A DNA stretch of 64,000 bases from a bacterium. GTDB lineage: Bacteria > Elusimicrobiota > Elusimicrobia > UBA1565 > UBA9628. Positions 1 to 64,000 of this stretch are shown one piece after another. Numbering within the stretch: position 1 is the stretch's first letter; every line of letters begins with the position of its first letter. The notes beneath the pieces were generated by a model. The model was not told where the DNA came from. It did no database searches and saw only the letters and a program-made list of their open reading frames with translations. Made by a program: the position numbers and the translations under genes. Where the stretch lies: NCBI GenBank assembly GCA_021782205.1, contig JAJXVH010000009.1, positions 3,432 to 67,431 of the forward strand. The letters are read 5' to 3'.

Positions 1-2310
1 GCGCCGTTGTTGGGCGGCACGACCTCGTTGGCGGTGCTTTCCTACGTGCTGACGGAACCTGCGACGGTGTATGTGGACATCTATCCGCCGAACACGCAGT
101 TCTGCAACGACAGCGCCGGCAACCCCGCGCTGGCCGACGTCAACAGCACCGCCACTGATCCGGCGACGATTCCGCCCGCGAAGAATTTTTACGCGTCGCT
201 GGGCGGATGCTCTCCTTCCAATCCCGTGTCCCCGATACGCTCGATCTCGCAGATGCAGCCGTCGCGGACCACTCAGATCAGCTTTTGGGACGGTAGGGAT
301 AATTCCGGCAACTACGTCAACGACGGGGACTACGTGTTCGTGATCTACGCCGCCCTGCCGTCCCAGCGCGGTGTCGCCTATCGCGGCAACGCCGCCGACA
401 CCCGCATATGGACCTCGACGGCCAAGCAGGGCTTCATCTCGGTGGTGCGGGGATTGGTCGGCGTCACGCAGATTTCGCCGACGTCGACGGTGATCGGCTC
501 CAGCCCCCCGGTGGGCGGCTTGAACCCGTTCTCGTTTAGCTACCAGATCTCCCGGCCGGCGACGGTGTCGCTACTTATTTACGACCAGACCGGCCTCAAC
601 GTGATCAAGACGATCGTTAATAAAGAAGCCCAGCCCGGCCAACTCACCATCACGGAGACCTGGCCCGACGGCGTGGGCGACAACGGTCTGATCGTCTCTT
701 CCGGAACGTACCTGGCCCAATTGACCGTCTTCGATCCCGCGTTCCCGGCGAAAGTCTCGACGACGACGGTTCTGTTCCCGGTGGACCTGTTCCGCATCAC
801 CGACGTGGCCGTCACGCCGCTGCTCGCGGTGGTCAACGACACGGCCACGCTCACGTATCAGCTCTCCCAGCCCATGTTCATCGCCTGGAACATATACCCC
901 CCGGGCTCGGTCGTCTTGAACAGCAGCACCACGTGGCCGCCGTGCGCCAACCAATTGCCGCCGAACGCGTGCACGAGCTCCCAGGTCGTCTCCCCGTTGG
1001 GAGTGCAGGTGGCCCCCGTCATCACCTACTACGGCATGCGGCCGGGCCGGCTCAAGATCACCGAGACCTGGGCTGGACAGAACCCGAACGGCATCTATGT
1101 GCCGGACGGGCAGTATGTCTACACGCTGAGCGCGGTCTCCACGACGACGCCGTCCTACTTTCCCACCGACCGCGTCTACGGCACGATCACGGTCGCGCGC
1201 GGCTCGGTGCTGTTCTCGAGCTTCAACGTCATTCCGACCGTGCCGACCTTGTTCAACTCCAGCAACACGATCACGCTGGACCCGTTCAGCATTCAATACA
1301 CGGTGACGCGCGAATCGTCGGTCACCATCCAGATTCTCAACACCAACATCCCTCCGCAGGTCATGACGACCGTCGTCGCCGGGGCCGTGCGCGAGCCGGG
1401 CATCCTCAACACCGACGTTTGGGACGGCCGCGACCTGGTGGGCAACTTCCTGCCCGTGCCGGTCAGCTTCGGCGGCACGGCCTACATCGTGCAGGCGGTG
1501 GCTCTGGATGTGGCGTCTTCCTTGACCATTCCGTCGACGGCGCAGGTCACCGTCGCCTACGATCCTCTGCGCATCTACGACCTGGCCGTCACGCCCATCG
1601 TCGGCGGGGGGGCGGCGACCATCGCCTACCAGGTCTCCGAGCCGATGAAGGTGTCGCTGAAGGTCTACCAGCCGAACACGATCTTCGACTACGCCGGCAA
1701 CGCGTCGCCGCCGGACTCCGTGTCGCTGGTCAAGATCATCACCGGCGTGCGTCCGCCGCGTACGGAGATCAAGGACACCTGGGACGGCACGAACATCGCG
1801 GGCACGAAGCTGCCGGAGGGCGACTACAAGTTCGTCCTCGTGGGTTCCACGGACACCAGCGCCATCGACACGCAGACCGGCAACGTGATCTACCCCAACG
1901 AGCTGGCCGATGACCATCTCATCGACGACATTCCCATGACCCTGGGTCCGTCCACCGACCCGCAGGGCGACTTCAACACCAACAGCTACGTGTTCCCCAA
2001 TCCCGTGCCCGCCTCGGCCGGCTCCGCGACGTTCTGCCTCTATAACCCGTTCCCGCACGCGCACATCACCATGCGCATGTACACGATGTCGGGCAGCCTC
2101 GTCATGACGCAGGACTTCGGTTCCAGCCTGCCGGCCAGCTATCAGACCAACGTCGGCGTGTGCGGCGGCGGCATTCCCTACGTCTGGTCGAAAGCCAATC
2201 AGGGCGGCCGCAACGTGGCGCGCGGCCTCTACTACGCGGTGCTGCGCGTCGAGCAGCAGGAAGAGGGCACGACGGTTCTTCAGACGGTCAAGAAGGTCCT
2301 CGTCCAGTGA
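1..2310 (+). CDS. Secreted multi-repeat surface protein (5' partial): about 5 FlgD-Ig-like beta-sandwich repeats plus T9SS-type C-terminal sorting domain
   Basis: The frame is open from the window edge. Repeats of about 125 aa each carry a W(D/P)G..(N/D).G..V..G.Y motif (FWDGRDNSGNYVNDGDYVF, VWDGRDLVGNFLP, TWDGTNIAGTKLPEGDYKF). The C-terminus (YVFPNPVPAS..ATFCLYNP..ITMRMYTMSGSLV..GLYYAVLRV) matches my recollection of the Por_Secre_tail/TIGR04183 pattern. Confidence 0.7.
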   Translation, partial: APLLGGTTSLAVLSYVLTEPATVYVDIYPPNTQFCNDSAGNPALADVNSTATDPATIPPAKNFYASLGGCSPSNPVSPIRSISQMQPSRTTQISFWDGRDNSGNYVNDGDYVFVIYAALPSQRGVAYRGNAADTRIWTSTAKQGFISVVRGLVGVTQISPTSTVIGSSPPVGGLNPFSFSYQISRPATVSLLIYDQTGLNVIKTIVNKEAQPGQLTITETWPDGVGDNGLIVSSGTYLAQLTVFDPAFPAKVSTTTVLFPVDLFRITDVAVTPLLAVVNDTATLTYQLSQPMFIAWNIYPPGSVVLNSSTTWPPCANQLPPNACTSSQVVSPLGVQVAPVITYYGMRPGRLKITETWAGQNPNGIYVPDGQYVYTLSAVSTTTPSYFPTDRVYGTITVARGSVLFSSFNVIPTVPTLFNSSNTITLDPFSIQYTVTRESSVTIQILNTNIPPQVMTTVVAGAVREPGILNTDVWDGRDLVGNFLPVPVSFGGTAYIVQAVALDVASSLTIPSTAQVTVAYDPLRIYDLAVTPIVGGGAATIAYQVSEPMKVSLKVYQPNTIFDYAGNASPPDSVSLVKIITGVRPPRTEIKDTWDGTNIAGTKLPEGDYKFVLVGSTDTSAIDTQTGNVIYPNELADDHLIDDIPMTLGPSTDPQGDFNTNSYVFPNPVPASAGSATFCLYNPFPHAHITMRMYTMSGSLVMTQDFGSSLPASYQTNVGVCGGGIPYVWSKANQGGRNVARGLYYAVLRVEQQEEGTTVLQTVKKVLVQ

Positions 2311-3281
2311 GAAAAGCTCCTGGGGCCGCCGCCGTGCTGGGCCTGGCGCTCGCGGCGGCGGGTCCGGCGCGGGCCATCAGCTCCGGCGCCGGCACCAGCG
2401 GCGCGAACTTTCTTGAGATCGGCCAGGGCTCGGCTCGCGCGATGGCGCTGTCGGGCGCCTACGTGGCGCTTTCGGAAGGTTCCGACGCGCTGACGTGGAA
2501 TCCCGCGGGTCTGGCGGCGACCCAGCAGCGCGAGTTCGCGTTCTCCTATCTCAGCTACGTCCAGGGCCTGCAGTCGCCCGTCTACATGGCCTACGCCCAG
2601 CCCATGGGGCGCACGGCGTGGGGCGTCAACGCCGGCTACATGTCCGAGGGCGGCTTCGACGTGCGCGACCAAAACGGCATCCCCCAGCAGAACACCAGCG
2701 CTCTGGTGCGCGACGGCTACGCGACGATCGGCGTGGCGCGCTCGTTTTTTTACGAGAAGCTCTACCTGGGCGCGTCTCTGCGCGGCATTCACCAGGAAAT
2801 CGTCGGCGCGGCCTACAACACGGTCTCGGCCGACGCGGGCGCCCTACTGCACGTGACCAATGCCCTGACCTTCGGCCTGGCGCTCCAGAATTTCGGGCCG
2901 CCCACGTCCGACGTGGCGCACACCATCCGCGGCGGCGCGGCCCTGCGCCATAATGATTTTTTCACGACCACCATGGAGCTGCGCAACGCCTCGGACACCG
3001 GCACTCAGTTCGCCATCGGCGAGGAGTTCTCTCTGCCGGAAGAGTACCTGGACGTGGGTCAGCTGTCCTTGCGCGTCGGCTATCAGACCGTCGACAGCTA
3101 CGGCCAAAGCTTCAGCAGTACGTTGAAGACCCTCTATCTCGACCAGACGAGCGGCATGTCTTTCGGCTTCGGTCTGTATACTTCGGAGGCGTTCGGCTAC
3201 GGCTTGTCGTTGGATTACGCGTTCGTGCCTTACGGCGCACTGGGAACGGTGGACCAGCTTTCATTCAAGCTGAAGTTTTAA
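2307..3281 (+). CDS. PorV/PorQ-family outer-membrane beta-barrel protein (T9SS shuttle-like)
   Basis: GTG 2307 overlaps the upstream stop (GTGA). Signal peptide VRKAPGAAAVLGLALAAAGPARA. The N-terminal motif GAGTSGANFLEIGQGSARAMALSGAYVALSEGSDALTWNPAGLA is typical of the PorV/PorQ family. The remainder has alternating beta-strand-like sequence and ends in F. Confidence 0.7.
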   Translation: MRKAPGAAAVLGLALAAAGPARAISSGAGTSGANFLEIGQGSARAMALSGAYVALSEGSDALTWNPAGLAATQQREFAFSYLSYVQGLQSPVYMAYAQPMGRTAWGVNAGYMSEGGFDVRDQNGIPQQNTSALVRDGYATIGVARSFFYEKLYLGASLRGIHQEIVGAAYNTVSADAGALLHVTNALTFGLALQNFGPPTSDVAHTIRGGAALRHNDFFTTTMELRNASDTGTQFAIGEEFSLPEEYLDVGQLSLRVGYQTVDSYGQSFSSTLKTLYLDQTSGMSFGFGLYTSEAFGYGLSLDYAFVPYGALGTVDQLSFKLKF

Positions 3282-3302
3282 CGGTTTTTTAACGACGACA
3301 AC

Positions 3303-3331
3303 TTGACACCTTTCGGGTCGGCTGTTACACT
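3303..3331 (+). promoter_or_regulatory. Sigma70-like promoter: TTGACA (3303-3308), N17, TACACT (3326-3331)
   Basis: Exact -35 consensus with a 17-nt spacer. The same TACACT -10 recurs at four other operon heads in this window. Confidence 0.5.
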
Positions 3332-3338
3332 CGGACCA

Positions 3339-3515
3339 GTGGCGAGGGATGTTCACGGGCGTATAAGAGGAAAGCGCGGTCAGACCGCGGTGGAGTATCT
3401 GCTGACCACGGTGCTGCTGGCCGGGCTGTTTGCGGGGATGTTCGGCGTGCTGCAAGGTGCCTTGAAGAAGCTGTTCATTGCGGGGGGGCTCGTGATCTTG
3501 ACCCCTCGCCAGTAG
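3339..3515 (+). CDS. flp: Flp-family type IVb pilin (copy 1)
   Basis: Prepilin motif KRG/QTAVEYLL followed by a hydrophobic helix (TTVLLAGLFAGMFGVL). The start is uncertain. The track's TTG 3303 lies inside the -35 box, and the next in-frame start is GTG 3339, 7 nt after the -10. Confidence 0.6.
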   Translation: MARDVHGRIRGKRGQTAVEYLLTTVLLAGLFAGMFGVLQGALKKLFIAGGLVILTPRQ

Positions 3516-3547
3516 CGGTCGTCAATCCGAGAGAAGGAGAAAGGGAG

Positions 3548-3763
3548 ATGAAAATGTCTCAGGTGAGGACGTGGGGGAGGACGCGGCCGGCCGGACGCCG
3601 CGGTCAGAACACCGTCGAGTATTTGTTGATGCTCACGGTCGTCGTCGGAGTCGTGCTTGTCGCGGGCGTGGCCCTCAAGAAGTTCATGCCGAGCCTGTTC
3701 CAGCAGATCCAGGGAATGATCAGCGGCGCGGCGTCTTCGATGGGGTCGGGTCCCAGTCACTGA
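3548..3763 (+). CDS. flp: Flp-family type IVb pilin (copy 2)
   Basis: Shine-Dalgarno GAGAAGGAGAAAGGGAG lies upstream of the ATG. Motif RRG/QNTVEYLLMLTVVVGVVLVAGVAL. Confidence 0.75.
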   Translation: MKMSQVRTWGRTRPAGRRGQNTVEYLLMLTVVVGVVLVAGVALKKFMPSLFQQIQGMISGAASSMGSGPSH

Positions 3764-3827
3764 CCGCCGTTTCCCCGTCCCGGTCCGGGAGGGCCGGGAC
3801 GGGGCGGCGTAATCGTTGAGGAGGATT

Positions 3828-4274
3828 ATGCGCGCGCCGGGCCGCCGGTCGGGGCAGGTCGTCGTCGAGATGATCTTGATCCTTCCGGTGTTCCTGACGA
3901 TCGTATTCTCGATCATGGAGATCGGCTACGTGTCGTTCCAGGTCATCGTGCTCAATCACGCCACCTACGAGGTCGCGCGAATCGGGGGCATGACGTCTTG
4001 CGGTCTCGGGGGCTGTCCGCAGCCGAATCAGGCCAAGCTCAGTGCGGTGATGACGTCGATGCTCAAGAACGCCACGGTTTCCTGCCAACCCGTGCCGACA
4101 GTGATGGACCAGCAGGCCAATCAGCAGAATTTCGATCTGCAGTGCGTGAGTCAGGAGAAGATTAATTTGATCTTTCCGATCAGCAGCATCATTTTGTCGG
4201 ACAAGGGCAATCCGGGCGTGAAGACGCTTTCGGCGAGCGTGGCGATGCCCATTGAGAGGCCGCTGCAGCAATAG
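3828..4274 (+). CDS. TadE-like pseudopilin
   Basis: AGGAGG lies just upstream of ATG 3828. The N-terminus RRSGQVVVEMILILPVFLTIVFSIMEIGYV fits the TadE N-terminal pattern (G-Q-x-x-V-E, then a hydrophobic helix). Confidence 0.65.
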   Translation: MRAPGRRSGQVVVEMILILPVFLTIVFSIMEIGYVSFQVIVLNHATYEVARIGGMTSCGLGGCPQPNQAKLSAVMTSMLKNATVSCQPVPTVMDQQANQQNFDLQCVSQEKINLIFPISSIILSDKGNPGVKTLSASVAMPIERPLQQ

Positions 4275-4297
4275 ACCGTTAAGAGGACGAACGATTC

Positions 4298-5062
4298 ATG
4301 GAAAAGAAAGGCGTGATGGTCCCGATGCTGCTGGCGCTGTTCGCGGCGGTGATCTACATGGTGGTGCTGTCGAGCAAGGAAAAAGCGCTCAGCCATGACT
4401 ACGAAACGGCGCAAGTGCTTGTCGCCAACGCCGACATCCCGGAGCGAACGGTGCTCAAGGACACGATGGTCGAGCAGATGGCGATCCCGCGCAAGTTCAT
4501 GCAGCAGGACGCCTTCGAGTACCGCACGCCCTCGGATTTGAAGCAGATCGTCAACTTGGTCACGCGCACGCGCGTGCCCAAGGGCAATCAGATCACGCAG
4601 TCCTCGCTCGTCGCACTTTCTCCGGAGTCGGGCCTGAGCGTCAAGATCCCGCCCGGCTACCGCGGCGCGATGCTGCCCATCGATTCCGACATGAAGCCTC
4701 TGATCAAGCCGGGCGACCGCGTCGACGTGCTGGTCACCTTCGAGGCGGTGATGAAGGACACCGGCCAGAAAGAAAAGGTCACCGCGACCATCCTGCAGAA
4801 CGTGCTGGTCATCGCCGTGGGCACGAACCTGGGCCAGGGCATGAGCGCGTCGCAGTTCAAGTCGGCGGCGGCGGCGGAGGACAAGACCGCGTCGTTCGCC
4901 GAGCACGCCAGCATCAGCCTGGCGCTGAACCCGACCGAGGCCCAATACCTGGCGCTCGCCATCAAGCAGAGCGGCGGCGAGGTCACGGTCATCCTGCGCG
5001 GCCTTGGGGACATGGAGATGCATCCGATGGAGATGGCCAGCTTCCGCAAGCTGTTCAAGTGA
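4298..5062 (+). CDS. cpaB: Flp pilus assembly protein CpaB/RcpC (TM anchor, SAF domain, beta-clip)
   Basis: N-terminal TM helix. SAF-like segment VLVANADIPERTVLKDTMVEQMAIPRKF...VPKGNQITQSSLV, then IPPGYRGAMLPID...IKPGDRVDVLVTFE. Confidence 0.75.
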   Translation: MEKKGVMVPMLLALFAAVIYMVVLSSKEKALSHDYETAQVLVANADIPERTVLKDTMVEQMAIPRKFMQQDAFEYRTPSDLKQIVNLVTRTRVPKGNQITQSSLVALSPESGLSVKIPPGYRGAMLPIDSDMKPLIKPGDRVDVLVTFEAVMKDTGQKEKVTATILQNVLVIAVGTNLGQGMSASQFKSAAAAEDKTASFAEHASISLALNPTEAQYLALAIKQSGGEVTVILRGLGDMEMHPMEMASFRKLFK

Positions 5063-5084
5063 GAATGGGGAAAGGCGCGACAAC

Positions 5085-5837
5085 ATGAATCGACAACTGC
5101 GGGCGGCGGGGCTGGCGGCGGCGGCGGCGGCGGGACTGGCGGCGGTCGCCGCGGCCCAGCCTGACGACTCGCTGATCGCCGTGTCCGCCGACGTCGTCGA
5201 GATCTCGGGGTCCTATTCGCAGAATTTGGGGTTTACTTGGACGCCGCTGCAGACGGGCGTCAACTTCGGCGAGAAGTCGATTCCCGGCATCATCCGCCTG
5301 GGAGACTTCGCGCGCACGACGGCTCTCCAAACGTCGCTGCAAATGCTGGAGACCGAGGGCAAGGCGCAGTTGCTGTCCAATCCCAAGGTCATTGTGCAGG
5401 CGCAATCGCAGGCTAACTTCGTGGTCGGCGGCGAACAGCCGTATCCCGCGGCCAACGGCAACGGTACGGTCACGACGGACTTCAAGAAGTTCGGCGTGAT
5501 CCTCAACGTCGTGCCGGTGATTAACCCCAACAAGAAGGACACCATCCGCGCCGAGCTCCAATTGGAAGTCTCGAACATGAACTTCTCGCAGACGGTGCAG
5601 GTCGGCAACACCACCGTGCCCTCGGTGGTCACGCGCCAGATCCAGACCGCCGTCGAGGTCAAAAGCGGAGACACCTTGGTCATCGGCGGCCTCAAGTCCA
5701 GCACGAAGAACGTCTCAACGACGAAGGTCCCGTATCTGGGCAGCATCCCGATCCTCGGGTGGCTGTTCACCACGAAGAGCGTGACGGAGTCGGAGGAGTC
5801 CCTGTTCCTGTTCATCACGATGGAGATCGTCAAGTAG
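5085..5837 (+). CDS. cpaC: Secretin (CpaC/RcpA family), unusually short at 250 aa
   Basis: Signal peptide MNRQLRAAGLAAAAAAGLAAVAAAQPDD. The secretin core follows directly and ends in the canonical VPYLGSIPILGWLFTTKSVTESEESLFLFITMEIVK. Confidence 0.75.
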   Translation: MNRQLRAAGLAAAAAAGLAAVAAAQPDDSLIAVSADVVEISGSYSQNLGFTWTPLQTGVNFGEKSIPGIIRLGDFARTTALQTSLQMLETEGKAQLLSNPKVIVQAQSQANFVVGGEQPYPAANGNGTVTTDFKKFGVILNVVPVINPNKKDTIRAELQLEVSNMNFSQTVQVGNTTVPSVVTRQIQTAVEVKSGDTLVIGGLKSSTKNVSTTKVPYLGSIPILGWLFTTKSVTESEESLFLFITMEIVK

Positions 5838-5841
5838 CGGC

Positions 5842-8160
5842 ATGCCCGAGCCCACGACCATGAGCGGTCCCTCGACGGCGACGCCGACGTCCTTGCGCGA
5901 CCCAGGCCGGGTCATCGTGTTCACCGGCCCCAAGGAGGGCGTGGGCAAGACGACCGCGTGCCTGAACCTGGCGCTGGCGTGGGCGGGCAGCCAGAACCGC
6001 AAGGTCGTGATCGTGCACATGGACCCGCTGTGCCGCAACGACCTGAACTTCGTGCTGGGCAACCTCAACCCGCCGTCGTTGGCGAGCATGATCCAGCTGG
6101 TCGGCGACAGCCCGACCGGAGGCCTGGGCCGCCTGCTCAAGGGACGCATCCCGTTCTCGCAGTGGGGCGTCGGGCTCCTGCCGCTGGCGTCGTCGCGCAC
6201 GGAATTCCAGAAGCTGTCGCCGAACGTGGTCGTCAAAGTGCTGGGCTCGCTGGCCGAGAGCTACGACCTATTCATCGACGTCGATCCTTTTTTTCCGATG
6301 CAGGTTTTCTCCTTCGACCTGGCCGATCTGATCTACTGGGTGTGCATGCCCCAGCGCTCGCATTTCGAGGCCACGTATTCCCTGTTCAACGAGATCAAGG
6401 CCCTGCACTTTCCGCTCGACAAGTTCGAGATCGTGGTCAACCAGGCCAACCTGCCCGGCGCTCTGGCGCCCAAGGAGGTGGCACGCTTCTTCGACGCGAT
6501 GCAGAAGAAGGTTCTGGCCTACATGCCCTGGGAGGACCTGATCCCGGAGTTCGCCAACACGCAGAAGATCCTCGTCGTCGAGCACATGCAGAGCGACTGG
6601 GTGAAATCCCTGCGCGTTCTGCTGGGCCGCACCATGGAGCAGCCCGCCACGGTCAAGCACTGGGACACGTTCGTGGGTGCCGAGGAGTTCGGCGCGTCGG
6701 CCGACATGCTGTGGCGGCCGTCTTCCGGCGCCGGCATGTCGGAGGCCAAGCCCGCGCCGACGGCGGCGGCCATTTCCGACATTCCCGATTTCTGGGACGA
6801 GTTGAAGGCCAAGATGCACAAGTTCGTGGTCGCCGGCATGGAGACCGAGCACATCCGCATCAGCGACGACCCGAAGATGAACGACGAGAACCGCACGAAG
6901 GTCGGCCTGATCATCGAGAACCTCCTTCAGCGCGAGCAGGGCCTCTCCTTGACGCGCGCCCAGCGCGAGATGTTCGTCACCGAGCTCATCGACGAGATCC
7001 TGGGCCGCGGTCCGCTGGAGGCCCTGCTGCGCGACCCGGCCATCAACGAAATCATGGTCAACGCGTTCGACAAAATTTACGTCGAGAAGCACGGCCAGCT
7101 GGTGCTTCTGCCCATGCGCTTTCGCAACGACGAGCAGGTCGTGCAGGTCATCAAGCGCATCGTCGCGCCCATCGGCCGGCGCATCGACGAGTCGGTGCCG
7201 CTGGTCGACGCGCGCCTCAAGGACGGCTCGCGCGTCAACGCGATCATAGCGCCCCTCGCCGTCTCCGGCCCCACTTTGACGATCCGCCGCTTCTCGGCCA
7301 AGCCGTTCACCTCCGACCAGCTCATCAAGTTCGGCTCCACGACGCCCCAGCTCATCGAATTTTTGCGCGCGTCGGTGATCACGAAGAAAAACCTTCTGAT
7401 CTCCGGCGGCACCGGCACCGGCAAGACGACCTTCCTCAACATGCTCTCGAACTACATCCCCGACGGCGAGCGCATCATCACCGTCGAGGACACCGCCGAG
7501 CTGCGCCTGCTCGCCGAGCACTGGATCCGCCTGGAAAGCCGCCCGCCCAACATCGAAGGCAAGGGCGAGATCACGATCCGCGACCTGATCAAGAACTGCC
7601 TGCGCATGCGTCCCGACCGCATCATCGTCGGCGAGTGCCGCGGCGGCGAGGCGCTGGACATGCTCCAGGCCATGAACACCGGCCACGAGGGCTCGCTGGC
7701 GACGCTGCACGCCAACACGCCGTCGGACGCGATCTCGCGCCTGTCGGCGATGTGCCTGATGGCGGGCACCGACCTGCCCATGAACGTGCTCATCGAGATG
7801 ATCTCAAGCGCGGTCAACATCTTCGTGCAGATCACGCGCTTTCCGGACGGCAAGCGTCGCACCACCTACATCACGGAGTGCGTGGGCCGCGACGGCATCA
7901 AGATCCTCACGCGCGAGATTTTCCGCTTTTATCAGACGCACGTCGACGAGCAGGGCAAGAGCTACGGCTACTTCACCGCGTGCGACTACGTGCCGCGCTT
8001 TTACGACGAGTTCAAGCTCAAGGGCCTGGAGATTCCCAAGGAATTCTTCATGAGCGAGCGCACGAAGAAGAAGAACGGCCTGCCCAACGCGATCGACGAC
8101 CTGCTCAAGCAGGGCATCCCTTGCCCGGAGAACGTCGAAACGCAGGGAGCGGTAGCGTGA
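5842..8160 (+). CDS. cpaF: Fusion of CpaE/TadZ-like MinD/ParA ATPase (N-terminal) with CpaF/TadA secretion ATPase (C-terminal)
   Basis: N-terminal deviant Walker A VIVFTGPKEGVGKTTACLNLALAW. C-terminal part has GGTGTGKTTFLN, RIITVEDTAEL, RPDRIIVGECRGGEALDMLQAMNTGHEGSLATLHAN. Confidence 0.85.
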   Translation: MPEPTTMSGPSTATPTSLRDPGRVIVFTGPKEGVGKTTACLNLALAWAGSQNRKVVIVHMDPLCRNDLNFVLGNLNPPSLASMIQLVGDSPTGGLGRLLKGRIPFSQWGVGLLPLASSRTEFQKLSPNVVVKVLGSLAESYDLFIDVDPFFPMQVFSFDLADLIYWVCMPQRSHFEATYSLFNEIKALHFPLDKFEIVVNQANLPGALAPKEVARFFDAMQKKVLAYMPWEDLIPEFANTQKILVVEHMQSDWVKSLRVLLGRTMEQPATVKHWDTFVGAEEFGASADMLWRPSSGAGMSEAKPAPTAAAISDIPDFWDELKAKMHKFVVAGMETEHIRISDDPKMNDENRTKVGLIIENLLQREQGLSLTRAQREMFVTELIDEILGRGPLEALLRDPAINEIMVNAFDKIYVEKHGQLVLLPMRFRNDEQVVQVIKRIVAPIGRRIDESVPLVDARLKDGSRVNAIIAPLAVSGPTLTIRRFSAKPFTSDQLIKFGSTTPQLIEFLRASVITKKNLLISGGTGTGKTTFLNMLSNYIPDGERIITVEDTAELRLLAEHWIRLESRPPNIEGKGEITIRDLIKNCLRMRPDRIIVGECRGGEALDMLQAMNTGHEGSLATLHANTPSDAISRLSAMCLMAGTDLPMNVLIEMISSAVNIFVQITRFPDGKRRTTYITECVGRDGIKILTREIFRFYQTHVDEQGKSYGYFTACDYVPRFYDEFKLKGLEIPKEFFMSERTKKKNGLPNAIDDLLKQGIPCPENVETQGAVA

Positions 8161-9695
8161 GACTCGCGGCGGCGCTCGGCGTCCTGCTGGCGGTTGGCGC
8201 CGCGCCCGCCGCGGCCCAGCAGCTTTTCAGCCGCGCCGACATCGAGTTCATCGTGGGCAAGCGCGACGCCAACGGCGCGGTGGTTCAGGAAGGTGCGGAG
8301 AGCCGCATCCAGATGGTCTACCACTATTTCAAACGCGACCGCGACCAGGGCGTCCCCGTCCCAGCTTGGATCAACGCCAAGCTCGGGGCGATGCTGAGCC
8401 ATCCGGTGTGGCAGGACCCTGACGACGGCCTGCTCAACGAGGCCCAGCTGTGGCAGTCGCCGGACTCGGTGCTCTATGAATTTTTCGAACTGGTGCGCCG
8501 CAGCTTCCCGCCCGCCGACGGCGGCAAGCTGGTCTCGCCCGGCGCGCTCGTGCGCGAGTACGAGGACAACCGCGTCAAGTTCAACATGGCCTACGACCGC
8601 CTGCTGCGCGCCCACCTGCGCGACTCGCTCAACGGCCGGGCGCGCTCGGAGATCGCGACGTACGGCCTGATCAACAATCAGCTCGACGGCGTGATGGACG
8701 GCCTGATCAACGGCAACACCCAGCGCTACAAGGACGCGGTGATCGGCATCGCCGCGCTGTGTAATTCCTCCTACGACATCCTGCAGGTCAATCCGCGCGG
8801 CTACGCGCAGGCTCCCAAGGATCAATCGAGCCTGGAGAACGTCGCGTTGTTTTTCGCGATGCTCGGCGTTCTGGTCGCGGGCCTGATGGGCTTGTCGATC
8901 GGCGTGGAGAACGACGAGAAGATCGTCGGCTTGGCGGAGCGATACAAGACGAAGGCCAAGGAGTGGGCGCACGAGTACGAGCGCCAATTCATCGTCATCA
9001 AGGTGCACTATCTCGTCGGCGCGCCGATAGCCGCGGGCTTGATCATCGGCCTGCTGACCTTCGACGTCTACGGCTTCCTGATCTTCTTCGGCATGGGCGT
9101 CTACGCGGGGCTGATCCTGCCGGGCTGGCTTTTAGGCATCATCCGCCAGCGGCGCGGCGCGCGCTGCGAGGCCCAGCTCATGGACACGATGGTGCTGATG
9201 TCCAACGGCCTGAAGTCGGGCATCGACCTGATCGGCTGCATCGGCATGGCTACCAAGGACATGCAGCCGCCCATTTCCGAGGAGTTCGGGCTGTGCCTGA
9301 AGAACTACCACCTGGGCATGAGCATCGACAAGGCTCTTGAAGGCATCGAGGAGCGCGTGCAGAGCCGCCTGCTGTCCTACATGATCAAGGCCGTCGTCAT
9401 CCAGCGCTCGGTCGGCGGCAACTTGACCAAAATCTTCGACCGCATCGTCGAGAATATCCGCGAGGAGTCGAAGCTGGTGGAGAAGACCGCCGCGATGACC
9501 GCCCAGCAGCGCATCCAGGCCATCGTCGTCGGCGTGATGCCGTGGATCATGCTGCTGATCATGTTCGCCTTCCAGCCCAAGCCCATGGCCGCGTTCTATT
9601 TCACGCCGATGGGCTTCATGACTTTGCTGTTCTGCACCATCTGGATTTCGATCGGCATGAAGGTCGTCAATAAGCTGGGAGACATCAGCGTCTGA
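8157..9695 (+). CDS. tadB: TadB-like T2SS-F-domain inner-membrane platform protein with an N-terminal exported extension of about 280 aa
   Basis: GTG 8157 overlaps the upstream stop. Signal-like VRLAAALGVLLAVGAAPAAAQQ. The T2SSF domain runs MVLMSNGLKSGIDLIGCIGMATKD...IKAVVIQRSVGGNLTKIFDRI...QQRIQAIVVGVMPWIMLLIMF. The track ORF 5958.. is an out-of-frame extension through cpaE/F. Confidence 0.7.
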   Translation: MRLAAALGVLLAVGAAPAAAQQLFSRADIEFIVGKRDANGAVVQEGAESRIQMVYHYFKRDRDQGVPVPAWINAKLGAMLSHPVWQDPDDGLLNEAQLWQSPDSVLYEFFELVRRSFPPADGGKLVSPGALVREYEDNRVKFNMAYDRLLRAHLRDSLNGRARSEIATYGLINNQLDGVMDGLINGNTQRYKDAVIGIAALCNSSYDILQVNPRGYAQAPKDQSSLENVALFFAMLGVLVAGLMGLSIGVENDEKIVGLAERYKTKAKEWAHEYERQFIVIKVHYLVGAPIAAGLIIGLLTFDVYGFLIFFGMGVYAGLILPGWLLGIIRQRRGARCEAQLMDTMVLMSNGLKSGIDLIGCIGMATKDMQPPISEEFGLCLKNYHLGMSIDKALEGIEERVQSRLLSYMIKAVVIQRSVGGNLTKIFDRIVENIREESKLVEKTAAMTAQQRIQAIVVGVMPWIMLLIMFAFQPKPMAAFYFTPMGFMTLLFCTIWISIGMKVVNKLGDISV

Positions 9696-9696
9696 C

Positions 9697-10605
9697 ATGG
9701 GCGGCATCGATCCCCTGACTCACTATTTTTTGCTCGGGCTGGCGTTCTTCGGCTCGGTGGCGGCCTACGTCACGGTCAGCCGCATGTTCGCGCCGCCGCC
9801 GGAGGACGACAAGAACGACTTGTCCAAGCTGGCCAACCGCGAGATGGGCACCAGTTCGGCGTTCTCCGGGCTCAACCCCAACGGGGGCTTGGTCGAGCGT
9901 CTGGACCTCTACCTGCTGCGCACGTTCCACCTGGACGTGAAGCTGGAGGAGCTGCACATGCTGTTGGGCCGGCCGGCCAAGCCCAGCGCGCTGGACATCC
10001 TGCACCTGAAGGAGTTCTTCGCGCTGTTGTTCGGCGGAATCGCGGCGTTCGTCACCGGCTATTGGCCGCTGCTGGGCTTCGGCGCGATCGGCTTCCTGGT
10101 GCCGGACTCTCTGATGAACGCGCGCATCCGCGCGCGTCAGGCCGACATCATGCGCAACTTCCCGACCACGGTCGACTTGATGGCGCTGACCATCGAGGCC
10201 GGCCTCGACTACATGTCGGCCATCGAGCGCATCTTGAAGAACGTGCGGACGGGACAGCGCACGGAGCTGGAAAAAGAGCTGGAGAAGATGATCAACGAGG
10301 TCCAGCTCGGCTATTCGCGCCGCGACGCGCTGACCCGTCTGGCGCTGCGCACGGGCATCTCCGAAATCCGGTCCTTCGTGGGTCTGATCATCCAGTCCGA
10401 CGAGCTGGGCACGAGCCTGGTCGAACTGCTGCGCAACTACGCGGCCGATATGCGCTTTAGGCGCCTCAATCGCGCGGAGAAGCTGGCCGCGCAGGCCTCG
10501 ACGAAGATGCTGATCCCTCTGTTCATCTTCATCTTCCCGACCGTGTTCATCCTGATGCTGGCGCCGATGATGAAGAGCCTGATCCAGGGAGGCTTGGGCT
10601 TCTGA
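9697..10605 (+). CDS. tadC: TadC-like T2SS-F-domain inner-membrane platform protein
   Basis: MRNFPTTVDLMALTIEAGLDYMSAIERI...IIQSDELGTSLVELLRNYAADMRFRRLNRAEKLAAQASTKMLIPLFIFIFPTVFILMLAPMM. Confidence 0.75.
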   Translation: MGGIDPLTHYFLLGLAFFGSVAAYVTVSRMFAPPPEDDKNDLSKLANREMGTSSAFSGLNPNGGLVERLDLYLLRTFHLDVKLEELHMLLGRPAKPSALDILHLKEFFALLFGGIAAFVTGYWPLLGFGAIGFLVPDSLMNARIRARQADIMRNFPTTVDLMALTIEAGLDYMSAIERILKNVRTGQRTELEKELEKMINEVQLGYSRRDALTRLALRTGISEIRSFVGLIIQSDELGTSLVELLRNYAADMRFRRLNRAEKLAAQASTKMLIPLFIFIFPTVFILMLAPMMKSLIQGGLGF

Positions 10606-11966
10606 TGAACGCGCGCGCCCTCGCCGTGCTGCTGGCGCTGGCCTCCGCGGTTCCTTTGCGGGCGCAAGACGACGCGCCGATGGTCAAGGACACCGAAGGC
10701 CTGTTCCTGGACATGTCGAAGGTGAACTTGGGCACGATCAGCTCCGAAGACGACAAGAAGAAATACATCTACACCATCCAGCTGGAGAAGTCGCGCCTGA
10801 CGCGGCAGGCGCTGAAGATCGTCTACGAGAACGCCTTCGACCTCTACCGCGAGGGCCAGTTCGAGAACGCCAACGAGCTGACGCAGAAAATACTGGCCAT
10901 CGATCCGACCTATGAAGACGCGCGGATCCTGAACCGCGCCACGCTCGATCTCAAGGGCTCGACCACGCCGGCGGCCTCCCGGCACCGCTTGTTGTCGGAC
11001 CGTTTCGAGGAAGGCATGTCGCTGTATCGGCAGGGGCGTCTGGTCGAGGCGGCCGACCGTTGGGACGAGGTGGTCAAGCTTTCGCCGCTGAACTTGAAGG
11101 CGCGCTACTGGCTCAAGCGCGCGCACAAGGAACTGGCCGTCGAGCACTTCCGCCGCGGGCAGAAGGCCTACGCGCAGCACCGCCTGCGCGACACGCTCGA
11201 TCAATGGTATGCGGCGCTGGTGCTGGACCCGCACTATCCCCGCCTGGCGGCGTCCATCGCGAAGGTGGAAAGCGAGGAGCGCGAGCAGGAGGCCAACGAG
11301 AAGCTGCAGACGGCGCTGAACCTCTACGGCCAGGGCCTGGTGCTAGAGGCGCTGAAGACGCTCGACGAGGTGCTGGCGATCGGCCCTGGTAACGCGAAGG
11401 CGCAGAAGCTTCAATCGGAGATCCGCGCGGAGGTCGCCAACCAGCACGTGATGGAAGGCCGCCGGCTCTACGAGTCCCGCCAATATGAGGCGGCGATCGC
11501 CGAATGGAAAACGGCCACCGATTACGGCTACGACTCCAAGGCCGCGGATCAATTGGTGGCGCGCGCCAAGGAGCAGGAGCGGCGCGAGGAGGCCGCGCGC
11601 AAGCGCGCCGCCGAGGCCGCGAAGGTGCGCGAGGAAGACGCCAAGAAGAAAGCCGACGAAGAGGCGGCGGCGGCTGAGGCCAAGAAGAAGGCCGACGCCG
11701 ACGCCAAGGCCAAGGCGGACGCCGAAGCCCAGACGCAAAGTCAGAACGGCGCGCCGGCGGCCGCGCCGGCCGCTCCCGCCGGCGTCAGCGACTCGGCCAA
11801 ACAGCAGTCCCAGCAGGCCTACTTGGCGGGCATGGTTTATTTCCAGCAGGGCAACTACGAGAAGGCGCGCGACCAGTTCATGCTCGCCAAGCAGCTTGAC
11901 CCCGGAAACCCCGACGCCGCCGCGGGGCTGGACCGCATCGAAAAGCTCTACGGCGGGGGCCAATAG
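10605..11966 (+). CDS. Exported TPR-repeat protein (TadD-like position) with a Lys/Ala/Glu-rich tract
   Basis: Signal peptide MNARALAVLLALASAVPLRAQDD. Several TPR-like A..Y..G.Y..A...W..AL.LDP units. Low-complexity EERREEAARKRAAEAAKVREEDAKKKADEEAAAAEAKKKADADAKAKADAEAQ. Confidence 0.6.
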   Translation: MNARALAVLLALASAVPLRAQDDAPMVKDTEGLFLDMSKVNLGTISSEDDKKKYIYTIQLEKSRLTRQALKIVYENAFDLYREGQFENANELTQKILAIDPTYEDARILNRATLDLKGSTTPAASRHRLLSDRFEEGMSLYRQGRLVEAADRWDEVVKLSPLNLKARYWLKRAHKELAVEHFRRGQKAYAQHRLRDTLDQWYAALVLDPHYPRLAASIAKVESEEREQEANEKLQTALNLYGQGLVLEALKTLDEVLAIGPGNAKAQKLQSEIRAEVANQHVMEGRRLYESRQYEAAIAEWKTATDYGYDSKAADQLVARAKEQERREEAARKRAAEAAKVREEDAKKKADEEAAAAEAKKKADADAKAKADAEAQTQSQNGAPAAAPAAPAGVSDSAKQQSQQAYLAGMVYFQQGNYEKARDQFMLAKQLDPGNPDAAAGLDRIEKLYGGGQ

Positions 11967-11968
11967 CC

Positions 11969-13093
11969 GTGCGCCTGTCCGCGAAGTGGTTCTTGTGGTT
12001 CGCCGGCATCGGCGTCTACGTGATGTTCCTGGGCGGCATTTTCTATTACAACCTGTTCAAGTGGACCTTCGACGAGAAGCTCAAGCAGGAGTCCATCGAC
12101 ATGGTCCGGCTGTACGCGCCGCAGCTGGTTCAGGGCTTGTCGCGCAACCAGGGCGCCATCAGCATGACGGAATACGACGTCGTCTCGCGCTTCGCCAAGG
12201 ACGACCGCGTCGCCTCGCTGCTCTACCTGAACAAGTACGGCGACGTGCGCTGGTTCCGCGACCCGGCGATGATCTCCAAGACCTTCGACGACTTCACCAA
12301 GCAGGTGACCTTGCCCACGGACGCCATCGAGCAGGCGTGGCTGGCCAAGACGCCGATCGTGCGCGCGGTGCCGAACATGGAGCTCTACGACATCGCCATC
12401 CCGCTGGCGCTGCGCGGCGACGTGCTGGGCATCATCGACCTGCAGGTCAGCCGCGCCGGCGTGGCGAAGGTCATCGACCAGGCCATGAACAAGTACGCCA
12501 TCGGCGCCGTGGGCGTGCTGCTGCTGCTGGGCATCCCTCTGTACTTTTTCCTGCACCACTTCGTGCTGTCGCCGCTGATGAACCTGCGCGACGCCGTGGA
12601 GTCGATCTCCTTTAAAAGCCTGGAGCTCAAGTTCAAGGCGGGCGGCGATGAGGTGGGGGATCTGGCCAACGCGCTGTCGATCTTCCTGTCGAAGGTGAAG
12701 GCCGAGATCGCCAACGCCCTGGCCCGCGAGCAGCGCCGCGGCGTGGCCGAGGCGCGCTGGTGGGAGTCGATCCTCAAGACCATCGTCACCAAGAACCACC
12801 GCGCGATCGTCGTCGACGAGGACAACACCGTGCTGTACACGAACTTCGCCGTCACCGGCGTGGCCACCAACGACGGCAAGCTGCACCTGCTCGACGTCAT
12901 CGACAGCCAGCAGCAGGACGTTCTGCGCCTGGTGGGCGTCGCGCTCGACCGGCCCAACCAAGTGGTGGAGGCCGACACGATGTTCCGCTCCGAGCCGTGC
13001 CGCGTGAAGGCCGTGCACCTCGACGAGGAAGGCGAGACCAAGCGCACCTTGATCTTGTTCGAGGTGAAGACGGCCGGCGCGAGGGTCGTTTGA
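11969..13093 (+). CDS. Membrane sensor protein with a HAMP domain and no recognisable output domain
   Basis: Two TM segments flank an extracytoplasmic region of about 150 aa. HAMP-like LSPLMNLRDAVESISFKSLELKFKAGGDEVGDLANALSIFLSKVKAEI. The C-terminal part is PAS-like. Confidence 0.55.
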   Translation: MRLSAKWFLWFAGIGVYVMFLGGIFYYNLFKWTFDEKLKQESIDMVRLYAPQLVQGLSRNQGAISMTEYDVVSRFAKDDRVASLLYLNKYGDVRWFRDPAMISKTFDDFTKQVTLPTDAIEQAWLAKTPIVRAVPNMELYDIAIPLALRGDVLGIIDLQVSRAGVAKVIDQAMNKYAIGAVGVLLLLGIPLYFFLHHFVLSPLMNLRDAVESISFKSLELKFKAGGDEVGDLANALSIFLSKVKAEIANALAREQRRGVAEARWWESILKTIVTKNHRAIVVDEDNTVLYTNFAVTGVATNDGKLHLLDVIDSQQQDVLRLVGVALDRPNQVVEADTMFRSEPCRVKAVHLDEEGETKRTLILFEVKTAGARVV

Positions 13094-13193
13094 CCGCGAG
13101 CGCCGCGAAGAATCCGCCGTACTTGCGCCCGTCCGCGCGCTCTGCTAAGCTTGACGGGTCCGCGGGTCGCGTCTTTGAGGAGATATTGAGGAA

Positions 13194-13625
13194 ATGAACT
13201 ACAAAATCCGGCGCATCGATCCGTATTGGATGAAGAATCCCGTGATCCCGATCGTCGCGTTGGTCGGGGTTGCCGCGGGGTTGGCGCTCGTCAACGCGGG
13301 CCAGGCGGTGCCCGCGATCATCGCCGGAGCGGTCGCCGGAGTGGCGATCGTTTTGGCGACCCAGCCGGCGGTGACGGCGGTCATGGGCGTGCTGGGCCTT
13401 CTCGGCGGCCTGACCACGTTCGTCTTCTTCCCGCGTCCCGATGTCGTCGCGATGTCTCCGCTCATGCGCGCGCTCTCGGCGGTCCTCTTCTCCGTCTTCT
13501 ACATGGTGCTGATGGACGGGGTCGTTTTGTTCATCGCGGTGCTCTACAATCTGTTTGCCGGGGCCGTGGGCCTGGGCGGGCTCAGCCTGGACCTGGACGC
13601 CGACGGCGGCGAGGGTGAGGCGTAG
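13194..13625 (+). CDS. Small polytopic membrane protein, unknown function
   Basis: GAGGAG RBS upstream. About 4 predicted TM helices and an acidic tail DLDADGGEGEA. Confidence 0.5.
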   Translation: MNYKIRRIDPYWMKNPVIPIVALVGVAAGLALVNAGQAVPAIIAGAVAGVAIVLATQPAVTAVMGVLGLLGGLTTFVFFPRPDVVAMSPLMRALSAVLFSVFYMVLMDGVVLFIAVLYNLFAGAVGLGGLSLDLDADGGEGEA

Positions 13626-13630
13626 AGCCG

Positions 13631-14437
13631 GTGCGGGTCAACGCCGTCCACGCCTCGCGCGAGCCCGGACGGGCGGCGCTCGTCGTTGAGGCGCTGCAGG
13701 GCGCCGGCGTGGCGGTCACGGCGGTCCAGCGCGCCAAGGAAGTCCAAAGCCTGCTGGCTCACCGCGGTTGCGACCTGCTGCTGGTCGGACAGAAGCTGGC
13801 CGACGAGGACGGCGTGGAGTTCGTGCGCTCCCTGCGCCTGAAAGGCCCGGCCAAGCAGCTCCCCATCGTCGCACTCGTCGAGCACGCCGAGCAGGCTCCG
13901 GCCGGCGCCTCGCCGGTCAAGCACGCCTACGCGCTGTTCGGCCGCGGCACGCCCGCGGCCGCCGCGGCGGCGACCGCCGCGGCTCCCGCCAAGGACCGCG
14001 CTTCCCTGCGCCTGGCCTTTTTCCAGGCCGGCGCCGACGAGTGCCTGTCATTAGGCTGGGACGCCGCCGAGTGCCTGGCCCGTATCAAGGCCGTTCTGCG
14101 CCGCACCCAGGCCAGCGCGCCCGAGGAAATCGTCAAGATGGGGGAAATCGAGCTCAACCTCACGAGCTACACCCTCCACGTCAGCGGCAAGCGCGTGCCG
14201 CTGACTTCCAAGGAGCTGGATCTGCTCTACGTTTTCTTGAGCTCGGCCAACCGCGTGCTCTCGCGCCCCTACCTGATCGAGCGCGTCTGGGGCTACAACT
14301 ATTTCGGCTCGCCGCGCACCGTCGACGTGCACGTGCGCCGCCTGCGCGAGAAGCTGGGCGTCGCGGCGCGCCACATCACGACCATTCCGTGCGTCGGCTA
14401 CAAGCTGGTCCCCCCCGGCGGGGAATTGAGGAGATGA
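13631..14437 (+). CDS. OmpR/PhoB-type winged-helix DNA-binding regulator with a degenerate (pseudo-)receiver domain
   Basis: C-terminal Trans_reg_C pattern GEIELNLTSYTLHVSGKRVPLTSKELDLLYVFL...RVWGYNYFGSPRTVDVHVRRLREKLG...VGYKL. The receiver-like N-terminus lacks the DD pair, the phospho-Asp (DLLLVGQKL), T/S and K. Confidence 0.7.
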   Translation: MRVNAVHASREPGRAALVVEALQGAGVAVTAVQRAKEVQSLLAHRGCDLLLVGQKLADEDGVEFVRSLRLKGPAKQLPIVALVEHAEQAPAGASPVKHAYALFGRGTPAAAAAATAAAPAKDRASLRLAFFQAGADECLSLGWDAAECLARIKAVLRRTQASAPEEIVKMGEIELNLTSYTLHVSGKRVPLTSKELDLLYVFLSSANRVLSRPYLIERVWGYNYFGSPRTVDVHVRRLREKLGVAARHITTIPCVGYKLVPPGGELRR

Positions 14438-14438
14438 C

Positions 14439-14816
14439 ATGGCGAAGCTTCTGATCATCGACGACGACGCTCATTTGCGCGAGAGCCTGGCCGAGGTCCT
14501 GGATCTCGACGGCTTCGAGTGCCACCAGGCGGGCGACGCGAAGGAAGGCATTGCGGCGGCTCAGAAGCTGTCGCCCGATGTGGTCATCATGGACATCCAG
14601 CTTCCCGACTCCTCCGGCTTCCAGATCTGCCAGGAACTGCGCAAGCGCTCGAAGACCATGATCCTGATCATGATGACGGGCCGTTTCTTGTCCTCGGAGG
14701 AGAAGACCCAGGGCTTCGAGCTGGGCGCCGACGAGTACATCACCAAGCCTTTCGACCTCGCCGAACTGTCGGTCCGGATCAAGCAGCTTCTCTCGCGCAA
14801 CGCGCCGCGCGGCTGA
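14439..14816 (+). CDS. Single-domain CheY-like response regulator
   Basis: LLIIDDD...DVVIMDIQLPDSSG...ILIMMTG...ADEYITKPFD. All canonical receiver residues are present. Confidence 0.85.
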   Translation: MAKLLIIDDDAHLRESLAEVLDLDGFECHQAGDAKEGIAAAQKLSPDVVIMDIQLPDSSGFQICQELRKRSKTMILIMMTGRFLSSEEKTQGFELGADEYITKPFDLAELSVRIKQLLSRNAPRG

Positions 14817-14847
14817 GGCGCGGCGCCGCCGGCGGGAACCCTAAGTC

Positions 14848-16725
14848 ATGCCCACGCGCAGACGCGGCAAGCTCGCGTATAAGATTCTCTTCTGGTTCCT
14901 GCTCATCTCGCTGATCCCGATGGGCGTGGTCGGCTACTACCTGATCAACGTCTCCCAGCAGTCCCTGCACAACGAGACGCTGACCATGCAGGGCTCCCTG
15001 GCGGTGGGCTTTTCCGACACCGTCGATAAATACGTGGCGACGTTTCGCAACGTGATGACGGAAACCGCCAGCCTGGACGATTTCACGTCGATGAACCCGG
15101 CCAAGCAGCAGCAATATCTCAACCGGATACTCCAAATTCATCTGGCGGTTTTGGAGTTGTCGGTGCTCAACGGCAAAGGCGTGGAGACCCTGCGCGTCGG
15201 CCGCTTCCTGGGACCGAACCCGGAACTGCGCGACTTCAGCCGCGAGGATCTTTTTCAGTCCGCGGTCGGCCCGAAAGGACAATACGTGGGGCGGCTGGAG
15301 CGCTTCCAGGGGCTTTATCCCACCGTCACCGTCTCGGTGCCCATTCTCGATGCGCACGCCCAGCCCGCGCGCGTGGCCGGCGTTCTGGCCGCGCGCATCA
15401 GCCTCAATCCGCTGTCGACGATGCTGTCCATGGAGTTCCCGTCCACCGGCAGCAGCCAGGCCGCGGTGGTGGCACCCGACGGATTTTTGATCGCGCACTC
15501 CGACCCCAAGGAGATCTACCGTCCCGACGCGCGCCTCTCCGACGACGTCCTGCGCGTGGTCACCACGCAGGCCAGCGAGCGCGGCAGCGGCGACATGGCG
15601 CTGGCCGACGGGCGGCGCATGCTGGCGTCCTTCGCGCAGTCGCGCGACCTGGGCTGGATCGTCTACGTCCAGCAGCCGGTGGAGACCGCCAACCAGTCCG
15701 CCGATCAGATGCGCTCCCAGATCGTGAAGTTTTTTCTGATCGTCGCGCTGTTCATGGTCCTGTTCTCATTGGCGATGGCCAACCACATCACCCAGCCCAT
15801 CCGCATTCTCAAAGAGGCGGCCGACCGCCTGGGCCGCGGCCAGTTCGAGGACCTGCCCGAGGTGGTGGCCACCAACGACGAGATTGGCGACCTGGCGCAG
15901 ACCTTTTTGGGCATGAGCGACTCTTTGAAGGAAAAAACCGGCGAGTTGATCCACGCCAAGCAGGAATTGGAGAAGTTCACCAAGTTTTTAGAGAAGCGCG
16001 TGGACGCGCGCACGCGCGAGCTGCGTTCCGCCCAGGACGAGCTCATCAAGAAGGAGCGCCTGGCCGCCATCGGCCAGATGGCGTCCGTCGTCGGCCACGA
16101 AATCCGCAACCCCCTGGCGGTCATCAACAACTCGATCTACTTCATTAAGACCAAGCTGTCGACCGGCCAGGAGCCCGACCCCAAGATCGCCAAGCACATC
16201 AAGATCATCGAGTCCGAGATCCAGCAGGCCAACGGCATCATCAACGAGATCCTGACCTACTCCCGCCAGCGCGACTTGAAGCCCGAGCGCGTTCAGCTCA
16301 ACACCTGGCTTGAGGAACTGCTGTCCGTGTATCCGTTCCCGCCGCACATCACCCTGGAGAAGCAGTTCGACCCGTCCAGCGTGAGCGTCGAAATCGACAC
16401 CACCGAGGTTCAGCAGGCGATCCGCAACCTGATCGGCAACGGCATCGAGGTGATGCCGCCGCCGAAAGGCGGCAAGATCACCATCCGCACCGCCATACCC
16501 GAGCCGGGCTGGGTGCGCATCGACATCGGCGACGCGGGCGGCGGCATCCCGCCGGACGTCCTCGACAAGATCTTCGCGCCGTTTTTCACCACCAAGGCGC
16601 GCGGCACCGGCCTGGGGTTGGCGGTCGTACGCAAGGTCGTGGATCGCCATAAGGGCCGCGTCGAGGTGGAAAGCAAGGTCGGCGTCGGCACGACGTTCAT
16701 GCTGTATCTGCCGACGGTCGTCTGA
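14848..16725 (+). CDS. Sensor histidine kinase (TM, Cache-like extracytoplasmic domain, TM, HAMP, HisKA, HATPase_c)
   Basis: HAMP ITQPIRILKEAADRLGRGQFEDL...DEIGDLAQTF. H-box SVVGHEIRNPLAVINN. N/G boxes IRNLIGNGIEVM, DAGGGIP, FFTTKARGTGLGLAVV. Confidence 0.85.
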   Translation: MPTRRRGKLAYKILFWFLLISLIPMGVVGYYLINVSQQSLHNETLTMQGSLAVGFSDTVDKYVATFRNVMTETASLDDFTSMNPAKQQQYLNRILQIHLAVLELSVLNGKGVETLRVGRFLGPNPELRDFSREDLFQSAVGPKGQYVGRLERFQGLYPTVTVSVPILDAHAQPARVAGVLAARISLNPLSTMLSMEFPSTGSSQAAVVAPDGFLIAHSDPKEIYRPDARLSDDVLRVVTTQASERGSGDMALADGRRMLASFAQSRDLGWIVYVQQPVETANQSADQMRSQIVKFFLIVALFMVLFSLAMANHITQPIRILKEAADRLGRGQFEDLPEVVATNDEIGDLAQTFLGMSDSLKEKTGELIHAKQELEKFTKFLEKRVDARTRELRSAQDELIKKERLAAIGQMASVVGHEIRNPLAVINNSIYFIKTKLSTGQEPDPKIAKHIKIIESEIQQANGIINEILTYSRQRDLKPERVQLNTWLEELLSVYPFPPHITLEKQFDPSSVSVEIDTTEVQQAIRNLIGNGIEVMPPPKGGKITIRTAIPEPGWVRIDIGDAGGGIPPDVLDKIFAPFFTTKARGTGLGLAVVRKVVDRHKGRVEVESKVGVGTTFMLYLPTVV

Positions 16726-16763
16726 CGCGATTTCGCGTCGACCTCGGCCGGCCTCGGCCGGCC

Positions 16764-16792
16764 TTGACAGCGCCAGCAGGCGGAGTTAGACT
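16764..16792 (+). promoter_or_regulatory. Sigma70-like promoter: TTGACA, N17, TAGACT
   Basis: -35 at 16764-16769 and -10 at 16787-16792. ATG 16804 lies 11 nt after the -10, giving a very short leader. Confidence 0.45.
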
Positions 16793-16803
16793 GAATCTAC
16801 CCC

Positions 16804-17976
16804 ATGATTCCCGCGCTTACCCTCTTGCTCGCCGCGGTTCCTTTGATGGCCCAGGATGACATGTCCTCGGCCGCGGCCGACGACCTTGTCAGCCAGGCGC
16901 GCGCGACGGCGACGCGAAATTCGGCGGCGCCGGCCGCGGGTGCCCCTGCGGCGTCGGCCCCGGCGTCGGGCTCCGCGGCCGATTCCTCCGGGTTTTTGAC
17001 GCTGGAGTGCGGTGCAAACGGAGAGCTTCTATCGCTGACGGGAGGCGGCGCCGCCTCTTCGTCGTCTTCTCCTGATCCGAACGGGCGCATGCAATTGACG
17101 GATCGCGCCCGTTCGCTCGACAGCAACCGCTCGGGTTCGTATTCCGTCGCCGAACTGCGCCGGATCGTTGACGACGCGGTTCGCTGGGGCGCGGATCCCT
17201 ATCTGGCCGCCGCGATCGACGTGCATGAGAATTCCGTTGCGAACGGGAACCCAGAGAACAACGATCTGGACTGGATGATTCATCAGCCCGCGCTTTTAAA
17301 CGCCATGGGTTGCAACGGCGTCGATGCCGCCGGTCGGCCCGTGAACGCGGCGGCGCCGACGTTTAATCTGGCTCCCGGCGGCCCCTCCGGGGGCCGCGCG
17401 ACGACGGTCCGGGCCTGCCTTCCGGAGGTCAAGGACCCATGGACTTCGCTGGTGAAGATTCCGGGGCTGATCTTCGACCCTGGGCCGGCCGGCGGCGGCG
17501 TGCTTGCGGGTTGCTGCGCGAACCTTGAAATCCCGTCGGCTTTGAGCGACACCGCAAATCCCCAGGCCAACGCCAAAATCAATGCGCTGTTCAAAAATTT
17601 CGTCGCGACGCGGGCGGTCAAAGAACTTCAGGCGCAGGCACCGGAGCGCGGGGCGGTTTTCGCCATTCAAAGCTGGAACGGGCACGGCGAGGTGCGCACT
17701 CCGTATGCGTCGATCTACAATCACCTGGACATGGGGCGCTGCCCGGTCTACGGCAACGCCGTCGCGGACGTGATGACCAACATGTTGATGAACAATCCGG
17801 AGTTCGTGGACTTGGTCCGCCAGGCGCGGGCGAAAAACGGGGAGCGGCAGCCGATCAGCATTTTCTGCCTGGGCCGCCGGGAATTTTCCTCCACGACCGT
17901 CCCGCTTGATCCCGGCCAATTCGCCGCGCGGGAGCGGGCGTACATGGCGGACCCCGGTTGCCGGGATGCCCGCTGA
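16804..17976 (+). CDS. Secreted protein of unknown function (weak SLT/lytic-transglycosylase-like motif)
   Basis: Signal peptide MIPALTLLLAAVPLMAQDD followed by an Ala/Ser-rich linker. The segment GADPYLAAAIDVHENSV faintly resembles the SLT catalytic-Glu region. Several Cys residues are present. Confidence 0.5.
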   Translation: MIPALTLLLAAVPLMAQDDMSSAAADDLVSQARATATRNSAAPAAGAPAASAPASGSAADSSGFLTLECGANGELLSLTGGGAASSSSSPDPNGRMQLTDRARSLDSNRSGSYSVAELRRIVDDAVRWGADPYLAAAIDVHENSVANGNPENNDLDWMIHQPALLNAMGCNGVDAAGRPVNAAAPTFNLAPGGPSGGRATTVRACLPEVKDPWTSLVKIPGLIFDPGPAGGGVLAGCCANLEIPSALSDTANPQANAKINALFKNFVATRAVKELQAQAPERGAVFAIQSWNGHGEVRTPYASIYNHLDMGRCPVYGNAVADVMTNMLMNNPEFVDLVRQARAKNGERQPISIFCLGRREFSSTTVPLDPGQFAARERAYMADPGCRDAR

Positions 17977-18045
17977 ACGCCGTCGCCGCCGGCGGTACTC
18001 GCGCGCGGCGGCCGCGCGCAGGACGGCGATCTTCTGATAGAATCC

Positions 18046-19173
18046 ATGTCCACTGACATGAAAGGCAAGATACTCATCGTCGACGACGACGCGAACATCC
18101 GCGAGGGACTCAACGACATCCTCGACGCCGAGGGCTACGAGATCGCCCAGGCCGGCTCCACCGCGGAGGCCCTGGCCCAGGTCCGCAAGGCCTTCTTCGA
18201 CGTGATCTTGATGGACTACAACCTGACCGACGGCACCGGCATCGACGCCATCCGCCAGATCCGCGGCATCAACGTCGACAGCCAGATCCTGATGATCACG
18301 GGCAACGCGTCGCTCGACACCGCGGTCAAGGCCATCCAGGAGTCCGTCGACGACTTCCTGACCAAGCCCGTCAGCCCGGACCTGCTCAAGCGCGCGATCG
18401 CCAAGTCGCTGGAAAAGATGAAGCTGCGCCAGGAAAACCGCCGTCTGATCGAGGATCTCAAGAAAGCCAACGAGCAGACCGCGCGCCTCTCGGCGATGAA
18501 GTCCAAGTTCATGTCCATGTCGTCGCACGACTTGTCGAACTCGCTGATGACTTTGCAGGTCAGCTTCGAGATGCTGGCCTCCACCATCAATCCCGACGAG
18601 GACCAGAAGAAGCGGATGTATTACATCGCCAACGGCATCCGCCAGCTGGCGCGGCTCATCGAGGACCTGGTCGACTGGGCGTCGATCGAGCAAGGCAAGT
18701 TCCGCCTGGAGACCAACCTCTTCGACCCCGGCGCGATGATCGAGGAGATCGTGGTCGGCCCGCAGACGCGCGCGCAGGCGCGCGGGATCAAGCTGATCGT
18801 CGAGGCGGCCAAGGGCCTGCCCACGCTCAGCGCCGACAAGAAGCGCCTGGTGCAGGTCTTCAACAACCTGATGGAAAACGCGATCCGCCACACGCCCAAG
18901 GGCGGCACGGTCGCGGTGGGGGCCGCGCGCGACGGTGCTGCGGTCCGCTTCTGGGTGCGCGACAACGGCGACGGCATAGCCCCCGCGGACCTGGAGCGCA
19001 TCTTCGAAAGCTTTTATCAGGGAACGGGCTCCTCAGGCGGACGGTTGGGTCTGGGTTTGTCGATCTCGCGCGAGATCGTGCACGGCCACAAGGGCCGCAT
19101 CTGGGTGGAGAGCCCCGGGCCGGGCAAGGGGGCCGCGTTCCTGTTCACGATTCCGGTCGGAGCCGTCTCTTGA
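18046..19173 (+). CDS. Hybrid response-regulator/histidine kinase (N-terminal REC, HisKA, HATPase_c)
   Basis: ILIVDDD...VILMDYNLTDGTG...LMITG...DFLTKPV; H-box MSSHDLSNSL; NLMENAIRHT, DNGDGI, GLGLSISREIV. The start could instead be ATG 18058, because an extended -10 TGATAGAAT ends at 18043. Confidence 0.85.
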   Translation: MSTDMKGKILIVDDDANIREGLNDILDAEGYEIAQAGSTAEALAQVRKAFFDVILMDYNLTDGTGIDAIRQIRGINVDSQILMITGNASLDTAVKAIQESVDDFLTKPVSPDLLKRAIAKSLEKMKLRQENRRLIEDLKKANEQTARLSAMKSKFMSMSSHDLSNSLMTLQVSFEMLASTINPDEDQKKRMYYIANGIRQLARLIEDLVDWASIEQGKFRLETNLFDPGAMIEEIVVGPQTRAQARGIKLIVEAAKGLPTLSADKKRLVQVFNNLMENAIRHTPKGGTVAVGAARDGAAVRFWVRDNGDGIAPADLERIFESFYQGTGSSGGRLGLGLSISREIVHGHKGRIWVESPGPGKGAAFLFTIPVGAVS

Positions 19174-19198
19174 CACGCCGGGAAAAAACCGTTATCTA
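19170..19198 (+). promoter_or_regulatory. Possible sigma70-like promoter: TTGACA, N17, TATCTA
   Basis: The -35 overlaps the stop codon of the upstream kinase. It is followed by GAGGAG and ATG 19243. Confidence 0.35.
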
Positions 19199-19242
19199 GG
19201 ACGTGCGGTAGGCCGCCCGTCACGACGCCTGAGGAGAATAGA

Positions 19243-19926
19243 ATGGCTGCGAGCAAAGCTGCGCCGAAGAAGCGGGTGAAGGTTCTGATCGCCGACGACC
19301 AGACCTTGTTTCGCGAGGGCATCAAGGACCTGCTCGACGGCGAAAAATCCATCGAGGTGATCGGCGAGGCCGCCGACGGGTTGGAGGCGGTGCGCCTGGC
19401 GCGCAAGCTGCGCCCCGACGTGATCCTGATGGACATCAAATTGCCGCACCTCGACGGCGTCTCGGCCACGCGCCAGATCCGCAAGGAACTGCCCGCCACC
19501 AACGTGCTGATCCTGTCCAGCTACGAGGACGAGGCGCACGTGATGGAGTCCATTCAGGCCGGCGCCAACGGCTATTTGTCCAAGATGCTGCCGGCGGCCG
19601 AGCTGGTCAACGCGCTCAAGGCCTTCGCCAACGACGGCGTGATGATTCCCCAGCAGGTGATGGGCAAGCTCTTGCAGGGCCTGCGTCAGATGTCCGAGGG
19701 CGGCGGTTCCTCGCCCGTCGCGCTGACCAAGACCGAGATCCGCGTGCTGGTCCTCTTGGGCTCCGGCCAGTCCAACAAGGAGATCGCGGCCAAGATGGAC
19801 TGCTCGGTCAAGACCATCAAGAACCATCTCAACGCCGTCTTTCAGAAACTGGAGGTCAGCAACCGAACCGAGGCCGTCGTCAAGGGCATCGAGATGGGCC
19901 TGATCTCTCCGGAAGAACCGAACTGA
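19243..19926 (+). CDS. NarL/FixJ-family response regulator (REC plus LuxR-type HTH)
   Basis: VLIADDQ...DVILMDIKLPHLDG...LILSS. HTH LTKTEIRVLVLLGSGQSNKEIAAKMDCSVKTIKNHLNAVFQKLEVSNRTEAV. Confidence 0.85.
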   Translation: MAASKAAPKKRVKVLIADDQTLFREGIKDLLDGEKSIEVIGEAADGLEAVRLARKLRPDVILMDIKLPHLDGVSATRQIRKELPATNVLILSSYEDEAHVMESIQAGANGYLSKMLPAAELVNALKAFANDGVMIPQQVMGKLLQGLRQMSEGGGSSPVALTKTEIRVLVLLGSGQSNKEIAAKMDCSVKTIKNHLNAVFQKLEVSNRTEAVVKGIEMGLISPEEPN

Positions 19927-19979
19927 AGCGCGAGGAATTCGCCGCCCAGTGCGAGCGCGGCGCCGCGCAGGCGGCGGCG

Positions 19980-20972
19980 TTGCCCGTCACGTCCGCCGTG
20001 CTGCGCTGGACGTCCGACCAGCTCAAGCGCGGCGAGCCGCCGTGGTGGAAAGCGATAGCCAAGGCTTGGGACAAACGCCGCTTCGTCGCGTGGACCGAGG
20101 CTTGGGGCCTCTACGTGTCGGCGCTTCACTACGAGGCCTTGAGCGACGCGCAATCCCCGCTCGTGCCGTATTTTCCGTCCTGCGGCGGCACCGCCGAGGC
20201 GGAGCCGGCGACCGGGCTGGCGCGTTTTTTCGCCGCCGCGCCGGGGTCCTTCTACGACAACCTGAGCCGGCGCCACCGCCGCACCTACATCGCGGCGCGG
20301 TCGCTCTTGTGGATGAGCCCGGCCTTGCTGTTCTTTCAGCGCAAGCGGCGCCTGCCGTATTACCTCGTGCAAATCAACGCCGGCGCCGGCCTGGACATGG
20401 CCGCCGACGTGCTGTCCAAGACGAAGGGCTTCGATTCGGGGCTGATCGCGGCGCGCATCGGGCTGGACCCCGAGCCGCTTGACACTTCGGACCTGATCCA
20501 GCGCCGTTGGCTGACCGCGGGCGTGTGGCCCGATCATCTTCCGGGCATCGCCGATCTGGACGCGGCGGTTGAAGCGGTCAAGGTCCGATGCGCCGCCGAG
20601 AGCTCCTTTCTGCAGTTGGCGCCGTGCTCTCCCGAGAAGGCTCCCGCGTTCCTGGCAAAAAACGTGCCGAACGACGACGCCGACGTCGGCCTACTGGTGT
20701 TCAACATGGCGACGACCTCGCGCATGGACGACGCCGAATACGCCGCCTATGCCGCCGCGATGGCCGCGACGCTCAAGCCCTGGGGCGACCGCGGCCTGTG
20801 GATCGAGGCCGAGCACGTGCGCGGCGAGAGCTTCCCGACGACTCTGCAGCTGCGCGCGCACCGCTTCGTTGGAGGCGCTCCGCGCAGCGCGGTGCTGGCC
20901 AGCGTGGATTTCGACGCGCGCACCCACGTCCATGACGACGCGGCCGCCCAGGCGTTCCTGTCCGTCGCGTGA
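19980..20972 (+). CDS. Hypothetical protein (possibly DUF2332-like; weak recollection)
   Basis: Coding-looking frame with a TTG start, so the start is uncertain. Segments INAGAGLDM and RRWLTAGVWPDHLPGIADLDAAV vaguely recall DUF2332. Confidence 0.4.
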   Translation: MPVTSAVLRWTSDQLKRGEPPWWKAIAKAWDKRRFVAWTEAWGLYVSALHYEALSDAQSPLVPYFPSCGGTAEAEPATGLARFFAAAPGSFYDNLSRRHRRTYIAARSLLWMSPALLFFQRKRRLPYYLVQINAGAGLDMAADVLSKTKGFDSGLIAARIGLDPEPLDTSDLIQRRWLTAGVWPDHLPGIADLDAAVEAVKVRCAAESSFLQLAPCSPEKAPAFLAKNVPNDDADVGLLVFNMATTSRMDDAEYAAYAAAMAATLKPWGDRGLWIEAEHVRGESFPTTLQLRAHRFVGGAPRSAVLASVDFDARTHVHDDAAAQAFLSVA

Positions 20973-21011
20973 GCCGCGCGGCCGCGACACCGAAATTTTA
21001 CCGCTCCGGCC

Positions 21012-21039
21012 TTGATTTTCCGCGGGACGCGGCTATAAT
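21012..21039 (+). promoter_or_regulatory. Sigma70 promoter: TTGATT, N16, TATAAT; ATG 6 nt downstream (leaderless)
   Basis: Consensus -10 at 21034-21039. ATG 21046 follows with no room for a Shine-Dalgarno sequence. Confidence 0.55.
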
Positions 21040-21045
21040 CCGGTT

Positions 21046-23994
21046 ATGACGCGCCCGTCGACTGTCGCCTTTCTGGCGGTGTTTTTTTTCGTCACCCCGG
21101 CGAACGCGGAAGACCAGTTGACGACCGTTCTGGCGGCGGTCCCGGCGGACAATTGCGGTTCGGCGGCGGGCGCGGCTCGCCTGTCGTGCGCGCAGCGCAA
21201 GGCGCAGGCGGCGGCGGAGAGCCTGGAGCTCTTCGCGACGCGCGGCGAATCCCTCCGCGACCGCGCGGCGGCGGCGGACGGCATCTCCCCGGAACTGCGG
21301 CCATTTTTTAAGGATCGCGCATCGTCTCTCAACGCGCTGTACCGGACTTTGGCGGTGCTGGACTATACGGCGGCTTTGCGCGACGGCGGCGACGCGTGCC
21401 GGGCGCGCGCTCGCCGCGGGGCGCTGCTGAGCGCGCCGGACGGGCTGTTCACCGACCCGAAGACGGGAAACGCCTCGGCATGGATCGAGCGCCTCGTCGG
21501 TCCGGCCGCGTTGAAAAAAACGTCCGAGGCGGCGTTGGATGAAGCGGGCGCGTCCGTGCCTTCGCCCCGAGACGCGGCGGGCTACGCGCGCCTGCGCGCG
21601 CGTGCGCGGCGCTTGAGCGAGGAACTGCTGAGCGCGGGCGAATCGGCGGGCCGGCGTTGCGGGCGGGCGAAGGTCTACGAGGCCCTGGCGGCGGCCGACG
21701 CGGAGCAGGGCGGCGCGGTGCTCGCGTCTCGGGACTTGTCTCCAGCGCGCCGAACCGGCCGGTCCGTACTTCTGCTGGCGCATCCGGGCGACGGTCGCAT
21801 CGAGGCATTGGGCGCTGCGACGGCGGTGGAGACGACGTCGGGAACGTTCTTGGTGACGGACGCGCGGCTGGTGGTCGACGCGCAGGGGCGTCCGCGGCCG
21901 GGCCTGGAGGTCGCGGCGCGAGACGGCGCGGGGCTGGGACGCTTCACGTCCATCAAGTTTACGCGGGTCGACACGGCGTCGGGGCTGGCGGAAGGTCCAG
22001 TGCCGGCGGGCGTGAGCGGTCTTCGTCTTGCCTCCCGCGCGCCAGCGGAAGGCGCGCTGATGAGCGCGACGGCGCAATCGGCGGCGGCGGGATATTGGGG
22101 CCGGACGACGGGCTTGGTGACGCGGTCGTCCGGGGACTGGTTCGAAACGGACGCGGCGGCCGACGACGCGATGTCGGGCGGAGCGGTGACGGACGCGGAC
22201 GGCGCGTTGGCCGGTCTGCTGGTGCTGCGGCGCGCGGCGGACGGACGGCCGTGGCCCGCCGCGGTGAGCGGCCCGGCGCTGGCGCGGTGGCTTGCGGGCG
22301 GCGAGGTCGGGGCGTTCGCGTCGTCGGGGCGCGGCGAGGGAACGGCGTCGCTGGTGGAGACGGGGCTTGCGGAGGGCCAGTCGGTGCAGGACGCGGACTG
22401 CAACGGCGAGACGACGATGGTGATGGGCCAGGCGATTCACGCGGAGTGCGCGGCCGACTGCACGGGCTGCGGCGCGCCGGCGCCGGCGCTCAGGCCGGCG
22501 ACGCCGCAAAGCAGCGCGCCGAGCGCTCCCGCGGGGCCGGACTGGGCGCAGATCTACGGGGCGCAGATGGGTCGGATGATCGGCCAGTATTTCGGGAACG
22601 TGCTGACACAGGCCTTGTTCGGCGGCGGTCCGGCCGGGCCGGCCTACGCGGCGCCCGTCGCGCCGTCCGCTCCGCCCAAGCCGAAAAAGCCGCAGGACGA
22701 ACTCAAGATCACGGGATTGAGGCTGACCGTCAGTCCGAGCGCGGCGAAGCTGGGTGACAGCGTGGAAGTGACGGCGCAGTTGTTGTTCAGCGATGAGGAC
22801 TATCCAGACAAGGCGAACGTGGACGTGGACCTGAGCGCGCCGGAAGGGACGTATTTCATCGACCGCATGGCAGGCCAGGGCCTCGACGCGGCGGAGGAAG
22901 GCGACCGAAACGTCACGCTCCAGACGGACGCGAGCGGGCGCGCGCGGGCGCGACTGCGGATCGAGAAAATGGACGCCGCTCAACCCCGGGTGGCCGACGA
23001 CAGCGAAAACGACGACGCCGGCAACGCCGATGAGACGAACGCCTCTTCGCCGTTGCATCTGCCGTCGAGCGTGGCAAGCGCTGGCCTGGTGATCCTGGCG
23101 ACGGCCCAAGCTCCGAACCGGCGCTTTCAGGCGCGCGCGGTGATTTGCTCCGTCGGCGCGTCCGGTTGCGGCGTCGATCGATCAGTCGCGGACATGCAAC
23201 TGACGGTCTCGCCGTCCGGTCCTCTGCGCCGCGATCAGAGCGTCGTCTTGAGCGCGACGGTCAAAATGTCGGACGGCGGCGGCGCGCCGGGCGTGAAAGT
23301 CGCGTTTCGAGGCCGCGACGCCGGGGACGTGCGGTTTGCGACGGGCGACGAGGCGACGGCGATCACGGACGAGAAGGGCGTGGCGCGGGTGACGGGCCGG
23401 TTGTGGCGGGCCATCCCGGCGGGGAAGACGGAGGAGGAAGTTAAAGCGGAGGTCAAGGACGCGCCCGAAGGCGGCGCTCAGACCGCCGGGGTCTCGGCGG
23501 CGGCCGTGGTCCTGATCGCTACCGAGGAATCGGACGATTGCCCGATCAAACCGGGCGAGGACCCGCTACGCCGGTTCGTGGATAAGACGGGGCTGGCACC
23601 GGGCTACCTGGAGAAGCACGAGGGGCCGGACCTTGGACACACGATCGAAAGACACGTGGCCAAGTCGCTGGCATATTTAACACATCGCGTGGTTGAAGAG
23701 AAATACGAAGAAGCGAGCACGTTCAATGATCTGCCGACGGCCGAAAATATTATTCGTAGCATAGCCCAAGCGAACGGCCCGGAGATTGTCCTATGGTTTA
23801 ATTCGCCCAATTCACGTGCAAAATCTCAAGATTTTGAAGATGAGTCCAGCAAGAGTGCGGATTCCCCCATTGGAATTCTGATTTCAGCAACCAATCCGGA
23901 CCAACCGCAACAGTGTTATAAAGCACGCATCGTCCTAAGGCGCAAGGGCCGATGCGATATCTTCATCTTGACGGCGTATCCGAAGAGGCAATGA
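21046..23994 (+). CDS. Large secreted polymorphic-toxin-like protein: signal peptide, Ala/Arg-rich region, two Big_1-like Ig repeats, C-terminal RNase A-like (CdiA-CT type) toxin module
   Basis: Signal peptide MTRPSTVAFLAVFFFVTPANAED. Ig-like LTVSPSAAKLGDSVEVTAQLLFSD and LTVSPSGPLRRDQSVVLSATVKMSDGGGAPGVKVAFRG. C-terminus GHTIERHVAKSLAYLTHRV...ASTFNDLPTAENIIRSIAQANGPEIVLW...ARIVLRRKGRCDIFILTAYP. Composition drops sharply from about 23600. Confidence 0.7.
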   Translation: MTRPSTVAFLAVFFFVTPANAEDQLTTVLAAVPADNCGSAAGAARLSCAQRKAQAAAESLELFATRGESLRDRAAAADGISPELRPFFKDRASSLNALYRTLAVLDYTAALRDGGDACRARARRGALLSAPDGLFTDPKTGNASAWIERLVGPAALKKTSEAALDEAGASVPSPRDAAGYARLRARARRLSEELLSAGESAGRRCGRAKVYEALAAADAEQGGAVLASRDLSPARRTGRSVLLLAHPGDGRIEALGAATAVETTSGTFLVTDARLVVDAQGRPRPGLEVAARDGAGLGRFTSIKFTRVDTASGLAEGPVPAGVSGLRLASRAPAEGALMSATAQSAAAGYWGRTTGLVTRSSGDWFETDAAADDAMSGGAVTDADGALAGLLVLRRAADGRPWPAAVSGPALARWLAGGEVGAFASSGRGEGTASLVETGLAEGQSVQDADCNGETTMVMGQAIHAECAADCTGCGAPAPALRPATPQSSAPSAPAGPDWAQIYGAQMGRMIGQYFGNVLTQALFGGGPAGPAYAAPVAPSAPPKPKKPQDELKITGLRLTVSPSAAKLGDSVEVTAQLLFSDEDYPDKANVDVDLSAPEGTYFIDRMAGQGLDAAEEGDRNVTLQTDASGRARARLRIEKMDAAQPRVADDSENDDAGNADETNASSPLHLPSSVASAGLVILATAQAPNRRFQARAVICSVGASGCGVDRSVADMQLTVSPSGPLRRDQSVVLSATVKMSDGGGAPGVKVAFRGRDAGDVRFATGDEATAITDEKGVARVTGRLWRAIPAGKTEEEVKAEVKDAPEGGAQTAGVSAAAVVLIATEESDDCPIKPGEDPLRRFVDKTGLAPGYLEKHEGPDLGHTIERHVAKSLAYLTHRVVEEKYEEASTFNDLPTAENIIRSIAQANGPEIVLWFNSPNSRAKSQDFEDESSKSADSPIGILISATNPDQPQQCYKARIVLRRKGRCDIFILTAYPKRQ

Positions 23995-24365
23995 CGATGC
24001 CCTCTTTCCTCAATAAATATAATAATTTTTCGGGTATTTCATTCGAGTTTCATTATCGCGAGGGGATTGAAAATCCTCTTGACGCGCCAGCGCGTTCTGA
24101 CCGCCAAATAGCGTTGGACCTGCTCTACAGAAGCGGAAGCTCGCCGTCGTTGCTAGTCATTATAACGCGGTGGTTGCGCGATTTGATCCGCGAGGCGCAT
24201 CATATCCGAGCGGACATCCAGCAGAACTGGCAGGAACTCAAGCATGAGGTTAATCGTCCGTTCAACACCGCCGAGGAAGCCAGCGCGTGGCTGGATGAGA
24301 TCATCGAGGTTTGGGAGACGGAATTGAAGCGCATCGAGGGCGCGTCCCGAAGACAAGAGCCATGA
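23991..24365 (+). CDS. Candidate cognate immunity protein (124 aa, no recognisable family)
   Basis: ATGA overlap with the toxin stop and ATGA overlap with the next gene. It shares the AT-richer composition of the toxin tip. Small, acidic, helical-looking. Confidence 0.5.
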   Translation: MTMPSFLNKYNNFSGISFEFHYREGIENPLDAPARSDRQIALDLLYRSGSSPSLLVIITRWLRDLIREAHHIRADIQQNWQELKHEVNRPFNTAEEASAWLDEIIEVWETELKRIEGASRRQEP

Positions 24366-25591
24366 TTGAAATGTCCCCGGTCGGCAAACGGAACGTCTCG
24401 ACGCTGCGTTCGCGGCTTTCGCGCGCCGGCCAGATCGTCATCCCCGCGATGCTGATCTTCCCGACGCTGTTCCTGTTCGTCTATCTCATCTACGAGACGG
24501 CGAAGCTCTCGCGCGAGAAGATCCGCCACCAGTTCGCCATGGACGCCGCCGCGTTCGTGGAGATGGCCAACTACTCGGACTTCCTGAACCGTTCGGCCTA
24601 CGTCAACGGGGCGTTTCCCATGCGCATCTTCGAGGAGGGCTACGCGGGCTTTCCCGCCGACTGCACGGGCAAGGTCGCCAACTGCCAGCAGAAGTCGTAC
24701 GCGTCGATCCTGTTCGACAACGGGGCGTTTCCGCACCTCGGCCGCCAGTACATCGATGGACATAAGGCGGAGGGAACCGCAGATTTTATCGGTAAGACGT
24801 CCTGGACGATCGAATACGGCTATAACAGCGACGGTAGTCCCACGTCGATCGCGCCGCAGTCGAACCGCACGACGATGAACGAGAATCCGCCGCAGAGCGT
24901 GGAGCCGTTCGTGCTGTTCTCGCTCAACGACGCCAATCACTTCTGGCACTCCTACCAATTGGCGACCGAGATCTACAAGCTTTGGTATCAGGTCTACTCC
25001 CTTTTGGGCTCGGTCGAGGACGCGCAGTACCAGGTGCTCACGCGCCTGACCGGAGGCCCGCCGCCGCACAGCTTCCTGCAGAAGTCCTACTGGCTCAACA
25101 CGGGCGACAGTCCCAACGACGCCGCGCAGCTCGCGACGACGTTCGGCAATCAATTGGGCAACTTCAACGGCGCCGTCGGCGTGCTTTGCCAGCAGACGCT
25201 GTTGTATTGCGGCAACCAGCACCTGGGCGGCACCGGACTCCAGCCCTATCGCCCGGAGTGCGCCAACCCCGTGATTCAATTGCAGTCCTCGGCGGGCTGC
25301 GGCGGAGACATGAGCGGCGGCAGCGGCGGACTCTTTCAGTTGGTCTACGTCAAACAGCAGATGATCTCGAATCTCAACACGCCGCACGGCGGCGGCAACT
25401 ATCCCGGGCTGTCGCTGATGATGAACTGGACGTATCCGTCCAGCAATTACTTCAACGTCAATTGGGGCCAGGAGTTCGGCAGCGCCGGTCCGCAGTTGCA
25501 CACCACGATCTCCCTTTCGGGCGATCCGAAAAACGCCCCCGCGGTGTGGCCGGACCCCACGCCGCTTTTCCAGGTGAGGCAGTTCCCGTGA
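24362..25591 (+). CDS. TadG-like minor pilin / pilus-associated protein
   Basis: N-terminus RAGQIVIPAMLIFPTLFLFVYLIYETAKLSREKIRHQFAMDAAAFVEMA fits the TadG-like N-terminal pattern (G-Q, a TM helix, then ..LQ.AaDaAAla..). Confidence 0.6.
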   Translation: MIEMSPVGKRNVSTLRSRLSRAGQIVIPAMLIFPTLFLFVYLIYETAKLSREKIRHQFAMDAAAFVEMANYSDFLNRSAYVNGAFPMRIFEEGYAGFPADCTGKVANCQQKSYASILFDNGAFPHLGRQYIDGHKAEGTADFIGKTSWTIEYGYNSDGSPTSIAPQSNRTTMNENPPQSVEPFVLFSLNDANHFWHSYQLATEIYKLWYQVYSLLGSVEDAQYQVLTRLTGGPPPHSFLQKSYWLNTGDSPNDAAQLATTFGNQLGNFNGAVGVLCQQTLLYCGNQHLGGTGLQPYRPECANPVIQLQSSAGCGGDMSGGSGGLFQLVYVKQQMISNLNTPHGGGNYPGLSLMMNWTYPSSNYFNVNWGQEFGSAGPQLHTTISLSGDPKNAPAVWPDPTPLFQVRQFP

Positions 25592-26088
25592 CGCGCCGCC
25601 GGACCGGCCAGGCGACCACCGAGGTGGTACTGCTGTTTCCGATCTTCGTCTTTTTCCTGTTCGCCTTCGCGAAAATATTCGCTCTGCTGATCCTGGTGCA
25701 GAAGCTGGAGATCGCCTCGTTCTACGCCGCGCGGCGCTGGCAGCTGGAAAGCCACCGCAACGTCGCCTATGAGAGCCAGGACCAAGGGGCCCTGCTCACG
25801 AACATCAACGGCAACGTCATGAGTTACTTGGGCTACAATACGCCGAGCGTCTCCTCATTCCTAGACCTGGATCAGAATTGCCGCTCGACGACGACCTGCC
25901 CGTCCTCCGTGCCCGGCGTCACGGTCCAGCGCGCGCAGGTTTGGAACGTGGTCACCGTGACCGTGTGCACCAAGCCGCTGACCTTGCCGCTGTACACGTC
26001 TCCCGGCTTCGTGTTCTGCTCGACGAAATACGTGCCCAACCGCGACCGCCCCATCGCCTTCGTCCTGCCCGGCGGCTCCAGCCATTAA
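25588..26088 (+). CDS. TadE-like pseudopilin (second copy)
   Basis: GTGA overlap with the upstream stop. RRTGQATTEVVLLFPIFVFFLFAFAKIFALLILVQKLEIASFYAARR. Confidence 0.6.
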   Translation: MTRRRTGQATTEVVLLFPIFVFFLFAFAKIFALLILVQKLEIASFYAARRWQLESHRNVAYESQDQGALLTNINGNVMSYLGYNTPSVSSFLDLDQNCRSTTTCPSSVPGVTVQRAQVWNVVTVTVCTKPLTLPLYTSPGFVFCSTKYVPNRDRPIAFVLPGGSSH

Positions 26089-26157
26089 GCCCGCCCGCGC
26101 GGGCAAAAAAGCTATCATGATCAATCGCCGTCAACGACGACGCCGACCGGAGAAGAC

Positions 26158-27843
26158 ATGTTCTGGGCGAAAATGAAGCTGTTCCTGCAGCGCTGGTGGG
26201 TGCCCCTGCTCATCGTTTTCGGCGTGGTGCTGTCCATCGTCATCCCGGCCTGGTATCTGTCCGGGATGGAAGAGAGCGTGCGGCGCTACATCGTCGGCAT
26301 CAACGTGGCGTCTTTGCCGTTCAGCATACTGTCGACCTTGGTCTTCGTCGGCTTCCTCTACCTTTTGCAGTACGGCGGGGGCTTTGCGATGTTCCGCAAG
26401 TCCAAGATCGACTCCGCGCACGTCAACGTGCGCTTCTCCGACGTGATCGGCAACGACGAGGCCAAGCGCGAGGCCTGGGAGGTCGTGGAGTTGCTCAAGG
26501 ATCGCGCCATGCTCAAGCGCGTGGGCGGCAAGATCCTGCACGGCCTGCTCATGGTCGGTCCGCCCGGCTGCGGCAAGACCATGCTGGCCAAAGCGATCGC
26601 CACGGAGGCGGGGGTGCCGTTTCTGTCCACCGCGGGCTCGGAGTTCGTGGAAATTTTCGTGGGCGTGGGGGCGAGCCGCGTGCGCAAGCTCTTCAGCCAG
26701 GCGCGCCAATACGCGAAGGCCTACGGCGCGTGCATCATCTTCATCGACGAGATCGAGGTGCTGGGCCGCACGCGCGTGGTCTACGACGCGTTCGGCGGCG
26801 GCCAGGAAGGCAACTCCACCTTGAACCAGCTTCTCGTCGAGATGGACGGCCTGACCGATTCCGACGCCCCGGTCGTGGTCATCGGCGCGATGAATATGAA
26901 GGAAGAGGTCCTGGACCCCGCCCTGCGCCGCCCGGGCCGCTTCGACCGTCAGATCTCCATCGAACTGCCCAACCTCAAGGAGCGCAAGGACATCTTCGAC
27001 TACTACTCGAAGAAGATCAAGGTCGATCCCGCGCTGGACTTCGCGCGCCTGGCGCGCAAGACCATCCGCTATTCTCCGGCCGAGATCGAGAACGTGCTCA
27101 AGGAGTCCATCCTGATCGCCACGCGCGAGAAGCGCGAGGTGGTCACCTACAAGGATTGCACGCGCGCCCTGGAGCGCATCGAACTGGGCATCGCGCACCG
27201 CGTCATCATGACGCCGCGCGAGCGGGAAATGACGGCCTACCACGAGGCCGGCCACCTGGTGCTCGTCTACCTCCTCCACCCCACCAACGACGTGTTCAAG
27301 GCCTCCATCATCCAGCGCGGCGGCGTGCTGGGCGTGGTGCACTCCGTGCCGCGCGAGGAATATATTCTCAGCGACTCCGCCAGCCTCTACGCGGACCTGC
27401 TCGTCTCCATGGGCGGCTACCTGGCCGAGAAGATCAAATACGGCGTGACCACCGAGGGCGTGGGCTCCGATTTCTCGCATGCGATGTCGCGCGCGCACTA
27501 CATGGTCTGGGTGATCGGCATGGGCGAAAGCGGCCTGATCGGCAACTACCACTCATTGCCGCCCAACGCCTTGTCCGACGTCATGCGCGACCGGCTGATG
27601 AACGACACGAACGCCCTGCTGAACAAGGCCATCAAAGAGGCGGAAGCCGTTCTGCGCGCCGAGTGGCCCATCGTGGAGCGCTTCGCCTCGGAACTGCTCA
27701 AGCGCGACGAGCTGGACTACGACGAGATCGTCGAGATCTTCCGCGAATACGGCAAGCCGCCGCACCCTCTGCCGGGCGCGGCACAGGCTGCCGTCTTGCC
27801 GAGTTCCGACGCTCCGCGGATTACGCCGGGCATGGCCGCCTGA
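26158..27843 (+). CDS. ftsH: FtsH-family AAA+ zinc metalloprotease paralog with a very short periplasmic loop
   Basis: GPPGCGKTMLAKAIA, IIFIDEIEVLG, PGRFDRQISIELPN, HEAGH. Two N-terminal TM helices are separated by only about 20 aa. Confidence 0.85.
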   Translation: MFWAKMKLFLQRWWVPLLIVFGVVLSIVIPAWYLSGMEESVRRYIVGINVASLPFSILSTLVFVGFLYLLQYGGGFAMFRKSKIDSAHVNVRFSDVIGNDEAKREAWEVVELLKDRAMLKRVGGKILHGLLMVGPPGCGKTMLAKAIATEAGVPFLSTAGSEFVEIFVGVGASRVRKLFSQARQYAKAYGACIIFIDEIEVLGRTRVVYDAFGGGQEGNSTLNQLLVEMDGLTDSDAPVVVIGAMNMKEEVLDPALRRPGRFDRQISIELPNLKERKDIFDYYSKKIKVDPALDFARLARKTIRYSPAEIENVLKESILIATREKREVVTYKDCTRALERIELGIAHRVIMTPREREMTAYHEAGHLVLVYLLHPTNDVFKASIIQRGGVLGVVHSVPREEYILSDSASLYADLLVSMGGYLAEKIKYGVTTEGVGSDFSHAMSRAHYMVWVIGMGESGLIGNYHSLPPNALSDVMRDRLMNDTNALLNKAIKEAEAVLRAEWPIVERFASELLKRDELDYDEIVEIFREYGKPPHPLPGAAQAAVLPSSDAPRITPGMAA

Positions 27844-27889
27844 CCGTCGCCGCGCGTCGGTTATTTTTCGGTAAATTATCGCGTTTTCG

Positions 27890-27918
27890 TTGACTTTGCG
27901 TGCGGCCGGAGGCATACT
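27890..27918 (+). promoter_or_regulatory. Possible sigma70-like promoter: TTGACT, N17, CATACT
   Basis: Located in the 102-nt intergenic gap upstream of the kinase gene. Confidence 0.4.
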
Positions 27919-27945
27919 CGCTTCGGCCGCGGCGGCGGCAAAATT

Positions 27946-28845
27946 ATGACCCCGCTTGACGCTTCAATCCTCGCCGCTTTCGCACTGTTGCTGCTCCTCC
28001 TGGCGGCCTGTGCGCGTCTGCGGCGGCGGGCCGCAGCGCTGGATGGCCGCTACGAGCTGCTGGAGTTTGTCGGCGCGGGCGGGATGGGCACGGTGCGCCG
28101 CGGCTGGGACCGGGCGGAGGGCGCGCCTGTCGCGATCAAGAGCCTGCGCCGTGAACTGCGTGCCAGCCCGCGCCAACGCGAGCGCTTCCTCTCCGAGGCC
28201 CGGCTCGGCGCGCGGCTCCGGCACCCGAACATCGTGGCGTTTCGCGGCGTCGCCGGCCGGGACGGCGACCGACTGGTCTTCGAGTATGTTCCGGGACGTA
28301 CGGTTCACGCGCTGCTGGCGACCGCGCCGGGACGGTGCCTGGATCTTGACCGCGCGCTGAAGATCTTGACCTTCGCCGCGGAAGCGGTCGATTACGCGCA
28401 CTCGCGCGGCGTCATCCACCGCGACCTCAAGCCCGCGAATATGATGATCGCCGAGGATGGGACCGTGAAGGTGCTGGATTTCGGCGTGGCGTGGGAGTCC
28501 CTGGAAAAGAACGGTCGCGCGGCGGGTCCCGCTGTGGGCACTCCCGGCTATCAAGCCCCGGAACTGACGTGGGGCGCGGCCTCCGCGGCATCGGATCAAT
28601 ACGCGCTGGCGGCGAGTTTTTACGAAATGCTCACGGGGCGGCTGCCGTTTCACGGCCCGCGAACTCTGGAGGACAAGCGTGCCGGACGTTTCACGCCGCC
28701 GTCGACGGTGAAGCCGTGCTTTCCTCCCGCGTTGGACCGAGTTCTCTCGCGCGCGCTGGCGCCTCGTCCGGAGGATCGCTTTGGTGATTGTGCCTCCTTT
28801 TCCCGTGCGGCGGGGGCCGCCCGGGAGCCCGCGATCGCGCGGTAA
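27946..28845 (+). CDS. Hanks-type Ser/Thr protein kinase with an N-terminal TM anchor and no sensor domain
   Basis: [44 protein letters not shown]-terminal [16 protein letters not shown]. Confidence 0.85.
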
Positions 28846-28871
28846 AAATCCGGTAAAGGCAAGAGCTTGCC

Positions 28872-28901
28872 TTGACAAATTCTCGCGTCGGGGGCTACAC
28901 T
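28872..28901 (+). promoter_or_regulatory. Sigma70-like promoter: TTGACA, N18, TACACT; ATG 5 nt downstream (leaderless)
   Basis: -35 at 28872-28877, -10 at 28896-28901, ATG at 28907. Confidence 0.55.
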
Positions 28902-28906
28902 CGAAA

Positions 28907-30025
28907 ATGATCATGAGTTCTTCCCTGTCGCCGGTTTCGCCGCGTACGTTGTCCGTGGGCGTCTCGGAGGACCCCTATAAGAAGTATTGGTGGGTGCTTC
29001 TCGCGGGATTCGCTTTCACGGGGCTTTGGCTGTGTCTTCCCATGTTGGGAACCCCGGTCGGATCGGTCAGCGTCAATCCCGATAAAGGCGCCGCCGCCTT
29101 GGCCTCAGGCGAGGGCGGACTTGACGTGGCCGCGGCGGGAGGCAATTCCGGCGGCATCGACGGCGGGCGCGGCTACGATCTGTCGATGGGCGCGGGGGCC
29201 CAGGCCAAGGGCGAACCGGTGGACGGCCCGGACGCGTCAGGCTCGTCTCTGTACCAGGCGCCGGCGGACGCGACTGCGGGCGCACCCGTTGCGGGCGGCG
29301 CACCTCTGGGCACGGCGACGGGCGGGTCCTCGGCCAGCCTGGCCCAGGCGCTCAAGAACGCGGGGCAGGGCGCCGACCCGTCGGGCTGGGGCGGAGAGAA
29401 GGCGCGGCGCGGGTTCGACGCGCCGCATCTGTCCGGCGGGGGCCTGGGCGGCTTGGGAGGAGTCAGCGGCGGCAACGGCGGTTCATCGGGGGGAATGGGA
29501 GCTTTCGGCGCGCGCAATTCGCAAGTAGGGGCGAGCGCGGGACAGGGCTTGACCCAGGACGGCTCGACTTCCGCGGCGCCCGCCGGCGCGGGCGGAAGCT
29601 TCGCGGCTCTCCAAAAAATTTCCGGTAGCGCGACGAAGGCGGCGAGGGCCGCCGGCAGCGACGCTGCGGCCGGCGGAATGAATTCGCTTTTCGACGGCGC
29701 GAAGGCCAGGGGCGGCAGCGGTATCGGACCTGCGAGCGCCGCGGCGAATGCGGCCTACGCGGCGCTCAATTCTGCGCCCGCCAACTTGAAGACGAATCCG
29801 TCGGGCCTAAACCAGAATGGCACGCTTGCGCCCCCGCCGTCGGCTCCGGTTCCACCGACGGCCAGCGGCAGTGCCATGGGCCAGCAGCTGGCGATGATGG
29901 CGGTGGGTATCGTGGTGAGCACGGTTGCCGGAGGTTTGGTCAGCGGCTTGATGGGCCAGATGGTCGGCGCTGTTGGAGTGGCGCCAGTGTCAATGTTTGC
30001 ACAGCAGGCATCGGCGGCGCACTAG
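28907..30025 (+). CDS. Gly/Ser/Ala-rich membrane protein, paralog P1 (N-terminal TM, low-complexity region, C-terminal hydrophobic segment)
   Basis: KKYWWVLLAGFAFTGLWLCLPML; GGLGGLGGVSGGNGGSSGG; C-terminal QQLAMMAVGIVVSTVAGGLVSGLMGQMVGAVGV. Confidence 0.6.
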   Translation: MIMSSSLSPVSPRTLSVGVSEDPYKKYWWVLLAGFAFTGLWLCLPMLGTPVGSVSVNPDKGAAALASGEGGLDVAAAGGNSGGIDGGRGYDLSMGAGAQAKGEPVDGPDASGSSLYQAPADATAGAPVAGGAPLGTATGGSSASLAQALKNAGQGADPSGWGGEKARRGFDAPHLSGGGLGGLGGVSGGNGGSSGGMGAFGARNSQVGASAGQGLTQDGSTSAAPAGAGGSFAALQKISGSATKAARAAGSDAAAGGMNSLFDGAKARGGSGIGPASAAANAAYAALNSAPANLKTNPSGLNQNGTLAPPPSAPVPPTASGSAMGQQLAMMAVGIVVSTVAGGLVSGLMGQMVGAVGVAPVSMFAQQASAAH

Positions 30026-30043
30026 ATATTGAGGAGAGAATTT

Positions 30044-31681
30044 ATGGACCCCAAAACCAGAGTCCCGGAGATCAAGCCAGACGTGAACCGGGAGAAAGAC
30101 CGCGAGCGCAAGAAAGGCGGGTTTCTGGTGCGCCTCTTCGGCGCCGGCGCGGCGGAGGGCGGCGCGGGCTTGAGCGGCGGCGTCGTCGACATTGGGGGTG
30201 CGGCGGTCGGCGGGGGATTGTTGGCCACGAAGGCGGGCCTCATCGCGCTGCTGGTTGCGGGTTCGACGGTCGCGGCGGGCATCGGCTTGGTCGGCTATCG
30301 CGCGTTCGGTCCGGGCTCCGACCAAAATTCTGAAAATAACTTGGCGTTGTTCGCCCCGCGTCCCAAGACGACGGCTGGTCCGACCGCGCCCGCGCCGGGC
30401 AGCCAGAACGGCACGTCGCCCTCTTTGGGCATGCTGACCCAGGCCAACAGCAGCGGTTCCGGCGACGGCTCCGCCGGCGCGTCCGGCGGCGTGCAGGACC
30501 AGGTCGCCGCGTCCGCGGCGTCGGCCTCGGCGGGGACGACCAGCTCCACCGACGGCGGCACGGCGATGAGCGGCTCCGGCGGCGGCGCGACGGGCCAGCC
30601 GATGGCGAACATCGCGAAGTTCGGCGCGCTGGGCGCGTCCACCGGCGGGAGCAGCGGCGGCGGCGCGGTTTCGTCCGCGGCCAGCCCCCAATCCCGCGGC
30701 GAGATGTCCGCCAACTCCGCCTCGAAAGGCAACCTCAGCGGCATGATGGGCAAGAGCGGCCCCGGCGCGCGCTCCAATTCCGCGATGGCGCGCAGTTTCA
30801 ACCATTCCAGCGGCGCCACGGGCCAGGCCTTCAGCGCGCTGGGCAACCAGCGCGGAGGTATGGCTCCCTCCAGTTACTCCGCGGGCCAGACCTACGACGG
30901 CTCGGCGGGCGTGGGCGGCTCCGCGGTCGGCCCGTCGGCGGGCGTGCCCACGGTCGCCGGCGCCAGCGAAAGCGGCGGCCAGGCCGCGGCCAAATCCACG
31001 CCCAACACCGCCAACCAGGGCAGCCAGATTCAGCCGCCGCCCACGCCTCCGGCCACGAATGTGACGCCTTGGCAGGGGGACATCAACGCGGCGGAGATGA
31101 TGATAGGCTTAGGAGTTCTGTTGTTGCTCGCCAAACACACGATCGCTGCTTCCCTTTTGGATAAAACGAATCCGGTTACTGCGGGTTATGCGAAGACGGC
31201 GATGCTTGTTATCGACGGTATCATCGCTGTGTTGGGGGTGGCGATCATCGCACTGGGTGCCAGAATCGGAGGGGGCCAATACGGGCAAATCCTTCAAGGG
31301 CGTCTTTTGGCCACGGCCGGAGTGGGACTTATGATTGCGGGCGTAGGATCTGGAATCAGCGACAACGGAATGGATACCTCGACATCTTCCTTTGACAGCA
31401 GTAGCAGTTGCGGCGTGAATGGTAGCTTTTCGGATTGGGCGAGCAAATTCAGCAACGCGACGACTATGTCTACTCTAGCTTCACCGTATATCATGTTGGG
31501 TGGGGGCCTGGCGCTTATTGGTTTGGCGGGGGCAGCACTTTCGCCCCAACAACAGTATCCCTCGACGGATTTTAACAACGGGATACCGCCGGGCCAAGGT
31601 ATGTTCTCGATGGGTCATATGCCTTCTCAGGACGGGGTCTTATCCGCGCTGAACGGTTCCAAGAAGACCGCGCTTGGTTAA
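30044..31681 (+). CDS. Gly/Ser/Ala-rich membrane protein, paralog P2 (basic N-terminus, TM, low-complexity region, multi-TM C-terminal module)
   Basis: GAGGAG RBS. REKDRERKKGGFLVRLFG; the C-terminal module MMIGLGVLLLLAK...AMLVIDGIIAVLGVAIIALGARIGG...LLATAGVGLMIAGVG sits in an AT-richer stretch. Confidence 0.6.
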   Translation: MDPKTRVPEIKPDVNREKDRERKKGGFLVRLFGAGAAEGGAGLSGGVVDIGGAAVGGGLLATKAGLIALLVAGSTVAAGIGLVGYRAFGPGSDQNSENNLALFAPRPKTTAGPTAPAPGSQNGTSPSLGMLTQANSSGSGDGSAGASGGVQDQVAASAASASAGTTSSTDGGTAMSGSGGGATGQPMANIAKFGALGASTGGSSGGGAVSSAASPQSRGEMSANSASKGNLSGMMGKSGPGARSNSAMARSFNHSSGATGQAFSALGNQRGGMAPSSYSAGQTYDGSAGVGGSAVGPSAGVPTVAGASESGGQAAAKSTPNTANQGSQIQPPPTPPATNVTPWQGDINAAEMMIGLGVLLLLAKHTIAASLLDKTNPVTAGYAKTAMLVIDGIIAVLGVAIIALGARIGGGQYGQILQGRLLATAGVGLMIAGVGSGISDNGMDTSTSSFDSSSSCGVNGSFSDWASKFSNATTMSTLASPYIMLGGGLALIGLAGAALSPQQQYPSTDFNNGIPPGQGMFSMGHMPSQDGVLSALNGSKKTALG

Positions 31682-31706
31682 AAAATAGTAATTGGGACGG
31701 CTTTTC

Positions 31707-31735
31707 TTGACAGCGGGAGAGTGTCGGGCTACACT
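31707..31735 (+). promoter_or_regulatory. Sigma70-like promoter: TTGACA, N17, TACACT
   Basis: -35 at 31707-31712 and -10 at 31730-31735. A leader of about 45 nt carries CAGGAG before ATG 31787. Confidence 0.55.
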
Positions 31736-31786
31736 CCGTTGTAGATTCAAAAATGATTTTGGAGTTCGAATTTCAGGAGCGACGCC

Positions 31787-33286
31787 ATGGAAACCGCGGT
31801 GAACGACGTTCCGACTTTTAAGCTGGCCAAGGTCGGCAAGGAGCGCGACCGCAGGCGCGGAGGCGGCGCGTGGTGGAGCGGCGCGCGCGGGGCGGGTTCC
31901 GGCTTCGGCGGCCTGGGCGGAGCCGGCTCGGAGGGTTTGGCGGGGCTGTTCAGTGCCGGAAGCATGGGGCTGGGAAAAATGCTGGCGCTCTTGGCGGTTT
32001 GTGGGGTCCTGGGAGCGGGCGCGTGGCAGATGGGAAAGATGTTCAGCGTCGGCACCGGTTCGGCGGCCTCGGGTCATGCGAAGCTGTTCGCGGATCGCGG
32101 CGGTAAGTATGCCGACGCCTCCGACGTGGTGCGAGACAACAACGCGATCCCGAATTCGATCGGCTACGTGACGGGCAGCGACGACGGTATGACGCCGGAG
32201 GAGCGCGCCAAGAAGGCCGCGGAGGCGGCGGCGGCGCGCAAGGCGGCCGAGGACGCGGCGGCGGCCAAGGCGGCCGCGGATAAGGCGGCGGCGGACAAGG
32301 CGGCCAAGGACACGGCGGCCGCGGACAAGACTCCGACCGACGCGACGGCGGGAGCGGCGACGGGCGGGGGCAGCTATTTGAAGAATGCGTTCGCCTCCCG
32401 TTTCGGCGCATTGAGCAGCGGTCTGTCCGGCGGCTCCGGCTTGTCCGGCGGCATAGGCCAGAGCTTCGGTGGATTGGGCGGTGCTGGCGGCGGCTTGCCC
32501 GGCGCGAAAGGGACCAACGGATCCTTGACCGCCATGGCTTCGAGCGCGCGGCCGTCGACTTCGCACTCCACGCCGCGGGCGACTCCGCACTCCGGCGGCA
32601 ACGCGTTCTCTCAGCTGGGCATGGCGCAGAGGGCGGGAGCCGCGGCCGCGGGCACGTCGGGCGAGACGTCCGCGACGACCGCCGGCGCGCCGTTCGACGG
32701 CGGCGTGCCGGGCGGCGGCAACTCGATCGACGGGCCGGGTGCGGGTTACGGCTCGACGGGCGGCTCCGGCGTCAACTCCGGCACGAACAACCCCGGCGGC
32801 GGCCCCGTGGGCGGCGGCGGCTCCGCGTGCTCCGCGGGTCAGGGCATGGACTCTAACGGCAACTGCACGAATCTTGGCACGCCGACATCTTCGAACGCGG
32901 CAAGCTACCAACCGTTGATTGATGCGGCGATGGCGATGTTGCTAATCATGGCGATCTTGGCGGCGATTGCGTTAATGGCGGAGAAGATGGGTTGGTTTGG
33001 TGGTATAGGCGAGGCGATCGCAAAAGCAATCGAAGCGATCATGGTGGTTATGGGGTTGATGATCGCGGCGATGGGTGCGATGATCTTCATGATGAGCGGT
33101 GATAAAATGATTGGCGGCATCGTCACGACTGTCGGTTTGGCTACGGCGGCGTGGGCCCTCTGGGGCCCGAATCTTCTGACTAATGCTGACGCCACGATCG
33201 TTCAGGCCGCCGGAGGGTTGATTGCGAGTTCAGTCGGCTTGCTTGCCGCGTCAGCGGCGAGCGCGAACAATCTGGGGGCGTTGTAG
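31787..33286 (+). CDS. Gly/Ser/Ala-rich membrane protein, paralog P3
   Basis: GKERDRRRGGGAWWSG; TM MLALLAVCGVLGAGAW; KA-rich AAKKAAEAAAARKAAEDAAAAKAAADKAAADKAAKD; C-terminal multi-TM AMAMLLIMAILAAIALMAEK...IMVVMGLMIAAMGAMIFMM. Confidence 0.6.
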   Translation: METAVNDVPTFKLAKVGKERDRRRGGGAWWSGARGAGSGFGGLGGAGSEGLAGLFSAGSMGLGKMLALLAVCGVLGAGAWQMGKMFSVGTGSAASGHAKLFADRGGKYADASDVVRDNNAIPNSIGYVTGSDDGMTPEERAKKAAEAAAARKAAEDAAAAKAAADKAAADKAAKDTAAADKTPTDATAGAATGGGSYLKNAFASRFGALSSGLSGGSGLSGGIGQSFGGLGGAGGGLPGAKGTNGSLTAMASSARPSTSHSTPRATPHSGGNAFSQLGMAQRAGAAAAGTSGETSATTAGAPFDGGVPGGGNSIDGPGAGYGSTGGSGVNSGTNNPGGGPVGGGGSACSAGQGMDSNGNCTNLGTPTSSNAASYQPLIDAAMAMLLIMAILAAIALMAEKMGWFGGIGEAIAKAIEAIMVVMGLMIAAMGAMIFMMSGDKMIGGIVTTVGLATAAWALWGPNLLTNADATIVQAAGGLIASSVGLLAASAASANNLGAL

Positions 33287-33299
33287 CGGAGGCGGGGCC

Positions 33300-34931
33300 A
33301 TGGGCAATGAAAAGGACGACGTACTCAAAGCGAACCAGGGCGCTCCCGCGGCCGACATCCCGGATTTGAAGAAGAAGGAAAAAGAGCGCAAGAAGGGCGG
33401 GGTTGCGTGGGGCGGCGGCGCCAACGGAGAAGCCGGTTCGTTTGCGGGGGCTTCGGGCGGCACGGTCGCGCGCGCGGCGGCAAGCGCTGCGCTGGGGGCG
33501 GCGGAAGCGGGCGAGACGGGCGGGCTGCTGGCGACGATTTCGGAATTTTTGACGGGGTTGACGGCCACTCTTGCGGGCAAACTGGCAGTGGGAGCGGCGG
33601 CGCTTCTGATGATGATGGGCGCGGGAGCTCTCGCGTACTCGCTTCTGCACGGCGGGGCGGGCGCGGGCGCGGGCGGGATGGGACGTCCGGACCTGGGCGG
33701 GATTGCGTCCTCGCTGCACGTGCGCAGCGGCGACGGCGACATGATGGGCGTCAACGGCAAGGGCGAGTTGGCCTTCGGCGCGGCTAAGGCTCCAGCCGCA
33801 CCCACGGACGCGACCGCGGGTGCCAAGGCCGACGACAAGACGGCACCGGCACCGAAAGCGGACGACAAACCGGCGCCGAATCCGGCCGACTCCCAACCGT
33901 ACGTCCGCCAGGACGTGCTGGCGCACAACTTGAGCGGGGCGAAGCTGTCGTCGAGCTTGGGCGGCGACTTCGGCGGCAAGAACATCTTCGCGGGCGGCAA
34001 CGGCGGCTACGCGCCCAAGTTCAACGCGGGTTTGTCCCAGCTTTCCGGCACGGGGGCCAAGGGCGCGAAGGGGAATCTGGGTTCGATGGCGGCGAAGTCC
34101 ACGCGCGGCTCGATTGCCTCCTTGCAGATGCAGCGCGCGCGCTCCAGCCAAGCCATCGGCCAGCTCAAGATGGCGCGCGGCATGTCGACCATGGGCGTGG
34201 GCGCGGGGACGGCGGAAGGCGCGGCGGCGGCAGCCAACGGCGCGTTCGACCAGCAAAATCCGACGGGTGGTTCGCTCAACACCATCGGCGGCGCGGGCAT
34301 CGGCAGCGGGCCGACGAGCGGCGCCTCATCGGGATCCGGAGCGCCGGACACCACGAGCATGCCCAACGCGCCGGCCACCCCTCCCGGCACCATCACCGAT
34401 CCGGGCCTGCAGAACAGCATGAACCAGATTCAGCAGATGGCCCAGCAGGCCGGCCAACTGCAGAAAGAAGGCATGATGATGATCGTGGCCGGCATCGCTT
34501 TGATCGCGGTCGGCATTGCCTTGATGAACTCCGGTCCCTGGGGTGCCGCGATCGGCGCCGTACTCATCGGCATCGGCGGTATGCTGGTCGGCATGGGCTT
34601 CATGATGGAACAGATGGCCAGCATGATGGCGCAGATGGCCAATCAACTGGGCAGCATGGTGGCGTCCCAGGTGGGACCCTATCAGGGCCAGATCGTTCAG
34701 CAATGCACCGCGCAATCCCTGCAGGGCAACTCGAACTGCACGCCGGCGGAGACCACGGCCATTCAACAGCAGGTCAGCGGCACCACATCCGCCGGCGATC
34801 CGGGCGGCAGCAATGGCACCGCCCTCAAACAGCAAAGCACGATCGGTACGGCGACGCCGGTCCTGAGCAACGCGGGCGGAGGCACGACCAGCGGCGGGAC
34901 TTTGGCCGGCAGCGGAGGAGTCAAGCAGTAG
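33300..34931 (+). CDS. Gly/Ser/Ala-rich membrane protein, paralog P4
   Basis: GGAGG RBS. KKKEKERKKGGVAWGGG; TM LAVGAAALLMMMGAGALAYSLL; KGNLGSMAAKSTRGSIASLQMQRARSSQAIGQLKMARG; C-terminal MMMIVAGIALIAVGIALMNSGPWGAAIGAVLIGIGGMLVGMGFMM. Confidence 0.6.
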   Translation: MGNEKDDVLKANQGAPAADIPDLKKKEKERKKGGVAWGGGANGEAGSFAGASGGTVARAAASAALGAAEAGETGGLLATISEFLTGLTATLAGKLAVGAAALLMMMGAGALAYSLLHGGAGAGAGGMGRPDLGGIASSLHVRSGDGDMMGVNGKGELAFGAAKAPAAPTDATAGAKADDKTAPAPKADDKPAPNPADSQPYVRQDVLAHNLSGAKLSSSLGGDFGGKNIFAGGNGGYAPKFNAGLSQLSGTGAKGAKGNLGSMAAKSTRGSIASLQMQRARSSQAIGQLKMARGMSTMGVGAGTAEGAAAAANGAFDQQNPTGGSLNTIGGAGIGSGPTSGASSGSGAPDTTSMPNAPATPPGTITDPGLQNSMNQIQQMAQQAGQLQKEGMMMIVAGIALIAVGIALMNSGPWGAAIGAVLIGIGGMLVGMGFMMEQMASMMAQMANQLGSMVASQVGPYQGQIVQQCTAQSLQGNSNCTPAETTAIQQQVSGTTSAGDPGGSNGTALKQQSTIGTATPVLSNAGGGTTSGGTLAGSGGVKQ

Positions 34932-34966
34932 ACGCGTAAAAAGGCGGTAAAGGCGACCGGCCGTGG

Positions 34967-34995
34967 TTGACAAAGCGGAGGCCGGCCGCTACACT
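34967..34995 (+). promoter_or_regulatory. Sigma70-like promoter: TTGACA, N17, TACACT
   Basis: -35 at 34967-34972, -10 at 34990-34995, ATG at 35018. Confidence 0.55.
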
Positions 34996-35017
34996 GGGCA
35001 AGTCGCGCAATTGAGCC

Positions 35018-36472
35018 ATGACCAATAAATTCTTGGAGCGCAACAAGAGAAAGAGCCTGCTGGCGGCTCTGCTGTTGTTCCTGCGCGAGCGCAAGATGCT
35101 GGCTCTTCTGCTCCTTCTGGTGATCGGAGCGTCGACCATCTTCGTCTCGCCGTCCACGTATTGGGGCGACATTCCTGGCGGCTCGCACATGGAAGCCGGC
35201 ATCGCGTGGCTGGCCTCGCGCCTGGGCGTGGACGTACGGCGCTGGGGCTTGATGTCGGGCAACGCCCGCTTCGGCGACCTGCTGGCGGCGTTCCAGTCGG
35301 CGCGCACGGGCGGCAAGCGCGCGGGCTGGGGGCCGTTTTTCACCGCTTCCAGCGATGATGCAAAGTCGGGCTATGGCGCCGGTTCGTTGGCCTACGTCAA
35401 AGGCAGTCGCGCCGATCTGGGCGAGGGAGACACCCGCTCCGGTAACGGTAGCGGCGCGGGCGGTCCGGGTGCGTTCCAGGGGATCGTCGATCCGGCGCAA
35501 GCCGCGAAGGACGGTGACGCTTTGACTTTAGGGCCGGGAGATGTCGGCGGTCAGCGCGAGGGCTTCGTCAAAGCCGCGTTCGCGGGCGGATTCTTCAGCG
35601 GCCTGATGGGCGGCGCGGGGGGAACCGGTGCCGATGCGTTGTCCGGCGGCGCATACGCGGGACGCGGTTTCTTCAGCGGTTCGGTCGGAGCGGTCTCTGG
35701 CAACGCGGCGCAGGCGGGCTTGGCGAATATGCCGACGGTCGCGAACCCCGGCGCGGCCGCCAGCGGCATGGGCGGACGGATCTCTGGACGATTTGCGCGG
35801 GAGTTGCAGGCGCATGAGTCTCAGGGCATGGCGGGGGCCGCCTCATTGGGTGCGGGCCGCGCCTATACGCAATTGGCGCAGGGCAACGCCCAGGCGCAGA
35901 TTTCCGTCACGCCGAACTGCGGCGCCGGTTGCCCGAGCGAGTTCGCCGCGACCAACACCGGCGCGATTTACGACGGGAACACGGTCAACAATCCTGCGAC
36001 CAACGGCCTGGTCACGGGTACGCCGATGGATCCGGGCGGCTCACCGAACCTGCCGAGCTCCGGCTTGGCTCAGACCTATCTGAACAACGCTCAGCAGATG
36101 GGCCAGGACGCGCAAACCTGCCAGGCGCTTGATTCGCAATACGGCCCGCAGGAGGACGCGCTCAACACTCAGATGCAGGACCAGTCTCAGCAGTTCGCCG
36201 CGGCCAGCTGCGGCAGCGGAGGCTGCAGCCAGAGCAAGCTCAATTACTGCAATGGGCTGGCCAGCCAGATGCGCAGCACGTGCCGGCAGTATATGTCCGT
36301 GCGCTGCCAGCACACGCGCGCCTGCCCGTTGACCGCCGCGGACTCGGCGACCACCTGCAACGACGAGTGCAACCAGATCGGCAACGGCATCACCGCCCAG
36401 CAGGTGAACGTGTCTCAAGACCAGAGCGGCAACGCCGACGGTCAGGGAGTGCAGAGCGCCCCGTCGCATTAG
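35018..36472 (+). CDS. Gly-rich membrane-anchored protein, paralog P5, with a Cys-rich C-terminal module
   Basis: N-terminal TM LALLLLLVIGASTIFV, then a Gly-rich region. RAYTQLAQGNAQ motif. About 10 Cys fall in the last roughly 110 aa (CQALD...CGSGGCSQSKLNYC...STCRQYMSVRCQHTRACP...TTCNDECNQ). Confidence 0.6.
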   Translation: MTNKFLERNKRKSLLAALLLFLRERKMLALLLLLVIGASTIFVSPSTYWGDIPGGSHMEAGIAWLASRLGVDVRRWGLMSGNARFGDLLAAFQSARTGGKRAGWGPFFTASSDDAKSGYGAGSLAYVKGSRADLGEGDTRSGNGSGAGGPGAFQGIVDPAQAAKDGDALTLGPGDVGGQREGFVKAAFAGGFFSGLMGGAGGTGADALSGGAYAGRGFFSGSVGAVSGNAAQAGLANMPTVANPGAAASGMGGRISGRFARELQAHESQGMAGAASLGAGRAYTQLAQGNAQAQISVTPNCGAGCPSEFAATNTGAIYDGNTVNNPATNGLVTGTPMDPGGSPNLPSSGLAQTYLNNAQQMGQDAQTCQALDSQYGPQEDALNTQMQDQSQQFAAASCGSGGCSQSKLNYCNGLASQMRSTCRQYMSVRCQHTRACPLTAADSATTCNDECNQIGNGITAQQVNVSQDQSGNADGQGVQSAPSH

Positions 36473-36496
36473 TGCTTTAATTCAGGAGAAACCCCC

Positions 36497-39121
36497 ATGG
36501 ACCAGCCCAAGATCCCGACTCTCAAGGACTCCCAAAAGCCGCAGGTGAAGGTGCGCGGCCTGGGCGCGGGACTTTCTTTCTTCGACCGGATCAAGCAGTT
36601 CAACAAGAAGGACCTGGCCTTCATCCTGGCGGGCCTGGGCACCTTGTTCATGGCCCCGCTGGCCGAGCACTTCATGATGAGCCCGGACAACGGCGACGCA
36701 AGCTTAAGCCCCGGCTTCGGCAGCGGCAAGGGCGCCGGCCCCGGCATCTTCGGCGCGGAGGACCGCACCAGCGACGGCTCCGGCACCGCGGTGGGCAGCC
36801 CCGTGGGCGGCTCCGACGTGATCACTCCGCTGAACGTGCGCGACCCTTCCTCCCTGATCATGGGCCCCGGCTCGTCTTCCCAGCCGCCCACCAATTCCTC
36901 GGCCTCGGTCGCACCGTCGGTGAGCGCGCCGGGTCGCTCCGACCAGGACGTGCGCGACGCCTTGGCCGGCGCCGCCTCCCACGCGGCCAGCGCCGCCGTC
37001 AAGAAATCCCTATTGCCGGTTCCCAAGATCGGCCTGTCGGGCTCAAGCCTGCGCGGCCTGGGTGTCGCCACCGGCAACTCCAGCGCGACCGCCGGAGGCG
37101 GGCCGTCCATGCAGGGCCTGGGTCTGGGCAGCCACGGCAACGTGGCCAACAACATGGCCGGCGTCAAGGGCGGAGGCAACATCGCCAGCGTGGGCCCGCG
37201 CGGCCTGACCACTGGTGCCGACGCGCTCACCGCGCTGAAGGCCGCCGGAGACAAGGCCGGAGGCATGTTCGACCGCGCCGCCGGCTCGGCCCAAGGCAAC
37301 CTGAATGCGGCCGCCAATGAAGCCATTCCGTCCGGCGGCGGCCCCTCGGCCGGCGGCGGCTCCGGCCCGGGCGGCGGCGGTCCCGGCGACAAGCCCGGAA
37401 ACGGCGGCGGCCCCAAGGATTCCAAAAGCGGCGGCGAGTCCCTGGCCTACGAGCTGATGAAGCAGAACCTCCAGAAGCAGTTGGAACTGTACTGGAAAGA
37501 GCAGGAGGCGATGGATCCCACGCTTGAGCTCTACAAGATGCGCAACTCCATGGCGGAGGCGGTGGCGGGGCAGATAGGTACGACGATCGGCAACTTTGCT
37601 GGTGGAGCATTGACGGGCGTGCTTTGTAAATCGGGATTATTTGGGGGATCGGTCGCGGCATGCTTCGGACTTCAATCGACTTTCAGTTGCATCCCCATAG
37701 GTACGAATGGTCAAAACTTACCTAACGCACAGCCCATTCAGGTTGCAAATTATGGAGGGACACAGGTGGGTGGTGCGTGCGGGATGAATCAATCGACGAC
37801 AGGGGTAGGCACGCCTGGCGCAGCGACTTCGACCACTTACGCGGTCCTTGCGTTTGCGAATGATGGAAATTCGAATCATTATTTTTATTGCCAAACGTCT
37901 CCTCCCGAATTGGTCAACTGCACGGGGGCTTCGCCGGCCAACCCAACTGCACCCGGTTCGGGAACGCCCCCCCCTGCCGTCGGCCAGTTGGACGGCGGTA
38001 TCAGTGGTGCCGTGGGCGGAACGAACGCCGGTGGGTTATCTGGGATTGCGACGCAATGCAACACCATCCCGCAACTCCTGAGCACCCAGTCTTCAGGAGG
38101 CACGGTCTCCGCGCTCAGCAGCGGCCCGGCGGCGACGTGGCTAAAGGGCGCCCAGGTACAGATGCATTCTTTGGCGACGGCGCGCATGGAGTTGACGGGT
38201 GCAAGCGACGGGGCCTGCGGCGTTCAGATCGGCGATAACGTGCCGAACTTGAGGTCGATGGCTATTCACAATATTCAATCGGCGATGCAGGCCCTGACGA
38301 TCGTCGGTAGCGCGTCTCCTCTCAATCAAACCATCGCTGACGGAGGAAGCGCGCTGGGCTTGGCCGCGGGACAGGTGGCCCAAGCGCGGCAATCGTTCGA
38401 TCTGGCGAGCTCAAAAATAGCGGATGCGCTTAGGCAGGCCAGCGGCATGAATCTAAACGCGTATTCGGGGTCGGATTGCGGCCAGAATTGCAGCGGCGTT
38501 TATAGCGGCGCGACCGCCGGGCAGGCGTCCATCAACAGTGCCGCTCAAACGATGCAGCAGGCTCAGACCCAGCTCGGAGCGTTGCTCTCCCAGGCGGAGG
38601 ATGCGGTTAAATCTCAGGCGGGCGGGGGCCAGCCTGCTGCGAATGACCCGACTGCCCCGACGGATCCGACGGTGAAAAAAGTTCAGGGCACTAACACTCT
38701 CGCGGATAACCTTAACAAGGCGATTCAGGCCTACAACAATGAGACCCCCGCGCCCGCGACGCCGCTGACTCCGCCGCAGTTGACGCCTGCGGGCGGTCAG
38801 GGTGGAAGCGCTGCCGCGGCCGGCGCGGCGCCGGCTTCTCAGACACAGGCCGTCGATACTCAGGTCGCCGCGGCAAACAACGCGATCTCGTCGGCGTGTG
38901 GCGCGATGGGTTGGACTCCGAATTGTGGTCGAAAGTTGACGTCCACGGATCCTCAGCCGGCTCCGTTGGCATCAGGCACGACTCCGCAGAACGTGATCGA
39001 CCAGTCGGCTAAGCCCATCAACGGCGCGCGCAACACGCAGTGGGGGGCTCTGAACGCGATCAATACGGCGACCTCGGCCCTTATCCCGGCACAGGCACCC
39101 GCGGCGGCGGCGTCGCACTAG
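36497..39121 (+). CDS. Large Gly/Ser-rich membrane-anchored protein, paralog P6
   Basis: AGGAGA RBS. N-terminus FFDRIKQFNKKDLAFILAGLGTLFMAPLAEHFMM, Gly-rich region GGGPSAGGGSGPGGGGPGDKPGNGGGPKD, and an AT-richer Cys-containing central module. Confidence 0.6.
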   Translation: MDQPKIPTLKDSQKPQVKVRGLGAGLSFFDRIKQFNKKDLAFILAGLGTLFMAPLAEHFMMSPDNGDASLSPGFGSGKGAGPGIFGAEDRTSDGSGTAVGSPVGGSDVITPLNVRDPSSLIMGPGSSSQPPTNSSASVAPSVSAPGRSDQDVRDALAGAASHAASAAVKKSLLPVPKIGLSGSSLRGLGVATGNSSATAGGGPSMQGLGLGSHGNVANNMAGVKGGGNIASVGPRGLTTGADALTALKAAGDKAGGMFDRAAGSAQGNLNAAANEAIPSGGGPSAGGGSGPGGGGPGDKPGNGGGPKDSKSGGESLAYELMKQNLQKQLELYWKEQEAMDPTLELYKMRNSMAEAVAGQIGTTIGNFAGGALTGVLCKSGLFGGSVAACFGLQSTFSCIPIGTNGQNLPNAQPIQVANYGGTQVGGACGMNQSTTGVGTPGAATSTTYAVLAFANDGNSNHYFYCQTSPPELVNCTGASPANPTAPGSGTPPPAVGQLDGGISGAVGGTNAGGLSGIATQCNTIPQLLSTQSSGGTVSALSSGPAATWLKGAQVQMHSLATARMELTGASDGACGVQIGDNVPNLRSMAIHNIQSAMQALTIVGSASPLNQTIADGGSALGLAAGQVAQARQSFDLASSKIADALRQASGMNLNAYSGSDCGQNCSGVYSGATAGQASINSAAQTMQQAQTQLGALLSQAEDAVKSQAGGGQPAANDPTAPTDPTVKKVQGTNTLADNLNKAIQAYNNETPAPATPLTPPQLTPAGGQGGSAAAAGAAPASQTQAVDTQVAAANNAISSACGAMGWTPNCGRKLTSTDPQPAPLASGTTPQNVIDQSAKPINGARNTQWGALNAINTATSALIPAQAPAAAASH

Positions 39122-39192
39122 GACTTTAGACCCAGGCGCGATGGAGGACGAAGAGCTATATTGACGCACAGGAAGCAGTTCTGGAGAACGCC

Positions 39193-41868
39193 ATGAAACC
39201 CCGTAGTCCCGTCATGGTGGCGGCGTGGGCGGCGGTCTGGGCGGCGTGCTTGACGCCGGGACCGGCATTCGCCGACGCGGCCGCGACGAATGTACCGACG
39301 CCGGCGTCGAAGCCGGTCGCTTCCGCCAAGAGGGCGGACGCGCCGCATGCGCTCGAGGTCCTGATCAAGAAGGGCGGTCAGGCCCAGAAGGACGTGGAGG
39401 CGGCCGTTCAGGCCCTGGTGCTGGACCCGGATAAAAAATACGCGGCCGACGACGTGCGCGCCAGCGCGGACGATGCCAAGTTGATCTCGGCCGTGGTGGA
39501 CAAATGGGTGGGAGCGGCGCCCTTGCACGCCGCGACGCTCTACTTCGTGCTGGCTTCCAAGGATCCGGCGCCGGACTGGGTCAAGAGCGACCCGACGGCG
39601 TCCAAGCTGTTCGCGCCGAGCCAATACGATCTGCCGGCGTGCCTGGCGGATCGCCTGACGACGGCGCCGAAGTCCCAGGTGGGGCTTATTCAGCAGGCGA
39701 GCTTGGCGACGTCGCTGGGTAATTTCCTGATCGCGGCGGGAACGGATGCGCAGAAGGTCCTGCTGGATTGCGGGCACAAGCGACAAATCGAAAACAGCAT
39801 CGCCGCCCACGATCAAGGGACCGTCCCGGCGCCGATGTCTCCCGGATACGACAGCGCCAACGGGGGCGGCAACGTCCTGCAGAACGCTCCGGCCAGTAGC
39901 TTCCAGAACCTCTACGTGGACGGCGCCGTCGTGGCCAACGTCTACCGCGACAAGCAGGACGGCTACCGCAAGCTGTCGATCAAAGAGTACACCGTCAAAG
40001 GGCCGGATGGGGCGCTGACCAGTCAGATCGGCGTGGTGGACATCACCGACCCGGCGCACATCTACGCGCCGGCCTTCGTGCCGATCGGCACCGGAAAGAC
40101 CACGATTTCCGTCTACGGCGGCCATGACGGCGGCGCGCCCATCACGCGCAATTATGAATTGACCGTGGGGCCCGACGGGACCATCACTTTGGCCCGCCCG
40201 AAGACCCAGGACGGTCAAGGCGGCGTGGCCAAGTTCTCGCCCGGCGAGTTGGCGACGCTGCGCGCCAATCAGGTGGCCGCGCAGGGCGGCCAGGTCAGCA
40301 TCGACGGCAAGAACTATTATGTTCTGGGCCAGGGGGGTGCGACGGGCTCCTATCTGTTCTTCGACAAGAGCATGATCGACGCCCGCGGCAACGGCGGCAA
40401 TCCGCTCCTGCTGCGTCCGGCCGCCGTCGCCGACGGCGTGGAGACCGTCGACGCGGACGGGATGTCCGTGCCCGCGTCGGGCAAGAAGCCGGACATGGGC
40501 ACGTTCTACAATCCGGCGACGGGCGCGCAGGACCCCTATCATCTGCAATTCAACCAAGCCAGCGGCCAGTGGGAGGTCAAGCCCGGACCCGGCGACCCGC
40601 CTCCAGCGCCGCCCGGCAGCAGTACCGACACGGCCCACGTGAGCGCGGCCGCCGCTGCCGGCGCGAATACGAGTACAACCGGCGGGGCCGGGGGCGCGGG
40701 CGGTCCCGCGGCGGCGGCCAGCCCCTGCGGCGCGGCGGCGTGCGGCGACTTCAAGGACGCCTACACGGGCCGCGACGGGAACGCCGATCTAGACCAGGTG
40801 GATTTGGCGAAGGTTCACATCATGAAGGACAAGAACCAGGCGAACACGTTCTACCTGGTGTTCGCCAAGGGCCTGGTCCAGGCGCACGGCCAGGCTCCGG
40901 CGGACTCGCCATTGGTGTTCGGGCCCAGCGTGCTGCCGGGCTTGATCGGGGCGCGCGGCTTGGACGATCAGATCGTTTTCGAACAGAAAAAGGGCCAGGA
41001 TTTGACCGTGTCCTACTATCCCATCAGTGCGATCCTGGCGCAATACAACGAGGGCAAGACCTTCAACCCCGCTCTATACGATACCGGCAACAACGTGATT
41101 TCCGGCGCTCCCGCCATCGATGTCGCCCTCGACGTCGTCGTGACCTACTCCCAGGGCATCACCGACGCCTCGGGCAAGCCGGTGGATTACAAGACGGCGG
41201 CCGAGGCCATCGTTGCGAATTTCAAGAAGATAGAGGCCAAGCTCGGGGACGGCGGATATATGGTCAGCGGTTCGTTGGACGGCAAGCAGACGGGAAATAA
41301 TACGTTGCGCGTGATGCCCGACGACAAGAGCCTGCCTTACTTCGAGATATGGCCTGAGGCCAAGACGGTCGCCCGCGACGCGACGTCGAGCGGCACCGGC
41401 ACGGGCACCGCGTTCCAGATGGCGGACGTCTCTACGCTGTCCGGCGACCACTCTTTCGCGCCGGGCTTCAAGCTGGCCGACGACGCGAAGAATCCGAACG
41501 CGGCCCTGTACGTGGACGACGGCGGCGACTGGTCCGTCGTCCTGCGCATGAACCGGGCCGAAGGCGGAAAGACCTATCCGGTGCGCTCGGCGAACATCCC
41601 GCTTCAGGGCGGTATCGCGCAATGGATGAAGGCCGGAGGCGTGAAGCTTCAGGGCCTGCAAGGCGTGGGTCCGGTGTCCATCAACAACTCGAAGATCGTG
41701 TTCTTCGGCGACGATACGAAGGGCGCCTACGTGGTCTACCGCGACGCCGTGCCTTCGCCCGACAACAGCAACATTCAAAACGCGAAGGCCAACTGCGCGG
41801 GCCCCGTCATCTGGCGCGGCATGAGCAAGGCCCAAGCGCAGGCCGTCTGCGTCCAGGGACATCTCTAG
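39193..41868 (+). CDS. Secreted 891-aa protein, unknown function
   Basis: Signal peptide MKPRSPVMVAAWAAVWAACLTPGPAFADAAA. Consistent coding frame; I recognise no family motif. Confidence 0.6.
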   Translation: MKPRSPVMVAAWAAVWAACLTPGPAFADAAATNVPTPASKPVASAKRADAPHALEVLIKKGGQAQKDVEAAVQALVLDPDKKYAADDVRASADDAKLISAVVDKWVGAAPLHAATLYFVLASKDPAPDWVKSDPTASKLFAPSQYDLPACLADRLTTAPKSQVGLIQQASLATSLGNFLIAAGTDAQKVLLDCGHKRQIENSIAAHDQGTVPAPMSPGYDSANGGGNVLQNAPASSFQNLYVDGAVVANVYRDKQDGYRKLSIKEYTVKGPDGALTSQIGVVDITDPAHIYAPAFVPIGTGKTTISVYGGHDGGAPITRNYELTVGPDGTITLARPKTQDGQGGVAKFSPGELATLRANQVAAQGGQVSIDGKNYYVLGQGGATGSYLFFDKSMIDARGNGGNPLLLRPAAVADGVETVDADGMSVPASGKKPDMGTFYNPATGAQDPYHLQFNQASGQWEVKPGPGDPPPAPPGSSTDTAHVSAAAAAGANTSTTGGAGGAGGPAAAASPCGAAACGDFKDAYTGRDGNADLDQVDLAKVHIMKDKNQANTFYLVFAKGLVQAHGQAPADSPLVFGPSVLPGLIGARGLDDQIVFEQKKGQDLTVSYYPISAILAQYNEGKTFNPALYDTGNNVISGAPAIDVALDVVVTYSQGITDASGKPVDYKTAAEAIVANFKKIEAKLGDGGYMVSGSLDGKQTGNNTLRVMPDDKSLPYFEIWPEAKTVARDATSSGTGTGTAFQMADVSTLSGDHSFAPGFKLADDAKNPNAALYVDDGGDWSVVLRMNRAEGGKTYPVRSANIPLQGGIAQWMKAGGVKLQGLQGVGPVSINNSKIVFFGDDTKGAYVVYRDAVPSPDNSNIQNAKANCAGPVIWRGMSKAQAQAVCVQGHL

Positions 41869-41916
41869 GCGCGGCCGGCAGGTCTGAAGGCCTAGAAAGA
41901 CGAAGCCCTTTGGGCC

Positions 41917-41945
41917 CTGACAGGGCGGGCCTCCTCTGCTACACT
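41917..41945 (+). promoter_or_regulatory. Sigma70-like promoter: CTGACA, N17, TACACT
   Basis: Same -10 hexamer and spacing as the other TACACT promoters. ATG 41971 is downstream. Confidence 0.45.
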
Positions 41946-41970
41946 GAGCGGGTCCGATGGCCCCTCTCCC

Positions 41971-44900
41971 ATGAATAGGCTCGCGCGTCGTCTGTTGGCC
42001 GTCTCGGTCGCGGCGGCGTTGGCGTCCGGCTCCTGGCCGGCCGCCGCGTTTGCCGACACGACGAGTTCGGTCAGTCCGGCGCAGGCGCTGGCGCAGATGA
42101 AAGCCTGGGGCGTCTACCAAGGCGACGGCGACGTGCTCAAGAGCTATTTAGGCGACAGCCATAAACTGACGCCCATCGGCCAGGCGATTTACGACGCCTT
42201 GTCGCCGCGCGACAATCCCGTCGACGCCGCCGCGGCACTCCAGCCCACGCTTCAGACTTTGCGCGGCAACGGACCCTACACGCCGACCAGCGCCAAGGCG
42301 GCGGCCAAGCTCATCGGCACGGTCCAGCAGCAGATCGCGGGCCTGCCCGCGCCCGCCGACCCCGCCGCGGCGTCCGCGGAAGACGAGTTCCGCCGCGGCG
42401 CGTTGGCCCAGGCGGCGCTTTCGGGCGCGGCCGTCGTCGATCCGCCCAACGCCGCGTCCATGGTCCGCGTCCAGACTCCCGACGGCACCGAGTTCTACGA
42501 CAAGAAGGGCGATCTGGTCTACGTGATGAACGCCGCGCAGACCACCACCTATAACCGCGCCCTGCAGAAGCAGCAGCACGCCATGAACCAGGCGCCCCAG
42601 GTCGGCGCGCCGTTCGTGCCCGAGACGGGACGCTACAACCGGCAGATGTTCGACTATTCCTACGCGGCCGTCGACAACCAATACAACGCCCTCATGGACG
42701 GCCTGCGCCGCGACCGCATGATCGAGCTGGCCGACCTTCTGGGCAAGACCGGCCAATACCGCGACGACATGTGGTTTACCGACAAGACGCTGGAGGCCGA
42801 CCTGATCGCTCAGGCCAAGAAGAAGACCTATAGCAGCGGTGGAAAGACCTACAGCGTCTACGACATCGTCGAGGCGGATTTCCGCGCGCGCGCGAAATAC
42901 TTGGCCCAGGCGCGCGCCGACATCGACGCCTACAAGCGCGACGTGGCCGCCCTGCTGGGCTCCCTGTCCAAGAACCCGGTCGTCAGCGACGGCGCGGTCA
43001 AGAGCCTGGCGCTCGACGAGCAGGTCGCGCGCGTCGCGCTCACGCGCGCGGTGCTGGAGACCCAGGAATACTATGTCAAGAATCAGGAGAACCGCCTGGA
43101 TCCTTCGTCGCCGGACTCCAAGCAGCTGATGGACGCGCTCGAGAAGCTGAACGTCCCGCTCCAGATGAAGGTTCTCTACAAACAGCGCGGCCGGGACATG
43201 ATCGCCCAGCTTCAGCAGGTGCGCGCGCAGCTGGACCGCGTGCGGCTCTTGCTCGACAAGACCGACCCGTCCGCCAGCTTGGACACCGCCAACGCTCTGC
43301 TGACCGCCAGCCAGACCACGCTCGGCACGATCTCGACCGACTACTCCATCTACGTCGAGGTGCCCACCGTGGCCTCCCTGACCCAGGAGCAGACCGGCGT
43401 GGGCGTCGTCGACAAGGGCATCGCCTGGGCCGCGCACAAACTCGGCGCGCAGGCTCCCGGCATGAATTGGTCGTATTGGCTCTACGGCCGCGTCGACGGC
43501 GGCTATCGCGCGAACATGAACACGCTGGCGGCCGACACGCCCAAGTTCCAAGCCATCATGGGCCAGATCGCCGGCGGGGACATGGCCGGCGCTCGGCGCG
43601 CGGTCATCGCGATGAACCCCGACGCGGCCAGCACCCACTTCTCGGCCGCGCTGTTCGGCGACCAGCCCAAGCGCGTGACCGACGACGTCAAGATCGCGGC
43701 GTCCTTGACCGCCAACCGCGACCGCATCGTGTCCGTGTTCACCACGAACAAGTGGATCGACACCGGGCGCAGCCTGGTGGAGTGGAGCGTCGCCATCGGC
43801 TTGGGCGGCGGTGTGGCGGCCCGCGGCTTGACGGGACTGGCCAAGGGGCTGGACGCGACGGGCCTGACGGTCGCGGGCGAGGACGCGGGTGTGATGCGCC
43901 AGGTGCTGGCCCGGACCTCGATCATCACCCGCGAGGTCGCCCTGCACACGGCGGCGCGCTTGACCACTTTGCAGTCCGAATCGTCCTTGGCCATGACCGG
44001 CCGCATCGAGAACGGGGCCGTGCGCTACCTGGCGGAAAGCGGCGTGCGCACGCTCAACGCCGCGGCCCGTCAGGCGACCTTCACCGCCATGTCCTCGGGC
44101 ATCTCCGGCGGCTTCATGCTGGGCCAGCATCTCTATCAAGACGCGACCGGCGGCCACTCCGTCTACACCAGCGACTTGTCCGGCGCCGCGCAGGCGGTCT
44201 GGACCGGCGCCAAGGGCGGCGCGTGGTGGGCCAACGAGTCCTGGCATCCGATGCTCAACTACGTGGGCGTGCCGTCCTCGGCGTTCGCGGGAACGCGTCT
44301 GGCCGCGGCGATGGACGTTCTCGGCTCTCGCGGCGTGGTGGACACGGCGTGGAGCGGGCTGGGCGGCCTGGCCTCCTGGGTGATGCCCACGGCGGTGAAG
44401 CTGGCGGGTGAGGACTCGGCGTTGGCGGGCGCGATGACCCAGGCTAACTCCGTCCTGTGGCCGGCTGTGGAAGGCGGGGCCGGAAAAGGACTGATCGACC
44501 GACTGGCCGAGCAGGGCGTGGCCGGCAAGATCGCGGCGTTCCCGCTCAGCATGGCCGACAACGTGGCCAAATACGCCTTGGTCAGCGATGCCGCCAGCGG
44601 CATCGGCCACTGGGTCGCCTACAACGCGCCCTCGGTCAGCCTTCCGGGCGTCGGCCAAGTGACGTGGGGAAGCTCCGCCGACGTGGAAACGCGCATCAAG
44701 GGCGCCAATCAGACCGGACAGGAGCTGATGAACGCGCCCATCTGGCTGGCCCTGCCGACCTTCTCCGCGCACGCGGCGCTTGAGGCCGCGCCCTTCATGG
44801 GAGGCGCCGAAGGCATGCGCCAATACGACGCGGCCGGCCGCACACACGAGTACGCCAACGCCGAATCGGGGCAGGAACTGCCGTTTCTTGAGACGCCCAA

Positions 44901-47900
44901 GACCCCGATCTCCCAGCGCGTGTTCGACTTCCACTTCTTCCGCGATCCGCCGAACGGAAAATGGACCGTGACCGAGCAGGCCCGGCGCCAAGGCATCGAG
45001 AAGACCATGTTCGAGGCCGCCGGCGGCAAGAATGCCGATCCGCTGGTGTTCCAGAGCATCACGAAGATGGCGGACGGAGAGCTTTTCGCGCGCCGCTTGA
45101 AGGTCAACGACGAGGTCCGTCTTCTCGCGCATAAAAACTTCATCCGCGCCCTGCTAGACGACCCCGCGCGCGCCAAGGCCATACTGGAGGCCAAGCCGGG
45201 AGAGATCGTCGACGGCGTCGGAAGGATCACCCCGGAGATTCAAAAGGACGTCGCCGTCGCGCTGTATTCCTCGGACATCCAGATCGGCAAGGCGATGCCG
45301 CGGTCGCTGTCCGCCAGCGTGGACAAGGTGCTCAAGCCTTACCTGGAAGCCAATCTGATCACGCGCGAGCCCGCGCGCGAGCTGGACGCCGCCCTGCGCC
45401 GCCTCAAGCCGCGCGACGCGTTCTCCGGCGACAACGGCGTGCTGGCCAAGATTCGCGACGACGTGTCCGAGTGGCGCGTGAAGGGCGAACCCGAGGGAGT
45501 CGGCTACAAGGACTATCTTGAGGGCCTGCGCGCGCGCGTCAAGCAATGGGAGACCGACGGCACGGTCACGCCGCCGGAGGCCGACGTGCTGGCCAAGCTG
45601 GTCGACTACGTGGAGGCCATCGACCAGCGCTTCAACAGCTTCAACAGCGTGGAGAAAGCCTATGCGCTCGCCGACGAATCCCTGCAGGCCCTGATCACCG
45701 AGTTCCGCACGCGTCCGGCGCCGGCGTCCTTGCTCAACAGCTTCCAGACGAAGCTCGAGAATTGGAAAAAAGGCCGCCGTCCCGACGAGCCGGTCGCGGG
45801 CAAGACCGCCGACGGCTCCTTTGGGCGCTTGATCGCGGGCCTGCGCGAGGACCTGCAGTCCGCGCAGGGGCTGACCTCGGAAGAGCACACGAAGATCGTC
45901 CGCGCGATCGACGACATGGAGGCCTCGCCGTGGGCCCTGCACGACGCGAAGGGCACGGCGCTCAAGGGCTGGCGTCCGGAGCAGTTCGAGGCGCTGATGG
46001 GCGCCTTGACCGCGTTCGTGGCGCGGCGGCCGATGGGCTCCGTGCGCGTGTTCCAGATGCTCAAGACCGGCGGCGGCAAGACCTTCGTCGCCTTCGAGGG
46101 TCTTTTGCCGCTGGTGGAGGCTGACGCGCAGGCCACGGGCAAGAAGGTGGCGTTCCTGACGGTGCAGTCCAACCTGGAGGCCCAGGCCCGGATGGACTTC
46201 ATCGCCTACAAGAAGATCGGCTCGAAGCTGACGTTCGAGACCTACGAGAGCCTCAAGACCAAGGCCGCCGAGGGCAAGACCAAGGGCCGCAGCGCGCTGC
46301 GTGATTATTGGATCCTGGGCGACGAGATGGACGGCGCGGCCATGCAGCCCGCGCTGACCATCGGCCAGGTCTCCGGGCGCGTGTCGCGGCTGTCGCCGTT
46401 CTACGCGCGGGCCGACGCCCTGGACTTGAGCGTGCAGAGCCGGATCGATAGCGCGGCGTCTTCCCTGGGCATGCGCGCGCAGACCGCGGCGGGCCGCGCC
46501 CAACTGCTGACGGCGAACGTGCCGGGATTGGACGCGGCGGCGGTCAAGGCCGGATTCGACCGGCTGGACGAGGCTTCCGGCCGTCTGGCGCAGGCCGACG
46601 GTCCGCTGGATCGGTTCCTAGCCGAAACCGACGTGCGCGACGCCGCGGCCGGGCTTCAAGGCCTGCTGAGCTCGCCTTCGGCTTCGGGCCTGGACGCGCA
46701 GGCGCTCGCGCAGGCGCGCGGCGCGCTGAGCGACGTTACGGCCTCGCTCGACGCTCCGGCCGACGACGCGTCCTTGCGCGGCGGCGTGCTGGAGCAACTG
46801 ACCGGCAATCTGCGGCGGGAGAGCAACCTTCTTGATCTGGGCGGCGGCGAAGACGGACTTCTGCGGCTGACGCGCGACGCGGCCGTGCGTTCCGTGGAGT
46901 TGGGCGCGCGCATCGACAGCCTGAACGCGCAGGCGGACGCGGCGCAAGGCTCCTCGGCGCCGGGCGCCTCCAGCCGCGCGCAGGCCTTGCGCGACGAGGC
47001 GGCCCTGCTCGGCCGCGAGAAGGCGATGACCGACCGCTTCCAGGCGGTCGATGCGGGCCGGCGCCTGAGCGGCCTGCAGGACCGCGTGGCCGCCGCCGAG
47101 GCCGGGCCGGAGGCCCAGCGGCCCGTAGCACTTGCGGACTGGAAGGCGAAGGCCGCCGAGCTGGAAAACTCGCTGCCCGCGGACCTCCAGCCCGTCGCGC
47201 GCCGGCGGGCCGCGGCGCTGGCGCGAAGCTACGAGATCGGCGGGCGCGCGGCGGAGGTCGACGACGCGCTGATCGCCGCGCGGCGCGACGGCGGAGACAC
47301 GGCGGGACTTGAGGCGCGCAAGCAGGCCTTGGAGTCCGACTACTCGGCCGTGCGCGCCGAGGAGTCTCGCCTCAAGGGCGAGCTGGGGCGCGGCTCCGAG
47401 AGCGGGGACCTGGGCGGCCTGCTGAGGCGCATCGAGACCTTGCCGCGCGAGGGCCCCGGCGCGCGCGAGCGCGCGCGACTGATCGACAAGGCCCGCGCGC
47501 AGGTGCGCCGGAACTTGAGCGAGATCGGCGACGAGATCGCCGCGATCGTGCGCGAGGGCCAGCGCGGCTGGGAGGATCGCGCGCGCCGGCTCATGGAGGA
47601 GCGCCGCGCCTTGCTCAAGTCCTTCGCCGGCGACGAAAATCCGATGTATTCCGTGTTCCGAGCCATGAAGGAAGACATGCAGTCCTTCGCGATCAGCAAT
47701 CAGTTGCGCAGCCAGGACCCGGCCGAATATAAAGCCGCGCAGAAGCGCTTCGACAAGCTGGTCGACGGTGAGCGGCTGGGCGTGGGCGAGACGCTGAACC
47801 TGCTGTGGAGCCTTCTGCGTGGGCGCGAGCCGGACATCCCCGTGGCGCGCCTGGGCTTGACGCGCCTGCGCGCCATACAGCTGCTGCGCGCGCTGTCGGA

Positions 47901-49953
47901 AGATCCGACCATGCCCGGGCACCAGGCCGACGGGCTGTTCTGGAATTTGTTCACGTCCGCGCTGAATCCTGAGGGCCTGGGCGGACGCGGCTCCTGGGTG
48001 CGCCTGGAGCTCAAGCGACAGCTCGACGGCTTCTTCGAGGACCCGGCCGGAATCCGCCTGGACAACCGCACCGGCCGCATCAACGTCGTCCACAACGGCC
48101 AGTGGTTCGAGTCGATGGACAACGAGACGCGCCGCTATTGGGAACTGGCCTACGGCACCGACCTGACCTTGCCCTACACGCACCAGTCCATCAGCACCAT
48201 CAAGGACCTGACCACGGACAAAGAGACGAACTTCATCTCCTTCTCGGGCACGGCGGGCGACAAGCTGCGCGAGCACTTCAAGAAGAACGACATCATGATG
48301 GTGGGCCAAGGCTCCACGCCGCCGCCGAACGTGGGCGTGGAGCTGACGGCACGGCCGGTGGACAGCTATGCGCGCATCGGGCGCGCGCTGGCCGACCTGG
48401 ATTCGGCGCGCGGCCAGGTGGTGGTGCCGGACTTGAAGCAGGCGCCGCTGGAAGTGCGCGAGGCGCTGGTCGACCGCGCCGGCGGCGTTCTGCCCAAGCC
48501 GGTGGAACTGCGCTTGGACGCTTTCGCGGGCGAGGGGGCCGCCGCGGACCGGGCCTGGCTTGAGCAGCACGGCCGTTCCGCCAGCGACGGCGCGGTCGCG
48601 CTCGGCGACGTCAAGGGCGCCCCGGAGGACGTGCGCCTGGCCGCGCTCGACGCGTTGAGCGGGCCGGCGACGCTGACGTTGTCCGATTTCGCCCGGCAGG
48701 CCGAGGGCGCCGCCGCCCACGACGACCCGCGCGCCGGCGTCTACGAGAAGGCCCTGGGTCAACTGCGCGATTTGCGCGCCGGCACCGGCGACGCCGACGG
48801 CGTGGTCCTGCGCGTCGCCGCCGATGGAGCCGTCCCCGCCGATGAGATTCCCGCCGACGTCCGGCCCACGATCGACGCCTACCTGTCCAATCCGAAGTTC
48901 AAGGGCAAGGACTCCGTCGTGGTGCGCGTCTCCGACGTGCGCGGCAAGACCGCCGCGGACACCGCCGCGGCCCGCCAGTGGCTGCTGGACCTGCGCCGGA
49001 CCGTGAGCGTCAATCCCGGCGATATTCCCGAAGGCGCGCGCCCCGCGCTCGAAAAATACCTCTCCGCGCCGCGTTACAAGGGCGTCAAGGCACCCGTGGT
49101 GCGCGTGGCCGACGTGCGCGCCGGCGACGGCGTCAGCGAGGCGCAGGCCGAGGCCGCGCGCGCCTGGCTGAGGACGCAGCCCGACTCCCAGGAGTCCGGC
49201 CTGATGGTCTTGAGCGTCTCCGACACGCGCGTGCTCAAGACCGTGCGCGACTACTTGATCCGCGTGAAGGGCCTCAAGCCCGACGAGATAGCGATGGTCT
49301 TCTCGGACACCGAATATCTGCGCAACAACGTGCCCGAGGCGCGCGTGGCCGAGCAGATGAACCTGGGCGCGCTGGACACGGGCCGCGCGCGCGTCTTGAT
49401 CCTGGACACGCGCGTGGGCGGCCGCGGCCTGGACCTGAACTTCAAGGGCCAGCGCGGCAGCGCCGTGCCGGAGGCCTTCCGCGGCTACACCGATTTCGAG
49501 ATGCTGATCGTCGACCCGCACAAGATGTCCTCGGTCCACCTCCTGCAGGCCGAGGGCCGCATCGACGTGGGCCGCGTTCTGCCCAACGCCGACCGGTCCT
49601 TCTCCCTGGTCATGGACATGGACTCCGTGGCCGGCTACCGGGTGTTCCGCGACATGCTGGCCAAGGATCCGTTCTTCACTCAACTGCGCGCCGACCCGCG
49701 CTTCGTCGCCTTCGTCAAGGCGCGCGGCGGAGTTCCGGACTGGGCCGCTTGCGACGCCTACGTCCGCCTGCGCGCCGCCCAGGGCGGCGACGAGGGCGCG
49801 GCCCTGGCCGCCGACTACGCCGCCGCCGTGAAGAAAGCGCTCGACATCCAGCAGGCCCAGGTCGAGGAGGGCCAACTGCGCTCTTCCTCGGTGCTCAACG
49901 ACGGACGGCCGACCACCAACGGGCTGTTCCCCGGCATCGAAGGGCTGAAGTAG
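41971..49953 (+). CDS. Giant (2660 aa) signal-peptide protein containing a split SecA-like DEAD/SF2 ATPase motor
   Basis: Signal peptide MNRLARRLLAVSVAAALASGSWPAAAFAD. NBD1-like VFQMLKTGGGKTFVAFEGLLPLVEADAQATGKKVAFLTVQSNLEAQARMDF and YWILGDEMDGAAMQPALTIG (46040-46380). NBD2-like RVLILDTRVGGRGLDLNFKG, MLIVDPHKMSSVHLLQAEGRIDVGR, RSFSLVMDMDS (49190-49640). Confidence 0.8.
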   Translation: MNRLARRLLAVSVAAALASGSWPAAAFADTTSSVSPAQALAQMKAWGVYQGDGDVLKSYLGDSHKLTPIGQAIYDALSPRDNPVDAAAALQPTLQTLRGNGPYTPTSAKAAAKLIGTVQQQIAGLPAPADPAAASAEDEFRRGALAQAALSGAAVVDPPNAASMVRVQTPDGTEFYDKKGDLVYVMNAAQTTTYNRALQKQQHAMNQAPQVGAPFVPETGRYNRQMFDYSYAAVDNQYNALMDGLRRDRMIELADLLGKTGQYRDDMWFTDKTLEADLIAQAKKKTYSSGGKTYSVYDIVEADFRARAKYLAQARADIDAYKRDVAALLGSLSKNPVVSDGAVKSLALDEQVARVALTRAVLETQEYYVKNQENRLDPSSPDSKQLMDALEKLNVPLQMKVLYKQRGRDMIAQLQQVRAQLDRVRLLLDKTDPSASLDTANALLTASQTTLGTISTDYSIYVEVPTVASLTQEQTGVGVVDKGIAWAAHKLGAQAPGMNWSYWLYGRVDGGYRANMNTLAADTPKFQAIMGQIAGGDMAGARRAVIAMNPDAASTHFSAALFGDQPKRVTDDVKIAASLTANRDRIVSVFTTNKWIDTGRSLVEWSVAIGLGGGVAARGLTGLAKGLDATGLTVAGEDAGVMRQVLARTSIITREVALHTAARLTTLQSESSLAMTGRIENGAVRYLAESGVRTLNAAARQATFTAMSSGISGGFMLGQHLYQDATGGHSVYTSDLSGAAQAVWTGAKGGAWWANESWHPMLNYVGVPSSAFAGTRLAAAMDVLGSRGVVDTAWSGLGGLASWVMPTAVKLAGEDSALAGAMTQANSVLWPAVEGGAGKGLIDRLAEQGVAGKIAAFPLSMADNVAKYALVSDAASGIGHWVAYNAPSVSLPGVGQVTWGSSADVETRIKGANQTGQELMNAPIWLALPTFSAHAALEAAPFMGGAEGMRQYDAAGRTHEYANAESGQELPFLETPKTPISQRVFDFHFFRDPPNGKWTVTEQARRQGIEKTMFEAAGGKNADPLVFQSITKMADGELFARRLKVNDEVRLLAHKNFIRALLDDPARAKAILEAKPGEIVDGVGRITPEIQKDVAVALYSSDIQIGKAMPRSLSASVDKVLKPYLEANLITREPARELDAALRRLKPRDAFSGDNGVLAKIRDDVSEWRVKGEPEGVGYKDYLEGLRARVKQWETDGTVTPPEADVLAKLVDYVEAIDQRFNSFNSVEKAYALADESLQALITEFRTRPAPASLLNSFQTKLENWKKGRRPDEPVAGKTADGSFGRLIAGLREDLQSAQGLTSEEHTKIVRAIDDMEASPWALHDAKGTALKGWRPEQFEALMGALTAFVARRPMGSVRVFQMLKTGGGKTFVAFEGLLPLVEADAQATGKKVAFLTVQSNLEAQARMDFIAYKKIGSKLTFETYESLKTKAAEGKTKGRSALRDYWILGDEMDGAAMQPALTIGQVSGRVSRLSPFYARADALDLSVQSRIDSAASSLGMRAQTAAGRAQLLTANVPGLDAAAVKAGFDRLDEASGRLAQADGPLDRFLAETDVRDAAAGLQGLLSSPSASGLDAQALAQARGALSDVTASLDAPADDASLRGGVLEQLTGNLRRESNLLDLGGGEDGLLRLTRDAAVRSVELGARIDSLNAQADAAQGSSAPGASSRAQALRDEAALLGREKAMTDRFQAVDAGRRLSGLQDRVAAAEAGPEAQRPVALADWKAKAAELENSLPADLQPVARRRAAALARSYEIGGRAAEVDDALIAARRDGGDTAGLEARKQALESDYSAVRAEESRLKGELGRGSESGDLGGLLRRIETLPREGPGARERARLIDKARAQVRRNLSEIGDEIAAIVREGQRGWEDRARRLMEERRALLKSFAGDENPMYSVFRAMKEDMQSFAISNQLRSQDPAEYKAAQKRFDKLVDGERLGVGETLNLLWSLLRGREPDIPVARLGLTRLRAIQLLRALSEDPTMPGHQADGLFWNLFTSALNPEGLGGRGSWVRLELKRQLDGFFEDPAGIRLDNRTGRINVVHNGQWFESMDNETRRYWELAYGTDLTLPYTHQSISTIKDLTTDKETNFISFSGTAGDKLREHFKKNDIMMVGQGSTPPPNVGVELTARPVDSYARIGRALADLDSARGQVVVPDLKQAPLEVREALVDRAGGVLPKPVELRLDAFAGEGAAADRAWLEQHGRSASDGAVALGDVKGAPEDVRLAALDALSGPATLTLSDFARQAEGAAAHDDPRAGVYEKALGQLRDLRAGTGDADGVVLRVAADGAVPADEIPADVRPTIDAYLSNPKFKGKDSVVVRVSDVRGKTAADTAAARQWLLDLRRTVSVNPGDIPEGARPALEKYLSAPRYKGVKAPVVRVADVRAGDGVSEAQAEAARAWLRTQPDSQESGLMVLSVSDTRVLKTVRDYLIRVKGLKPDEIAMVFSDTEYLRNNVPEARVAEQMNLGALDTGRARVLILDTRVGGRGLDLNFKGQRGSAVPEAFRGYTDFEMLIVDPHKMSSVHLLQAEGRIDVGRVLPNADRSFSLVMDMDSVAGYRVFRDMLAKDPFFTQLRADPRFVAFVKARGGVPDWAACDAYVRLRAAQGGDEGAALAADYAAAVKKALDIQQAQVEEGQLRSSSVLNDGRPTTNGLFPGIEGLK
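48410..49190 (+). repeat. Four tandem protein-level repeats of about 55-65 aa inside the giant SecA-like ORF
   Basis: IPADVRPTIDAYLSNPKFKGKDSVVVRVSDVRGKTAADTAAARQWLLDL versus IPEGARPALEKYLSAPRYKGVKAPVVRVADVRAGDGVSEAQAEAARAWLRTQ. Two more divergent copies lie upstream (APLEVREALVDRAGG...ADRAWLEQ; APEDVRLAALDAL...). Confidence 0.5.
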
Positions 49954-50094
49954 CGCGAAGCGGCGCACTTGATTCCAGGATGGGGAGTGAACTGAGTAGG
50001 GTCAGGCGGCCGATTTCCCAATTCTACAGAATCCGTTTCTGGTTGCCGCCCCAGAATATTAACGGCGCACAATCGATTCTGCGAATGGTGTGAT

Positions 50095-50541
50095 ATGGGG
50101 GCTAAAATGGAAGTTCACGACTGGATTACAATCACCTCAGTAATAATAGCCGGCGCTGGTTGGTTCGTAAACGGTTGGCTGAGTCGCCGGCACGAGATTG
50201 CAAAGAGGCGCATGGATTTTCGTCTCAACGCCCTCTGTTCGTTTTTGCCCGTTCTGTTCGCGATCAAGGAAGATCGGACGCAGGATGATCGATTCGCAAG
50301 AGATATCGCTGCCTGTCGAACCAACTTTCAACTTTACTGTTTCGGAAATGAAGTGGAAGAATTTGAAAAACTCATCACGGCTATTGAGTCGAAGCAGCAT
50401 AAAAACTTTAAAGAGTTGCTATTGAAAGTCACGCATATGGTCAGAAACCAGGTTAGGAAGCAGCTCGGCCTGGATGAATTTATGCCAAAAAAGAGTCCAG
50501 GTGGGTCAAGTAGTTGCTCGCGATCAAGTTGCGGCTCCTGA
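50095..50541 (+). CDS. Hypothetical membrane-anchored protein in a visibly AT-richer segment
   Basis: N-terminal TM WITITSVIIAGAGWFVNGWL. Its codon usage is atypical for the window. No family recognised. Confidence 0.45.
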   Translation: MGAKMEVHDWITITSVIIAGAGWFVNGWLSRRHEIAKRRMDFRLNALCSFLPVLFAIKEDRTQDDRFARDIAACRTNFQLYCFGNEVEEFEKLITAIESKQHKNFKELLLKVTHMVRNQVRKQLGLDEFMPKKSPGGSSSCSRSSCGS

Positions 50542-50574
50542 GGCAGGCCGTGCCCCCTGAAACTTGGCCGTTGC

Positions 50575-50800
50575 GTGTTGCGACTGCTGCGCTGGATCGA
50601 TGTGCGGCGCTTCTGGGCGCTGGACGAGTCGGCGACCTTCCTGAACCACGGTTCGTTTGGCTCGTGCCCCATTCCAGTGCTCGAGGTGCAGTCCGAGCTG
50701 CGACGGAGGACGGAAGCCGAGCCGGTTCATTTTCTTGACGGCGAGCTCGAATATCTGCTCGACGCGGCGCGCGCGGCGCTGGGGAACTTCGTCGGCGCGC
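50575..50800 (+). pseudogene. N-terminal remnant of a class-V aminotransferase (isopenicillin-N-epimerase/cysteine-desulfurase-like)
   Basis: FWALDESATFLNHGSFGSCPIPVLEVQSELRRRTEAEPVHFLDGELEYLLDAARAALGNFVGA matches the family's N-terminus as I recall it. Sense is lost after about 50800, and neither the PLP-lysine region nor the rest of the fold follows. Confidence 0.55.
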
Positions 50801-50918
50801 AGATTTCGACTATCAGCATCCTATCGTTACGCCCGGTCAGCCTGGCTTGTCCTGCGGGCCGACCTGCTGAGTTCGGGACGCTCGCTTCTGAGCGAGGGGC
50901 GGCGGCGCAACGACATCG

Positions 50919-51176
50919 TTATAGGTTCCTGTACGTTCCTTCGTTGCGTCGCAAGACGCGCAGAATCGTGACCAGTTCCTCGGCATCCTGAATCGCATAC
51001 AAGACGCGCCAATCACCCACGCGTATGCGATGAAGCGCGTCCTTCAGTTTCTTGACTCCCGGCGGACGAGGATTTGATGCCAGCGCGAGGACGTGCTTCT
51101 CGATCCTGAGAAGGTCCGCTCCCTCTATCCGGTCCAAATCGCGTCGGGCGGTTTTTGCGAGGTCGACGCTATACAC
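50919..51176 (-). CDS. RelE/ParE-family type II toxin
   Basis: MYSVDLAKTARRDLDRI...NPRPPGVKKLKDALHRIRVGDWRVLYAIQDAEELVTILRVLRRNEGY-type pattern. It overlaps the upstream antitoxin gene by 8 nt. Confidence 0.8.
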   Translation of the reverse strand: MYSVDLAKTARRDLDRIEGADLLRIEKHVLALASNPRPPGVKKLKDALHRIRVGDWRVLYAIQDAEELVTILRVLRRNEGTYRNL

Positions 51177-51405
51177 GGCTCTTCGCGCGCTTGGAGAAGT
51201 ATTCCCGAGCGGAAATCGTCTTGTCCTCGACCTTGGAGTGGGTCGTCCATGCCTCGCGTGCCGCGCGCAGATCGGAGAGGTCGTCTTTGTAGAGGCGCTC
51301 CGCTGCTTCGCGTAGAAGGTCGGCCATGGAACAGCGCCGCTCGATGGCGAGATGCTTCAAATTGGCGTGAAGATCTTGGGGTAAGAAAATCGTGGTTCTA
51401 ATCAT
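51169..51405 (-). CDS. Ribbon-helix-helix (CopG-like) antitoxin
   Basis: MIRTTIFLPQDLHANLKHLAIERRCSMADLLREAAERLY. Start set at ATG 51405, since the promoter lies inside the track's longer ORF. Confidence 0.7.
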   Translation of the reverse strand: MIRTTIFLPQDLHANLKHLAIERRCSMADLLREAAERLYKDDLSDLRAAREAWTTHSKVEDKTISAREYFSKRAKSRV

Positions 51406-51411
51406 TCTGTA

Positions 51412-51440
51412 AGTATAACATATAAACATATATATGTCAA
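51412..51440 (-). promoter_or_regulatory. Sigma70 promoter (minus strand): TTGACA, N17, TATACT; ATG 6 nt downstream. The spacer contains the palindrome CATATATATG (51427-51436) and ACATATA repeats.
   Basis: The minus strand reads TTGACAtatatatgtttatatgtTATACTtacagaATG. Confidence 0.55.
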
Positions 51441-51521
51441 CGCGGGCGCGGGGCCGGGTGTCGCCGTGATTGTTGATCCGAGACCGCTTCGGATGCGGCC
51501 TTTTTCGTAGAATCGACGCCC

Positions 51522-52553
51522 ATGGACCAGCTTCGCGACGTGCGGCGGCGCCTGCTGGGGGTCGCGTCCCTGCTGGTCGCGTGCCTGATCACGGGCACGC
51601 TCGGCTACCGGCTGGTCGAGGGCTGGAGCCTGTTCGACGGGCTCTACATGACGGTGATCACTTTGGCCACGGTCGGTTACGGCGAGACGCACCCGCTGTC
51701 GACGGCCGGCCGGGCCTTCACGATGCTGTTGATCCTGGGCGGCATCGGCGTGGTCGCCTACGCTTTCTCCACGATCACGGCCATCGTCGTGGAAGGGGAA
51801 CTCACCAAGGCGCTGCGCAGGAGGCGTATGGACAAGAACATTGCCGGGCTGGAAGGGCACTTCATCGTGTGCGGCGCGGGACACACCGGCGGCGTCATCT
51901 GCGCGGAACTGCTCAAGACCGGGCGTCAGTTCGTGGTCGTCGACCGCGACGCGTCGGCCATCGACCGCCTGGTCGCGCGGCTGGGCGCGGACGTGCCGCG
52001 GCTGGTCGGCGACGGCTCCGAGGACGAGGTCCTGCGCCGCGCCGGCATCGAGCGCGCCGCGGGCGTGTTCGCGGTGCTGGCCACCGACCAGGACAACGCG
52101 TTCGTGGTCCTGAGCGCCAAGGGCCTCAACCCGAAGGCGCGCGTGCTGGCCTGCCAGAAGACCATCGGCGTGCGCGACAAGCTTCTGCGCAGCGGCGCCG
52201 ACGGCGTGGTCGACCCGGAGTTCATCGGCGGCATGCGCCTGGCCTCGGAGATGATCCGGCCGGCCACCGTTGGTTTCCTCGACGCGATGCTGCGCGAGCG
52301 CAGCGTGCACGTGCGCTTCGACGAGATCGTCGTGGGCGAAGGCTCGCCCGCCGTGGGCCGCTCCGTTGATGAGCTGCGCGGCTCGGGCGCGGGCCCGCTG
52401 CTGGTCGCGGTCGTGGCCGCGTCCTCGGATAATTACGAGATCAATCCGCCGCCGCGGCGCCTGGTGCGCGCGGGAGATCGCCTGGTGCTGATCGGCGAAA
52501 CCGCGGCGCTGCAGGCGCTGCGCGAGCGGCTGGCGCAATCCCAACACCATTAA
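51522..52553 (+). CDS. Two-TM K+ channel with cytoplasmic RCK (TrkA-N/TrkA-C) domains (MthK-like)
   Basis: Selectivity filter TLATVGYGETHP. Rossmann motif HFIVCGAGHTGGVICAELLKTGRQFVVVDRD. C-terminal TrkA-C-like region. Confidence 0.8.
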   Translation: MDQLRDVRRRLLGVASLLVACLITGTLGYRLVEGWSLFDGLYMTVITLATVGYGETHPLSTAGRAFTMLLILGGIGVVAYAFSTITAIVVEGELTKALRRRRMDKNIAGLEGHFIVCGAGHTGGVICAELLKTGRQFVVVDRDASAIDRLVARLGADVPRLVGDGSEDEVLRRAGIERAAGVFAVLATDQDNAFVVLSAKGLNPKARVLACQKTIGVRDKLLRSGADGVVDPEFIGGMRLASEMIRPATVGFLDAMLRERSVHVRFDEIVVGEGSPAVGRSVDELRGSGAGPLLVAVVAASSDNYEINPPPRRLVRAGDRLVLIGETAALQALRERLAQSQHH

Positions 52554-52564
52554 AAGCCTGGCAC
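52554..52564. repeat. 11-bp direct repeat AAGCCTGGCAC, left copy
   Basis: Sits immediately after the TAA stop of the K+ channel gene. An identical copy lies at 53493-53503. Confidence 0.5.
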
Positions 52565-52593
52565 TGGCTGAATTTATTTTGTAAGATCGCAGG

Positions 52594-53493
52594 ATGGGAA
52601 GACCGCAGAGAATACAATTCGCCGGGGCCTGCTATCTGGTCGCGCTGCAGGGCAACAATCGCCAGGACCTGTTCGTTTCCAACCAGGACCGCCGCCTGTT
52701 CCTGGCCCAACTGAAGGCCTACAAGGAACGTTTCGCTCTCAAGGTCTACGCCTACAGCCTGCTCGGCCGCTCGGCCAGCCTCCTCTTCGAGACCACGCGG
52801 CCCAACTTGTCGGCCGCCATGCAGGGCCTGAACACGCAATACACGAAGTCTTTCAACGCCGCGCACGGCACCGTCGGGCACGTGTTCCAGGGCCGCTACA
52901 AGGCCTGGGTCGTGGACAAGGACACGCACCTGGCGGAGATGACGCGCTGGGTCCACCTGGAATGCGCGCGCGAGGGCCTCTTGGACAAGCCTTGGCGCTA
53001 CCAGTGGTCGTCGTGCGCCGCCTACGTCGAGGCCCAGCACAAGGATCCCCTGGTGGACTCCGCCGCCGTCCTGCAGAATTTCGGCCACGCGCGTCTGAAG
53101 CAGTCGGTGCGCTACCTGCAATACCTCCAGGAGCGTCCGGCCTCGGCTCAAGACAGCCTGCCCGTCGTCGGCGGCGTGGCCATCGGCGGGCCCGAGTTCC
53201 TGGACCGCGTCGGCGCGTGGCGCGCCACACCGGCCCAGCGTCCCGTGCCCGTGGAGGCCGCGCGCCGGATCATCGCCGAGGTCGCCACCCGACGCGGGAT
53301 CAGCGAAGAGAAGATCCTGGGCCGCGTGCAGTGGCGCGAGGTGTCCTCCGTGCGCCGCGAGGCCGTCCACCGGGTCTGGCGCGAGACGCGCATGGGCGTG
53401 ACCGAGCTGGCGCGCCTGTTCCAGCGCACGCCCAGCGCCATCAGCCAAACCCTCCGCGCGCTGGAAGATTCGCGCCCTTCTTCAATGAATTGA
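52594..53493 (+). CDS. IS200/RAYT-like (COG1943-type) Y1-transposase homolog with a degenerate HUH motif, fused to a DnaA-C-like HTH
   Basis: The overall pattern matches the family (RPQRIQFAGACY...RQDLF...VYAYSLL...GHVFQGRYKAWVV...WRYQWSS). The expected N-H-x-H-LL is GRSASLL, and Y-I-H-x-NP is WVHLEC. C-terminal RETRMGVTELARLFQRTPSAISQTLRAL. Confidence 0.65.
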   Translation: MGRPQRIQFAGACYLVALQGNNRQDLFVSNQDRRLFLAQLKAYKERFALKVYAYSLLGRSASLLFETTRPNLSAAMQGLNTQYTKSFNAAHGTVGHVFQGRYKAWVVDKDTHLAEMTRWVHLECAREGLLDKPWRYQWSSCAAYVEAQHKDPLVDSAAVLQNFGHARLKQSVRYLQYLQERPASAQDSLPVVGGVAIGGPEFLDRVGAWRATPAQRPVPVEAARRIIAEVATRRGISEEKILGRVQWREVSSVRREAVHRVWRETRMGVTELARLFQRTPSAISQTLRALEDSRPSSMN

Positions 53494-53503
53494 AGCCTGG
53501 CAC
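53493..53503. repeat. 11-bp direct repeat AAGCCTGGCAC, right copy
   Basis: Overlaps or follows the TGA stop of the transposase-like gene. Identical to 52554-52564. Confidence 0.5.
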
Positions 53504-53591
53504 CGAGGGCCCTTAGTCCCAGGTCCCCGGGGGCCGTTTTCCCTGTCTTTTTCAGGCTTTCGGGGGCGTGCATTATTGGCGTACCGGAGCT

Positions 53592-56500
53592 ATGCTTCCG
53601 GTAATGAACCCGCGCCCGAAGCGAGGGGGGTGGACGCGTGCGGCGGCGGCCGTCGTCTCGGCTGCCGTGCTCATGACGTCGTTCGGCCCGGGGGCCGCGG
53701 CCGTCGCGGCGGAAATCGACCTGGACCGGCCCGTCGACGCCGCGCCCGCCGCGGGCTCCGCCCTTCCCGTCTTGCCGCCGGCGGCCGCGTCGCTGGCGCC
53801 GGCGCTGTCCGTCGCGTCGTTGGGCGCGCTTTCTCCGGCGTTGTCCGCGCCCGCTCCGGTGCCCGCCGCGGCGGCGCTGGGCGGGCATGACCGGCCGGTC
53901 GCCGTCGTCGCCGTCCCCAGCCTTCTGCCGGCTCCCGCGCCCGCCCTGGTTGCCGCGCCCGCCGCGGCGCTCTCGGCACCGGCCGACGAGGGGCCGATGT
54001 CCCGCGCGAGCGCCTGGTTGCGCGCCGCGACCGGACGCGCCGCGGCGCCCGGCGCCGTTCAGGTTCCGGACGCGGCCGCAGGGGCTTCCGCCGCCGCCGC
54101 GAAGTCCGCCGCCGACGCCTCCTTCCGGCGCCTGACCGGCGAGCAGTTCGCGCGCGAGGACGGCGACGTCTCCGACCCCGCCGCGATCGTGTCCGTGCGG
54201 CCCGAATCCGAGACGACGCGGCTTTCGGCCGCGTCGTCGGCGCGTCCGGGGGCGGGGCCGTCCGCGAGCGTTCCGCCCGCGCCGAGCGGCGCGAAAAGCG
54301 AAACTCCGAAATACCTGAGCGAGGATTTCCTCGGTTTCCGCACCGTGCGCGGCTTGACGCGCGCGCCGGGGCTGGGCCGCCTTCCGCGCGACGCGGACGC
54401 GGCGCGCGTGGTCGACCAGATCGCGGGCCAGTTCGGCCTGCCCCGTCGCGAGGTGCTGGAGCTGGCGCGCGGCTTCGGCCTGGATGAGACCAGCCCGCGC
54501 GAGAGCTGGCTGTCCGTCTACGACCGCCTGCAGGCGGTCAACCGCGACCACTTCAAGCGCCTGGACTCGCACAAATACAACGGGTTCGCGAGCTTCCGAG
54601 AGTTGACGAACTGGTCCTACGCGCCGGGCCTGCGCGGCGTCGGCGAGCGTCTGCTGGAAGTCCACAAGCTCTTTCTGGGCGTCGCGGTGCGCTTCCCGTA
54701 TCACCTGTTCGACATGTTCGTGTTCGGCTATTTCCGTCAGGCGATCTCCTTCGAGTTCTTCCACTCGGGCGAGGATTTCCTCGGCCTGTCGAAGGAGCCG
54801 GATCTGGCGCGTAAATGGCTGGAGGCGTCGTTGCGCCGTGAGCGCCTGCGCGGTCCCGGAACTTTGGGCCGCCTGCGCGCGCGCGCCTGGTTTCGCGAGA
54901 TCGAGCGCTGGTTCTTGACCCCGCTGGCGCGGCCGCTGGCCACGTTCCTGGCGCGCCGCCTGACGCTGGCGGTGCTGAGCGCCGTCGCCATGGGCCTTCT
55001 CGGCGCGTTCGCGCCGGTTCTGCCGCTTTCCTTTGCTCTGACCTCTATCCCGCTCCTCGGACCCGCGCTGATCTGGGGCCTCAACGGCCTGCCTGTCGTC
55101 GTCGGCGCCACGCCGCTGGTCGGCCATCTGCTGGCGCCCGTCGTGGCGGCCGCGGCGGGGGGCTTGGCGCGCGACTTGGTGGTGGGCCCCCTGCTCAACA
55201 CCATGATCCTCTCGACTTTGTTGACCTTCCCGGCCAGCGCGCGCGACGCGATCGCAAAAATCCGCGACCGCCACCCGTTGACCGACCTGACCGCCCGGGA
55301 GTGGCTGCACGCCATCGCCGGCACGGCGCTCTCGCGCGCCTTCTGGAGCGCCAACCTCAAGTCCTTCGTGGGCCTGGCGACCGTCGGCGCGGAGATCTCC
55401 GGCATCATGACCTACGCGGGGCAAATCGACGCCTCGATCAACCCCGCCTATCACGCCGTCACCGGCGGTCAGTTCCACCTGTTCGAGGCTGTGGGCTCCG
55501 CCGTGGAGCGGCCCAAGGGCCAGAGCGTGATCCCGTTCGGCGGCGCGATCACGTGGGGCAGCACCTTGCTCTTTAAATTGCAGGAGGTCAGCGGCCTCCA
55601 CATCTCCGACGCGGTCATGGGCGCGGCTCTGACCGTCAAGAGCGGCCTGGGCTTCGAGGACGCCGCGCACGTGGGCGAGGCGCGGGCCCCGGCGCAGGCG
55701 CTGGTGAGCGCGGCCGAGGCGCGCCCGGACTCGAAGATGCCTTTCGACGCCGATCTTTGGAAAAGCTCTCCGGCCGACGCGCTGGCGCGAATCCGGTCGC
55801 TGGCGGCGGGGGCGGGCGGTCTTTCGGCGGAGACCGCGGCGGTGGAGGCGCGCATGACCGCACTGCGCGCCAAGCTCGGCGACGCGGCGGCGCAGGAGGC
55901 CGCGCTGAAGGCGCAAAGCCGGCCGATCACGGCGGCGGAGCGCGCGCAGTACGCGGCACTCCTGCGCGAACTGGCGGCCAAGCGCGACGAGGCCTACGTA
56001 CAGGCCAAGCTCTCTGAAAAGCGCGACATCACCAACCCGACCGCCGCCGACCTGTCCGACCTGCGGCGGCTGAAGGCCCTGAGCGACCGCTACGGCCCGC
56101 TTCTGCCTCCGCCGCCGACGGACAAGGACGGCACGCCCGACGAGATGGCCGCGCGCGAGGCGGCCTACAAGGCTCTGGCCGCGCGCATCGACGGTGTACT
56201 CCATGGAGGAACGGGCGGCGTTGCGGGCCCGACCGTGACGCCGCGGCTCAGCCCGGACAAGGAAGCGGCGATCCAAGGTATGGTCGACCGCATTTATAAA
56301 GAACGCGAGCAGGTGAAGGCCGAACTGGCCCAGCGCGACGCGACTCAAGCCCTGCTCGCCGCGTCCAACCGTATCCGCAACCACGCGCTGGCGGATCGCC
56401 GCAACGGCCAGGGCATGATGCAGTTCCACACGGACTTCGCCAAGCTCGACAGCGTCGTCGACCTGGCTCTCTCGCTCAACGAGATCTCCGCCGCCGAGGC

Positions 56501-59500
56501 GGCGATCGCCAAGATGCAGGGCCTGCTCCAGCAGAGGACGACCGCGATCAACAGTTCGGCCGCGCAGAACCAGCAGAACCTGGCCGCCAACAACGCGACC
56601 GCCGCCCAGCAGGCCCAGTGGCAGCAGCAGGCCCAGCAGGCCGTCACGCTGGATCAGGCGTCCCAGAAGAGCTTGGCGGGCCTGCAGACCGAGGCCGCCA
56701 CCGCCACGCAGAACATCGGCCAGTTCCAGCAGACGATCGGCGGCTTTATTTCCGAGGTCAACGCTCAGGACAAAGGCCAAAGCGCCACCGCCGCGGCCGA
56801 ATACGCGCGCCGTCTGGCCCTTCTGCCCCAGGCCGCGCAGTGGGCGACGAGCGGCAACCCCAACGATCCGTCGGCGTTCTCGTTGTCCGGCTTCCAAGCC
56901 GACCTGACCGAGGTCAACTCGGCGCTGAGCCAGGCGCAGGCGGGCCTGGCCAAGATCCCGACCGTGCCGGTGGAGTTCGCGGGCGCGCTGGTCATCGCGG
57001 TGCCGGGCTCCGCCCCGGGGCAGCCGAATCCGACCGTGAGCAATCCGACGAAGGCCGAGGTGCTCCAGATCCTTTCCCAACGGCAGGCGGGCTGGCAAAA
57101 AGAACTGGCCACGAAACAGTCGTTTCTGACCCAGGTCAACCAGATGATGGACCCCAACTACACGGGCACGACGACCGACGCCTTCGGCGACGTCAACCCG
57201 GTGTCCTTGCCGCGCTGGCTGGCGCAGACGCAGACGGACCTGAGCGCCAAGCAGACGGCGGCCCAGCAACTGCTCGCCCAGTTGGACGCGACCGCCGCGC
57301 AGATCAACAAGGCCGCCGGTTCCAGCATCCCCATGCTGTCCGGGATGTCTTTGACGCAGTTGCAGACGGCCATCCAGAACTACGGCACCACCTTGGAGAG
57401 CGTCCAGTTCCCCAACGACGGCTCGGTGGCCACCTTCCAGGCCAAGATGGCGCTGATCACGGCGGCGCAGAACGTCCCGTTGGCCGCGCGCGCGATCGTC
57501 CAGTGGTCGCAGGACCAGGCGACCGTCACCGCGATCCAGACCGCGATGTCGACGACCTTGCCCAAGGTCCAGCAGTCCCTGCAGGGCTTGGTCAACATGG
57601 AGCAGGCGATTTTGGCCGATATCCAGGTCGATGTGAATTTCGTCAACACCGGCCAGGGCGGCGGCCAGGCGCTGATCGACCGCAAGACCGCGCTCCTGCA
57701 GAACACCATCATCCCGGCCCTGCAGAACGCCCAGCAGATGATCACCGGGACCTTGATCCCTTATCAGCAGAGCAGCGTCGCCTCCTACGCGGCCAACAGC
57801 AACGGCTCCTACTATACGCTGTTCACGGCCGAGCAGAACCTGCTGACCCAGACCAACAATCTCTACAACAACACGATCCCGTGGGCCGTCGTCACGCAGG
57901 GCGCGCCAACGGGCAACGCCGCGGCCGCGCACGCCAACATCGCCTCGTTCCGCCAGACCTTGCAGAACTACATGACCGGCTACACGGATTCAGCCGGCCA
58001 GCACGAAGGCATCACGCAGTACCTGCAGGACATGAAGGACCGCCAATGCACGTCCGGCTGCACGCGCACCGAGACGCTCTACGGCGAGGTTCAGCCCTAC
58101 AGCCTGCCGATGAAGATCACGCAGTATAACGCGGAAGAGGCCCAGCGCGCGACGCAGATCAACACCGAAGACGCCCAGATCAATCAGATCCTGACCCAGA
58201 TACAGACGTTGTCGAACGGGAAATACAATTTGCAGGCCTACATGCTGCCCGTCGGCGTGGGCGCCGACGCGGGCAGCGTGGCCAAGATGAACGCCATCGT
58301 CAACGCGAGCTTGATCCCGAACCTGGGCACCGAACTGCAGACCATCGCCAAGGCCGCCCAGGCCGCCGCGGGCTCGACGTCGATTTCCGTCGGCGCGGGC
58401 AGCGGCGGCGCGGTGCCGGTCGGCAAGCAGCCCTCGCCGACGATCTCGACCGACCAGCAGATCTCGATTCTGGCCCTGAACGCGGCCCAGCGCCTGGTGC
58501 CTTCCAGCATCGCCCAGCCCGCGGGTGCTCCGGCCGCCTACGCGGTCGCGCGCTACCTCTACGCCAACTCGGTGGTCACGGCCGCGCAGTCGGCGCTGAC
58601 CAGCCAGGTTCCGCAGGCGGTCGCGTTCCTGAACACGGCGTCCCAATCGCTGGGGGCCGCGATCGCCGACACGCAGATCGACGACGCCTATGTGAACTCG
58701 AACGGCACGAACGCGACTCCGGCCGCCGTCTACGCGCGCAAGACCGCGATCTACAGCCAGCTCAACGGCTTCCTCCAGCAGGCCGACGCGTTCTACGCGA
58801 TGAAGACCGGCTGGGACCAGCAGGCGTTCGGCACGCTGAACTCGGTGCAGACGTATTACAACTCGTTGGGCACGATCTACTCCAACGGCTCGGCGGTCAA
58901 CCAGAACGAGCTCACCGAGATCAACACGATGTCGCAGGCGCTGGCCACGACCCTGAGCGGCCTGCAGGCCACGCAGGCGAAGGTGCTGTCCTGGATGTCC
59001 CAGCTCGACCCGGCCCAGCAAAGCGCCCTGCGCAACGTCGCCGACGACGTGTCGAGGCTCCAGGACCAGACCAAGGCCGTCCTCGACGCCAACATCAACT
59101 GGCACCAGCTCGAAAACGACCTGTCGCGGTCGCAGCAGATCGTGCAGGCCGACCTGACCGGCGTCGACTCCGATCAGCAGAAGCTCACGCAGCTGCTGAC
59201 CGACCCCGCCGTCCAGGGCTCCCTGCCGCCGGACCTGGTGCGCCGCATCGAGGCCCTGCGCCTGGGCCAGGGCGGCGGCGCCTGGGCCATGGGCGGCGGC
59301 GACGGCGGGGCGACGCAGGCGATCGTGATCAAGAAGTCGGATTTCTCGTCCTTCCTCGATGCGATGCTGGGGATGGTCACGCAGAACTCGCAGAACATCG
59401 CCAATCAGGATATCTCCTCTCTCAAGAGCAGCCTGCTCTCCGACCCGGCGAACATTTCAAACTTCATCCCCGGCGCCAGCATCATGCAGTTCGGCGACAA

Positions 59501-62500
59501 CGCCGACGGCTTCTACCTGGTCTACCAGTCGAACTTCTCGGTGCCCAACGGTCTGCAGACCGGCACCTGGGCGACGCTGGGCAACGTCGCCCACGTCTGG
59601 GGCAACAACATCAGCGTCAACAGCTACGAGTTCACCAGCCCTCCCAGCGCCGGCGGCCAGAACGCGCCTTTCGGCGACAAGGGCGTGGAAGTCCAGGTCG
59701 AGTCCTTGCAGGGCCAGAACTGGGTCAACTACCTGAACGTTGACCTGCATCGTTTCGGCTTCGACATTCCGACCACGAACACCATCGGCTCCACGCTGAG
59801 CCCGTCGCGCCTGATGATCTTCGACGACTACGCGGTGATGCTGCTCAACAACAAGCTCTACGTGGGCCTGGCCGGCTACGGCGACGTCGCCGCCAACCAG
59901 CCGGGACAAAATCCTTACTTCTACGGCGGCAACCTCAAGACCTCGTTCAAGCTCAACGACGTGATGAGCCTGGACGCGTCCCAGCAGGCCTTGTTCATCA
60001 AGGATCCGCGCACGTTCTTGGAAACCGCGAATCTCAATTTCACGGGCTTCGACCCCAGCCTGAACCAGGACTTCCAGATTTCGGCCAACGGCGACAACAA
60101 ATACTACTCGCGCACGCAGATCGGCCCCACGTTCGACGTCAATCGGCTTCTCGGCAACGATACCGGCGACTCCTTTACCGTCAGCATGTACTACGCCAAC
60201 ACGCGCGGCACCGACGACATCCAGCAGCAGTCGCTGGGCACCACGATCGTCAAGGGCATCTCGATCAAGAACGACCAGGGCAAGACCTGGCTGCAGATCA
60301 ACAACAGCCTGACCGCCGAGGCGGGCCAGCAGGCCAATACCTTGGGCGACCAGATCGCGTTCACCTTGCCGGACAAGGGCATCACCTTGAGCGGCCAAGG
60401 ACAGATCATCGGCGGGGCGAGCACGTATTACGCCCAGTTGTCCAAGAAGCTCAGCGACAATTCCTCGGTCGACCTCGGCTACGGCTCCCAATACATCGGC
60501 ATGGGCAACCGCCTGTCGCTGACCATGAATACCTCTTTCACGCTCGCCCAACTGTGGCAGGCGGTGGCCGACCACGCGCATCAGGAACTTCAGGGCGGCC
60601 GGACCTTGGCGGCCTTCGACAAGGACATGACCGACTTCTTCGGTCCCAACGCGAAGGATGCCTCGCCGACGGTGCAGGCTCTAAGCCAGGTCTACGCGGC
60701 CGACGTCGCGCGCAAGCTGATCACGCAGGACATGGGCGGCCTGACCAGCGACATCGACGACCTGCGCAAGGCCGGCGCGTTCATGGACAACACGCGCACG
60801 CGCGGCATGATCGGCTTCGTCTCGCGCGCGGTCGACAACACCACCGCCGACCTGGCCGTCGGCGGCGGCCCGACCGTGGGCACGTACACGGAGATGACGT
60901 TGACCAAGACGCAGAAGACGCTGATCGAGGACAAGACTCTTTCTCTGACTCAGGAGGGTCTTAAGCTCCAGGATCGGCTCATCGCGCTGACCAAGGAATG
61001 GCAGTCGGACGTGGCCGCGCTTGCCGAGGCGCAATGGGACCTGCGCCTGGCCGACTACGAGGTGCGCAACGCGCCCAACGACGCCGTGCGCGCCGATGCG
61101 CGCGTGCGCCTCTCCGAAGCGCTGGACCGCTACAACCAGACGCTCGCGCGCTACAACGCGCTGGCCGGACGCGATCCGACGGCGGCTTCGCCGTTCGCCC
61201 AGCTCAACGCGGCCGACCTCCAACAGTTGATGGGCAACATCCGCGCGCTCGTCTCCGCGCCCGACCGCCTGACCAAGATCCTGGGCACGCTCAATCCCGA
61301 CGCGCTGCGCAAGGACGTCGGCGCCGTTCCGTTCAACGTGATGAACTGGCTGCCGTGGGTCGACCGATTGTCGGCCGGCTTCGGCGTGCAGTATCAGGAC
61401 ATGATGAACAATCAGGTGCTGACCATGGGCGTGTCGATGCGCCTGCCCATTTATGATCCTTCCTCCAAAGCCGCCGACCATTCCTATGTTTTGGAAAGCC
61501 AGGCGACCAACTTGGAGATCGATCAGCTTTACGCCGACCGCAACGTCCAGCGCCAGGCCGACCTGGACCGCGCGCGCGCCTGGCAGGCCGCCTCCGACGC
61601 GGCCGCGCCCCAAGGTCCGGCCGCGGCCGCGCGCCTGGGCGACGCGATCCGAGCCTACCGCAACGGATTGATCGGTCCCGACGGCCTGCGCCATGCGTTC
61701 GACGCGTGGCGCTGGTACGCGCAGACCGCGCTCGACGCCAGCGCCAACGCCTCCGTCGCCGCCGCCGCGGCCGCCATTGAGGAACCCGCTTCGCAGCACC
61801 AGCCCCTCCTGCCCTCCGGGCCTGCCCGCATCGCCTCGTTCGACGACGCCTACGCGTTGGCCGTCGCCGACTCCAAGAACCTGGGCGCGCTCGCCGACCG
61901 CGCGCAGGCGGCCGAGGAGATGGCGCGCTCTCAAGAGCACCGCATTCAGAAGGCGTGGCTGGACCTCAACGTCGGCGTCGGCCTGACGGATTCGGGACTG
62001 GGCTGGATACCGCAGATCGCGATCACCGGCATTCCGGTGACGCCGGTGTTCGGCTTCGAGTTCAAGCCCGAGGAGCTGCGCGAGCTGCAGGTAAGCCAGC
62101 ACGACCAGCAGGAGGCGTATTACCAGGCGCTCCAGGCCAGCCTGAAGACCGGCCTGGCCGTGCAGTTCTATCAAGAAGTCGTCGCCTACCGCACGGCGCA
62201 GAACGCCGTCGGTCTCTACGACTCGCGCGTGCTGCCGGCGCTGGCCGCGGCCGCCGCGGCGGGGGGCGCGGACGCGGCGCAGAAGCTCGATGATGCGCGC
62301 GTCAAGCGCGGGCTGGCCCTCTCCGCGCAGAACGCGGCCGCCGCGCAGTTGAACTTCCTTTTGGGCCGCGCCGCCGGGGCGCCTCTGGAAATCGACATGG
62401 ACCCGGTCCAGGCGCTGGCCGCGCTCAAGGCCTTGGTCGAGGCGCAGAGCCCCGTCGTCACGCAGACGCGCGTGCTGGACGCGCGCGTCGCCGTGGCGCG

Positions 62501-64000
62501 CGCCGTCGAGCAGATGGTCGACAAGAACCTGAAGGTCCAGGTGCTCCAGCTGGAGCCGGTGTCGATCGTGGTGCGGGCGTTCACGCGCCTGATCGGCGCC
62601 CTCGGCGACGGGCCGGTCTACGATCCCGACAAGGCCGCCGCCGCGCGCATCAAAACGTTGACGGCGGAGCGCGCGCTGGCGGCCCTGCCCGCTCAGGTGG
62701 CCGACCAGCGCTCGCGCCTGCAGCAGCGTCTGGCCGACGACCAGGCCCGGCTCGCGGCGCTGGCCGGCTCCCGCGACCCGTCGGCGGCGGTGACCGCCGC
62801 CGAGCTCCAGGGCGACATCCTCAAGGAACGGGCCGGCCTCTACGCGCTCTATGACCCCTCGGCCCCGTCCGCCGCGGCCGCCGTCAACGCGCCGACGCCG
62901 CCGTCGAACTGGGCCCAACTGCAGGCCGAACTGGGGCGCTCCGAGCAGGCCTTGGCGCCCGCCGCCCCGAGCGCGCCTCCCGACATTCCGTCGCCCGTCG
63001 TGACCGAGGGCAACTCGTCGGCGTACGCGCGCTACGACTACGCCAAGCAGACCTTGGGCGAAGTTCCGATCAACAAGCACTTCGTCGAGGGCTGGATCGA
63101 GGTGCGTCTGCGCGATCCCAGCACTCCGCCTAATGTCCTTCTCGCCCTGTCGCGCCTGCGCGACCAGAAGGCGGCGCGCATCTATCAGACCGAACTGGCC
63201 GGCGCGCAGGTGAACGCCGGAGTTTTGGCCGCGCAGTTCCAAACCGACGTGGGCCTGGAGCGCTGGGCCGAAGCGCAGCTGCGGGCGCGCGGATTCTCGC
63301 CGGTGCCGCCGGCCGCGGCGCGGCCCGGCGACCCGGCTCGCCCCGCCGAGCTTGACGCCCTGCGCGCCAGCGCCGCCGCGCGCGTGGCCGGGGAAGCCGA
63401 CCGGATCGCCGCCCTGCTGGGCCTTGCCCCCTCGGCCGCGGCCGGGCTGGCCGCGCTCGTGCCGCAGGACGCGACGCCGGCCGCCGACCCCGCCGACATG
63501 GCGGCGACCTTGATCAAGAACATCCAGACGCGCGAGGTCGGCATCATCCAGCAGACCCTTTTCTCCGACGGCGGTCTGCCCGCCGGCTTCGGCGCCGAGG
63601 ACGGCCTGATGGGGCAGATCCGCGCCAACACCATCGCCGAGCGCATGAGCTACAAGGGCTTCACGCCCGTGCTCGCCAGCGGATTGTTCCAGGGCCAGAG
63701 CATTTCCGGCGTTTTCCTGGAGGCCCCGGACCCCCGCGACATTCAGAAAGGGCTGGAGAGCATCATGTCGGACGTCCTGCGCAAGCAGTTGGAGTCCGAC
63801 GGGCGCATACAGCAGCTGTCGCTCCAGTTGAATCTGCTGATGACCCAGGTGCAGGACGGCGAACGCGAACTGCAGGCGCGCAGCGCGCAGATCCAGGCCG
63901 ACGAGGCCGACCTGCGCGCGCGCACGGCGCTCATCGACCAGCCCGGCGGGGCGGCCGCGCTGGCCGCGTCCCAGCAGAGGCTGGCCCAGGCGTGGTCCGA
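53592..64000 (+). CDS. Giant protein (at least 3469 aa, 3' partial): signal-like N-terminus, TM cluster, Gln/Ala-rich coiled-coil region, beta-rich module, TolC/OMF-like repeats
   Basis: The reading frame of positions divisible by 3 is open from TAG 53514-53516 to the window end; I spot-checked about 35 sequence lines by hand. The ORF is absent from the supplied track. See findings for motifs. Confidence 0.8.
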   Translation, partial: MLPVMNPRPKRGGWTRAAAAVVSAAVLMTSFGPGAAAVAAEIDLDRPVDAAPAAGSALPVLPPAAASLAPALSVASLGALSPALSAPAPVPAAAALGGHDRPVAVVAVPSLLPAPAPALVAAPAAALSAPADEGPMSRASAWLRAATGRAAAPGAVQVPDAAAGASAAAAKSAADASFRRLTGEQFAREDGDVSDPAAIVSVRPESETTRLSAASSARPGAGPSASVPPAPSGAKSETPKYLSEDFLGFRTVRGLTRAPGLGRLPRDADAARVVDQIAGQFGLPRREVLELARGFGLDETSPRESWLSVYDRLQAVNRDHFKRLDSHKYNGFASFRELTNWSYAPGLRGVGERLLEVHKLFLGVAVRFPYHLFDMFVFGYFRQAISFEFFHSGEDFLGLSKEPDLARKWLEASLRRERLRGPGTLGRLRARAWFREIERWFLTPLARPLATFLARRLTLAVLSAVAMGLLGAFAPVLPLSFALTSIPLLGPALIWGLNGLPVVVGATPLVGHLLAPVVAAAAGGLARDLVVGPLLNTMILSTLLTFPASARDAIAKIRDRHPLTDLTAREWLHAIAGTALSRAFWSANLKSFVGLATVGAEISGIMTYAGQIDASINPAYHAVTGGQFHLFEAVGSAVERPKGQSVIPFGGAITWGSTLLFKLQEVSGLHISDAVMGAALTVKSGLGFEDAAHVGEARAPAQALVSAAEARPDSKMPFDADLWKSSPADALARIRSLAAGAGGLSAETAAVEARMTALRAKLGDAAAQEAALKAQSRPITAAERAQYAALLRELAAKRDEAYVQAKLSEKRDITNPTAADLSDLRRLKALSDRYGPLLPPPPTDKDGTPDEMAAREAAYKALAARIDGVLHGGTGGVAGPTVTPRLSPDKEAAIQGMVDRIYKEREQVKAELAQRDATQALLAASNRIRNHALADRRNGQGMMQFHTDFAKLDSVVDLALSLNEISAAEAAIAKMQGLLQQRTTAINSSAAQNQQNLAANNATAAQQAQWQQQAQQAVTLDQASQKSLAGLQTEAATATQNIGQFQQTIGGFISEVNAQDKGQSATAAAEYARRLALLPQAAQWATSGNPNDPSAFSLSGFQADLTEVNSALSQAQAGLAKIPTVPVEFAGALVIAVPGSAPGQPNPTVSNPTKAEVLQILSQRQAGWQKELATKQSFLTQVNQMMDPNYTGTTTDAFGDVNPVSLPRWLAQTQTDLSAKQTAAQQLLAQLDATAAQINKAAGSSIPMLSGMSLTQLQTAIQNYGTTLESVQFPNDGSVATFQAKMALITAAQNVPLAARAIVQWSQDQATVTAIQTAMSTTLPKVQQSLQGLVNMEQAILADIQVDVNFVNTGQGGGQALIDRKTALLQNTIIPALQNAQQMITGTLIPYQQSSVASYAANSNGSYYTLFTAEQNLLTQTNNLYNNTIPWAVVTQGAPTGNAAAAHANIASFRQTLQNYMTGYTDSAGQHEGITQYLQDMKDRQCTSGCTRTETLYGEVQPYSLPMKITQYNAEEAQRATQINTEDAQINQILTQIQTLSNGKYNLQAYMLPVGVGADAGSVAKMNAIVNASLIPNLGTELQTIAKAAQAAAGSTSISVGAGSGGAVPVGKQPSPTISTDQQISILALNAAQRLVPSSIAQPAGAPAAYAVARYLYANSVVTAAQSALTSQVPQAVAFLNTASQSLGAAIADTQIDDAYVNSNGTNATPAAVYARKTAIYSQLNGFLQQADAFYAMKTGWDQQAFGTLNSVQTYYNSLGTIYSNGSAVNQNELTEINTMSQALATTLSGLQATQAKVLSWMSQLDPAQQSALRNVADDVSRLQDQTKAVLDANINWHQLENDLSRSQQIVQADLTGVDSDQQKLTQLLTDPAVQGSLPPDLVRRIEALRLGQGGGAWAMGGGDGGATQAIVIKKSDFSSFLDAMLGMVTQNSQNIANQDISSLKSSLLSDPANISNFIPGASIMQFGDNADGFYLVYQSNFSVPNGLQTGTWATLGNVAHVWGNNISVNSYEFTSPPSAGGQNAPFGDKGVEVQVESLQGQNWVNYLNVDLHRFGFDIPTTNTIGSTLSPSRLMIFDDYAVMLLNNKLYVGLAGYGDVAANQPGQNPYFYGGNLKTSFKLNDVMSLDASQQALFIKDPRTFLETANLNFTGFDPSLNQDFQISANGDNKYYSRTQIGPTFDVNRLLGNDTGDSFTVSMYYANTRGTDDIQQQSLGTTIVKGISIKNDQGKTWLQINNSLTAEAGQQANTLGDQIAFTLPDKGITLSGQGQIIGGASTYYAQLSKKLSDNSSVDLGYGSQYIGMGNRLSLTMNTSFTLAQLWQAVADHAHQELQGGRTLAAFDKDMTDFFGPNAKDASPTVQALSQVYAADVARKLITQDMGGLTSDIDDLRKAGAFMDNTRTRGMIGFVSRAVDNTTADLAVGGGPTVGTYTEMTLTKTQKTLIEDKTLSLTQEGLKLQDRLIALTKEWQSDVAALAEAQWDLRLADYEVRNAPNDAVRADARVRLSEALDRYNQTLARYNALAGRDPTAASPFAQLNAADLQQLMGNIRALVSAPDRLTKILGTLNPDALRKDVGAVPFNVMNWLPWVDRLSAGFGVQYQDMMNNQVLTMGVSMRLPIYDPSSKAADHSYVLESQATNLEIDQLYADRNVQRQADLDRARAWQAASDAAAPQGPAAAARLGDAIRAYRNGLIGPDGLRHAFDAWRWYAQTALDASANASVAAAAAAIEEPASQHQPLLPSGPARIASFDDAYALAVADSKNLGALADRAQAAEEMARSQEHRIQKAWLDLNVGVGLTDSGLGWIPQIAITGIPVTPVFGFEFKPEELRELQVSQHDQQEAYYQALQASLKTGLAVQFYQEVVAYRTAQNAVGLYDSRVLPALAAAAAAGGADAAQKLDDARVKRGLALSAQNAAAAQLNFLLGRAAGAPLEIDMDPVQALAALKALVEAQSPVVTQTRVLDARVAVARAVEQMVDKNLKVQVLQLEPVSIVVRAFTRLIGALGDGPVYDPDKAAAARIKTLTAERALAALPAQVADQRSRLQQRLADDQARLAALAGSRDPSAAVTAAELQGDILKERAGLYALYDPSAPSAAAAVNAPTPPSNWAQLQAELGRSEQALAPAAPSAPPDIPSPVVTEGNSSAYARYDYAKQTLGEVPINKHFVEGWIEVRLRDPSTPPNVLLALSRLRDQKAARIYQTELAGAQVNAGVLAAQFQTDVGLERWAEAQLRARGFSPVPPAAARPGDPARPAELDALRASAAARVAGEADRIAALLGLAPSAAAGLAALVPQDATPAADPADMAATLIKNIQTREVGIIQQTLFSDGGLPAGFGAEDGLMGQIRANTIAERMSYKGFTPVLASGLFQGQSISGVFLEAPDPRDIQKGLESIMSDVLRKQLESDGRIQQLSLQLNLLMTQVQDGERELQARSAQIQADEADLRARTALIDQPGGAAALAASQQRLAQAWS

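Follow-up and report, generated by a model that had tools for sequence, protein, structure and literature searches.

The described systems closest to the present locus are the giant-gene loci of Omnitrophota and the Kil system of Myxococcus xanthus, both of which had been named as precedents in the original prediction for this DNA and both of which are found in the literature. The Omnitrophota giants are envelope proteins of very large size, for the most part without domains, that carry TM segments and a divergent ATPase of the DEAD/SecA type, and the type is a giant ORF of >20-30 kaa that codes for numerous TM segments and a SecA_DEAD domain, located just downstream of a Tad/T2SS-like cluster of >10 genes of the secretin/GspE/GspF/RcpC/class-III-signal-peptide kind (West-Roberts et al. 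2023, bioRxiv 10.1101/2023.11.21.568195; Seymour et al. 2023, PMC10066038). Kil is a Tad-like system for contact-dependent killing, which needs the Tad pilus and a needleless T3SS* (Herrou et al. 2025, PMC12075869).

The window, by which we mean the whole stretch of 64,000 nucleotides that was analysed, likewise has its giants behind an upstream Tad cluster. It comes from an uncultured member of Elusimicrobiota, a phylum that is itself almost wholly uncultured. The region is a conserved, largely uncharacterised and co-oriented envelope supercluster and did not come together by chance. With about as much confidence as doubt, we read it as two conserved, separable envelope modules, A (the Tad pilus) and B (the giants), placed head-to-tail in this lineage. 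Its features are the following:

2340..3281, + strand: PorV/PorQ-family outer-membrane protein (NCBIfam NF033709, 90.3 bits against a cut-off of 90)
3303..3331, + strand: flp promoter TTGACA-N17-TACACT, whose -10 is preceded by TG and which has an A/T-rich upstream element
3339..3763, + strand: two Flp-type prepilin genes, flp1 (~3339-3515) and flp2 (3548-3763), with a G/QxxVEY processing motif in both
3816..11966, + strand: Tad core, identified by Pfam: TadE, RcpC/CpaB, secretin, TadZ-TadA fusion, TadB, TadC and a TPR (TadD-like) protein
11969..20972, + strand: regulatory block: TM-HAMP-like protein, 143-aa polytopic protein, OmpR-type RR, RR, dCache-HAMP HK, hybrid RR-HK, LuxR-type RR and DUF2332 protein
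16804-17976, + strand: strain-specific 390-aa secreted protein inside the regulatory block, with no match in any of the 80 related loci
21012..24365, + strand: strain-specific polymorphic-toxin cassette with its own promoter, comprising a 982-aa Sec-signal toxin and a 124-aa putative immunity gene
24362..26088, + strand: second Tad sub-operon of TadG-like (409 aa) and TadE-like (~180 aa) minor pilins
26158..28845, + strand: FtsH paralog (AAA + M41) and Ser/Thr kinase, from domain matches
28872..39121, + strand: P1-P6, six Gly/Ala/Ser-rich proteins with an N-terminal TM in each and TACACT promoters at 28872, 31707 and 34967
39193..41868, + strand: s891, secreted protein of 891 aa, without known domain and with orthologs in relatives
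41917..49953, + strand: giant1 (2660 aa) with a promoter-like site, a Sec-type signal peptide and a split ATPase of the SF2 (DEAD/ResIII/SecA-like) kind
50095..51429, both strands: window-specific insert of a low-GC 148-aa ORF (+) and a ParE/RHH toxin-antitoxin pair (-, 50919-51429)
51522..53493, + strand: TrkA-type K+ channel (51522-52553) and RAYT-like/DnaA_C-HTH protein (52594-53493)
53592..64000, + strand: giant2, >3469 aa in the window, whose end it runs off, and 4758-5256 aa (~5100) in relatives

The core Tad machine, originally placed at 3303-11966, is genuine, although 3303 is the -35 box and no start codon. Flp, TadE, RcpC/CpaB, secretin, TadZ, TadA, TadB, TadC and a TadD-like protein are common to this locus and the canonical Aggregatibacter tad and Caulobacter cpa loci, and the gene order is similar; the Pfam matches are TadE (E 2e-11, gene 3816-4274), RcpC (E 1e-16), Secretin (E 4e-42), CbiA and T2SSE, T2SSF twice (the platform proteins TadB and TadC) and TPR. 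Unlike in those loci, TadZ and TadA are fused here into one protein of 772 aa (a CbiA/ParA-like N-terminal domain followed by T2SSE, E 4e-63), 9 kb of regulatory genes stand between the core and the TadG/TadE-like genes, an FtsH paralog invariably belongs to the locus, and the gene for the prepilin peptidase (TadV/CpaA, Peptidase_A24) is not found, there being no A24 match among the window proteins scanned; it may lie elsewhere in the genome. The processing sites of the prepilins, RG before QTAVEYLL in flp1 and RG before QNTVEYLL in flp2, follow the G/XXXXEY prepilin pattern, the Pfam Class_IIIsignal and Flp1_like matches of flp2 are weak and below cut-off, and the start of flp1 is most likely the GTG at 3339. 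The TadZ-TadA ATPase would polymerise the Flp pilins through the secretin.

A dense two-component block and a second Tad sub-operon with TadG- and TadE-like minor pilins had been predicted behind the core, together with an FtsH paralog and a Ser/Thr kinase, and all of these are borne out. The OmpR-type RR, the single-domain RR, the dCache HK, the hybrid RR-HK and the LuxR-type RR are identifiable, and the 143-aa polytopic membrane protein (13194-13625) has no match in Pfam or NCBIfam. Neither minor-pilin product reaches Pfam TadE, but the N-terminus of the TadE-like one (25540-26088) matches TadE1 at E 7e-5 and one homolog of the TadG-like one (24362-25591) is named TadE/TadG-family protein by NCBI; among the 306 minor-pilin homologs, every source-named one is from Elusimicrobia. 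In distant clades (L085, L089, L107) the Flp genes lie directly upstream of the TadG-like gene. Module A is a heavily regulated Tad (type IVc) pilus locus, in which the TadG/TadE-like 'tip' pair would cap the pilus and the embedded HAMP-sensor and two-component regulators would control it. The locus shares with Kil that the minor-pilin genes (TadE/TadG-like 'tips') stand apart from the core and that regulators and kinases are nearby. It differs in that no T3SS* partner or T3SS genes occur in the window, that Kil is without a giant-protein module, that the toxin of the window, a polymorphic toxin of the classic Sec-signal sort, lacks conservation, and that predation is not indicated for this uncultured organism.

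Module B opens with P1-P6, which are low-complexity membrane proteins. Six Gly-rich membrane proteins are present as originally predicted, but their supposed paralogy is not seen, since pairwise similarity is undetectable (best E 2.7); what they share is composition and architecture, and in P2, P3, P4 and P6 a short N-terminal motif. P1-P4 have C-terminal as well as N-terminal TM segments, P5 ends in a Cys-rich domain and several Cys occur in P6. Each P gene has 1:1 orthologs at 37-69% identity, and no domain or family is detected in P1-P6 or in s891, the predicted 891-aa secreted protein, which is present with orthologs upstream of giant1 in L001-L004, L091, L092 and L096. The two giants that follow are also as announced. 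Giant2 has an N-terminal signal/TM, a TM cluster at ~445-550, a beta-rich part at ~2050-2300 and a long-helix region from ~2400, and with the C-terminal TM anchor seen in the L008 homolog it would be a protein of ~5100 aa with TM segments as anchors at either end. Compared with the Omnitrophota giants of >20-85 kaa, those of the window are small (2.7 and ~5.1 kaa), the ATPase (giant1) and the TM-anchored giant (giant2) are separate genes, the ATPase is an SF2 enzyme not recognised by SecA_DEAD, with a profile that finds nothing longer than 3.5 kaa, domains of the glycoside hydrolase, dockerin or peptidase kind are not detected, and the host phylum is another one, Elusimicrobiota. P1-P6 and s891, which are without detectable domain or family, may be a further difference.

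Promoters of one type occur in both modules. The original prediction had TTGACA-N17-TACACT shared by the flp operon and four sites downstream, which is exact at 3303, 31707 and 34967, whereas the spacer is N18 at 28872 and there is one mismatch at 41917. Counting both spacers, the exact motif occurs four times in the window and not once in 100 shuffles; at a similar offset (~0.8-1.5 kb from the locus start) it is found with conserved flanks in ~17 other species loci, and TACACT promoters are conserved at orthologous positions in relatives.

Synteny across relatives, which had been proposed as a check, is extensive. The Tad backbone, from the PorV-like gene to FtsH, is collinear in 80/80 related species loci down to 50% identity, the order within the regulatory block being kept in all of them; the PorV-like gene is directly upstream of the flp genes in relatives, with matches in most of the 80 loci reaching that far, and FtsH is 3' of the TadE-like gene in all loci reaching that far. 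The giant block of P6, s891, giant1 and giant2 is retained across Elusimicrobiota at identities as low as 33-41%, and module B is syntenic at identities of 33-56% for giant1 and 41-76% for giant2. P genes lie 3' of FtsH in 7/8 metagenome loci and also in L179, and at the overlap of L001 and L005 the two modules adjoin on a single contig. The modules are nonetheless separable, and the notion of one integrated system built around Tad is not supported: with 10 kb flanks inspected, L096 and L098 have the giant module without Tad genes within 10 kb upstream, and L106 has the Tad backbone without giant-block genes in the 10 kb downstream. Giants elsewhere without Tad genes had been named in advance as an observation against the prediction, and they are thus found in part, in the sense of lacking Tad genes within that upstream distance only. 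Gene content, synteny and the separability of the modules are established by these comparisons, as is promoter conservation.

Under the reading as two modules, B would comprise Elusimicrobiota-specific, strongly promoted envelope proteins (P1-P6, s891, giant1 and giant2) forming a cell-envelope or surface structure. Co-expression of A and B is plausible, because the modules adjoin, are co-oriented and have the same promoter type, and cooperation in surface or cell-cell contact is plausible by analogy, as has been proposed for the Omnitrophota giants beside Tad/T2SS-like clusters. All functions of module B, like any cooperation between A and B, are what we infer from these arrangements.

A possible but rather doubtful alternative is that the modules are independent neighbours, the Tad locus encoding an ordinary adhesion/motility pilus and module B an envelope, surface-layer or adhesin set without relation to it, placed downstream by chance in a collinear part of the genome. 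The separability seen in L096, L098 and L106 agrees with this, as does the presence of interspersed genes for TrkA, the RAYT-like protein, RF-1, a GTPase, peptidases, Polyketide_cyc2 and an acyltransferase; TrkA and the RAYT-like gene stand between giant1 and giant2, joined in L092 by RF-1, the GTPase and peptidases, and since such housekeeping-type genes are found there, the synteny may partly reflect general genome collinearity. The TACACT promoter is moreover sigma-70-like, could be generic, and may simply be the strong housekeeping promoter of the clade. However, the adjacency persists across deep divergence and in many contigs, the flp, P1, P3, P5 and giant1 promoters agree in a non-consensus -10 hexamer that differs from those of the other promoters in the window, and Omnitrophota provide an independent parallel.

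Another reading, along the lines of the original prediction, makes the ~60 kb one contact-dependent trans-envelope machine, with Tad contact, a TolC-like giant2 as conduit, a SecA-like giant1 as motor and an RNase as effector. Co-orientation, shared promoters and the Kil and Omnitrophota precedents would suit it, and the toxin is indeed translationally coupled to the minor pilins as predicted, by ATGA start/stop overlaps between toxin and immunity gene (23991-23994) and between immunity gene and TadG-like gene (24362-24365). The 982-aa protein ends in RNAse_A_bac (PF18431, E 1e-18, 68.7 bits against a cut-off of 27), and the 124-aa putative immunity protein matches no family model. Like CdiA-CT and other PF18431 polymorphic toxin cassettes, it has a variable RNase-A-like CT on a conserved N-terminal body, for residues 22-695 are 49% identical to an 849-aa L005 protein at another slot with a different C-terminus, and likewise a small overlapping ORF follows the toxin and GC is lower at the CT and immunity end (0.72 in the N-terminal part, 0.61 in the CT, 0.525 in the immunity gene). 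In contrast to those cassettes, no CdiB/TPS, Rhs, T6SS or T7SS trafficking domain is found, neither CdiB transporter, TPS domain nor FHA repeats occurring in the toxin protein or its neighbours; the N-terminal body has a weak trypsin-like match only, and the export feature recognised is the Sec signal. The L005 homolog, which recurs inside the same locus, and a Peptidase_C14 protein that occupies the same slot in L006 would also suit the single machine. Inserts at these slots are however rare (1/52 and 1/27 loci), and none of the 80 related loci has the RNase-A toxin/immunity pair, not even a relative that is 91-100% identical. The pair has a promoter of its own (TTGATT-N16-TATAAT). Its status as an insert is established: the pair is, as judged from its sequence and distribution, a recent strain-specific cassette that was inserted, translationally coupled, before the minor-pilin genes, and not a component of the system.

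The TolC and SecA labels of the two giants are not established. A TolC-like giant2 is not confirmed, since the OEP family model has no match in the giant2 of the window and reaches 15.4 bits against a cut-off of 22 in one of five homologs, hhalign against E. coli TolC gives E 0.025-0.085 with controls at 0.2-0.6, a giant2 profile finds no OMF among PDB sequences, and the AF2 model of residues 2300-3469 has long helices with a pLDDT of 42.5 and no usable fold. The ATPase fold of giant1 is established, with NBD1 at ~1334-1480, motif III at ~2088-2096 and NBD2 at ~2400-2560, invariant Walker A, DExD and Arg residues, and an inserted coiled-coil of ~470 aa; in the AF2 model (pLDDT 80.5) the alpha/beta motor is interrupted by a helical insertion of ~550 aa. 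Foldseek places helicase and SecA structures (SETX, RapA, SecA, RIG-I) at the top with E >= 0.013, hhalign scores SecA (E 0.0034-0.0038) and RhlE (0.0051-0.0069) about equally, with shuffled SecA at 0.7, and ResIII is matched at E 2e-4 and at 21.5 bits against a cut-off of 22.5, DEAD being weak. No SecA model of Pfam or NCBIfam (SecA_DEAD, SecA_PP_bind, SecA_SW) matches giant1, its segments or distant relatives, and a search with its ATPase profile finds no SecA-length protein or canonical SecA. Of the predicted SecA-like giant, what stands is, by sequence and model, a divergent SF2 ATPase, whereas SecA identity is not specifically supported; the family has 84 clusters in all, and its named members are all from Elusimicrobiota. 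The topology is puzzling, with a Sec-type signal (MNRLARRLLAVSVAAALASGSWPAAAFA followed by D), no confident TM segment in hydropathy analysis and a conserved ATPase; the predicted signal is at odds with the cytoplasmic location of a SecA. An exported ATPase would make sense inside a target cell, yet with the toxin absent from relatives, the modules separable and the TolC and SecA assignments not established, the single machine is improbable.

A further and more novel reading, to which we give equally little credence, takes P6, s891, giant1 and giant2 for a previously unrecognised trans-envelope apparatus, with giant2 anchored in the inner membrane at both ends and giant1 as an exported SF2 ATPase. 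The ~5100-aa giant2 would then carry its own outer-membrane beta-barrel and an OMF-like segment, giant1 would power assembly or else act inside the contacted cell, and the Tad pilus would supply the contact where both modules are fused into one supercluster.

The locus shows the Tad pilus with its fixed regulatory block, minor-pilin pair and FtsH paralog to be a signature of Elusimicrobiota (at least 162 species), with a conserved, domain-less giant-protein module beside it in many lineages. Elusimicrobiota are a second phylum, besides Omnitrophota, in which Tad-like machines are genetically linked to giant ATPase-bearing envelope proteins, and the linkage in two phyla suggests that small or host-associated bacteria have repeatedly arrived at this way of interacting at the cell surface or with other cells. 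The four-gene core of P6, s891, giant1 and giant2 lends itself far better to structure prediction and expression than ORFs of 40-85 kaa, and giant1 poses the concrete puzzle of a Sec-signal protein with an invariant ATPase active site.

The stretch between the giants had been set aside as an accessory islet off the main strand (49954-53520). This applies to the ParE/RHH pair, and the insert at 50095..51429 is absent from L001-L004 and L092; its GC is 0.47 and 0.556. TrkA and the RAYT-like gene, on the other hand, are no accessory islet but on the + strand and conserved, being 68-79% identical and syntenic in four related contigs and kept in this lineage, though absent in L096.

We can conclude that the supercluster in the window is real, conserved and largely uncharacterised, and the most fitting reading is that of a regulated Tad locus (module A, from the PorV-like gene to FtsH) juxtaposed to an Elusimicrobiota-specific giant-protein envelope module (module B, namely P1-P6, s891, giant1 and giant2), together with a strain-specific toxin cassette. 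The window has a G+C content of 64-72%, and about 37 of its genes are judged real by GC3 analysis, two on the - strand and the others on the + strand. Intrinsic terminators are not enriched in the window over shuffles, and operon boundaries could therefore not be set. Proteins of JABEUV010000287.1, a contig of 'Elusimicrobia bacterium MAG 13', are 91-100% identical to those of the window, and the homologs of the giants and of the TadG-like protein for which a source is named all belong to Elusimicrobia/Elusimicrobiota MAGs.

Features of the window (coordinates, strand, description)
7-2310, +, FlgD_ig/CHU_C protein with T9SS-type C-terminal domain, directly upstream of the PorV-like gene and flp promoter
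2340-3281, +, PorV/PorQ-family outer-membrane protein, directly upstream of the flp promoter
about 3339-3515 and 3548-3763, +, two Flp prepilins with a G/QxxVEY motif
3816-11966, +, TadE, RcpC/CpaB, secretin, TadZ-TadA fusion, TadB, TadC, TPR protein
11969-13093, +, TM-HAMP-like protein (374 aa; u11969)
13194-13625, +, 143-aa polytopic membrane protein (u13194)
13631-19926, +, OmpR-type response regulator (RR), single-domain RR, dCache-HAMP histidine kinase (HK), hybrid RR-HK, LuxR-type RR
16804-17976, +, strain-specific 390-aa secreted protein, between HK and hybrid RR-HK
19980-20972, +, DUF2332
21046-23994, +, 982-aa toxin protein, C-terminal RNAse_A_bac (PF18431, E 1e-18)
23991-24365, +, 124-aa ORF, putative immunity
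24362-26088, +, TadG-like and TadE-like proteins
26158-27843, +, FtsH paralog
27946-28845, +, Ser/Thr kinase
about 28904-39121, +, P1-P6, Gly/Ala/Ser-rich membrane proteins
39193-41868, +, s891, secreted 891-aa protein
41971-49953, +, giant1, 2660 aa
50095-51429, low-GC ORF and ParE/RHH pair, the pair on the - strand
51522-52553, +, TrkA-type K+ channel
52594-53493, +, RAYT-like/DnaA_C-HTH protein
53592 to window end, +, giant2

Relatives of the 374-aa protein (11969-13093) occur in 162 GTDB species genomes, and in all 80 related loci kept for comparison (L numbers below) every gene inside the fetched DNA has the order and orientation seen in the window, occasional extra genes or duplicate matches excepted: PorV-like, flp1, flp2, TadE, CpaB, secretin, TadZ-TadA, TadB, TadC and TPR, followed by u11969, u13194, OmpR, RR, HK, hybrid HK, LuxR, DUF2332, TadG-like, TadE-like and FtsH. 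Elusimicrobiales-like genomes still have this order at identities of about 50%, and its conservation in 80 loci indicates that the split Tad locus, with a regulatory block between its two parts, is an ancient and fixed arrangement. The TadG/TadE-like genes, lying apart from the Tad core, parallel the Kil pilus, in which the minor-pilin 'tips' are encoded separately (Herrou et al. 2025, PMC12075869), and in three loci from distant clades (L085, L089, L107) Flp genes stand directly 5' of the TadG-like gene, which supports the TadG-like operon as a pilin operon. TadZ (ParA/CbiA-like) and TadA (T2SSE) form one 772-aa protein (5842-8160), a fusion matched in all related loci. The core had been taken to begin at 3303, but at this position the flp promoter has its -35 box, and flp1 most likely starts at an in-frame GTG at 3339. 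The window yielded no prepilin peptidase; the 143-aa protein (13194-13625) was considered as a TadV peptidase and rejected, as it matches neither Peptidase_A24 nor any other family. The PorV-like gene keeps its position upstream of flp in most related loci reaching that far, and the main variable slot of the backbone is the u11969/u13194 junction, with inserts of 0.7-7.5 kb in 15 of 64 loci (e.g. L032, L038, L019, L066).

In module B the order P3/P4, P5, P6, s891, giant1 is kept in contexts of 56%, 37%, 35% and 33% identity, and giant2 (4758-5256 aa) follows giant1 with TrkA and the RAYT-like gene in between; in one locus (L092) the genes in between further include a response regulator, RF-1, a GTPase and peptidases. 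In L096, from a distant lineage (JBTRSV010000001.1, 317225-344013), a giant1-like gene (2262 aa) and giant2 (5168 aa; 41% identity over 2742 aa) are directly adjacent, and these conserved contexts taken together point to P6, s891, giant1 and giant2 as the core of module B. The gene preceding the L096 block is divergently oriented and encodes a PorV-like/TPR product. P1-P6 had been described as paralogs, a label left unsupported since pairwise similarity among them is undetectable; what they have in common is 15-20% Gly and an N-terminal TM segment, with C-terminal TM segments also in P1-P4. P2, P3, P4 and P6 furthermore carry, ahead of the first TM segment (30044-30130, 31787-31870, 33297-33400, 36497-36560), a motif of [IV]P-x-[ILF]-K, a Lys/Arg-rich stretch and a Gly pair or GxG, which is present in their orthologs too, a 518-aa protein of L096 included. 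A C-terminal '...SH' motif of P1, P5 and P6 was dropped, as orthologs do not conserve it. All P proteins tested have 1:1 orthologs (best matches 37-69% identical), and the P genes are therefore real. NCBIfam has no match for the giants, the P proteins or s891, and PDB chains, searched by profile or by sequence for relatives of giant1, giant2, s891 and P6, gave nothing significant.

Giant1 has a Sec-type signal peptide (41971-42060) and no confident TM segment, and its invariant residues comprise GxGKT (1366-1371), DExD (1451-1454), an SGTAG-like motif (2092-2096), R2481, R2485, R2530 and R2535; with its signal, Walker A/DExD (45970-46400) and arginine-finger residues it is apparently an exported ATPase. 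Pfam gives ResIII just under the cut-off (E 2e-4) and a weak DEAD match, and distant family members behave alike. As modelled by AF2 (28 sequences, pLDDT 80.5), residues 1350-2549 form an alpha/beta motor into which a helical segment of ~550 aa is inserted; between motifs II and III, where giant1 has an insertion, SecA has its PPXD. Foldseek with this 1200-aa model returned nothing at E < 0.01 because the model is multi-domain, and the top of its list, of use for ranking only, holds SETX, RapA, SecA (1tf2, 6itc, 5eul) and RIG-I/MDA5. With hhalign, residues 1314-1483 align to SecA 50-247 over Walker A, DEVD and TPLIISG at E 0.0034, near the E 0.005-0.007 of a DEAD-box helicase, whereas shuffled SecA gives 0.7. 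We conclude that giant1 carries a divergent SF2/DEAD-like motor, but membership of the SecA family is not demonstrable, and its SecA identity is a hypothesis. A word-indexed search gave 28 giant1 homologs, while a profile of the ATPase N-domain gave 84 clusters (50% identity) among 1.84 billion proteins, mostly of 2.0-3.4 kaa, the shorter ones being probably fragments; none exceeds 3.5 kaa, none is like canonical SecA, and all named members are from Elusimicrobiota.

Giant2 starts with a signal/TM, followed by a TM cluster at ~445-550, a beta-rich part at ~2050-2300 and then very long predicted helices, and the homolog in L008 ends in a C-terminal TM anchor. The resemblance to TolC put forward in the original prediction is weakly founded: OEP is not matched in giant2 of the window and scores 15.4 bits (cut-off 22) in one of five homologs, a search of PDB sequences with giant2 found no outer-membrane factor, and the AF2 model of residues 2300-3469 (5 sequences, pLDDT 42.5) is unusable. 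The hhalign E values are 0.025-0.085 against TolC versus 0.2-0.6 for controls. TolC-likeness is a hypothesis and may serve as a lead. The stretch at ~2050-2300 (window 60000-60500), before the long-helix region, has alternating hydrophobic residues and resembles an outer-membrane beta-barrel; the only matches are insignificant (Pom E 0.25, at residues ~2770-2845 past the beta-rich stretch; NetB E 0.55). A search with a 1170-aa query gave four mostly partial giant2 matches, full-length sequences coming from the loci only. In L008 (CP096137.1, 2541980-2565321, in a 3.8-Mb genome record) giant2 is called as consecutive ORFs of 917, 703, 1113 and 1619 aa, an upstream 853-aa ORF being possibly another piece, which reflects either frameshift errors or a pseudogene.

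It may be asked whether modules A and B form one system. They are contiguous on one 465-kb contig (the overlap of L001 and L005), a distance of 12 locus tags separates the TadG-like gene from giant1 on an NCBI contig of 43 kb, and of the 8 metagenome loci with sufficient DNA 7 have P genes after FtsH, as do L007 and L179. However, L096 and L098 have P6-like, s891-like, giant1 and giant2 genes with no Tad, FtsH or kinase genes in the 10 kb upstream, and L106 has the backbone and FtsH with only a P1-like gene from module B in the 10 kb downstream, followed by protease-like, glycosyltransferase-like and radical-SAM-like ORFs (translations judged by eye). Conserved synteny of the giants, P genes and Tad genes, which the original prediction named as a check, holds as adjacency in many loci but breaks down in these three, and the modules are separable. 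Tad systems have already been noted in Elusimicrobia, and our literature search found no paper on the Elusimicrobiota locus of the window. The Omnitrophota precedent for Tad genes beside giant genes is confirmed by the literature, in that a cluster of >10 genes, with gspD/E/F, rcpC and class III signal peptides, lies 5' of giant genes with divergent SecA_DEAD domains and many TM segments, Tad genes and giant ORFs in this phylum having been interpreted as signatures of predation or parasitism (West-Roberts et al. 2023, bioRxiv 10.1101/2023.11.21.568195; Seymour et al. 2023, PMC10066038). The supercluster of the window is a variant of this association, and a contact-dependent role of the locus is hypothetical.

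The toxin had been counted among the components, but it is a strain-specific insert outside the conserved system: the toxin, the 124-aa ORF and the 390-aa protein (16804-17976) all lack a match in the 80 related loci, the near-identical L011 included, and the slots concerned hold inserts in 1 of 52 (HK/hybrid HK) and 1 of 27 loci (DUF2332/TadG-like). The ATGA overlaps coupling toxin, immunity gene and minor pilins are real, and in this strain translation of the cassette is probably coupled to that of the minor pilins. It has its own promoter (TTGATT-N16-TATAAT, with the ATG 6 nt further on), and its GC falls from 0.72 in the N-terminal body to 0.61 in the C-terminal part and 0.525 in the immunity ORF. 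Toxin residues 22-695 are 49% identical to an 849-aa protein in the other of these slots in L005 while the C-termini differ, and such a shared body with a different C-terminus is classic polymorphic-toxin behaviour. The recurrence of this toxin family in the locus, together with a Peptidase_C14 protein in the toxin's slot in L006, is a weak hint at a functional link. The accessory islet proposed at 49954-53520 shrinks to 50095-51429, an insertion between giant1 and TrkA that holds a 148-aa ORF at GC 0.47, the ParE/RHH toxin-antitoxin pair and a TTGACA-N17-TATACT promoter, and is missing in L001-L004 and L092. It does not include TrkA and the RAYT-like gene, which are on the + strand and conserved (68-79% identity in relatives) between giant1 and giant2 in the same five loci. 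The RAYT-like protein (52594-53493) has an N-terminal domain like REP-associated tyrosine transposases fused to a DnaA_C-type HTH. It is 73-78% identical in relatives and always encoded just 5' of giant2 in this lineage, and looks domesticated rather than mobile.

The shared TACACT promoter is borne out. The exact TTGACA-TACACT motif has 4 matches in the window against 0 expected, and with mismatches it is also found at 41917 (giant1), at 16764 and at the RHH gene; sigma-70-like sites are enriched at 20-40 kb (10 against 1.9 expected). In about 17 related species the exact motif recurs, flanked by conserved sequence, at an flp-like position, and in relatives it also stands directly 5' of P1, P3 and P5 orthologs, a pattern that fits common strong expression or common control. 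Other promoters of the window have TATAAT, TAGACT or TATACT as -10. The flp class has a TG ahead of the -10 and an A/T-rich upstream element. The P1 and P5 promoters (28820-28871, 34915-34966) and their orthologs, found in L001, L005, L006 and L007, have in common GGTAAAAA-N4-GGTAAAG at about -55 to -35, a candidate UP element or response-regulator site, and the P3 promoter has a related A-rich element (about 31655-31706). The GGTAAAAA-N4-GGTAAAG element is direct-repeat-like and conserved between species.

Follow-up and report, generated by a model that had tools for sequence, protein, structure and literature searches.

In the 64-kb stretch of DNA analysed here (hereafter, the window), we found a gene for a 982-aa protein that we read as a polymorphic-toxin carrier ending in an RNase A-like tip, followed by a small ORF that is the candidate immunity gene (Table 1). 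The host of the locus is an uncultivated Elusimicrobiota bacterium, represented by a metagenome-assembled genome (MAG), and exact copies of the toxin gene are present in three NCBI MAG assemblies and in several Logan assemblies. A Sigma-70-like promoter match lies just upstream of the toxin ATG, in a consensus scan that returned two sites versus 0.6 expected. Reading the start of the protein revealed a putative leader whose n-region is positively charged and whose hydrophobic core spans 11 residues; it has an A-x-A site and no lipobox. Beyond this leader, no hydrophobic or transmembrane segment was found in the protein (KD19 >1.4), which contains 13 Cys.

Table 1 Features of the toxin-immunity locus, in window coordinates.
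Feature	Position	Strand	Basis
Sigma-70-like promoter match, TTGATT-16-TATAAT, 10/12	21012..21039	+	consensus scan, pattern match only
Toxin gene, polymorphic-toxin carrier plus RNase A-like tip, 982 aa	21046..23994	+	ORF
Putative Sec-type signal peptide, aa 1-21 (MTRPSTVAFLAVFFFVTPANA, cleavage before ED)	21046..21108	+	read from sequence
Conserved alpha-helical N-terminal domain, aa ~23-235	21112..21750	+	alignment A1; AF2
HtrA/DegS-like chymotrypsin-fold domain, incomplete catalytic triad, aa ~240-420	21763..22305	+	family profile; Trypsin_2
Putative Ig-like beta domain 1, aa ~553-640	22702..22965	+	AF2 strands, pLDDT 50-63; family alignment
Putative Ig-like beta domain 2, aa ~717-795	23194..23430	+	Big_1 E=0.0021, 18.6 bits (cutoff 34.9)
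Junction and pre-toxin linker: D830-D831-C832, then PIKPGEDPLRRFVDKTGLAPGYLEKHEGPDL	23533..23634	+	conserved motif
Predicted RNase A-like toxin domain PF18431, aa 864-979 (H870, R881, T976, Y978)	23635..23982	+	Pfam; PDB 5e3e_B
AT-rich tract over most of RNase domain and immunity gene	23650..24370	.	GC/GC3 scans; lowest-GC stretch of window
Candidate cognate immunity gene, 124 aa (ATG 23991) or 122 aa (ATG 23997)	23991..24365	+	ATGA overlap; homologs

The conserved core of the carrier is predicted to consist of an alpha-helical N-terminal domain and an HtrA/DegS-like domain without the catalytic His and Asp. In an alignment of close homologs (A1), the helical domain shows the motif LDALYRTLAV and invariant C118 and C205; AF2 placed helices there at low-to-medium confidence, and a Pfam scan of the domain returned no match. 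The HtrA-like domain is the only part of the protein for which AF2 reached a pLDDT of 70-93. Trypsin_2 scored below threshold in the window protein (19.3 bits), yet it matched 43 of 47 family members, and the carrier family profile matched DegS, DegP and HtrA at E=3e-10. At the triad sites of the window protein, His is replaced by R274, Asp by S312, and Ser is kept as S377. Across the family, 45/47 members have no His at the His site, and just 9/47 keep Ser at the Ser site. We therefore rejected an HtrA/DegP-type serine protease (Trypsin_2, MEROPS S1C), as the fold is homologous but the His-Asp-Ser triad is incomplete.

Further along the carrier, an Ig-like fold is plausible. The first putative Ig-like segment can be aligned across the family and ends at invariant T627, G631 and A633, with no Pfam match above threshold. 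It matches the second segment at E=0.007 over 27 aa, and the Big_1 match of one family member reached E=7e-5. A preliminary description of this DNA had given the carrier a signal peptide and Big_1-like Ig repeats. The Sec-type leader stands; the repeats were matched only at the E value above, and we rejected a Big_1 repeat protein because Big_1 remained below its gathering score. At E<=1, the Pfam scan of the whole protein returned only RNAse_A_bac, Trypsin_2, Big_1 and Big_3_5.

The C-terminus is predicted to be an RNase A-like domain of the bacterial kind that retains the whole His/Arg/Thr/Tyr active-site set. PF18431 (RNAse_A_bac) covered the tip with its full profile (positions 1-113/113, E=9.8e-19), scoring 68.7 bits against a curated gathering cutoff of 27 bits. 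A phmmer search of PDB sequences matched the tip to 5e3e_B, the Yersinia kristensenii CdiA-CT (5E3E), at E=8.2e-6, and a profile built from four Elusimicrobial tips did so at E=5.4e-11. The preliminary description had named the same domain from a quoted C-terminus, which ORF 21046..23994 reproduces letter for letter. H870, R881, T976 and Y978 align with H175, R186, T276 and Y278 of YkCdiA-CT (4/4 present), residues that are functionally important in that toxin (PMC5435912) and whose numbering we checked via the mutagenesis primers of the same paper. Among nine Elusimicrobial RNase tips, H870 and R881 are invariant, T976 changes only to Ser, and Y978 changes to Phe or Trp. Since Thr276 was found invariant in the RNase A-like family, Ser at T976 departs from that report, whereas Phe at Y978 agrees with the variation reported at Tyr278 (PMC5435912). 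AF2 confidence over the tip was low both when the full-length protein was modelled (pLDDT <50) and in a tip-only model from a 4-sequence alignment (37.5), so the kidney-shaped, two-sheet RNase A-like fold is predicted for it from sequence profiles only.

The junction ahead of the tip reads E-S-D-D-C-P-I-K-P-G-E and belongs to a junction and linker motif common to the nine RNase-tipped members, D-C-(A/P)-(L/I)-K-(P/Q)-(G/N)-E..L.RF(V/I)D..HEG. Many non-RNase tip types on related carriers likewise start after an acidic residue and Cys. Two Cys, C832 and C970, are invariant in the Elusimicrobial RNase tips.

The ATG of the small ORF (23991) overlaps the toxin stop TGA (23992-23994) as ATGA, as the preliminary description had noted for its 124-aa immunity candidate. 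The gene callers of public assemblies picked the second ATG, at 23997. The stop of the ORF in turn overlaps the ATG of the next gene at 24362, again as ATGA. The candidate immunity protein is acidic (pI 5.4), is without signal peptide or Cys, and has no relative in Pfam or PDB. Small-ORF homologs with 29-32% identity lie directly 3' of RNase tips in five other metagenomic loci (L013, L018, L019, L025 and L024), the last of which holds two tandem copies, and the coupling of toxin and immunity ORFs is tight or overlapping in the window, L013, L018, L019 and L024. An HMM of the small ORF matched solely ORFs directly after Elusimicrobial-type RNase tips, namely in the window and these five loci; it matched none of the ORFs after twelve other RNase A-like toxins (L026-L037), and no relatives were found beyond the six loci. 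As the small ORF is confined to RNase-tip loci, its assignment as the cognate immunity gene is supported, and we consider it a conserved partner of the Elusimicrobial RNase tip type.

Across the carrier family the conserved region spans the N-terminal ~60-70%, and the 12 close homologs of alignment A1 have the N-terminal ~620 aa in common and differ in their C-termini. At 50% identity, 72 carrier clusters reach E<=1e-30, and all organism-named carrier loci (14/14) come from Elusimicrobiota MAGs. Pfam recognised tips of the RNAse_A_bac (four), Ntox21 (three), Ntox16 (two), colicin E3 'Cytotoxic', colicin E5, Ntox37 and EndoU types, that is, seven toxin families on one carrier, and many tips were unrecognised. 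The nearest carriers, P0028 (51%) and P0002 (50%), bear tips other than RNase A-like, and the RNase-tipped members are scattered down the carrier-similarity ranking, so that carrier similarity and tip type are incongruent. Non-RNase tips are followed by other small ORFs. Several carrier paralogs occur per genome, gene neighbourhoods vary between carrier homologs, and the literature searched held no description of the family.

The composition of the DNA changes over the tip. The lowest-GC 750-bp segment of the 64 kb starts at 23631, with a GC of 0.509 against a window mean of 0.662 (sd 0.043 for segments of this length), and positions 23600-24350 have a GC of 0.518 (z=-3.35). The carrier has a GC3 of 0.85, which falls to 0.57 over the tip and 0.63 over the small ORF; five neighbouring genes range from 0.87 to 0.92. 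The codons AAT, ATT, ATA, AGA, CTA and TTA are ~8-40x enriched in the tract or otherwise absent from the reference set. Both the abrupt drop and the use of TTA, ATA and AAT had been remarked on in the preliminary description and proved correct. The GC3 break does not fall at the domain border; it lies 30-45 codons past Cys832 of the junction and follows the GHTIERHV motif closely, and the junction and linker retain a host-like GC3 of 0.80-0.93. Twelve of the 13 complete loci compared show the GC drop over tip and downstream ORF, mildly in L018, the exception being L014, whose tip is truncated. Within the 64-kb window we found no orphan tip or orphan immunity gene, and no mobility genes were seen flanking the AT-rich cassette.

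These observations support a swappable AT-rich cassette that would contain the tip and its immunity partner. The preliminary description had proposed that a toxin/immunity cassette was swapped onto a conserved delivery stalk, and the orthologs speak for such a swap: rather than one C-terminus of uniform composition they have a common N-terminal ~60-70%, differing tips and a recurrent GC drop, which same-tip members also show. A conserved N-terminal region with unrelated tips, a tip-specific downstream ORF and signs of cassette exchange, the marks of a polymorphic toxin system, are thus found together at the level of sequence. We estimate at roughly 80% the probability that the locus is a toxin-immunity module of such a system in an Elusimicrobiota MAG. 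It would provide sequence-level evidence for protein-mediated antagonism in this almost uncultivated phylum.

Since CdiA, Rhs, T7SS and other carriers are known to bear RNase A-like tips with immunity genes, the RNase tip alone is an ordinary new member. The novelty is the carrier, a predicted Sec-exported family of ~70 clusters that appears to combine a helical domain and an HtrA-like fold with at least seven nuclease tip families, and which supplies candidate new toxin and immunity families. As in Yersinia kristensenii CdiA-CT/CdiI, the toxin domain, homologous over its full length and with conserved active-site equivalents, forms the very C-terminal end of a large exported protein, and the immunity gene is immediately downstream. 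In contrast to YkCdiA, the TPS domain, the filamentous-haemagglutinin (FHA) repeats and VENN are all absent from the toxin protein (Pfam at E<=1 and sequence), no cdiB (ShlB, POTRA or Bac_surface_Ag match) was found among the neighbouring ORFs scanned, and the junction D-C-x-x-K-P-G-E replaces VENN. We consequently rejected a CdiA/CdiB system. The label 'CdiA-CT type' used previously holds as the name of a domain family and not as CdiA; what the preliminary description had observed (domain, GC minimum, ORF) was borne out, and its interpretation was so in part, without CdiA and Big_1 repeats. As only ~32 residues lie between junction and nuclease, there would be no separate entry domain here, unlike in YkCdiA. 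CdiI-Ykris is unrelated in sequence to the candidate immunity protein. YkCdiA-CT has no Cys, whereas the Elusimicrobial tips have their two invariant ones; vertebrate RNase A enzymes contain three or four disulfides and the Yersinia toxin is cysteine-free (Batot et al. 2017, PMC5435912).

The Sec/T2SS-dependent polymorphic toxins in the classification of Zhang et al. 2012 (PMC3482391) include MafB as well as toxins with inactive-transglutaminase or other N-terminal modules. Like the family studied here, they have a signal peptide as the sole trafficking signal, a family-specific N-terminal module, variable nuclease tips with their own immunity genes, multiple paralogs in a genome and low-GC cassettes. 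The predicted helical and HtrA-like module is not among the modules and proteases listed within the first 300,000 of the ~358,000 characters of that paper, where the words 'trypsin' and 'HtrA' are absent. In the Umb particles of Streptomyces, the cleft of an inactive trypsin-fold domain binds the UmbB N-terminal peptide (Zhao et al. 2024, PMC11062931). Like Umb, the family would be a Sec-secreted polymorphic toxin system in which a trypsin-fold domain without catalytic activity serves a non-enzymatic role. Umb differs in that its trypsin-like domain belongs to another protein, UmbA, where it is joined to lectins, whereas the HtrA-like domain here is in cis with the toxin; ALF repeats and a coiled-coil stalk are features of UmbC, the Umb toxin. 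An Umb particle was rejected, since ALF and lectin domains are missing from the protein and the 47 family members and no conserved partner genes lie beside the homologs. With this carrier there may be two independent examples of a degenerate trypsin fold inside a secreted polymorphic toxin, and comparing them could test what such domains do.

Colicins E3/E5 and S-type pyocins are similarly modular: the cytotoxic nuclease is C-terminal and its acidic immunity protein is encoded in tight linkage. Colicin E3-type and E5-type tips also occur on the same Elusimicrobial carrier. Colicins have no Sec leader and depend on lysis proteins for their release. The carrier described here is not related to the colicin T and R domains, and there is no lysis gene at this locus.

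We hypothesize that the toxin is exported by Sec and then exits the cell by some further route, that the carrier mediates surface display or target-cell binding through its helical domain, HtrA-like fold and Ig-like domains, and that the C-terminal ~150 residues past the D-D-C junction enter the competitor cytoplasm. There, the tip would cleave RNA without metal. Following the catalytic roles proposed for YkCdiA-CT (PMC5435912), H870 would be the general base, R881 would stabilise the transition state, and T976/Y978 would occupy the leaving-group/base-stacking position. The acidic cytoplasmic 122-124-aa protein would cover the active site, shielding the producer and its kin. Tip and immunity cassettes would be swapped by recombination, and the crossover in the window copy would lie inside the conserved tip start, just after GHTIERHV. 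No secretion-system marker was found in the toxin protein and the homolog neighbourhoods differ, so outer-membrane crossing and target-cell entry are guesswork in this model. As a tentative extension, to which we give less than even odds, the family may be an undescribed, Elusimicrobiota-restricted toxin delivery platform in which an HtrA fold without catalytic His and Asp was recruited in cis for binding or assembly, an independent parallel to Umb, and in which a C832-C970 disulfide tethers exchangeable nuclease tips. If true, C832-C970 would make the tip a disulfide-bearing bacterial RNase A-like domain, and the delivery route would be outside the named secretion systems (T5-T7SS).

The alternative that survives best differs from this model only in delivery. 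The protein may be a soluble colicin/pyocin-like or umbrella-like bacteriocin, not a cell-bound contact-dependent toxin; the HtrA-like cleft would then bind a peptide of a partner or receptor, and translocation would be driven by the helical domain. The absence of a transmembrane anchor, a lipobox and an autotransporter/TPS domain is consistent with this, as are the colicin E3 and E5 tips within the family and the Umb precedent, in which inactive trypsin-like domains bind peptide in a secreted toxin complex (PMC11062931). Against it, no conserved lysis, release or partner gene adjoins the family members, and ALF repeats and lectin domains are lacking. We regard this reading as possible, though short of an even chance.

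Cassette exchange itself could be questioned if local constraints caused the drop in composition, for example the amino-acid content, weak selection on codons in a seldom expressed region, or selection for AT-rich mRNA around the coupled start. We consider this unlikely, since the drop is at synonymous sites (GC3 from 0.85 to 0.57) and stops where the next gene begins, despite the translational coupling of that gene, and since carrier similarity is incongruent with tip type and L024 has a tandem extra immunity copy. What speaks for local constraints is that the drop is family-wide whatever the tip, as a common selective regime could also yield, and that the break in the window is off the domain border. 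Part of the low GC could stem from such a regime of selection or mutation across the family and not from recent transfer.

We think it quite improbable that the protein acts as a secreted RNase for digestion or scavenging, or as some other exoenzyme without an antagonistic role; the downstream protein would then be an intracellular inhibitor that does no more than guard against mislocalised enzyme. Its model would be the Bacillus RNase A-like lipoproteins with inhibitors, which probably scavenge nucleotides (Batot et al., PMC5435912), and the leader of the window protein is indeed a plain Sec one, with no delivery machinery recognised. However, the same carrier bears the intracellularly acting colicin E3, E5, EndoU, Ntox16, Ntox21 and Ntox37 tips, these are swapped between close carriers with an own downstream small ORF per tip, and tip diversification, a hallmark of antagonistic toxins, is absent from the Bacillus group (PMC5435912). 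An intracellular toxin-antitoxin or anti-phage abortive-infection module, with the N-terminal part as a sensor and the low GC as a mobile defence island, is very improbable: the Sec-type leader, the 13 Cys with conserved positions in the carrier, the order from toxin to immunity, the polymorphic C-terminus with colicin-type tips and a cassette without flanking mobility genes outweigh the tight coupling of a small inhibitor and a nuclease within an AT-rich island and the putative RelE/ParE-like pair that we noticed by eye in another low-GC island of the window.

We located the 982-aa ORF of the preliminary description, whose C-terminal sequence is identical to the one quoted there, and the RNase A-like tip proposed for this toxin protein was borne out by a profile search. 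In hmmscan against Pfam-A, PF18431 (RNAse_A_bac, 'Bacterial CdiA-CT RNAse A domain') aligns to aa 864-979 of the toxin with all 113 profile positions (1-113) covered, and the score of 68.7 bits (E=9.8e-19) exceeds the curated cutoff of 27. Among PDB sequences searched with phmmer, the single real relative of the toxin is 5e3e_B, the nuclease domain of Yersinia kristensenii CdiA-CT (YkCdiA-CT; E=8.2e-6), and a profile built from four Elusimicrobial tips finds the same entry at E=5.4e-11. When the tip alone was used as the query, word-indexed homolog searches gave only the query or nothing.

YkCdiA-CT activity requires His175, Arg186, Thr276 and Tyr278, as determined by mutagenesis (Batot et al. 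2017, PMC5435912). We fixed the numbering of that protein via the primer sequences in the same paper, which assign these residues to the His of DRHVGK, the Arg of LLNRV, and the Thr and Tyr of IITGYP. HMMER alignments with 5e3e_B then gave H870 (ERHVAK), R881 (THRV), T976 and Y978 (LTAYP) as their window equivalents. When nine related tips are aligned, His and Arg never vary; the Thr site holds T or S, and the Tyr site Y, F or W. Variation from Y to F has likewise been reported in the YkCdiA-CT family, where Thr276 is completely conserved (PMC5435912); the Ser variants at the Thr position thus depart from the published pattern. Two more positions are invariant in the nine RNase tips: the junction cysteine C832, and C970 within R-C-D-I-F-I-L. 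The toxin protein carries 13 cysteines (the others being C37, C48, C118, C205, C452, C468, C472, C475, C701, C708 and C957), with C118, C205, C468 and C472 invariant in a 12-sequence alignment, and the Yersinia toxin contains none (PMC5435912). A disulfide involving C832/C970 is possible, and would be reasonable for a Sec-exported protein. The AF2 model of the full-length protein, made with 12 sequences, had a mean pLDDT of 48.5 and was usable only for aa 240-420, while that of the tip, made with 4 sequences, had a pLDDT of 37.5.

The AT-rich drop, previously judged by eye, proved to be the most extreme in the window. Over the whole 64 kb, 750-bp windows have a mean GC of 0.662 (sd 0.043); the lowest of them starts at 23631 (0.509), and the stretch 23600-24350 has a GC z-score of -3.35. 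GC3 falls from 0.85 over the first 838 codons of the toxin gene to 0.57 in the tip and 0.63 in the small ORF that follows, compared with 0.87-0.92 in five neighbouring genes, and the codons AAT, ATT, ATA, AGA, CTA and TTA are strongly enriched in the low-GC stretch. The drop lies at synonymous sites. The window's GC3 break comes 30-45 codons past C832, just beyond GHTIERHV, and in three other loci (L013, L019 and L025) it falls at the junction or just before. We infer that the window break may mark a crossover inside the conserved start of the RNase-type tip.

Directly downstream, the 124-aa ORF put forward as the immunity gene was also present. Its ATG at 23991 overlaps the toxin stop as ATGA, and the gene callers of public assemblies chose a second ATG, at 23997. 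The ORF's own stop forms another ATGA overlap, with the start codon of the following gene (ATG 24362). The encoded protein, which is acidic (pI 5.4) and leaderless, has no relative in Pfam or PDB, and a word-indexed database search returned the protein itself alone. Comparison of loci was more informative: in three Elusimicrobiota MAGs (L013, L018 and L019), a family member with the same tip is followed directly by an ORF of 105-110 aa sharing 29-32% identity with the window's small ORF. These ORFs have in common the motifs K-Y-x-x-F-x-G near the N-terminus and N-R-x-F...A..W-L...W..E-L near the C-terminus. With an HMM built from the four ORFs, we searched every six-frame ORF of the window and of 17 loci bearing RNase A-like tips. 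The HMM matched only ORFs lying directly 3' of Elusimicrobial-type tips, namely the four seeds, one ORF in L025, and two tandem copies after a single tip in L024 (671-1378; 73 and 65 bits); none of the other twelve RNase A-like toxins (L026-L037) was followed by a match. Extra or orphan immunity copies are expected in polymorphic toxin loci, and a partner that is conserved, tightly coupled and restricted to one tip type is what comparative analysis normally takes as evidence of a cognate immunity gene. We consider the small ORF a candidate cognate immunity gene of the RNase tip.

In PDB, the immunity profile matched nothing beyond designed or TPR-like helical repeats, and these weakly (E=2.6e-6, a sum over weak stretches); we read the matches as helical composition, not homology, and rejected this kinship. 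The profile did not match CdiI-Ykris, the immunity protein of YkCdiA-CT, in PDB, with no sequence similarity detected; CdiI-Ykris is an eight-helix globule (PMC5435912). No relative was among the 197 pattern matches from a metagenome scan that used the immunity alignment as seed.

The core of the preliminary description, a swapped toxin-immunity cassette on a conserved carrier, was right, but its label 'CdiA-CT type' and its account of the carrier need correction. The proposed Big_1-like repeats reach only 18.6 bits against a cutoff of 34.9 and resemble one another weakly, and we rejected them as the carrier. Pfam searches at E<=1 found no CdiB, Rhs, PAAR, VgrG, WXG100/LXG or MuF signature in the toxin protein, nor did scans of the neighbouring ORFs for the same signatures at E<=1e-3 to 1e-4. 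A full-length search with the toxin protein returned 11 other proteins, whose similarity covers the first 34-69% of the query (mostly about 45-69%) and whose C-termini differ. Scanning one genome per GTDB species gave 14 loci, all in Elusimicrobia/Elusimicrobiota MAGs, with multiple loci in some genomes (for example, four in JACPOW01). Three NCBI MAG assemblies and several Logan assemblies contain the window's own toxin protein. When the family profile was run exhaustively with HMMER over 1.84 billion cluster representatives, 72 clusters came out at E<=1e-30, and matches beyond those were generic Trypsin_2 proteases.

From its N-terminus, the carrier consists of a Sec-type leader (cleavage A-N-A|E-D), a helical domain of ~210 residues without a Pfam match, an HtrA-like domain at aa 240-420 (Trypsin_2 in 43/47 members), a Cys-containing linker with a Gly-rich amphipathic segment, and one or two beta-rich domains that are probably Ig-like. 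The profile of the Trypsin_2-like domain matches DegS, DegP and HtrA structures at E=3e-10. Alignment with DegS argues against a protease that releases its own toxin: the catalytic His and Asp correspond to R274 and S312 in the window protein, the catalytic His is missing in 45/47 members, and the Ser site is Ser in just 9/47. As the triad is missing, we rejected self-release and regard the domain as a degenerate HtrA-like fold. An intact T-N-x-H-V-V ... D-L-A ... G-N-S-G-G-P-L is found only in the two most distant members, P0076 and P0082, which combine the N-terminal helical domain with a His-Asp-Ser triad (TNAHVV / DLA / GNSGGPL) and may represent the active-protease ancestor type of the carrier. 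There is a precedent in the umbrella toxins of Streptomyces, in which an inactive trypsin-like domain is a peptide-binding module of a secreted polymorphic toxin complex (PMC11062931); there, a separate protein carries the domain, and the remaining architecture is unlike that of the Elusimicrobial carrier. The first 300,000 of about 358,000 characters of the 2012 polymorphic-toxin survey (PMC3482391) mention no trypsin or HtrA module, and our full-text literature searches found no paper describing the carrier family. Judged from sequence, the tip and immunity pair belong to an already known sort, and the carrier family is what differs.

Exchange of tips, also anticipated in the preliminary description, found support at related loci, where Ntox, colicin and EndoU tips occur on one carrier. 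Pfam recognises RNAse_A_bac in 4/47 members, Ntox21 in 3 and Ntox16 in 2 (plus L021, a compared locus), as well as colicin E3 'Cytotoxic', colicin E5, Ntox37 and EndoU_bacteria; the majority of family tips have no Pfam recognition. Ranked by carrier similarity over aa 21-470, the nearest proteins to the window are P0028 (51% identity, Ntox16-like tip) and P0002 (50%, unknown tip). The RNase-tipped P0050 is third, and other RNase-tipped members are 17th or below 25th; tip type consequently does not follow carrier relatedness. In 12/13 complete loci, the window included, the last 120 codons and the next 360 bp have a GC of 0.46-0.58 (tips 0.46-0.57), against 0.63-0.76 in the carrier. The exception, L014, has a truncated tip and a small drop only (0.64/0.60 vs 0.71), and every other complete locus has its own small downstream ORF. 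An acidic residue plus Cys directly precedes the start of many tips, and RNase tips share the start D-C-(A/P)-(L/I)-K-(P/Q)-(G/N)-E..L.R-F-(V/I)-D...H-E-G. The window holds no second copy of carrier, tip or immunity gene, and no paralogs, orphan tips or orphan immunity genes. A different small ORF follows each alternative tip (for example, L008 9741-10241, L001 10900-11151 and L016 8314-8739); the tip of P0011, with a ParB-like D-G-N-H-R motif by eye, precedes a pentapeptide-repeat-like protein. These varied ORFs form a pool of candidate new immunity families.

Positions of the features discussed, in window coordinates
Feature	Position	Strand	Remark
RcpC/CpaB	4298-5059		Tad/Flp cluster
Secretin	5004-5834		Tad/Flp cluster
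TadZ/TadA-like ATPase	5842-8157		Tad/Flp cluster; ParA-like plus T2SSE
T2SSF protein	up to 9692		Tad/Flp cluster
T2SSF protein	9697-10602		Tad/Flp cluster
TPR protein	10605-11963		Tad/Flp cluster
Toxin protein	21046-23994	+	982 aa
C832	23539-23541		Junction Cys
C970	23953-23955		Cys of RCDIFIL
Candidate immunity gene	23991 or 23997-24365	+	124 or 122 aa
409-aa ORF and 166-aa ORF	24362-26088		Chained to immunity gene by ATGA or overlapping starts
148-aa ORF	50095-50541		Second-lowest GC island; hydrophobic segment near N-terminus
Putative RelE/ParE-type toxin	50919-51176	-	By-eye resemblance
Putative RHH-type antitoxin	51169-51429	-	By-eye resemblance; both next to 148-aa ORF

Two-component regulators and a DUF2332 protein lie upstream of the toxin, and a Tad/Flp-pilus-type cluster lies farther upstream (4298-11963). 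Since the downstream ORFs are chained to the immunity gene, the toxin-immunity pair here heads a translationally coupled gene string, after which comes an FtsH-like protease. The N-termini of the 409-aa and 166-aa proteins are TadG/TadE-like in appearance (TadG/TadE-type pseudopilins); the 166-aa protein has a full-length but weak TadE match (E=0.013), and the 409-aa protein has no Pfam match. A functional link between the toxin and a Tad pilus is unsupported: the homologs elsewhere have unrelated neighbourhoods (RuvABC/QueA, a methyltransferase/SBP operon, microcompartment genes and PilZ/MiaA), so we do not tie the toxin to the Tad genes. An ORF at 7-2307 matches FlgD_ig and CHU_C (type IX secretion signal), which is unexpected beside a Tad cluster.

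Our model starts from features demonstrated at the sequence level, namely the domain identities, active-site set, leader, exclusive partner co-occurrence, polymorphic tips and compositional break, and takes its steps from what is known of polymorphic toxins (PMC3482391) and YkCdiA-CT (PMC5435912). The toxin protein would be exported by Sec and then released or displayed, the carrier would bind a competitor, and the C-terminal ~150 residues would be imported into it. There the tip would cleave RNA metal-independently, and the cytoplasmic immunity protein would shield kin. The logic of such a system would be the familiar one of polymorphic toxins; the locus appears to offer a clean, well-supported module on an undescribed delivery scaffold from a poorly known phylum.

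The window has other unusual stretches. A long series of large ORFs (414-2660 aa) without Pfam matches at E<=1e-3 occupies 28781-49953, a region of wholly uncharacterised proteins. The third low-GC island (31100-31780, GC 0.49-0.57) spans the Gly/Ala-rich hydrophobic C-terminus of a 550-aa ORF (30029-31681) without a Pfam match. The second-lowest island (50000-50600 and 50919-51429, GC 0.47-0.51) directly follows the 2660-aa ORF (41971-49953), which has no Pfam match, and contains the putative RelE/ParE-RHH pair.

Follow-up and report, generated by a model that had tools for sequence, protein, structure and literature searches.

The accessory Sec system exports serine-rich repeat glycoproteins, and PilN and PilO span the membrane once and bind a cytoplasmic partner through a short conserved N-terminal peptide. 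Polymorphic toxins join a conserved N-terminal part to a swapped C-terminal module. In Omnitrophota, giant proteins with divergent SecA_DEAD domains lie beside type II secretion or Tad-like loci (bioRxiv 10.1101/2023.11.21.568195), and in streptococci glycosylation of Ser/Thr-rich extracytoplasmic disordered regions of membrane proteins is reported (PMC12041528).

Here we compare with these systems an array of six genes, P1-P6, carried by a 64,000-nucleotide stretch of Elusimicrobiota DNA (the window; contig JAJXVH010000009.1 of assembly GCA_021782205.1). We propose, with a probability of roughly 0.45, that their products belong, as inner-membrane subunits, to an envelope machine specific to Elusimicrobia. 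Relatives of known function were not detected for P1-P7; this function is read from genomic context only.

A conserved gene cluster in Elusimicrobia

All six open reading frames that an earlier note had recognised on the plus strand at 28907-39121 are present: P1 (28907-30025, 372 aa), P2 (30044-31681, 545 aa), P3 (31787-33286, 499 aa), P4 (33300-34931, 543 aa), P5 (35018-36472, 484 aa) and P6 (36497-39121, 874 aa). Their composition (15-20% Gly, 15-20% Ala and 8-13% Ser) bears out the Gly/Ser/Ala richness described there, and hydropathy analysis located the expected N-terminal hydrophobic anchor in each protein. They are real genes, as seen from purifying selection (dN/dS of 0.17-0.30 for P1-P5, including 0.26 for P1, 0.30 for P2 and 0.17 for P4, and 0.51 for P6; third-position GC of 0.76-0.83), ordered orthologues and conserved promoter-like elements. 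One such element, TTGACA-N18-TACACT, lies 5' of P1 (28872-28901, +) and recurs 5' of the P1 orthologues of relatives. TTGACA-N17-TACACT elements 5' of P3 (31707-31735, +) and P5 (34967-34995, +) are likewise conserved in relatives, and the general form TTGACA-N16-18-TANACT is kept 5' of P1, P3 and P5/P6 in nearly all loci.

P1-P6 are six distinct, mostly disordered membrane proteins that are inherited vertically. More than 30 Elusimicrobia loci carry one-to-one orthologues in the order seen here, with P3 alone occasionally duplicated (in L007 and L008), and so far the cluster has been seen in Elusimicrobia only. For P4, the best conserved member, 99 homologues were found, all named ones being from Elusimicrobia, and an exhaustive search yielded 283 cluster representatives. 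The conserved unit consists of a Ser/Thr kinase, P1-P6, P7 (~890 aa) and P8 (~2,700 aa), often with an FtsH paralogue in front, and gene order is identical in 9 + 29 related loci. Such strict one-to-one orthology in a fixed order points to subunits of a machine rather than to an expanding effector family.

The usual upstream neighbour, co-located in most loci with a long enough flank, is a membrane-anchored Hanks-type Ser/Thr kinase of 299 aa (27946-28845, +; Pkinase E = 4.5e-42). The FtsH paralogue (26158-27843, +), which is also found upstream in L002, L006, L007, L011, L012, L023 and L024, combines two transmembrane helices with an AAA domain and an M41 peptidase domain containing HEAGH. 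Downstream, the fast-evolving P7 (39193-41868, +; 891 aa) carries a Sec-type signal peptide and comes after P6 in all loci where the flank permits; searches for known families returned no match to it. P8 (41971-49953, +; 2,660 aa), which comes after P7 in 15 loci, also carries a Sec-type signal peptide. It has a long helical insert and a divergent ATPase of the helicase-like (SF2) type, whose Walker A GKT (1369-1371) and DExD (1451-1454) motifs are both invariant. No firm transmembrane segment was found in P8.

The gap between P2 and P3 is a hotspot where toxin/immunity and other cassettes have been inserted, among them Ntox10/Imm27, caspase-ankyrin, glycosyltransferase and Cytotoxic cassettes. 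The window also has a toxin with a CdiA-CT RNase A domain inserted beside the cluster. The toxin cassettes could reflect a recombination hotspot instead of a functional link.

Relationships within the array

Pairwise BLASTP among P1-P6 with low complexity masked gave no significant match. Profile alignment with HHalign connected P2 to P3 (99.6%, score 196 over 391 columns), P3 to P4 (99.6%, score 195) and P2 to P4 (98.5%, score 126), whereas reversed-profile controls scored at most 42 in the same run and at most 47 overall. The alignments recovered conserved islands in P2-P4, and because the motifs are conserved across 12-27 orthologues per protein, they amount to more than composition. Searched against 2,436 six-frame ORFs, an HMM of the P2+P3+P4 N-terminal motif matched these three families only, and the corresponding island HMM matched only their members and one P5 orthologue (E = 0.0016). 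The earlier note had allowed that the resemblance might be compositional only; for P2-P4 these profile scores and motif HMMs refute this.

The same comparisons identify P2, P3 and P4 as true, ancient paralogues, and to this extent the original description of six paralogues stands. P5, which aligned with P4 (91%, score 59 over 102 columns) and with an island-only profile (72.6%), probably shares the island alone with P2-P4. The relation of P1 to P2-P4 is marginal (HHalign 20-80%; 79.5%, score 49 with P4), with the island perhaps in common. P6 reached at most 13% with any other of P1-P5; by profile comparison its homology to them is not detectable, and only the general layout is common. For P1 and P6 as family members, a resemblance in composition only stays the default position.

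The N-terminal strings quoted earlier for P2-P4 and the island strings quoted for P2-P5 are present in the sequences. The motif HMM places the putatively cytoplasmic N-terminal motif at 30062-30121 (+) in P2 (VPEIKPDVNREKDRERKKGG), 31805-31867 (+) in P3 (VPTFKLAKVGKERDRRRGGG) and 33354-33404 (+) in P4 (DIPDLKKKEKERKKGG), where it is (nearly) invariant among 55 homologues. The island reads KGNLSGM ... QAFSALG ... TYDGSA in P2 (30713-30919, +), GSLTAM ... NAFSQLGMA ... ET.A..A.PFDGG in P3 (32501-32722, +) and KGNLGSM ... AIGQLKMARGMS ... AEGAA..A.GAFDQQ in P4 (34053-34271, +), in which two short helices are predicted at residues 283-316. HHalign with the island profile located the P5 segment GRISGRFA ... 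RAYTQLAQG ... EFAATNTGAIYDGN at 35759-35995 (+; residues ~248-326).

Predicted topology

Hydropathy, charge and Cys positions form the basis of the proposed topology. A basic cluster lies N-terminal to the first helix; the short, basic N-terminus would be cytoplasmic and the single helix would serve as an inner-membrane anchor. The Gly/Ser/Ala linker of 250-300 residues, which carries short conserved motifs such as the island, is predicted to be disordered and periplasmic. The C-terminal module of P2-P4 would return into the inner membrane as a Gly-rich hydrophobic hairpin, and that of P5 and P6 would form a periplasmic Cys-rich domain.

Individual members vary this plan. P1 has an anchor at residues 30-48, a disordered Gly/Ala/Ser linker and the motifs DPYKKYWW, GWGGEKA.RGF and FDGAK, common to 12 orthologues. 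P2 joins its basic motif, anchor and island-bearing disordered linker to strongly hydrophobic C-terminal segments. P3 contains a TolA-like Ala/Lys/Asp stretch, the island, conserved Cys348 and Cys360, and a hydrophobic hairpin at 380-436. In P4, a IPDLKKKEKERKK motif, an anchor at ~87-117, a disordered linker and the island precede a Gly/Met/Ile-rich hairpin at 391-436 (34470-34607, +), with conserved small-xxx-small positions G398, G405 and G426, and invariant Cys469 and Cys480. Since the conserved Cys pair precedes the hairpin in P3 and follows it in P4, both pairs would face the same side of the membrane. P5 consists of an N-terminal anchor, a Gly-rich linker, the island-like segment and a Cys-rich C-terminal module. 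The highly conserved N-terminal 345 aa of P6 (cytoplasmic motif, anchor at ~40-58 and Gly/Ser linker) are followed by ~530 hypervariable residues with Cys.

In the AlphaFold2 model of P4, residues 368-474 form a helical hairpin of high confidence (pLDDT 85-96), and 266 of the protein's 543 residues, mostly in the linker and N-terminal region, have pLDDT values under 50. The hairpins are very hydrophobic (Kyte-Doolittle 2.4-2.7). Paired or bilobed helices, originally described for P1-P4, hold for P3 and P4; P1 shows one long Gly-rich hydrophobic stretch (~328-365) with no clear pair, and the four C-terminal hydrophobic segments of P2 make no simple hairpin. The Cys-rich modules described for P5 and P6 are borne out by 11 and 12 Cys, respectively.

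Mosaic C-terminal modules

Sequence comparison across lineages indicates that P2, P3 and P6 are mosaics whose C-terminal modules are swapped by recombination. Each has a conserved N-terminal part of ~350 aa that ends at a sharp breakpoint, beyond which the C-terminal module diverges. The P2 module (31097-31681, +) begins after the motif NVTPWQGDI.AAE; nucleotide similarity to L039, L006, L002 and L011 ends at 31093-31103, identity is 85% before and 45% after this point, and dS increases from ~0.7 to >1.7. In P3, where the module (32911-33286, +) begins after SSNAASYQ, identity to L039, the closest relative, is 84% on the N-terminal side of the breakpoint and 33% on the C-terminal side, and the corresponding values for the more distant L011 are 58% and 60%, a reversal of ranking that argues for recombination. 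The hypervariable, Cys-containing P6 module (37538-39118, +) has no nucleotide similarity to L001, although its flanks are 85-86% identical; at the protein level, identity is 93% ahead of the module and 26% within it, and dS climbs from 0.2-0.4 to ~2. The contrast recurs in all listed close orthologue pairs of P6 (those with 70% identity or more in the N-terminal part). In P2 and P3 the variable modules consist of membrane hairpins, which is unusual for surface-exposed determinants.

This layout resembles that of polymorphic toxins, and P2, P3 and P6, perhaps all six, could be exported membrane-inserting effectors or pore-forming toxins (Inc-, translocator- or colicin-like), in which trafficking would depend on the conserved N-terminal 350 aa and the swapped module would be a payload entering the target membrane. 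We regard this as unlikely. The recombining modules, cut sharply after conserved motifs, fit it, but a Pfam search of ten P6 alleles found no domain, toxin or other, in the module. Genuine toxin/immunity cassettes occur within the same cluster, yet gaps of 105, 13 and 71 nt after P2, P3 and P6 in the window leave no room for an immunity gene. The hydrophobic helical hairpins of P2 and P3 would suit a pore former, as would weak, non-significant fold matches of the P4 model to the alpha-pore-forming toxins MakA and AhlB; however, P4 bears the same type of hairpin without variability, and an N-terminal anchor combined with such hydrophobic hairpins would retain them in the inner membrane of the producing cell. 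Fixed-order one-to-one orthology also speaks against effectors.

The membrane-inserting translocator or Inc-like identity suggested in the earlier note did not survive profile searches. P1-P6 stayed below the cutoffs of Inc and other effector HMMs, the sole Inc match being TC0500_fam_Inc (14.5 bits against a cutoff of 240), and a Pfam scan of part of the window's ORFs matched no type III secretion family. The accompanying remark that no named family was recognisable proved right: nothing exceeded threshold, and no relative of a known family was found, among Pfam, NCBIfam, PADLOC and PDB profiles.

A putative envelope machine

In the envelope machine that we favour, the six proteins would form a hetero-oligomeric inner-membrane/periplasmic complex with hairpins packed against each other, and the basic N-terminal peptides might dock a cytoplasmic partner or be targets of the kinase. 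Together with P7 and the ATPase-bearing P8, the complex would serve export or cell-contact functions. An envelope or contact role is suggested by the mosaic modules, the fast evolution of P7, the cassettes inserted between P2 and P3 and the nearby CdiA-CT toxin, as well as by the signal peptides of P7 and P8 and the invariant P8 ATPase motifs. P8 itself is apparently exported by Sec, which would put its ATPase on the periplasmic side and is hard to reconcile with a motor role.

It seems improbable that P1-P6 are instead substrates exported by the P8 ATPase along a pathway of their own, by analogy with the accessory Sec system. In that case the long basic, Gly-rich N-terminus would serve as an extended signal, possibly with glycosylation of the Gly/Ser/Ala region. 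SecA-like motifs can be picked out in P8 by eye (MLKTGGGKT, LTVQSNLEAQ, GDEMDGAALQPALTIG, SGTAG and GGRGLD), and HHalign placed residues 1321-1491 onto E. coli SecA 50-249 with 28% identity, but at a probability of only 7% and with an approximate SecA sequence. Against the Omnitrophota precedent of giant SecA_DEAD proteins beside secretion loci (bioRxiv 10.1101/2023.11.21.568195) stand Pfam results for 16 P8 orthologues, with only weak matches, to ResIII in 10 and to DEAD in 3, and with SecA_DEAD in none, and Foldseek matches of the P8 model, all to SF2 helicases and non-significant. Glycosylation of disordered Ser/Thr-rich regions is reported for streptococci (PMC12041528). L039 and L040 have a GT1-family glycosyltransferase between P2 and P3, yet this inserted gene is limited to one lineage. 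Pfam scans and relatives' gene tables contained no SecY-like or Asp-like gene, and P8 carries a Sec signal peptide of its own.

Equally doubtful is a role of P1-P6 as accessory or alignment subunits of an adjoining Tad or type IV filament machine, in the likeness of PilN/PilO. A Tad-like locus lies ~17 kb upstream of the cluster in the window, whose 5-12 kb region encodes a secretin, two TadB/C-like proteins (T2SSF) and a TPR protein. Just 5' of the FtsH paralogue, a 183-aa gene with a weakly TadE-like N-terminus (E = 0.012-0.015 in two orthologues, below the Pfam threshold) adjoins a gene of 409 aa whose hydrophobic N-terminus is similar. This TadE-like gene lies beside the cluster in the window and closer relatives, but the cluster of more distant relatives is flanked by other genes within 10 kb, and Tad genes were not found there. 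P1-P6 matched no Tad or pilus families and have no prepilin-type N-terminus.

It is hardly tenable that the six resemble each other in composition alone or that the ORFs do not represent genes: masked BLASTP was non-significant and long spurious ORFs are common in high-GC DNA, but purifying selection, promoter-like elements conserved in relatives, hundreds of homologues with invariant residues at fixed positions, forward profiles scoring 126-196 where reversed controls reached at most 47, and motif HMMs with zero false positives among the six-frame ORFs all argue for genuine, conserved proteins.

Promoter-like elements suggest three bicistronic units in the P1–P6 array

The six plus-strand open reading frames at 28907–39121 (P1–P6; 372, 545, 499, 543, 484 and 874 aa) have the coordinates and sizes given in an earlier note on this DNA, and all the motif strings it quoted were found in them. 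Each protein consists of 15–20% Gly, 15–20% Ala and 8–13% Ser. By sequence criteria, P1–P6 are real, expressed-looking genes: dN/dS against close relatives is 0.17–0.30 for P1–P5 and 0.51 for P6, and third-position GC is 0.76–0.83 in a region of ~65% GC.

Four copies of TTGACA-N17/18-TACACT are present in the window against a chance expectation of none, and three of them lie immediately 5' of P1, P3 and P5. A relaxed form, TTGACA-N16-18-TANACT, is found at the same sites in nearly all 41 fetched loci carrying the same cluster (L001–L041). Together with the short P1–P2, P3–P4 and P5–P6 gaps and their ribosome-binding sites, these conserved elements suggest that the three gene pairs form bicistronic units. 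In L009, where an inserted gene for apolipoprotein N-acyltransferase (Lnt; 13049–14338) separates P5 from P6, the promoter-like element stands before P6 instead; in L019, L020, L022, L026 and L027 the P5–P6 gap is similar in size to the Lnt-bearing one. Further copies or near-copies of TTGACA-N17-TA.ACT at 3303–3331, 27890–27918 (5' of the kinase gene) and 41917–41945 (5' of P8) were also noted, and this sequence probably represents the consensus of the organism's housekeeping promoters.

Profile comparisons identify P2, P3 and P4 as paralogues

Direct BLASTP between all pairs of P1–P6 gave no significant match, a result that is uninformative given their low complexity, and we therefore compared them by profile–profile HHalign, using profiles built from 12–27 orthologues per protein. 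P2–P3 (probability 99.6%, score 196, 391 columns), P3–P4 (99.6%, 195, 183 columns) and P2–P4 (98.5%, 126, 178 columns) were firmly linked, with scores of 126–196 compared with a maximum of 42–47 for reversed-profile controls, which preserve composition and hydrophobic runs. P4–P5 reached 91% (score 59, 102 columns in the island region), P1–P4 79.5% (49, 44 columns) and P3–P5 50% (43, 66 columns). P6 gave at most 13% with any other protein, at scores of 35 or less that fall inside the control range, and P7, used as a negative control, gave ~0%.

Two motifs were then examined with HMMs against 2,436 six-frame ORFs. The N-terminal motif of P2, P3 and P4, [IV]P[DTE][LFI]K ... [KR]E[KR][DE]R.[KR][KR]GG, lies ahead of the anchor; its HMM detected 84 of 84 ORFs of these families at E < 0.01 and no others, P1, P5 and P6 included. 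The string IPTLKD in P6 looks alike by eye, but the HMM rejects it. The island, a conserved block inside the linker (KGxLxAM ... AxxQLxxA ... ExA...A..[FY]DG), is present in P2, P3 and P4 by both alignment and HMM, and the HMM built from all three recovered those families and one P5 orthologue (E = 0.0016) with no false positives. With an island-only profile, P5 retained a probability of 72.6%, compared with 91% at full length; P1 dropped from 79.5% to 0.4%, and P6 did not match.

The earlier note had taken all six genes for a paralogous array. On the profile evidence that description holds for P2, P3 and P4, which are genuine paralogues; the island is probably also present in P5, the relationship of P1 is marginal, and P6 appears to have only the general layout in common with P1–P5. 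That the likeness is a compositional artefact is ruled out for P2–P4 by the forward versus reversed profile scores and by the motif HMMs.

Predicted architecture and topology

A hydropathy scan placed an N-terminal anchor in every protein, weaker in P6. The paired or bilobed C-terminal hydrophobic helices previously ascribed to P1–P4 were recovered in P3 (hairpin at 380–436 plus a weaker segment) and P4 (391–436), whereas P1 has a single long hydrophobic stretch (~328–365) and P2 has four segments. P5 has no C-terminal hydrophobic segment and P6 only a weak one; both do carry the Cys-rich C-terminal modules noted before, with 11 and 12 Cys (1, 1, 3 and 2 in P1–P4). AlphaFold2 modeling of P4 with 55 homologues (mean pLDDT 57) predicted a disordered linker with two short helices inside the island (283–316), followed by a confident long helical hairpin at residues 368–474 (pLDDT 85–96). 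A Foldseek comparison of the model with the PDB returned nothing significant, only generic helical hairpins with E-values all above 0.29. Conserved Cys pairs flank the hairpin (P3 Cys348/360, P4 Cys469/480). These pairs, the basic cluster preceding the first helix and the Cys-rich modules of P5 and P6 argue for a topology in which the N-terminus is cytoplasmic and the linker and C-terminus are periplasmic.

Conserved gene order in Elusimicrobia

P4 has 99 homologues with 40–88% identity across the full length; those bearing a name all come from Elusimicrobia metagenome-assembled genomes and are annotated as hypothetical. An exhaustive HMMER search with P4 yielded 283 cluster representatives at E <= 1e-3, the best 150 of which are all P4-type; among ten distant matches checked, the single named protein is from Elusimicrobia. 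In the loci found through P4 homologues and a metagenome scan, the gene order Ser/Thr kinase, P1–P6, P7 (~890 aa) and P8 (~2,700 aa) is identical wherever the contig extends, and orthology is one-to-one, except that P3 is duplicated in L007 and L008. Such fixed one-to-one synteny argues for the subunits of a machine rather than an expanding effector family.

Ahead of the cluster, closer relatives carry DUF2332, a gene of 409 aa, a weakly TadE-like gene of 183 aa and an FtsH paralogue. In the window, the 409-aa gene, whose product has a hydrophobic N-terminus, and the ~183-aa gene occupy 24362–26088, 5' of the FtsH paralogue, and both also occur in L002, L006, L011 and L012. The TadE-like N-terminus of the latter is sub-threshold (E = 0.015; 0.012 in L002). 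P6 is split in L002 (13177–15778) and L007 (13160–15692) into two genes, one of ~500 aa for the conserved N-terminal part and one of ~335 aa; several database homologues of this N-terminal part are also ~500 aa long.

Recombining C-terminal modules in P2, P3 and P6

Three of the six proteins, P2, P3 and P6, combine a conserved N-terminal part, a sharp boundary and a recombining C-terminal module, whereas P1, P4 and P5 are uniform over their whole length. Between the window and L001, nucleotide identity is 85–86% over 33595–37537 (P4, P5 and the first part of P6), becomes undetectable over 37538–39118, which encodes the C-terminal 530 aa of P6, and resumes at 39119 through P7 and P8. At the P6 breakpoint, protein identity drops from 90–96% to ~28% and dS rises from 0.2–0.4 to ~2. 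The same pattern held for all P6 orthologue pairs listed with N-terminal parts at least 70% identical (70–93% N-terminal versus 24–43% C-terminal). Against L039, the breaks fall at about nt 31097 in P2, following the motif NVTPWQGDI.AAE, and at about nt 32911 in P3, following SSNAASYQ; past them, identity drops from ~85% to 33–45% and dS increases.

For P3, the ranking of relatives is reversed across the boundary: identity to L039 drops from 84% in the N-terminal part to 33% in the C-terminal one, while L011, a more distant relative, stands at 58% and 60%, respectively. This reversal indicates recombination rather than merely fast drift. No meaningful Pfam match, toxin domains included, was obtained for ten P6 C-terminal alleles, nor any for full-length P2 and P3, and the 15 matches to the N-terminal part of P6, searched for fusions to known domains, carry no Pfam domain. 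No immunity gene follows P2, P3 or P6 in the window, where gaps of 105, 13 and 71 nt run into the next conserved gene.

Cassettes inserted between P2 and P3

The gap between P2 and P3 is an insertion hotspot. It holds a TPR-Ntox10 toxin with an Imm27 immunity gene in L008 and L028, a caspase-ankyrin protein in L004 and L029, a Cytotoxic-domain fragment in L004, an HTTM protein in L007 and a GT1-family glycosyltransferase in L039 and L040. The last two are the closest relative for the P2–P3 part of the cluster; there the glycosyltransferase (493 aa) is accompanied by two small ORFs (L039, 2300–4359; L040, 2730–4789). This hints that the Ser-rich linkers may be glycosylated in some lineages. Upstream in the window, a gene at 21046–23994 encodes a signal peptide-bearing protein of 982 aa that ends in a CdiA-CT RNase A domain (E = 9.8e-19). 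This insertion separates DUF2332 from the 409-aa gene; in L002 and L006 the two are neighbors. A P-like N-terminus was ruled out for the neighboring toxins, whose signal peptides are ordinary and whose domains are different.

P7 and P8 carry signal peptides

P7 (39193–41868) and P8 (41971–49953) each begin with a Sec-type signal peptide ending in AFA|D. P7 diverges fast, with 82% identity in L001 and only 27–38% in L002–L008, and no relative of known function was found. P8 has 28 homologues, the named ones all from Elusimicrobia and none with a Pfam domain. Its Walker A GKT (1369–1371) and DExD (1451–1454) motifs are invariant, and its 2,660 residues contain one Cys and no firm transmembrane helix. 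The occurrence of a signal peptide together with ATPase motifs is odd, as it would imply an exported ATPase.

To the eye, several P8 motifs resemble those of SecA, which the searches did not confirm. HHalign with E. coli SecA aligned the expected regions at 7% probability; Pfam scans of 16 P8 orthologues gave weak ResIII and DEAD hits only, without SecA_DEAD, and Foldseek with an AlphaFold2 model of residues 1331–2530 (pLDDT 75) retrieved only SF2 helicases, none significant. Phmmer and profile searches against PDB sequences produced coiled-coil noise only.

Comparison with known families and systems

As the earlier note had it, no named family is recognizable: Pfam and NCBIfam scans of P1–P8 gave only sub-threshold noise (DUF3040, DUF373, FoP, TolA, TC0500 Inc, SCO2097, ResIII). 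Profiles of P4, P5 and P7 did not match PDB sequences, and PADLOC models of anti-phage defence systems did not match P1–P8, the AAA domain of the FtsH paralogue giving generic matches only. No described family was found for any P1–P7 component, nor any description of the kinase–P1–P8 cluster in the literature searched. The cluster, its mosaic modules above all, is new.

Like TolA and TonB, these proteins place a long low-complexity linker between an N-terminal anchor and a C-terminal functional module, and P3 contains a TolA-like Ala/Lys/Asp stretch; tolA_full scores 15.8 bits with P3 against a cutoff of 59.45, matching only the Ala/Lys-rich region 140–195. In contrast to TolA and TonB, P1–P6 lack the C-terminal domain of either (TolA domain III), Pfam scans of the cluster genes found no TolQR or ExbBD partner, and the C-terminal modules of P2–P4 are membrane hairpins. 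Streptococcal membrane proteins with Ser/Thr-rich disordered extracytoplasmic regions (PMC12041528) resemble P1–P6 in being membrane-anchored with long disordered, low-complexity regions outside the cytoplasm, but differ in phylum and envelope type, and the P-linkers hold conserved islands and are part of a single dedicated gene cluster.

For P8, the nearest parallel in print is provided by the giant proteins of Omnitrophota, which carry divergent SecA_DEAD domains and adjoin type II secretion/Tad-like loci (bioRxiv 10.1101/2023.11.21.568195). P8 is likewise very large, has a divergent helicase- or SecA-like ATPase and lies near such a locus; unlike them, it is about ten times smaller, lacks firm transmembrane segments and is not called as SecA_DEAD by Pfam. 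The passages of that preprint searched name no array of Gly/Ser/Ala-rich membrane proteins.

A putative envelope complex

The best-supported reading is that P1–P6 are subunits of a conserved Elusimicrobia-specific envelope complex, whose function we infer. An anchor would hold each of them in the inner membrane, its long disordered linker lying in the periplasm, and P2–P4 would form a paralogous core probably packed via Gly-rich hairpins. The recombining modules, the fast-evolving P7, the toxin/immunity hotspot and the signal peptide-bearing P8 ATPase point towards a role in secretion or cell contact, as context and not proof. At roughly one chance in five, we propose that kinase–P1–P8 is an unrecognized Elusimicrobia-specific envelope machine for export or cell–cell contact. 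In such a machine the linkers and Gly-rich hairpins would build a core in the inner membrane and periplasm, the modules of P2, P3 and P6 would be exchangeable specificity or effector determinants, and the Sec-dependent polymorphic toxins of the hotspot would be its clients.

The main rival is that P2, P3 and P6, perhaps all six, are themselves exported membrane-inserting effectors or toxins. P3 (380–436) and P4 (391–436) have a bilobed hydrophobic hairpin of ~45 residues, within the ~40–60 residues that define chlamydial Inc proteins, flanked by long Gln-rich helices as in Incs and type III translocators. The Inc-like or translocator reading of the earlier note nevertheless finds no sequence support (NF052432 TC0500_fam_Inc: E = 0.016, 14.5 bits versus a cutoff of 240), and the scanned window ORFs match no type III secretion family. 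Unlike Incs, P1–P6 have an extra N-terminal anchor, a ~270-residue linker and conserved, probably periplasmic Cys pairs, and in Elusimicrobia from environmental metagenomes they keep a fixed one-to-one orthology. Polymorphic toxins and contact-dependent inhibition systems (Zhang et al. 2012, PMC3482391) resemble the cluster in that P2, P3 and P6 show a conserved N-terminal part, a sharp junction after a conserved motif and then a recombining module, and genuine Ntox10/Imm27 and RNase toxin cassettes lie within or beside the cluster. The modules of P2, P3 and P6, in contrast, have no recognizable toxin domain and no immunity gene after them, and the proteins are membrane-anchored and strictly syntenic.

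Less well supported is the view that P1–P6 are cargo of a P8-driven export route akin to the accessory Sec system of serine-rich repeat glycoproteins. Here too Ser-rich low-complexity exported proteins with a long basic N-terminal region are encoded beside a dedicated ATPase, with a GT1-family glycosyltransferase in one relative's cluster, but the SecA identity of P8 is unsupported, no SecY2 or Asp genes were seen, and P1–P6 lack a cell-wall anchor and end in membrane hairpins or Cys-rich domains. About as unlikely is that P1–P6 are accessory parts of the Tad machine, a Tad-like locus being present in the window: they match no Tad, Pil or Gsp family and have no prepilin-type N-terminus, the sole sub-threshold TadE resemblance belonging to the separate 183-aa upstream gene.

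Members of the phylum Elusimicrobia have scarcely been cultured, and their interactions at the envelope are obscure. Few stretches of these genomes keep their gene order as consistently as this block of eight to ten genes, yet P1–P7 resemble nothing described, and motif-bearing long disordered periplasmic linkers, recombining hairpins, a giant P8 with a helicase-like ATPase and a recurrent toxin/immunity hotspot make an unusual combination. Should these proteins form a machine, they would constitute a new kind of envelope system in bacteria and a natural case for studying the role of periplasmic disordered regions; if not, the analysis still defines three new protein families (P2–P4, P5 and P6) and a marker cluster for annotating Elusimicrobia genomes.

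Flanking regions

The Tad or type II secretion-like locus of the window (5004–11966) comprises a secretin (5004–5837), two T2SSF-domain genes (within 5958–9695, and 9697–10605) and a TPR protein (10605–11966), and is followed by two-component regulators at 13631–19173. On the other side, a patch inside P8 (47697–47850) and a segment just 3' of it (49955–51502) have no nucleotide similarity to L001, between flanks 86–92% identical. Four long minus-strand ORFs at 53148–63242 (1,594, 371, 374 and 853 aa) are without a Pfam match. In L041 (GCA_027401745.1, contig DAHZIG010000329.1), P8 is 100% identical and is followed by the same TrkA-type channel gene.
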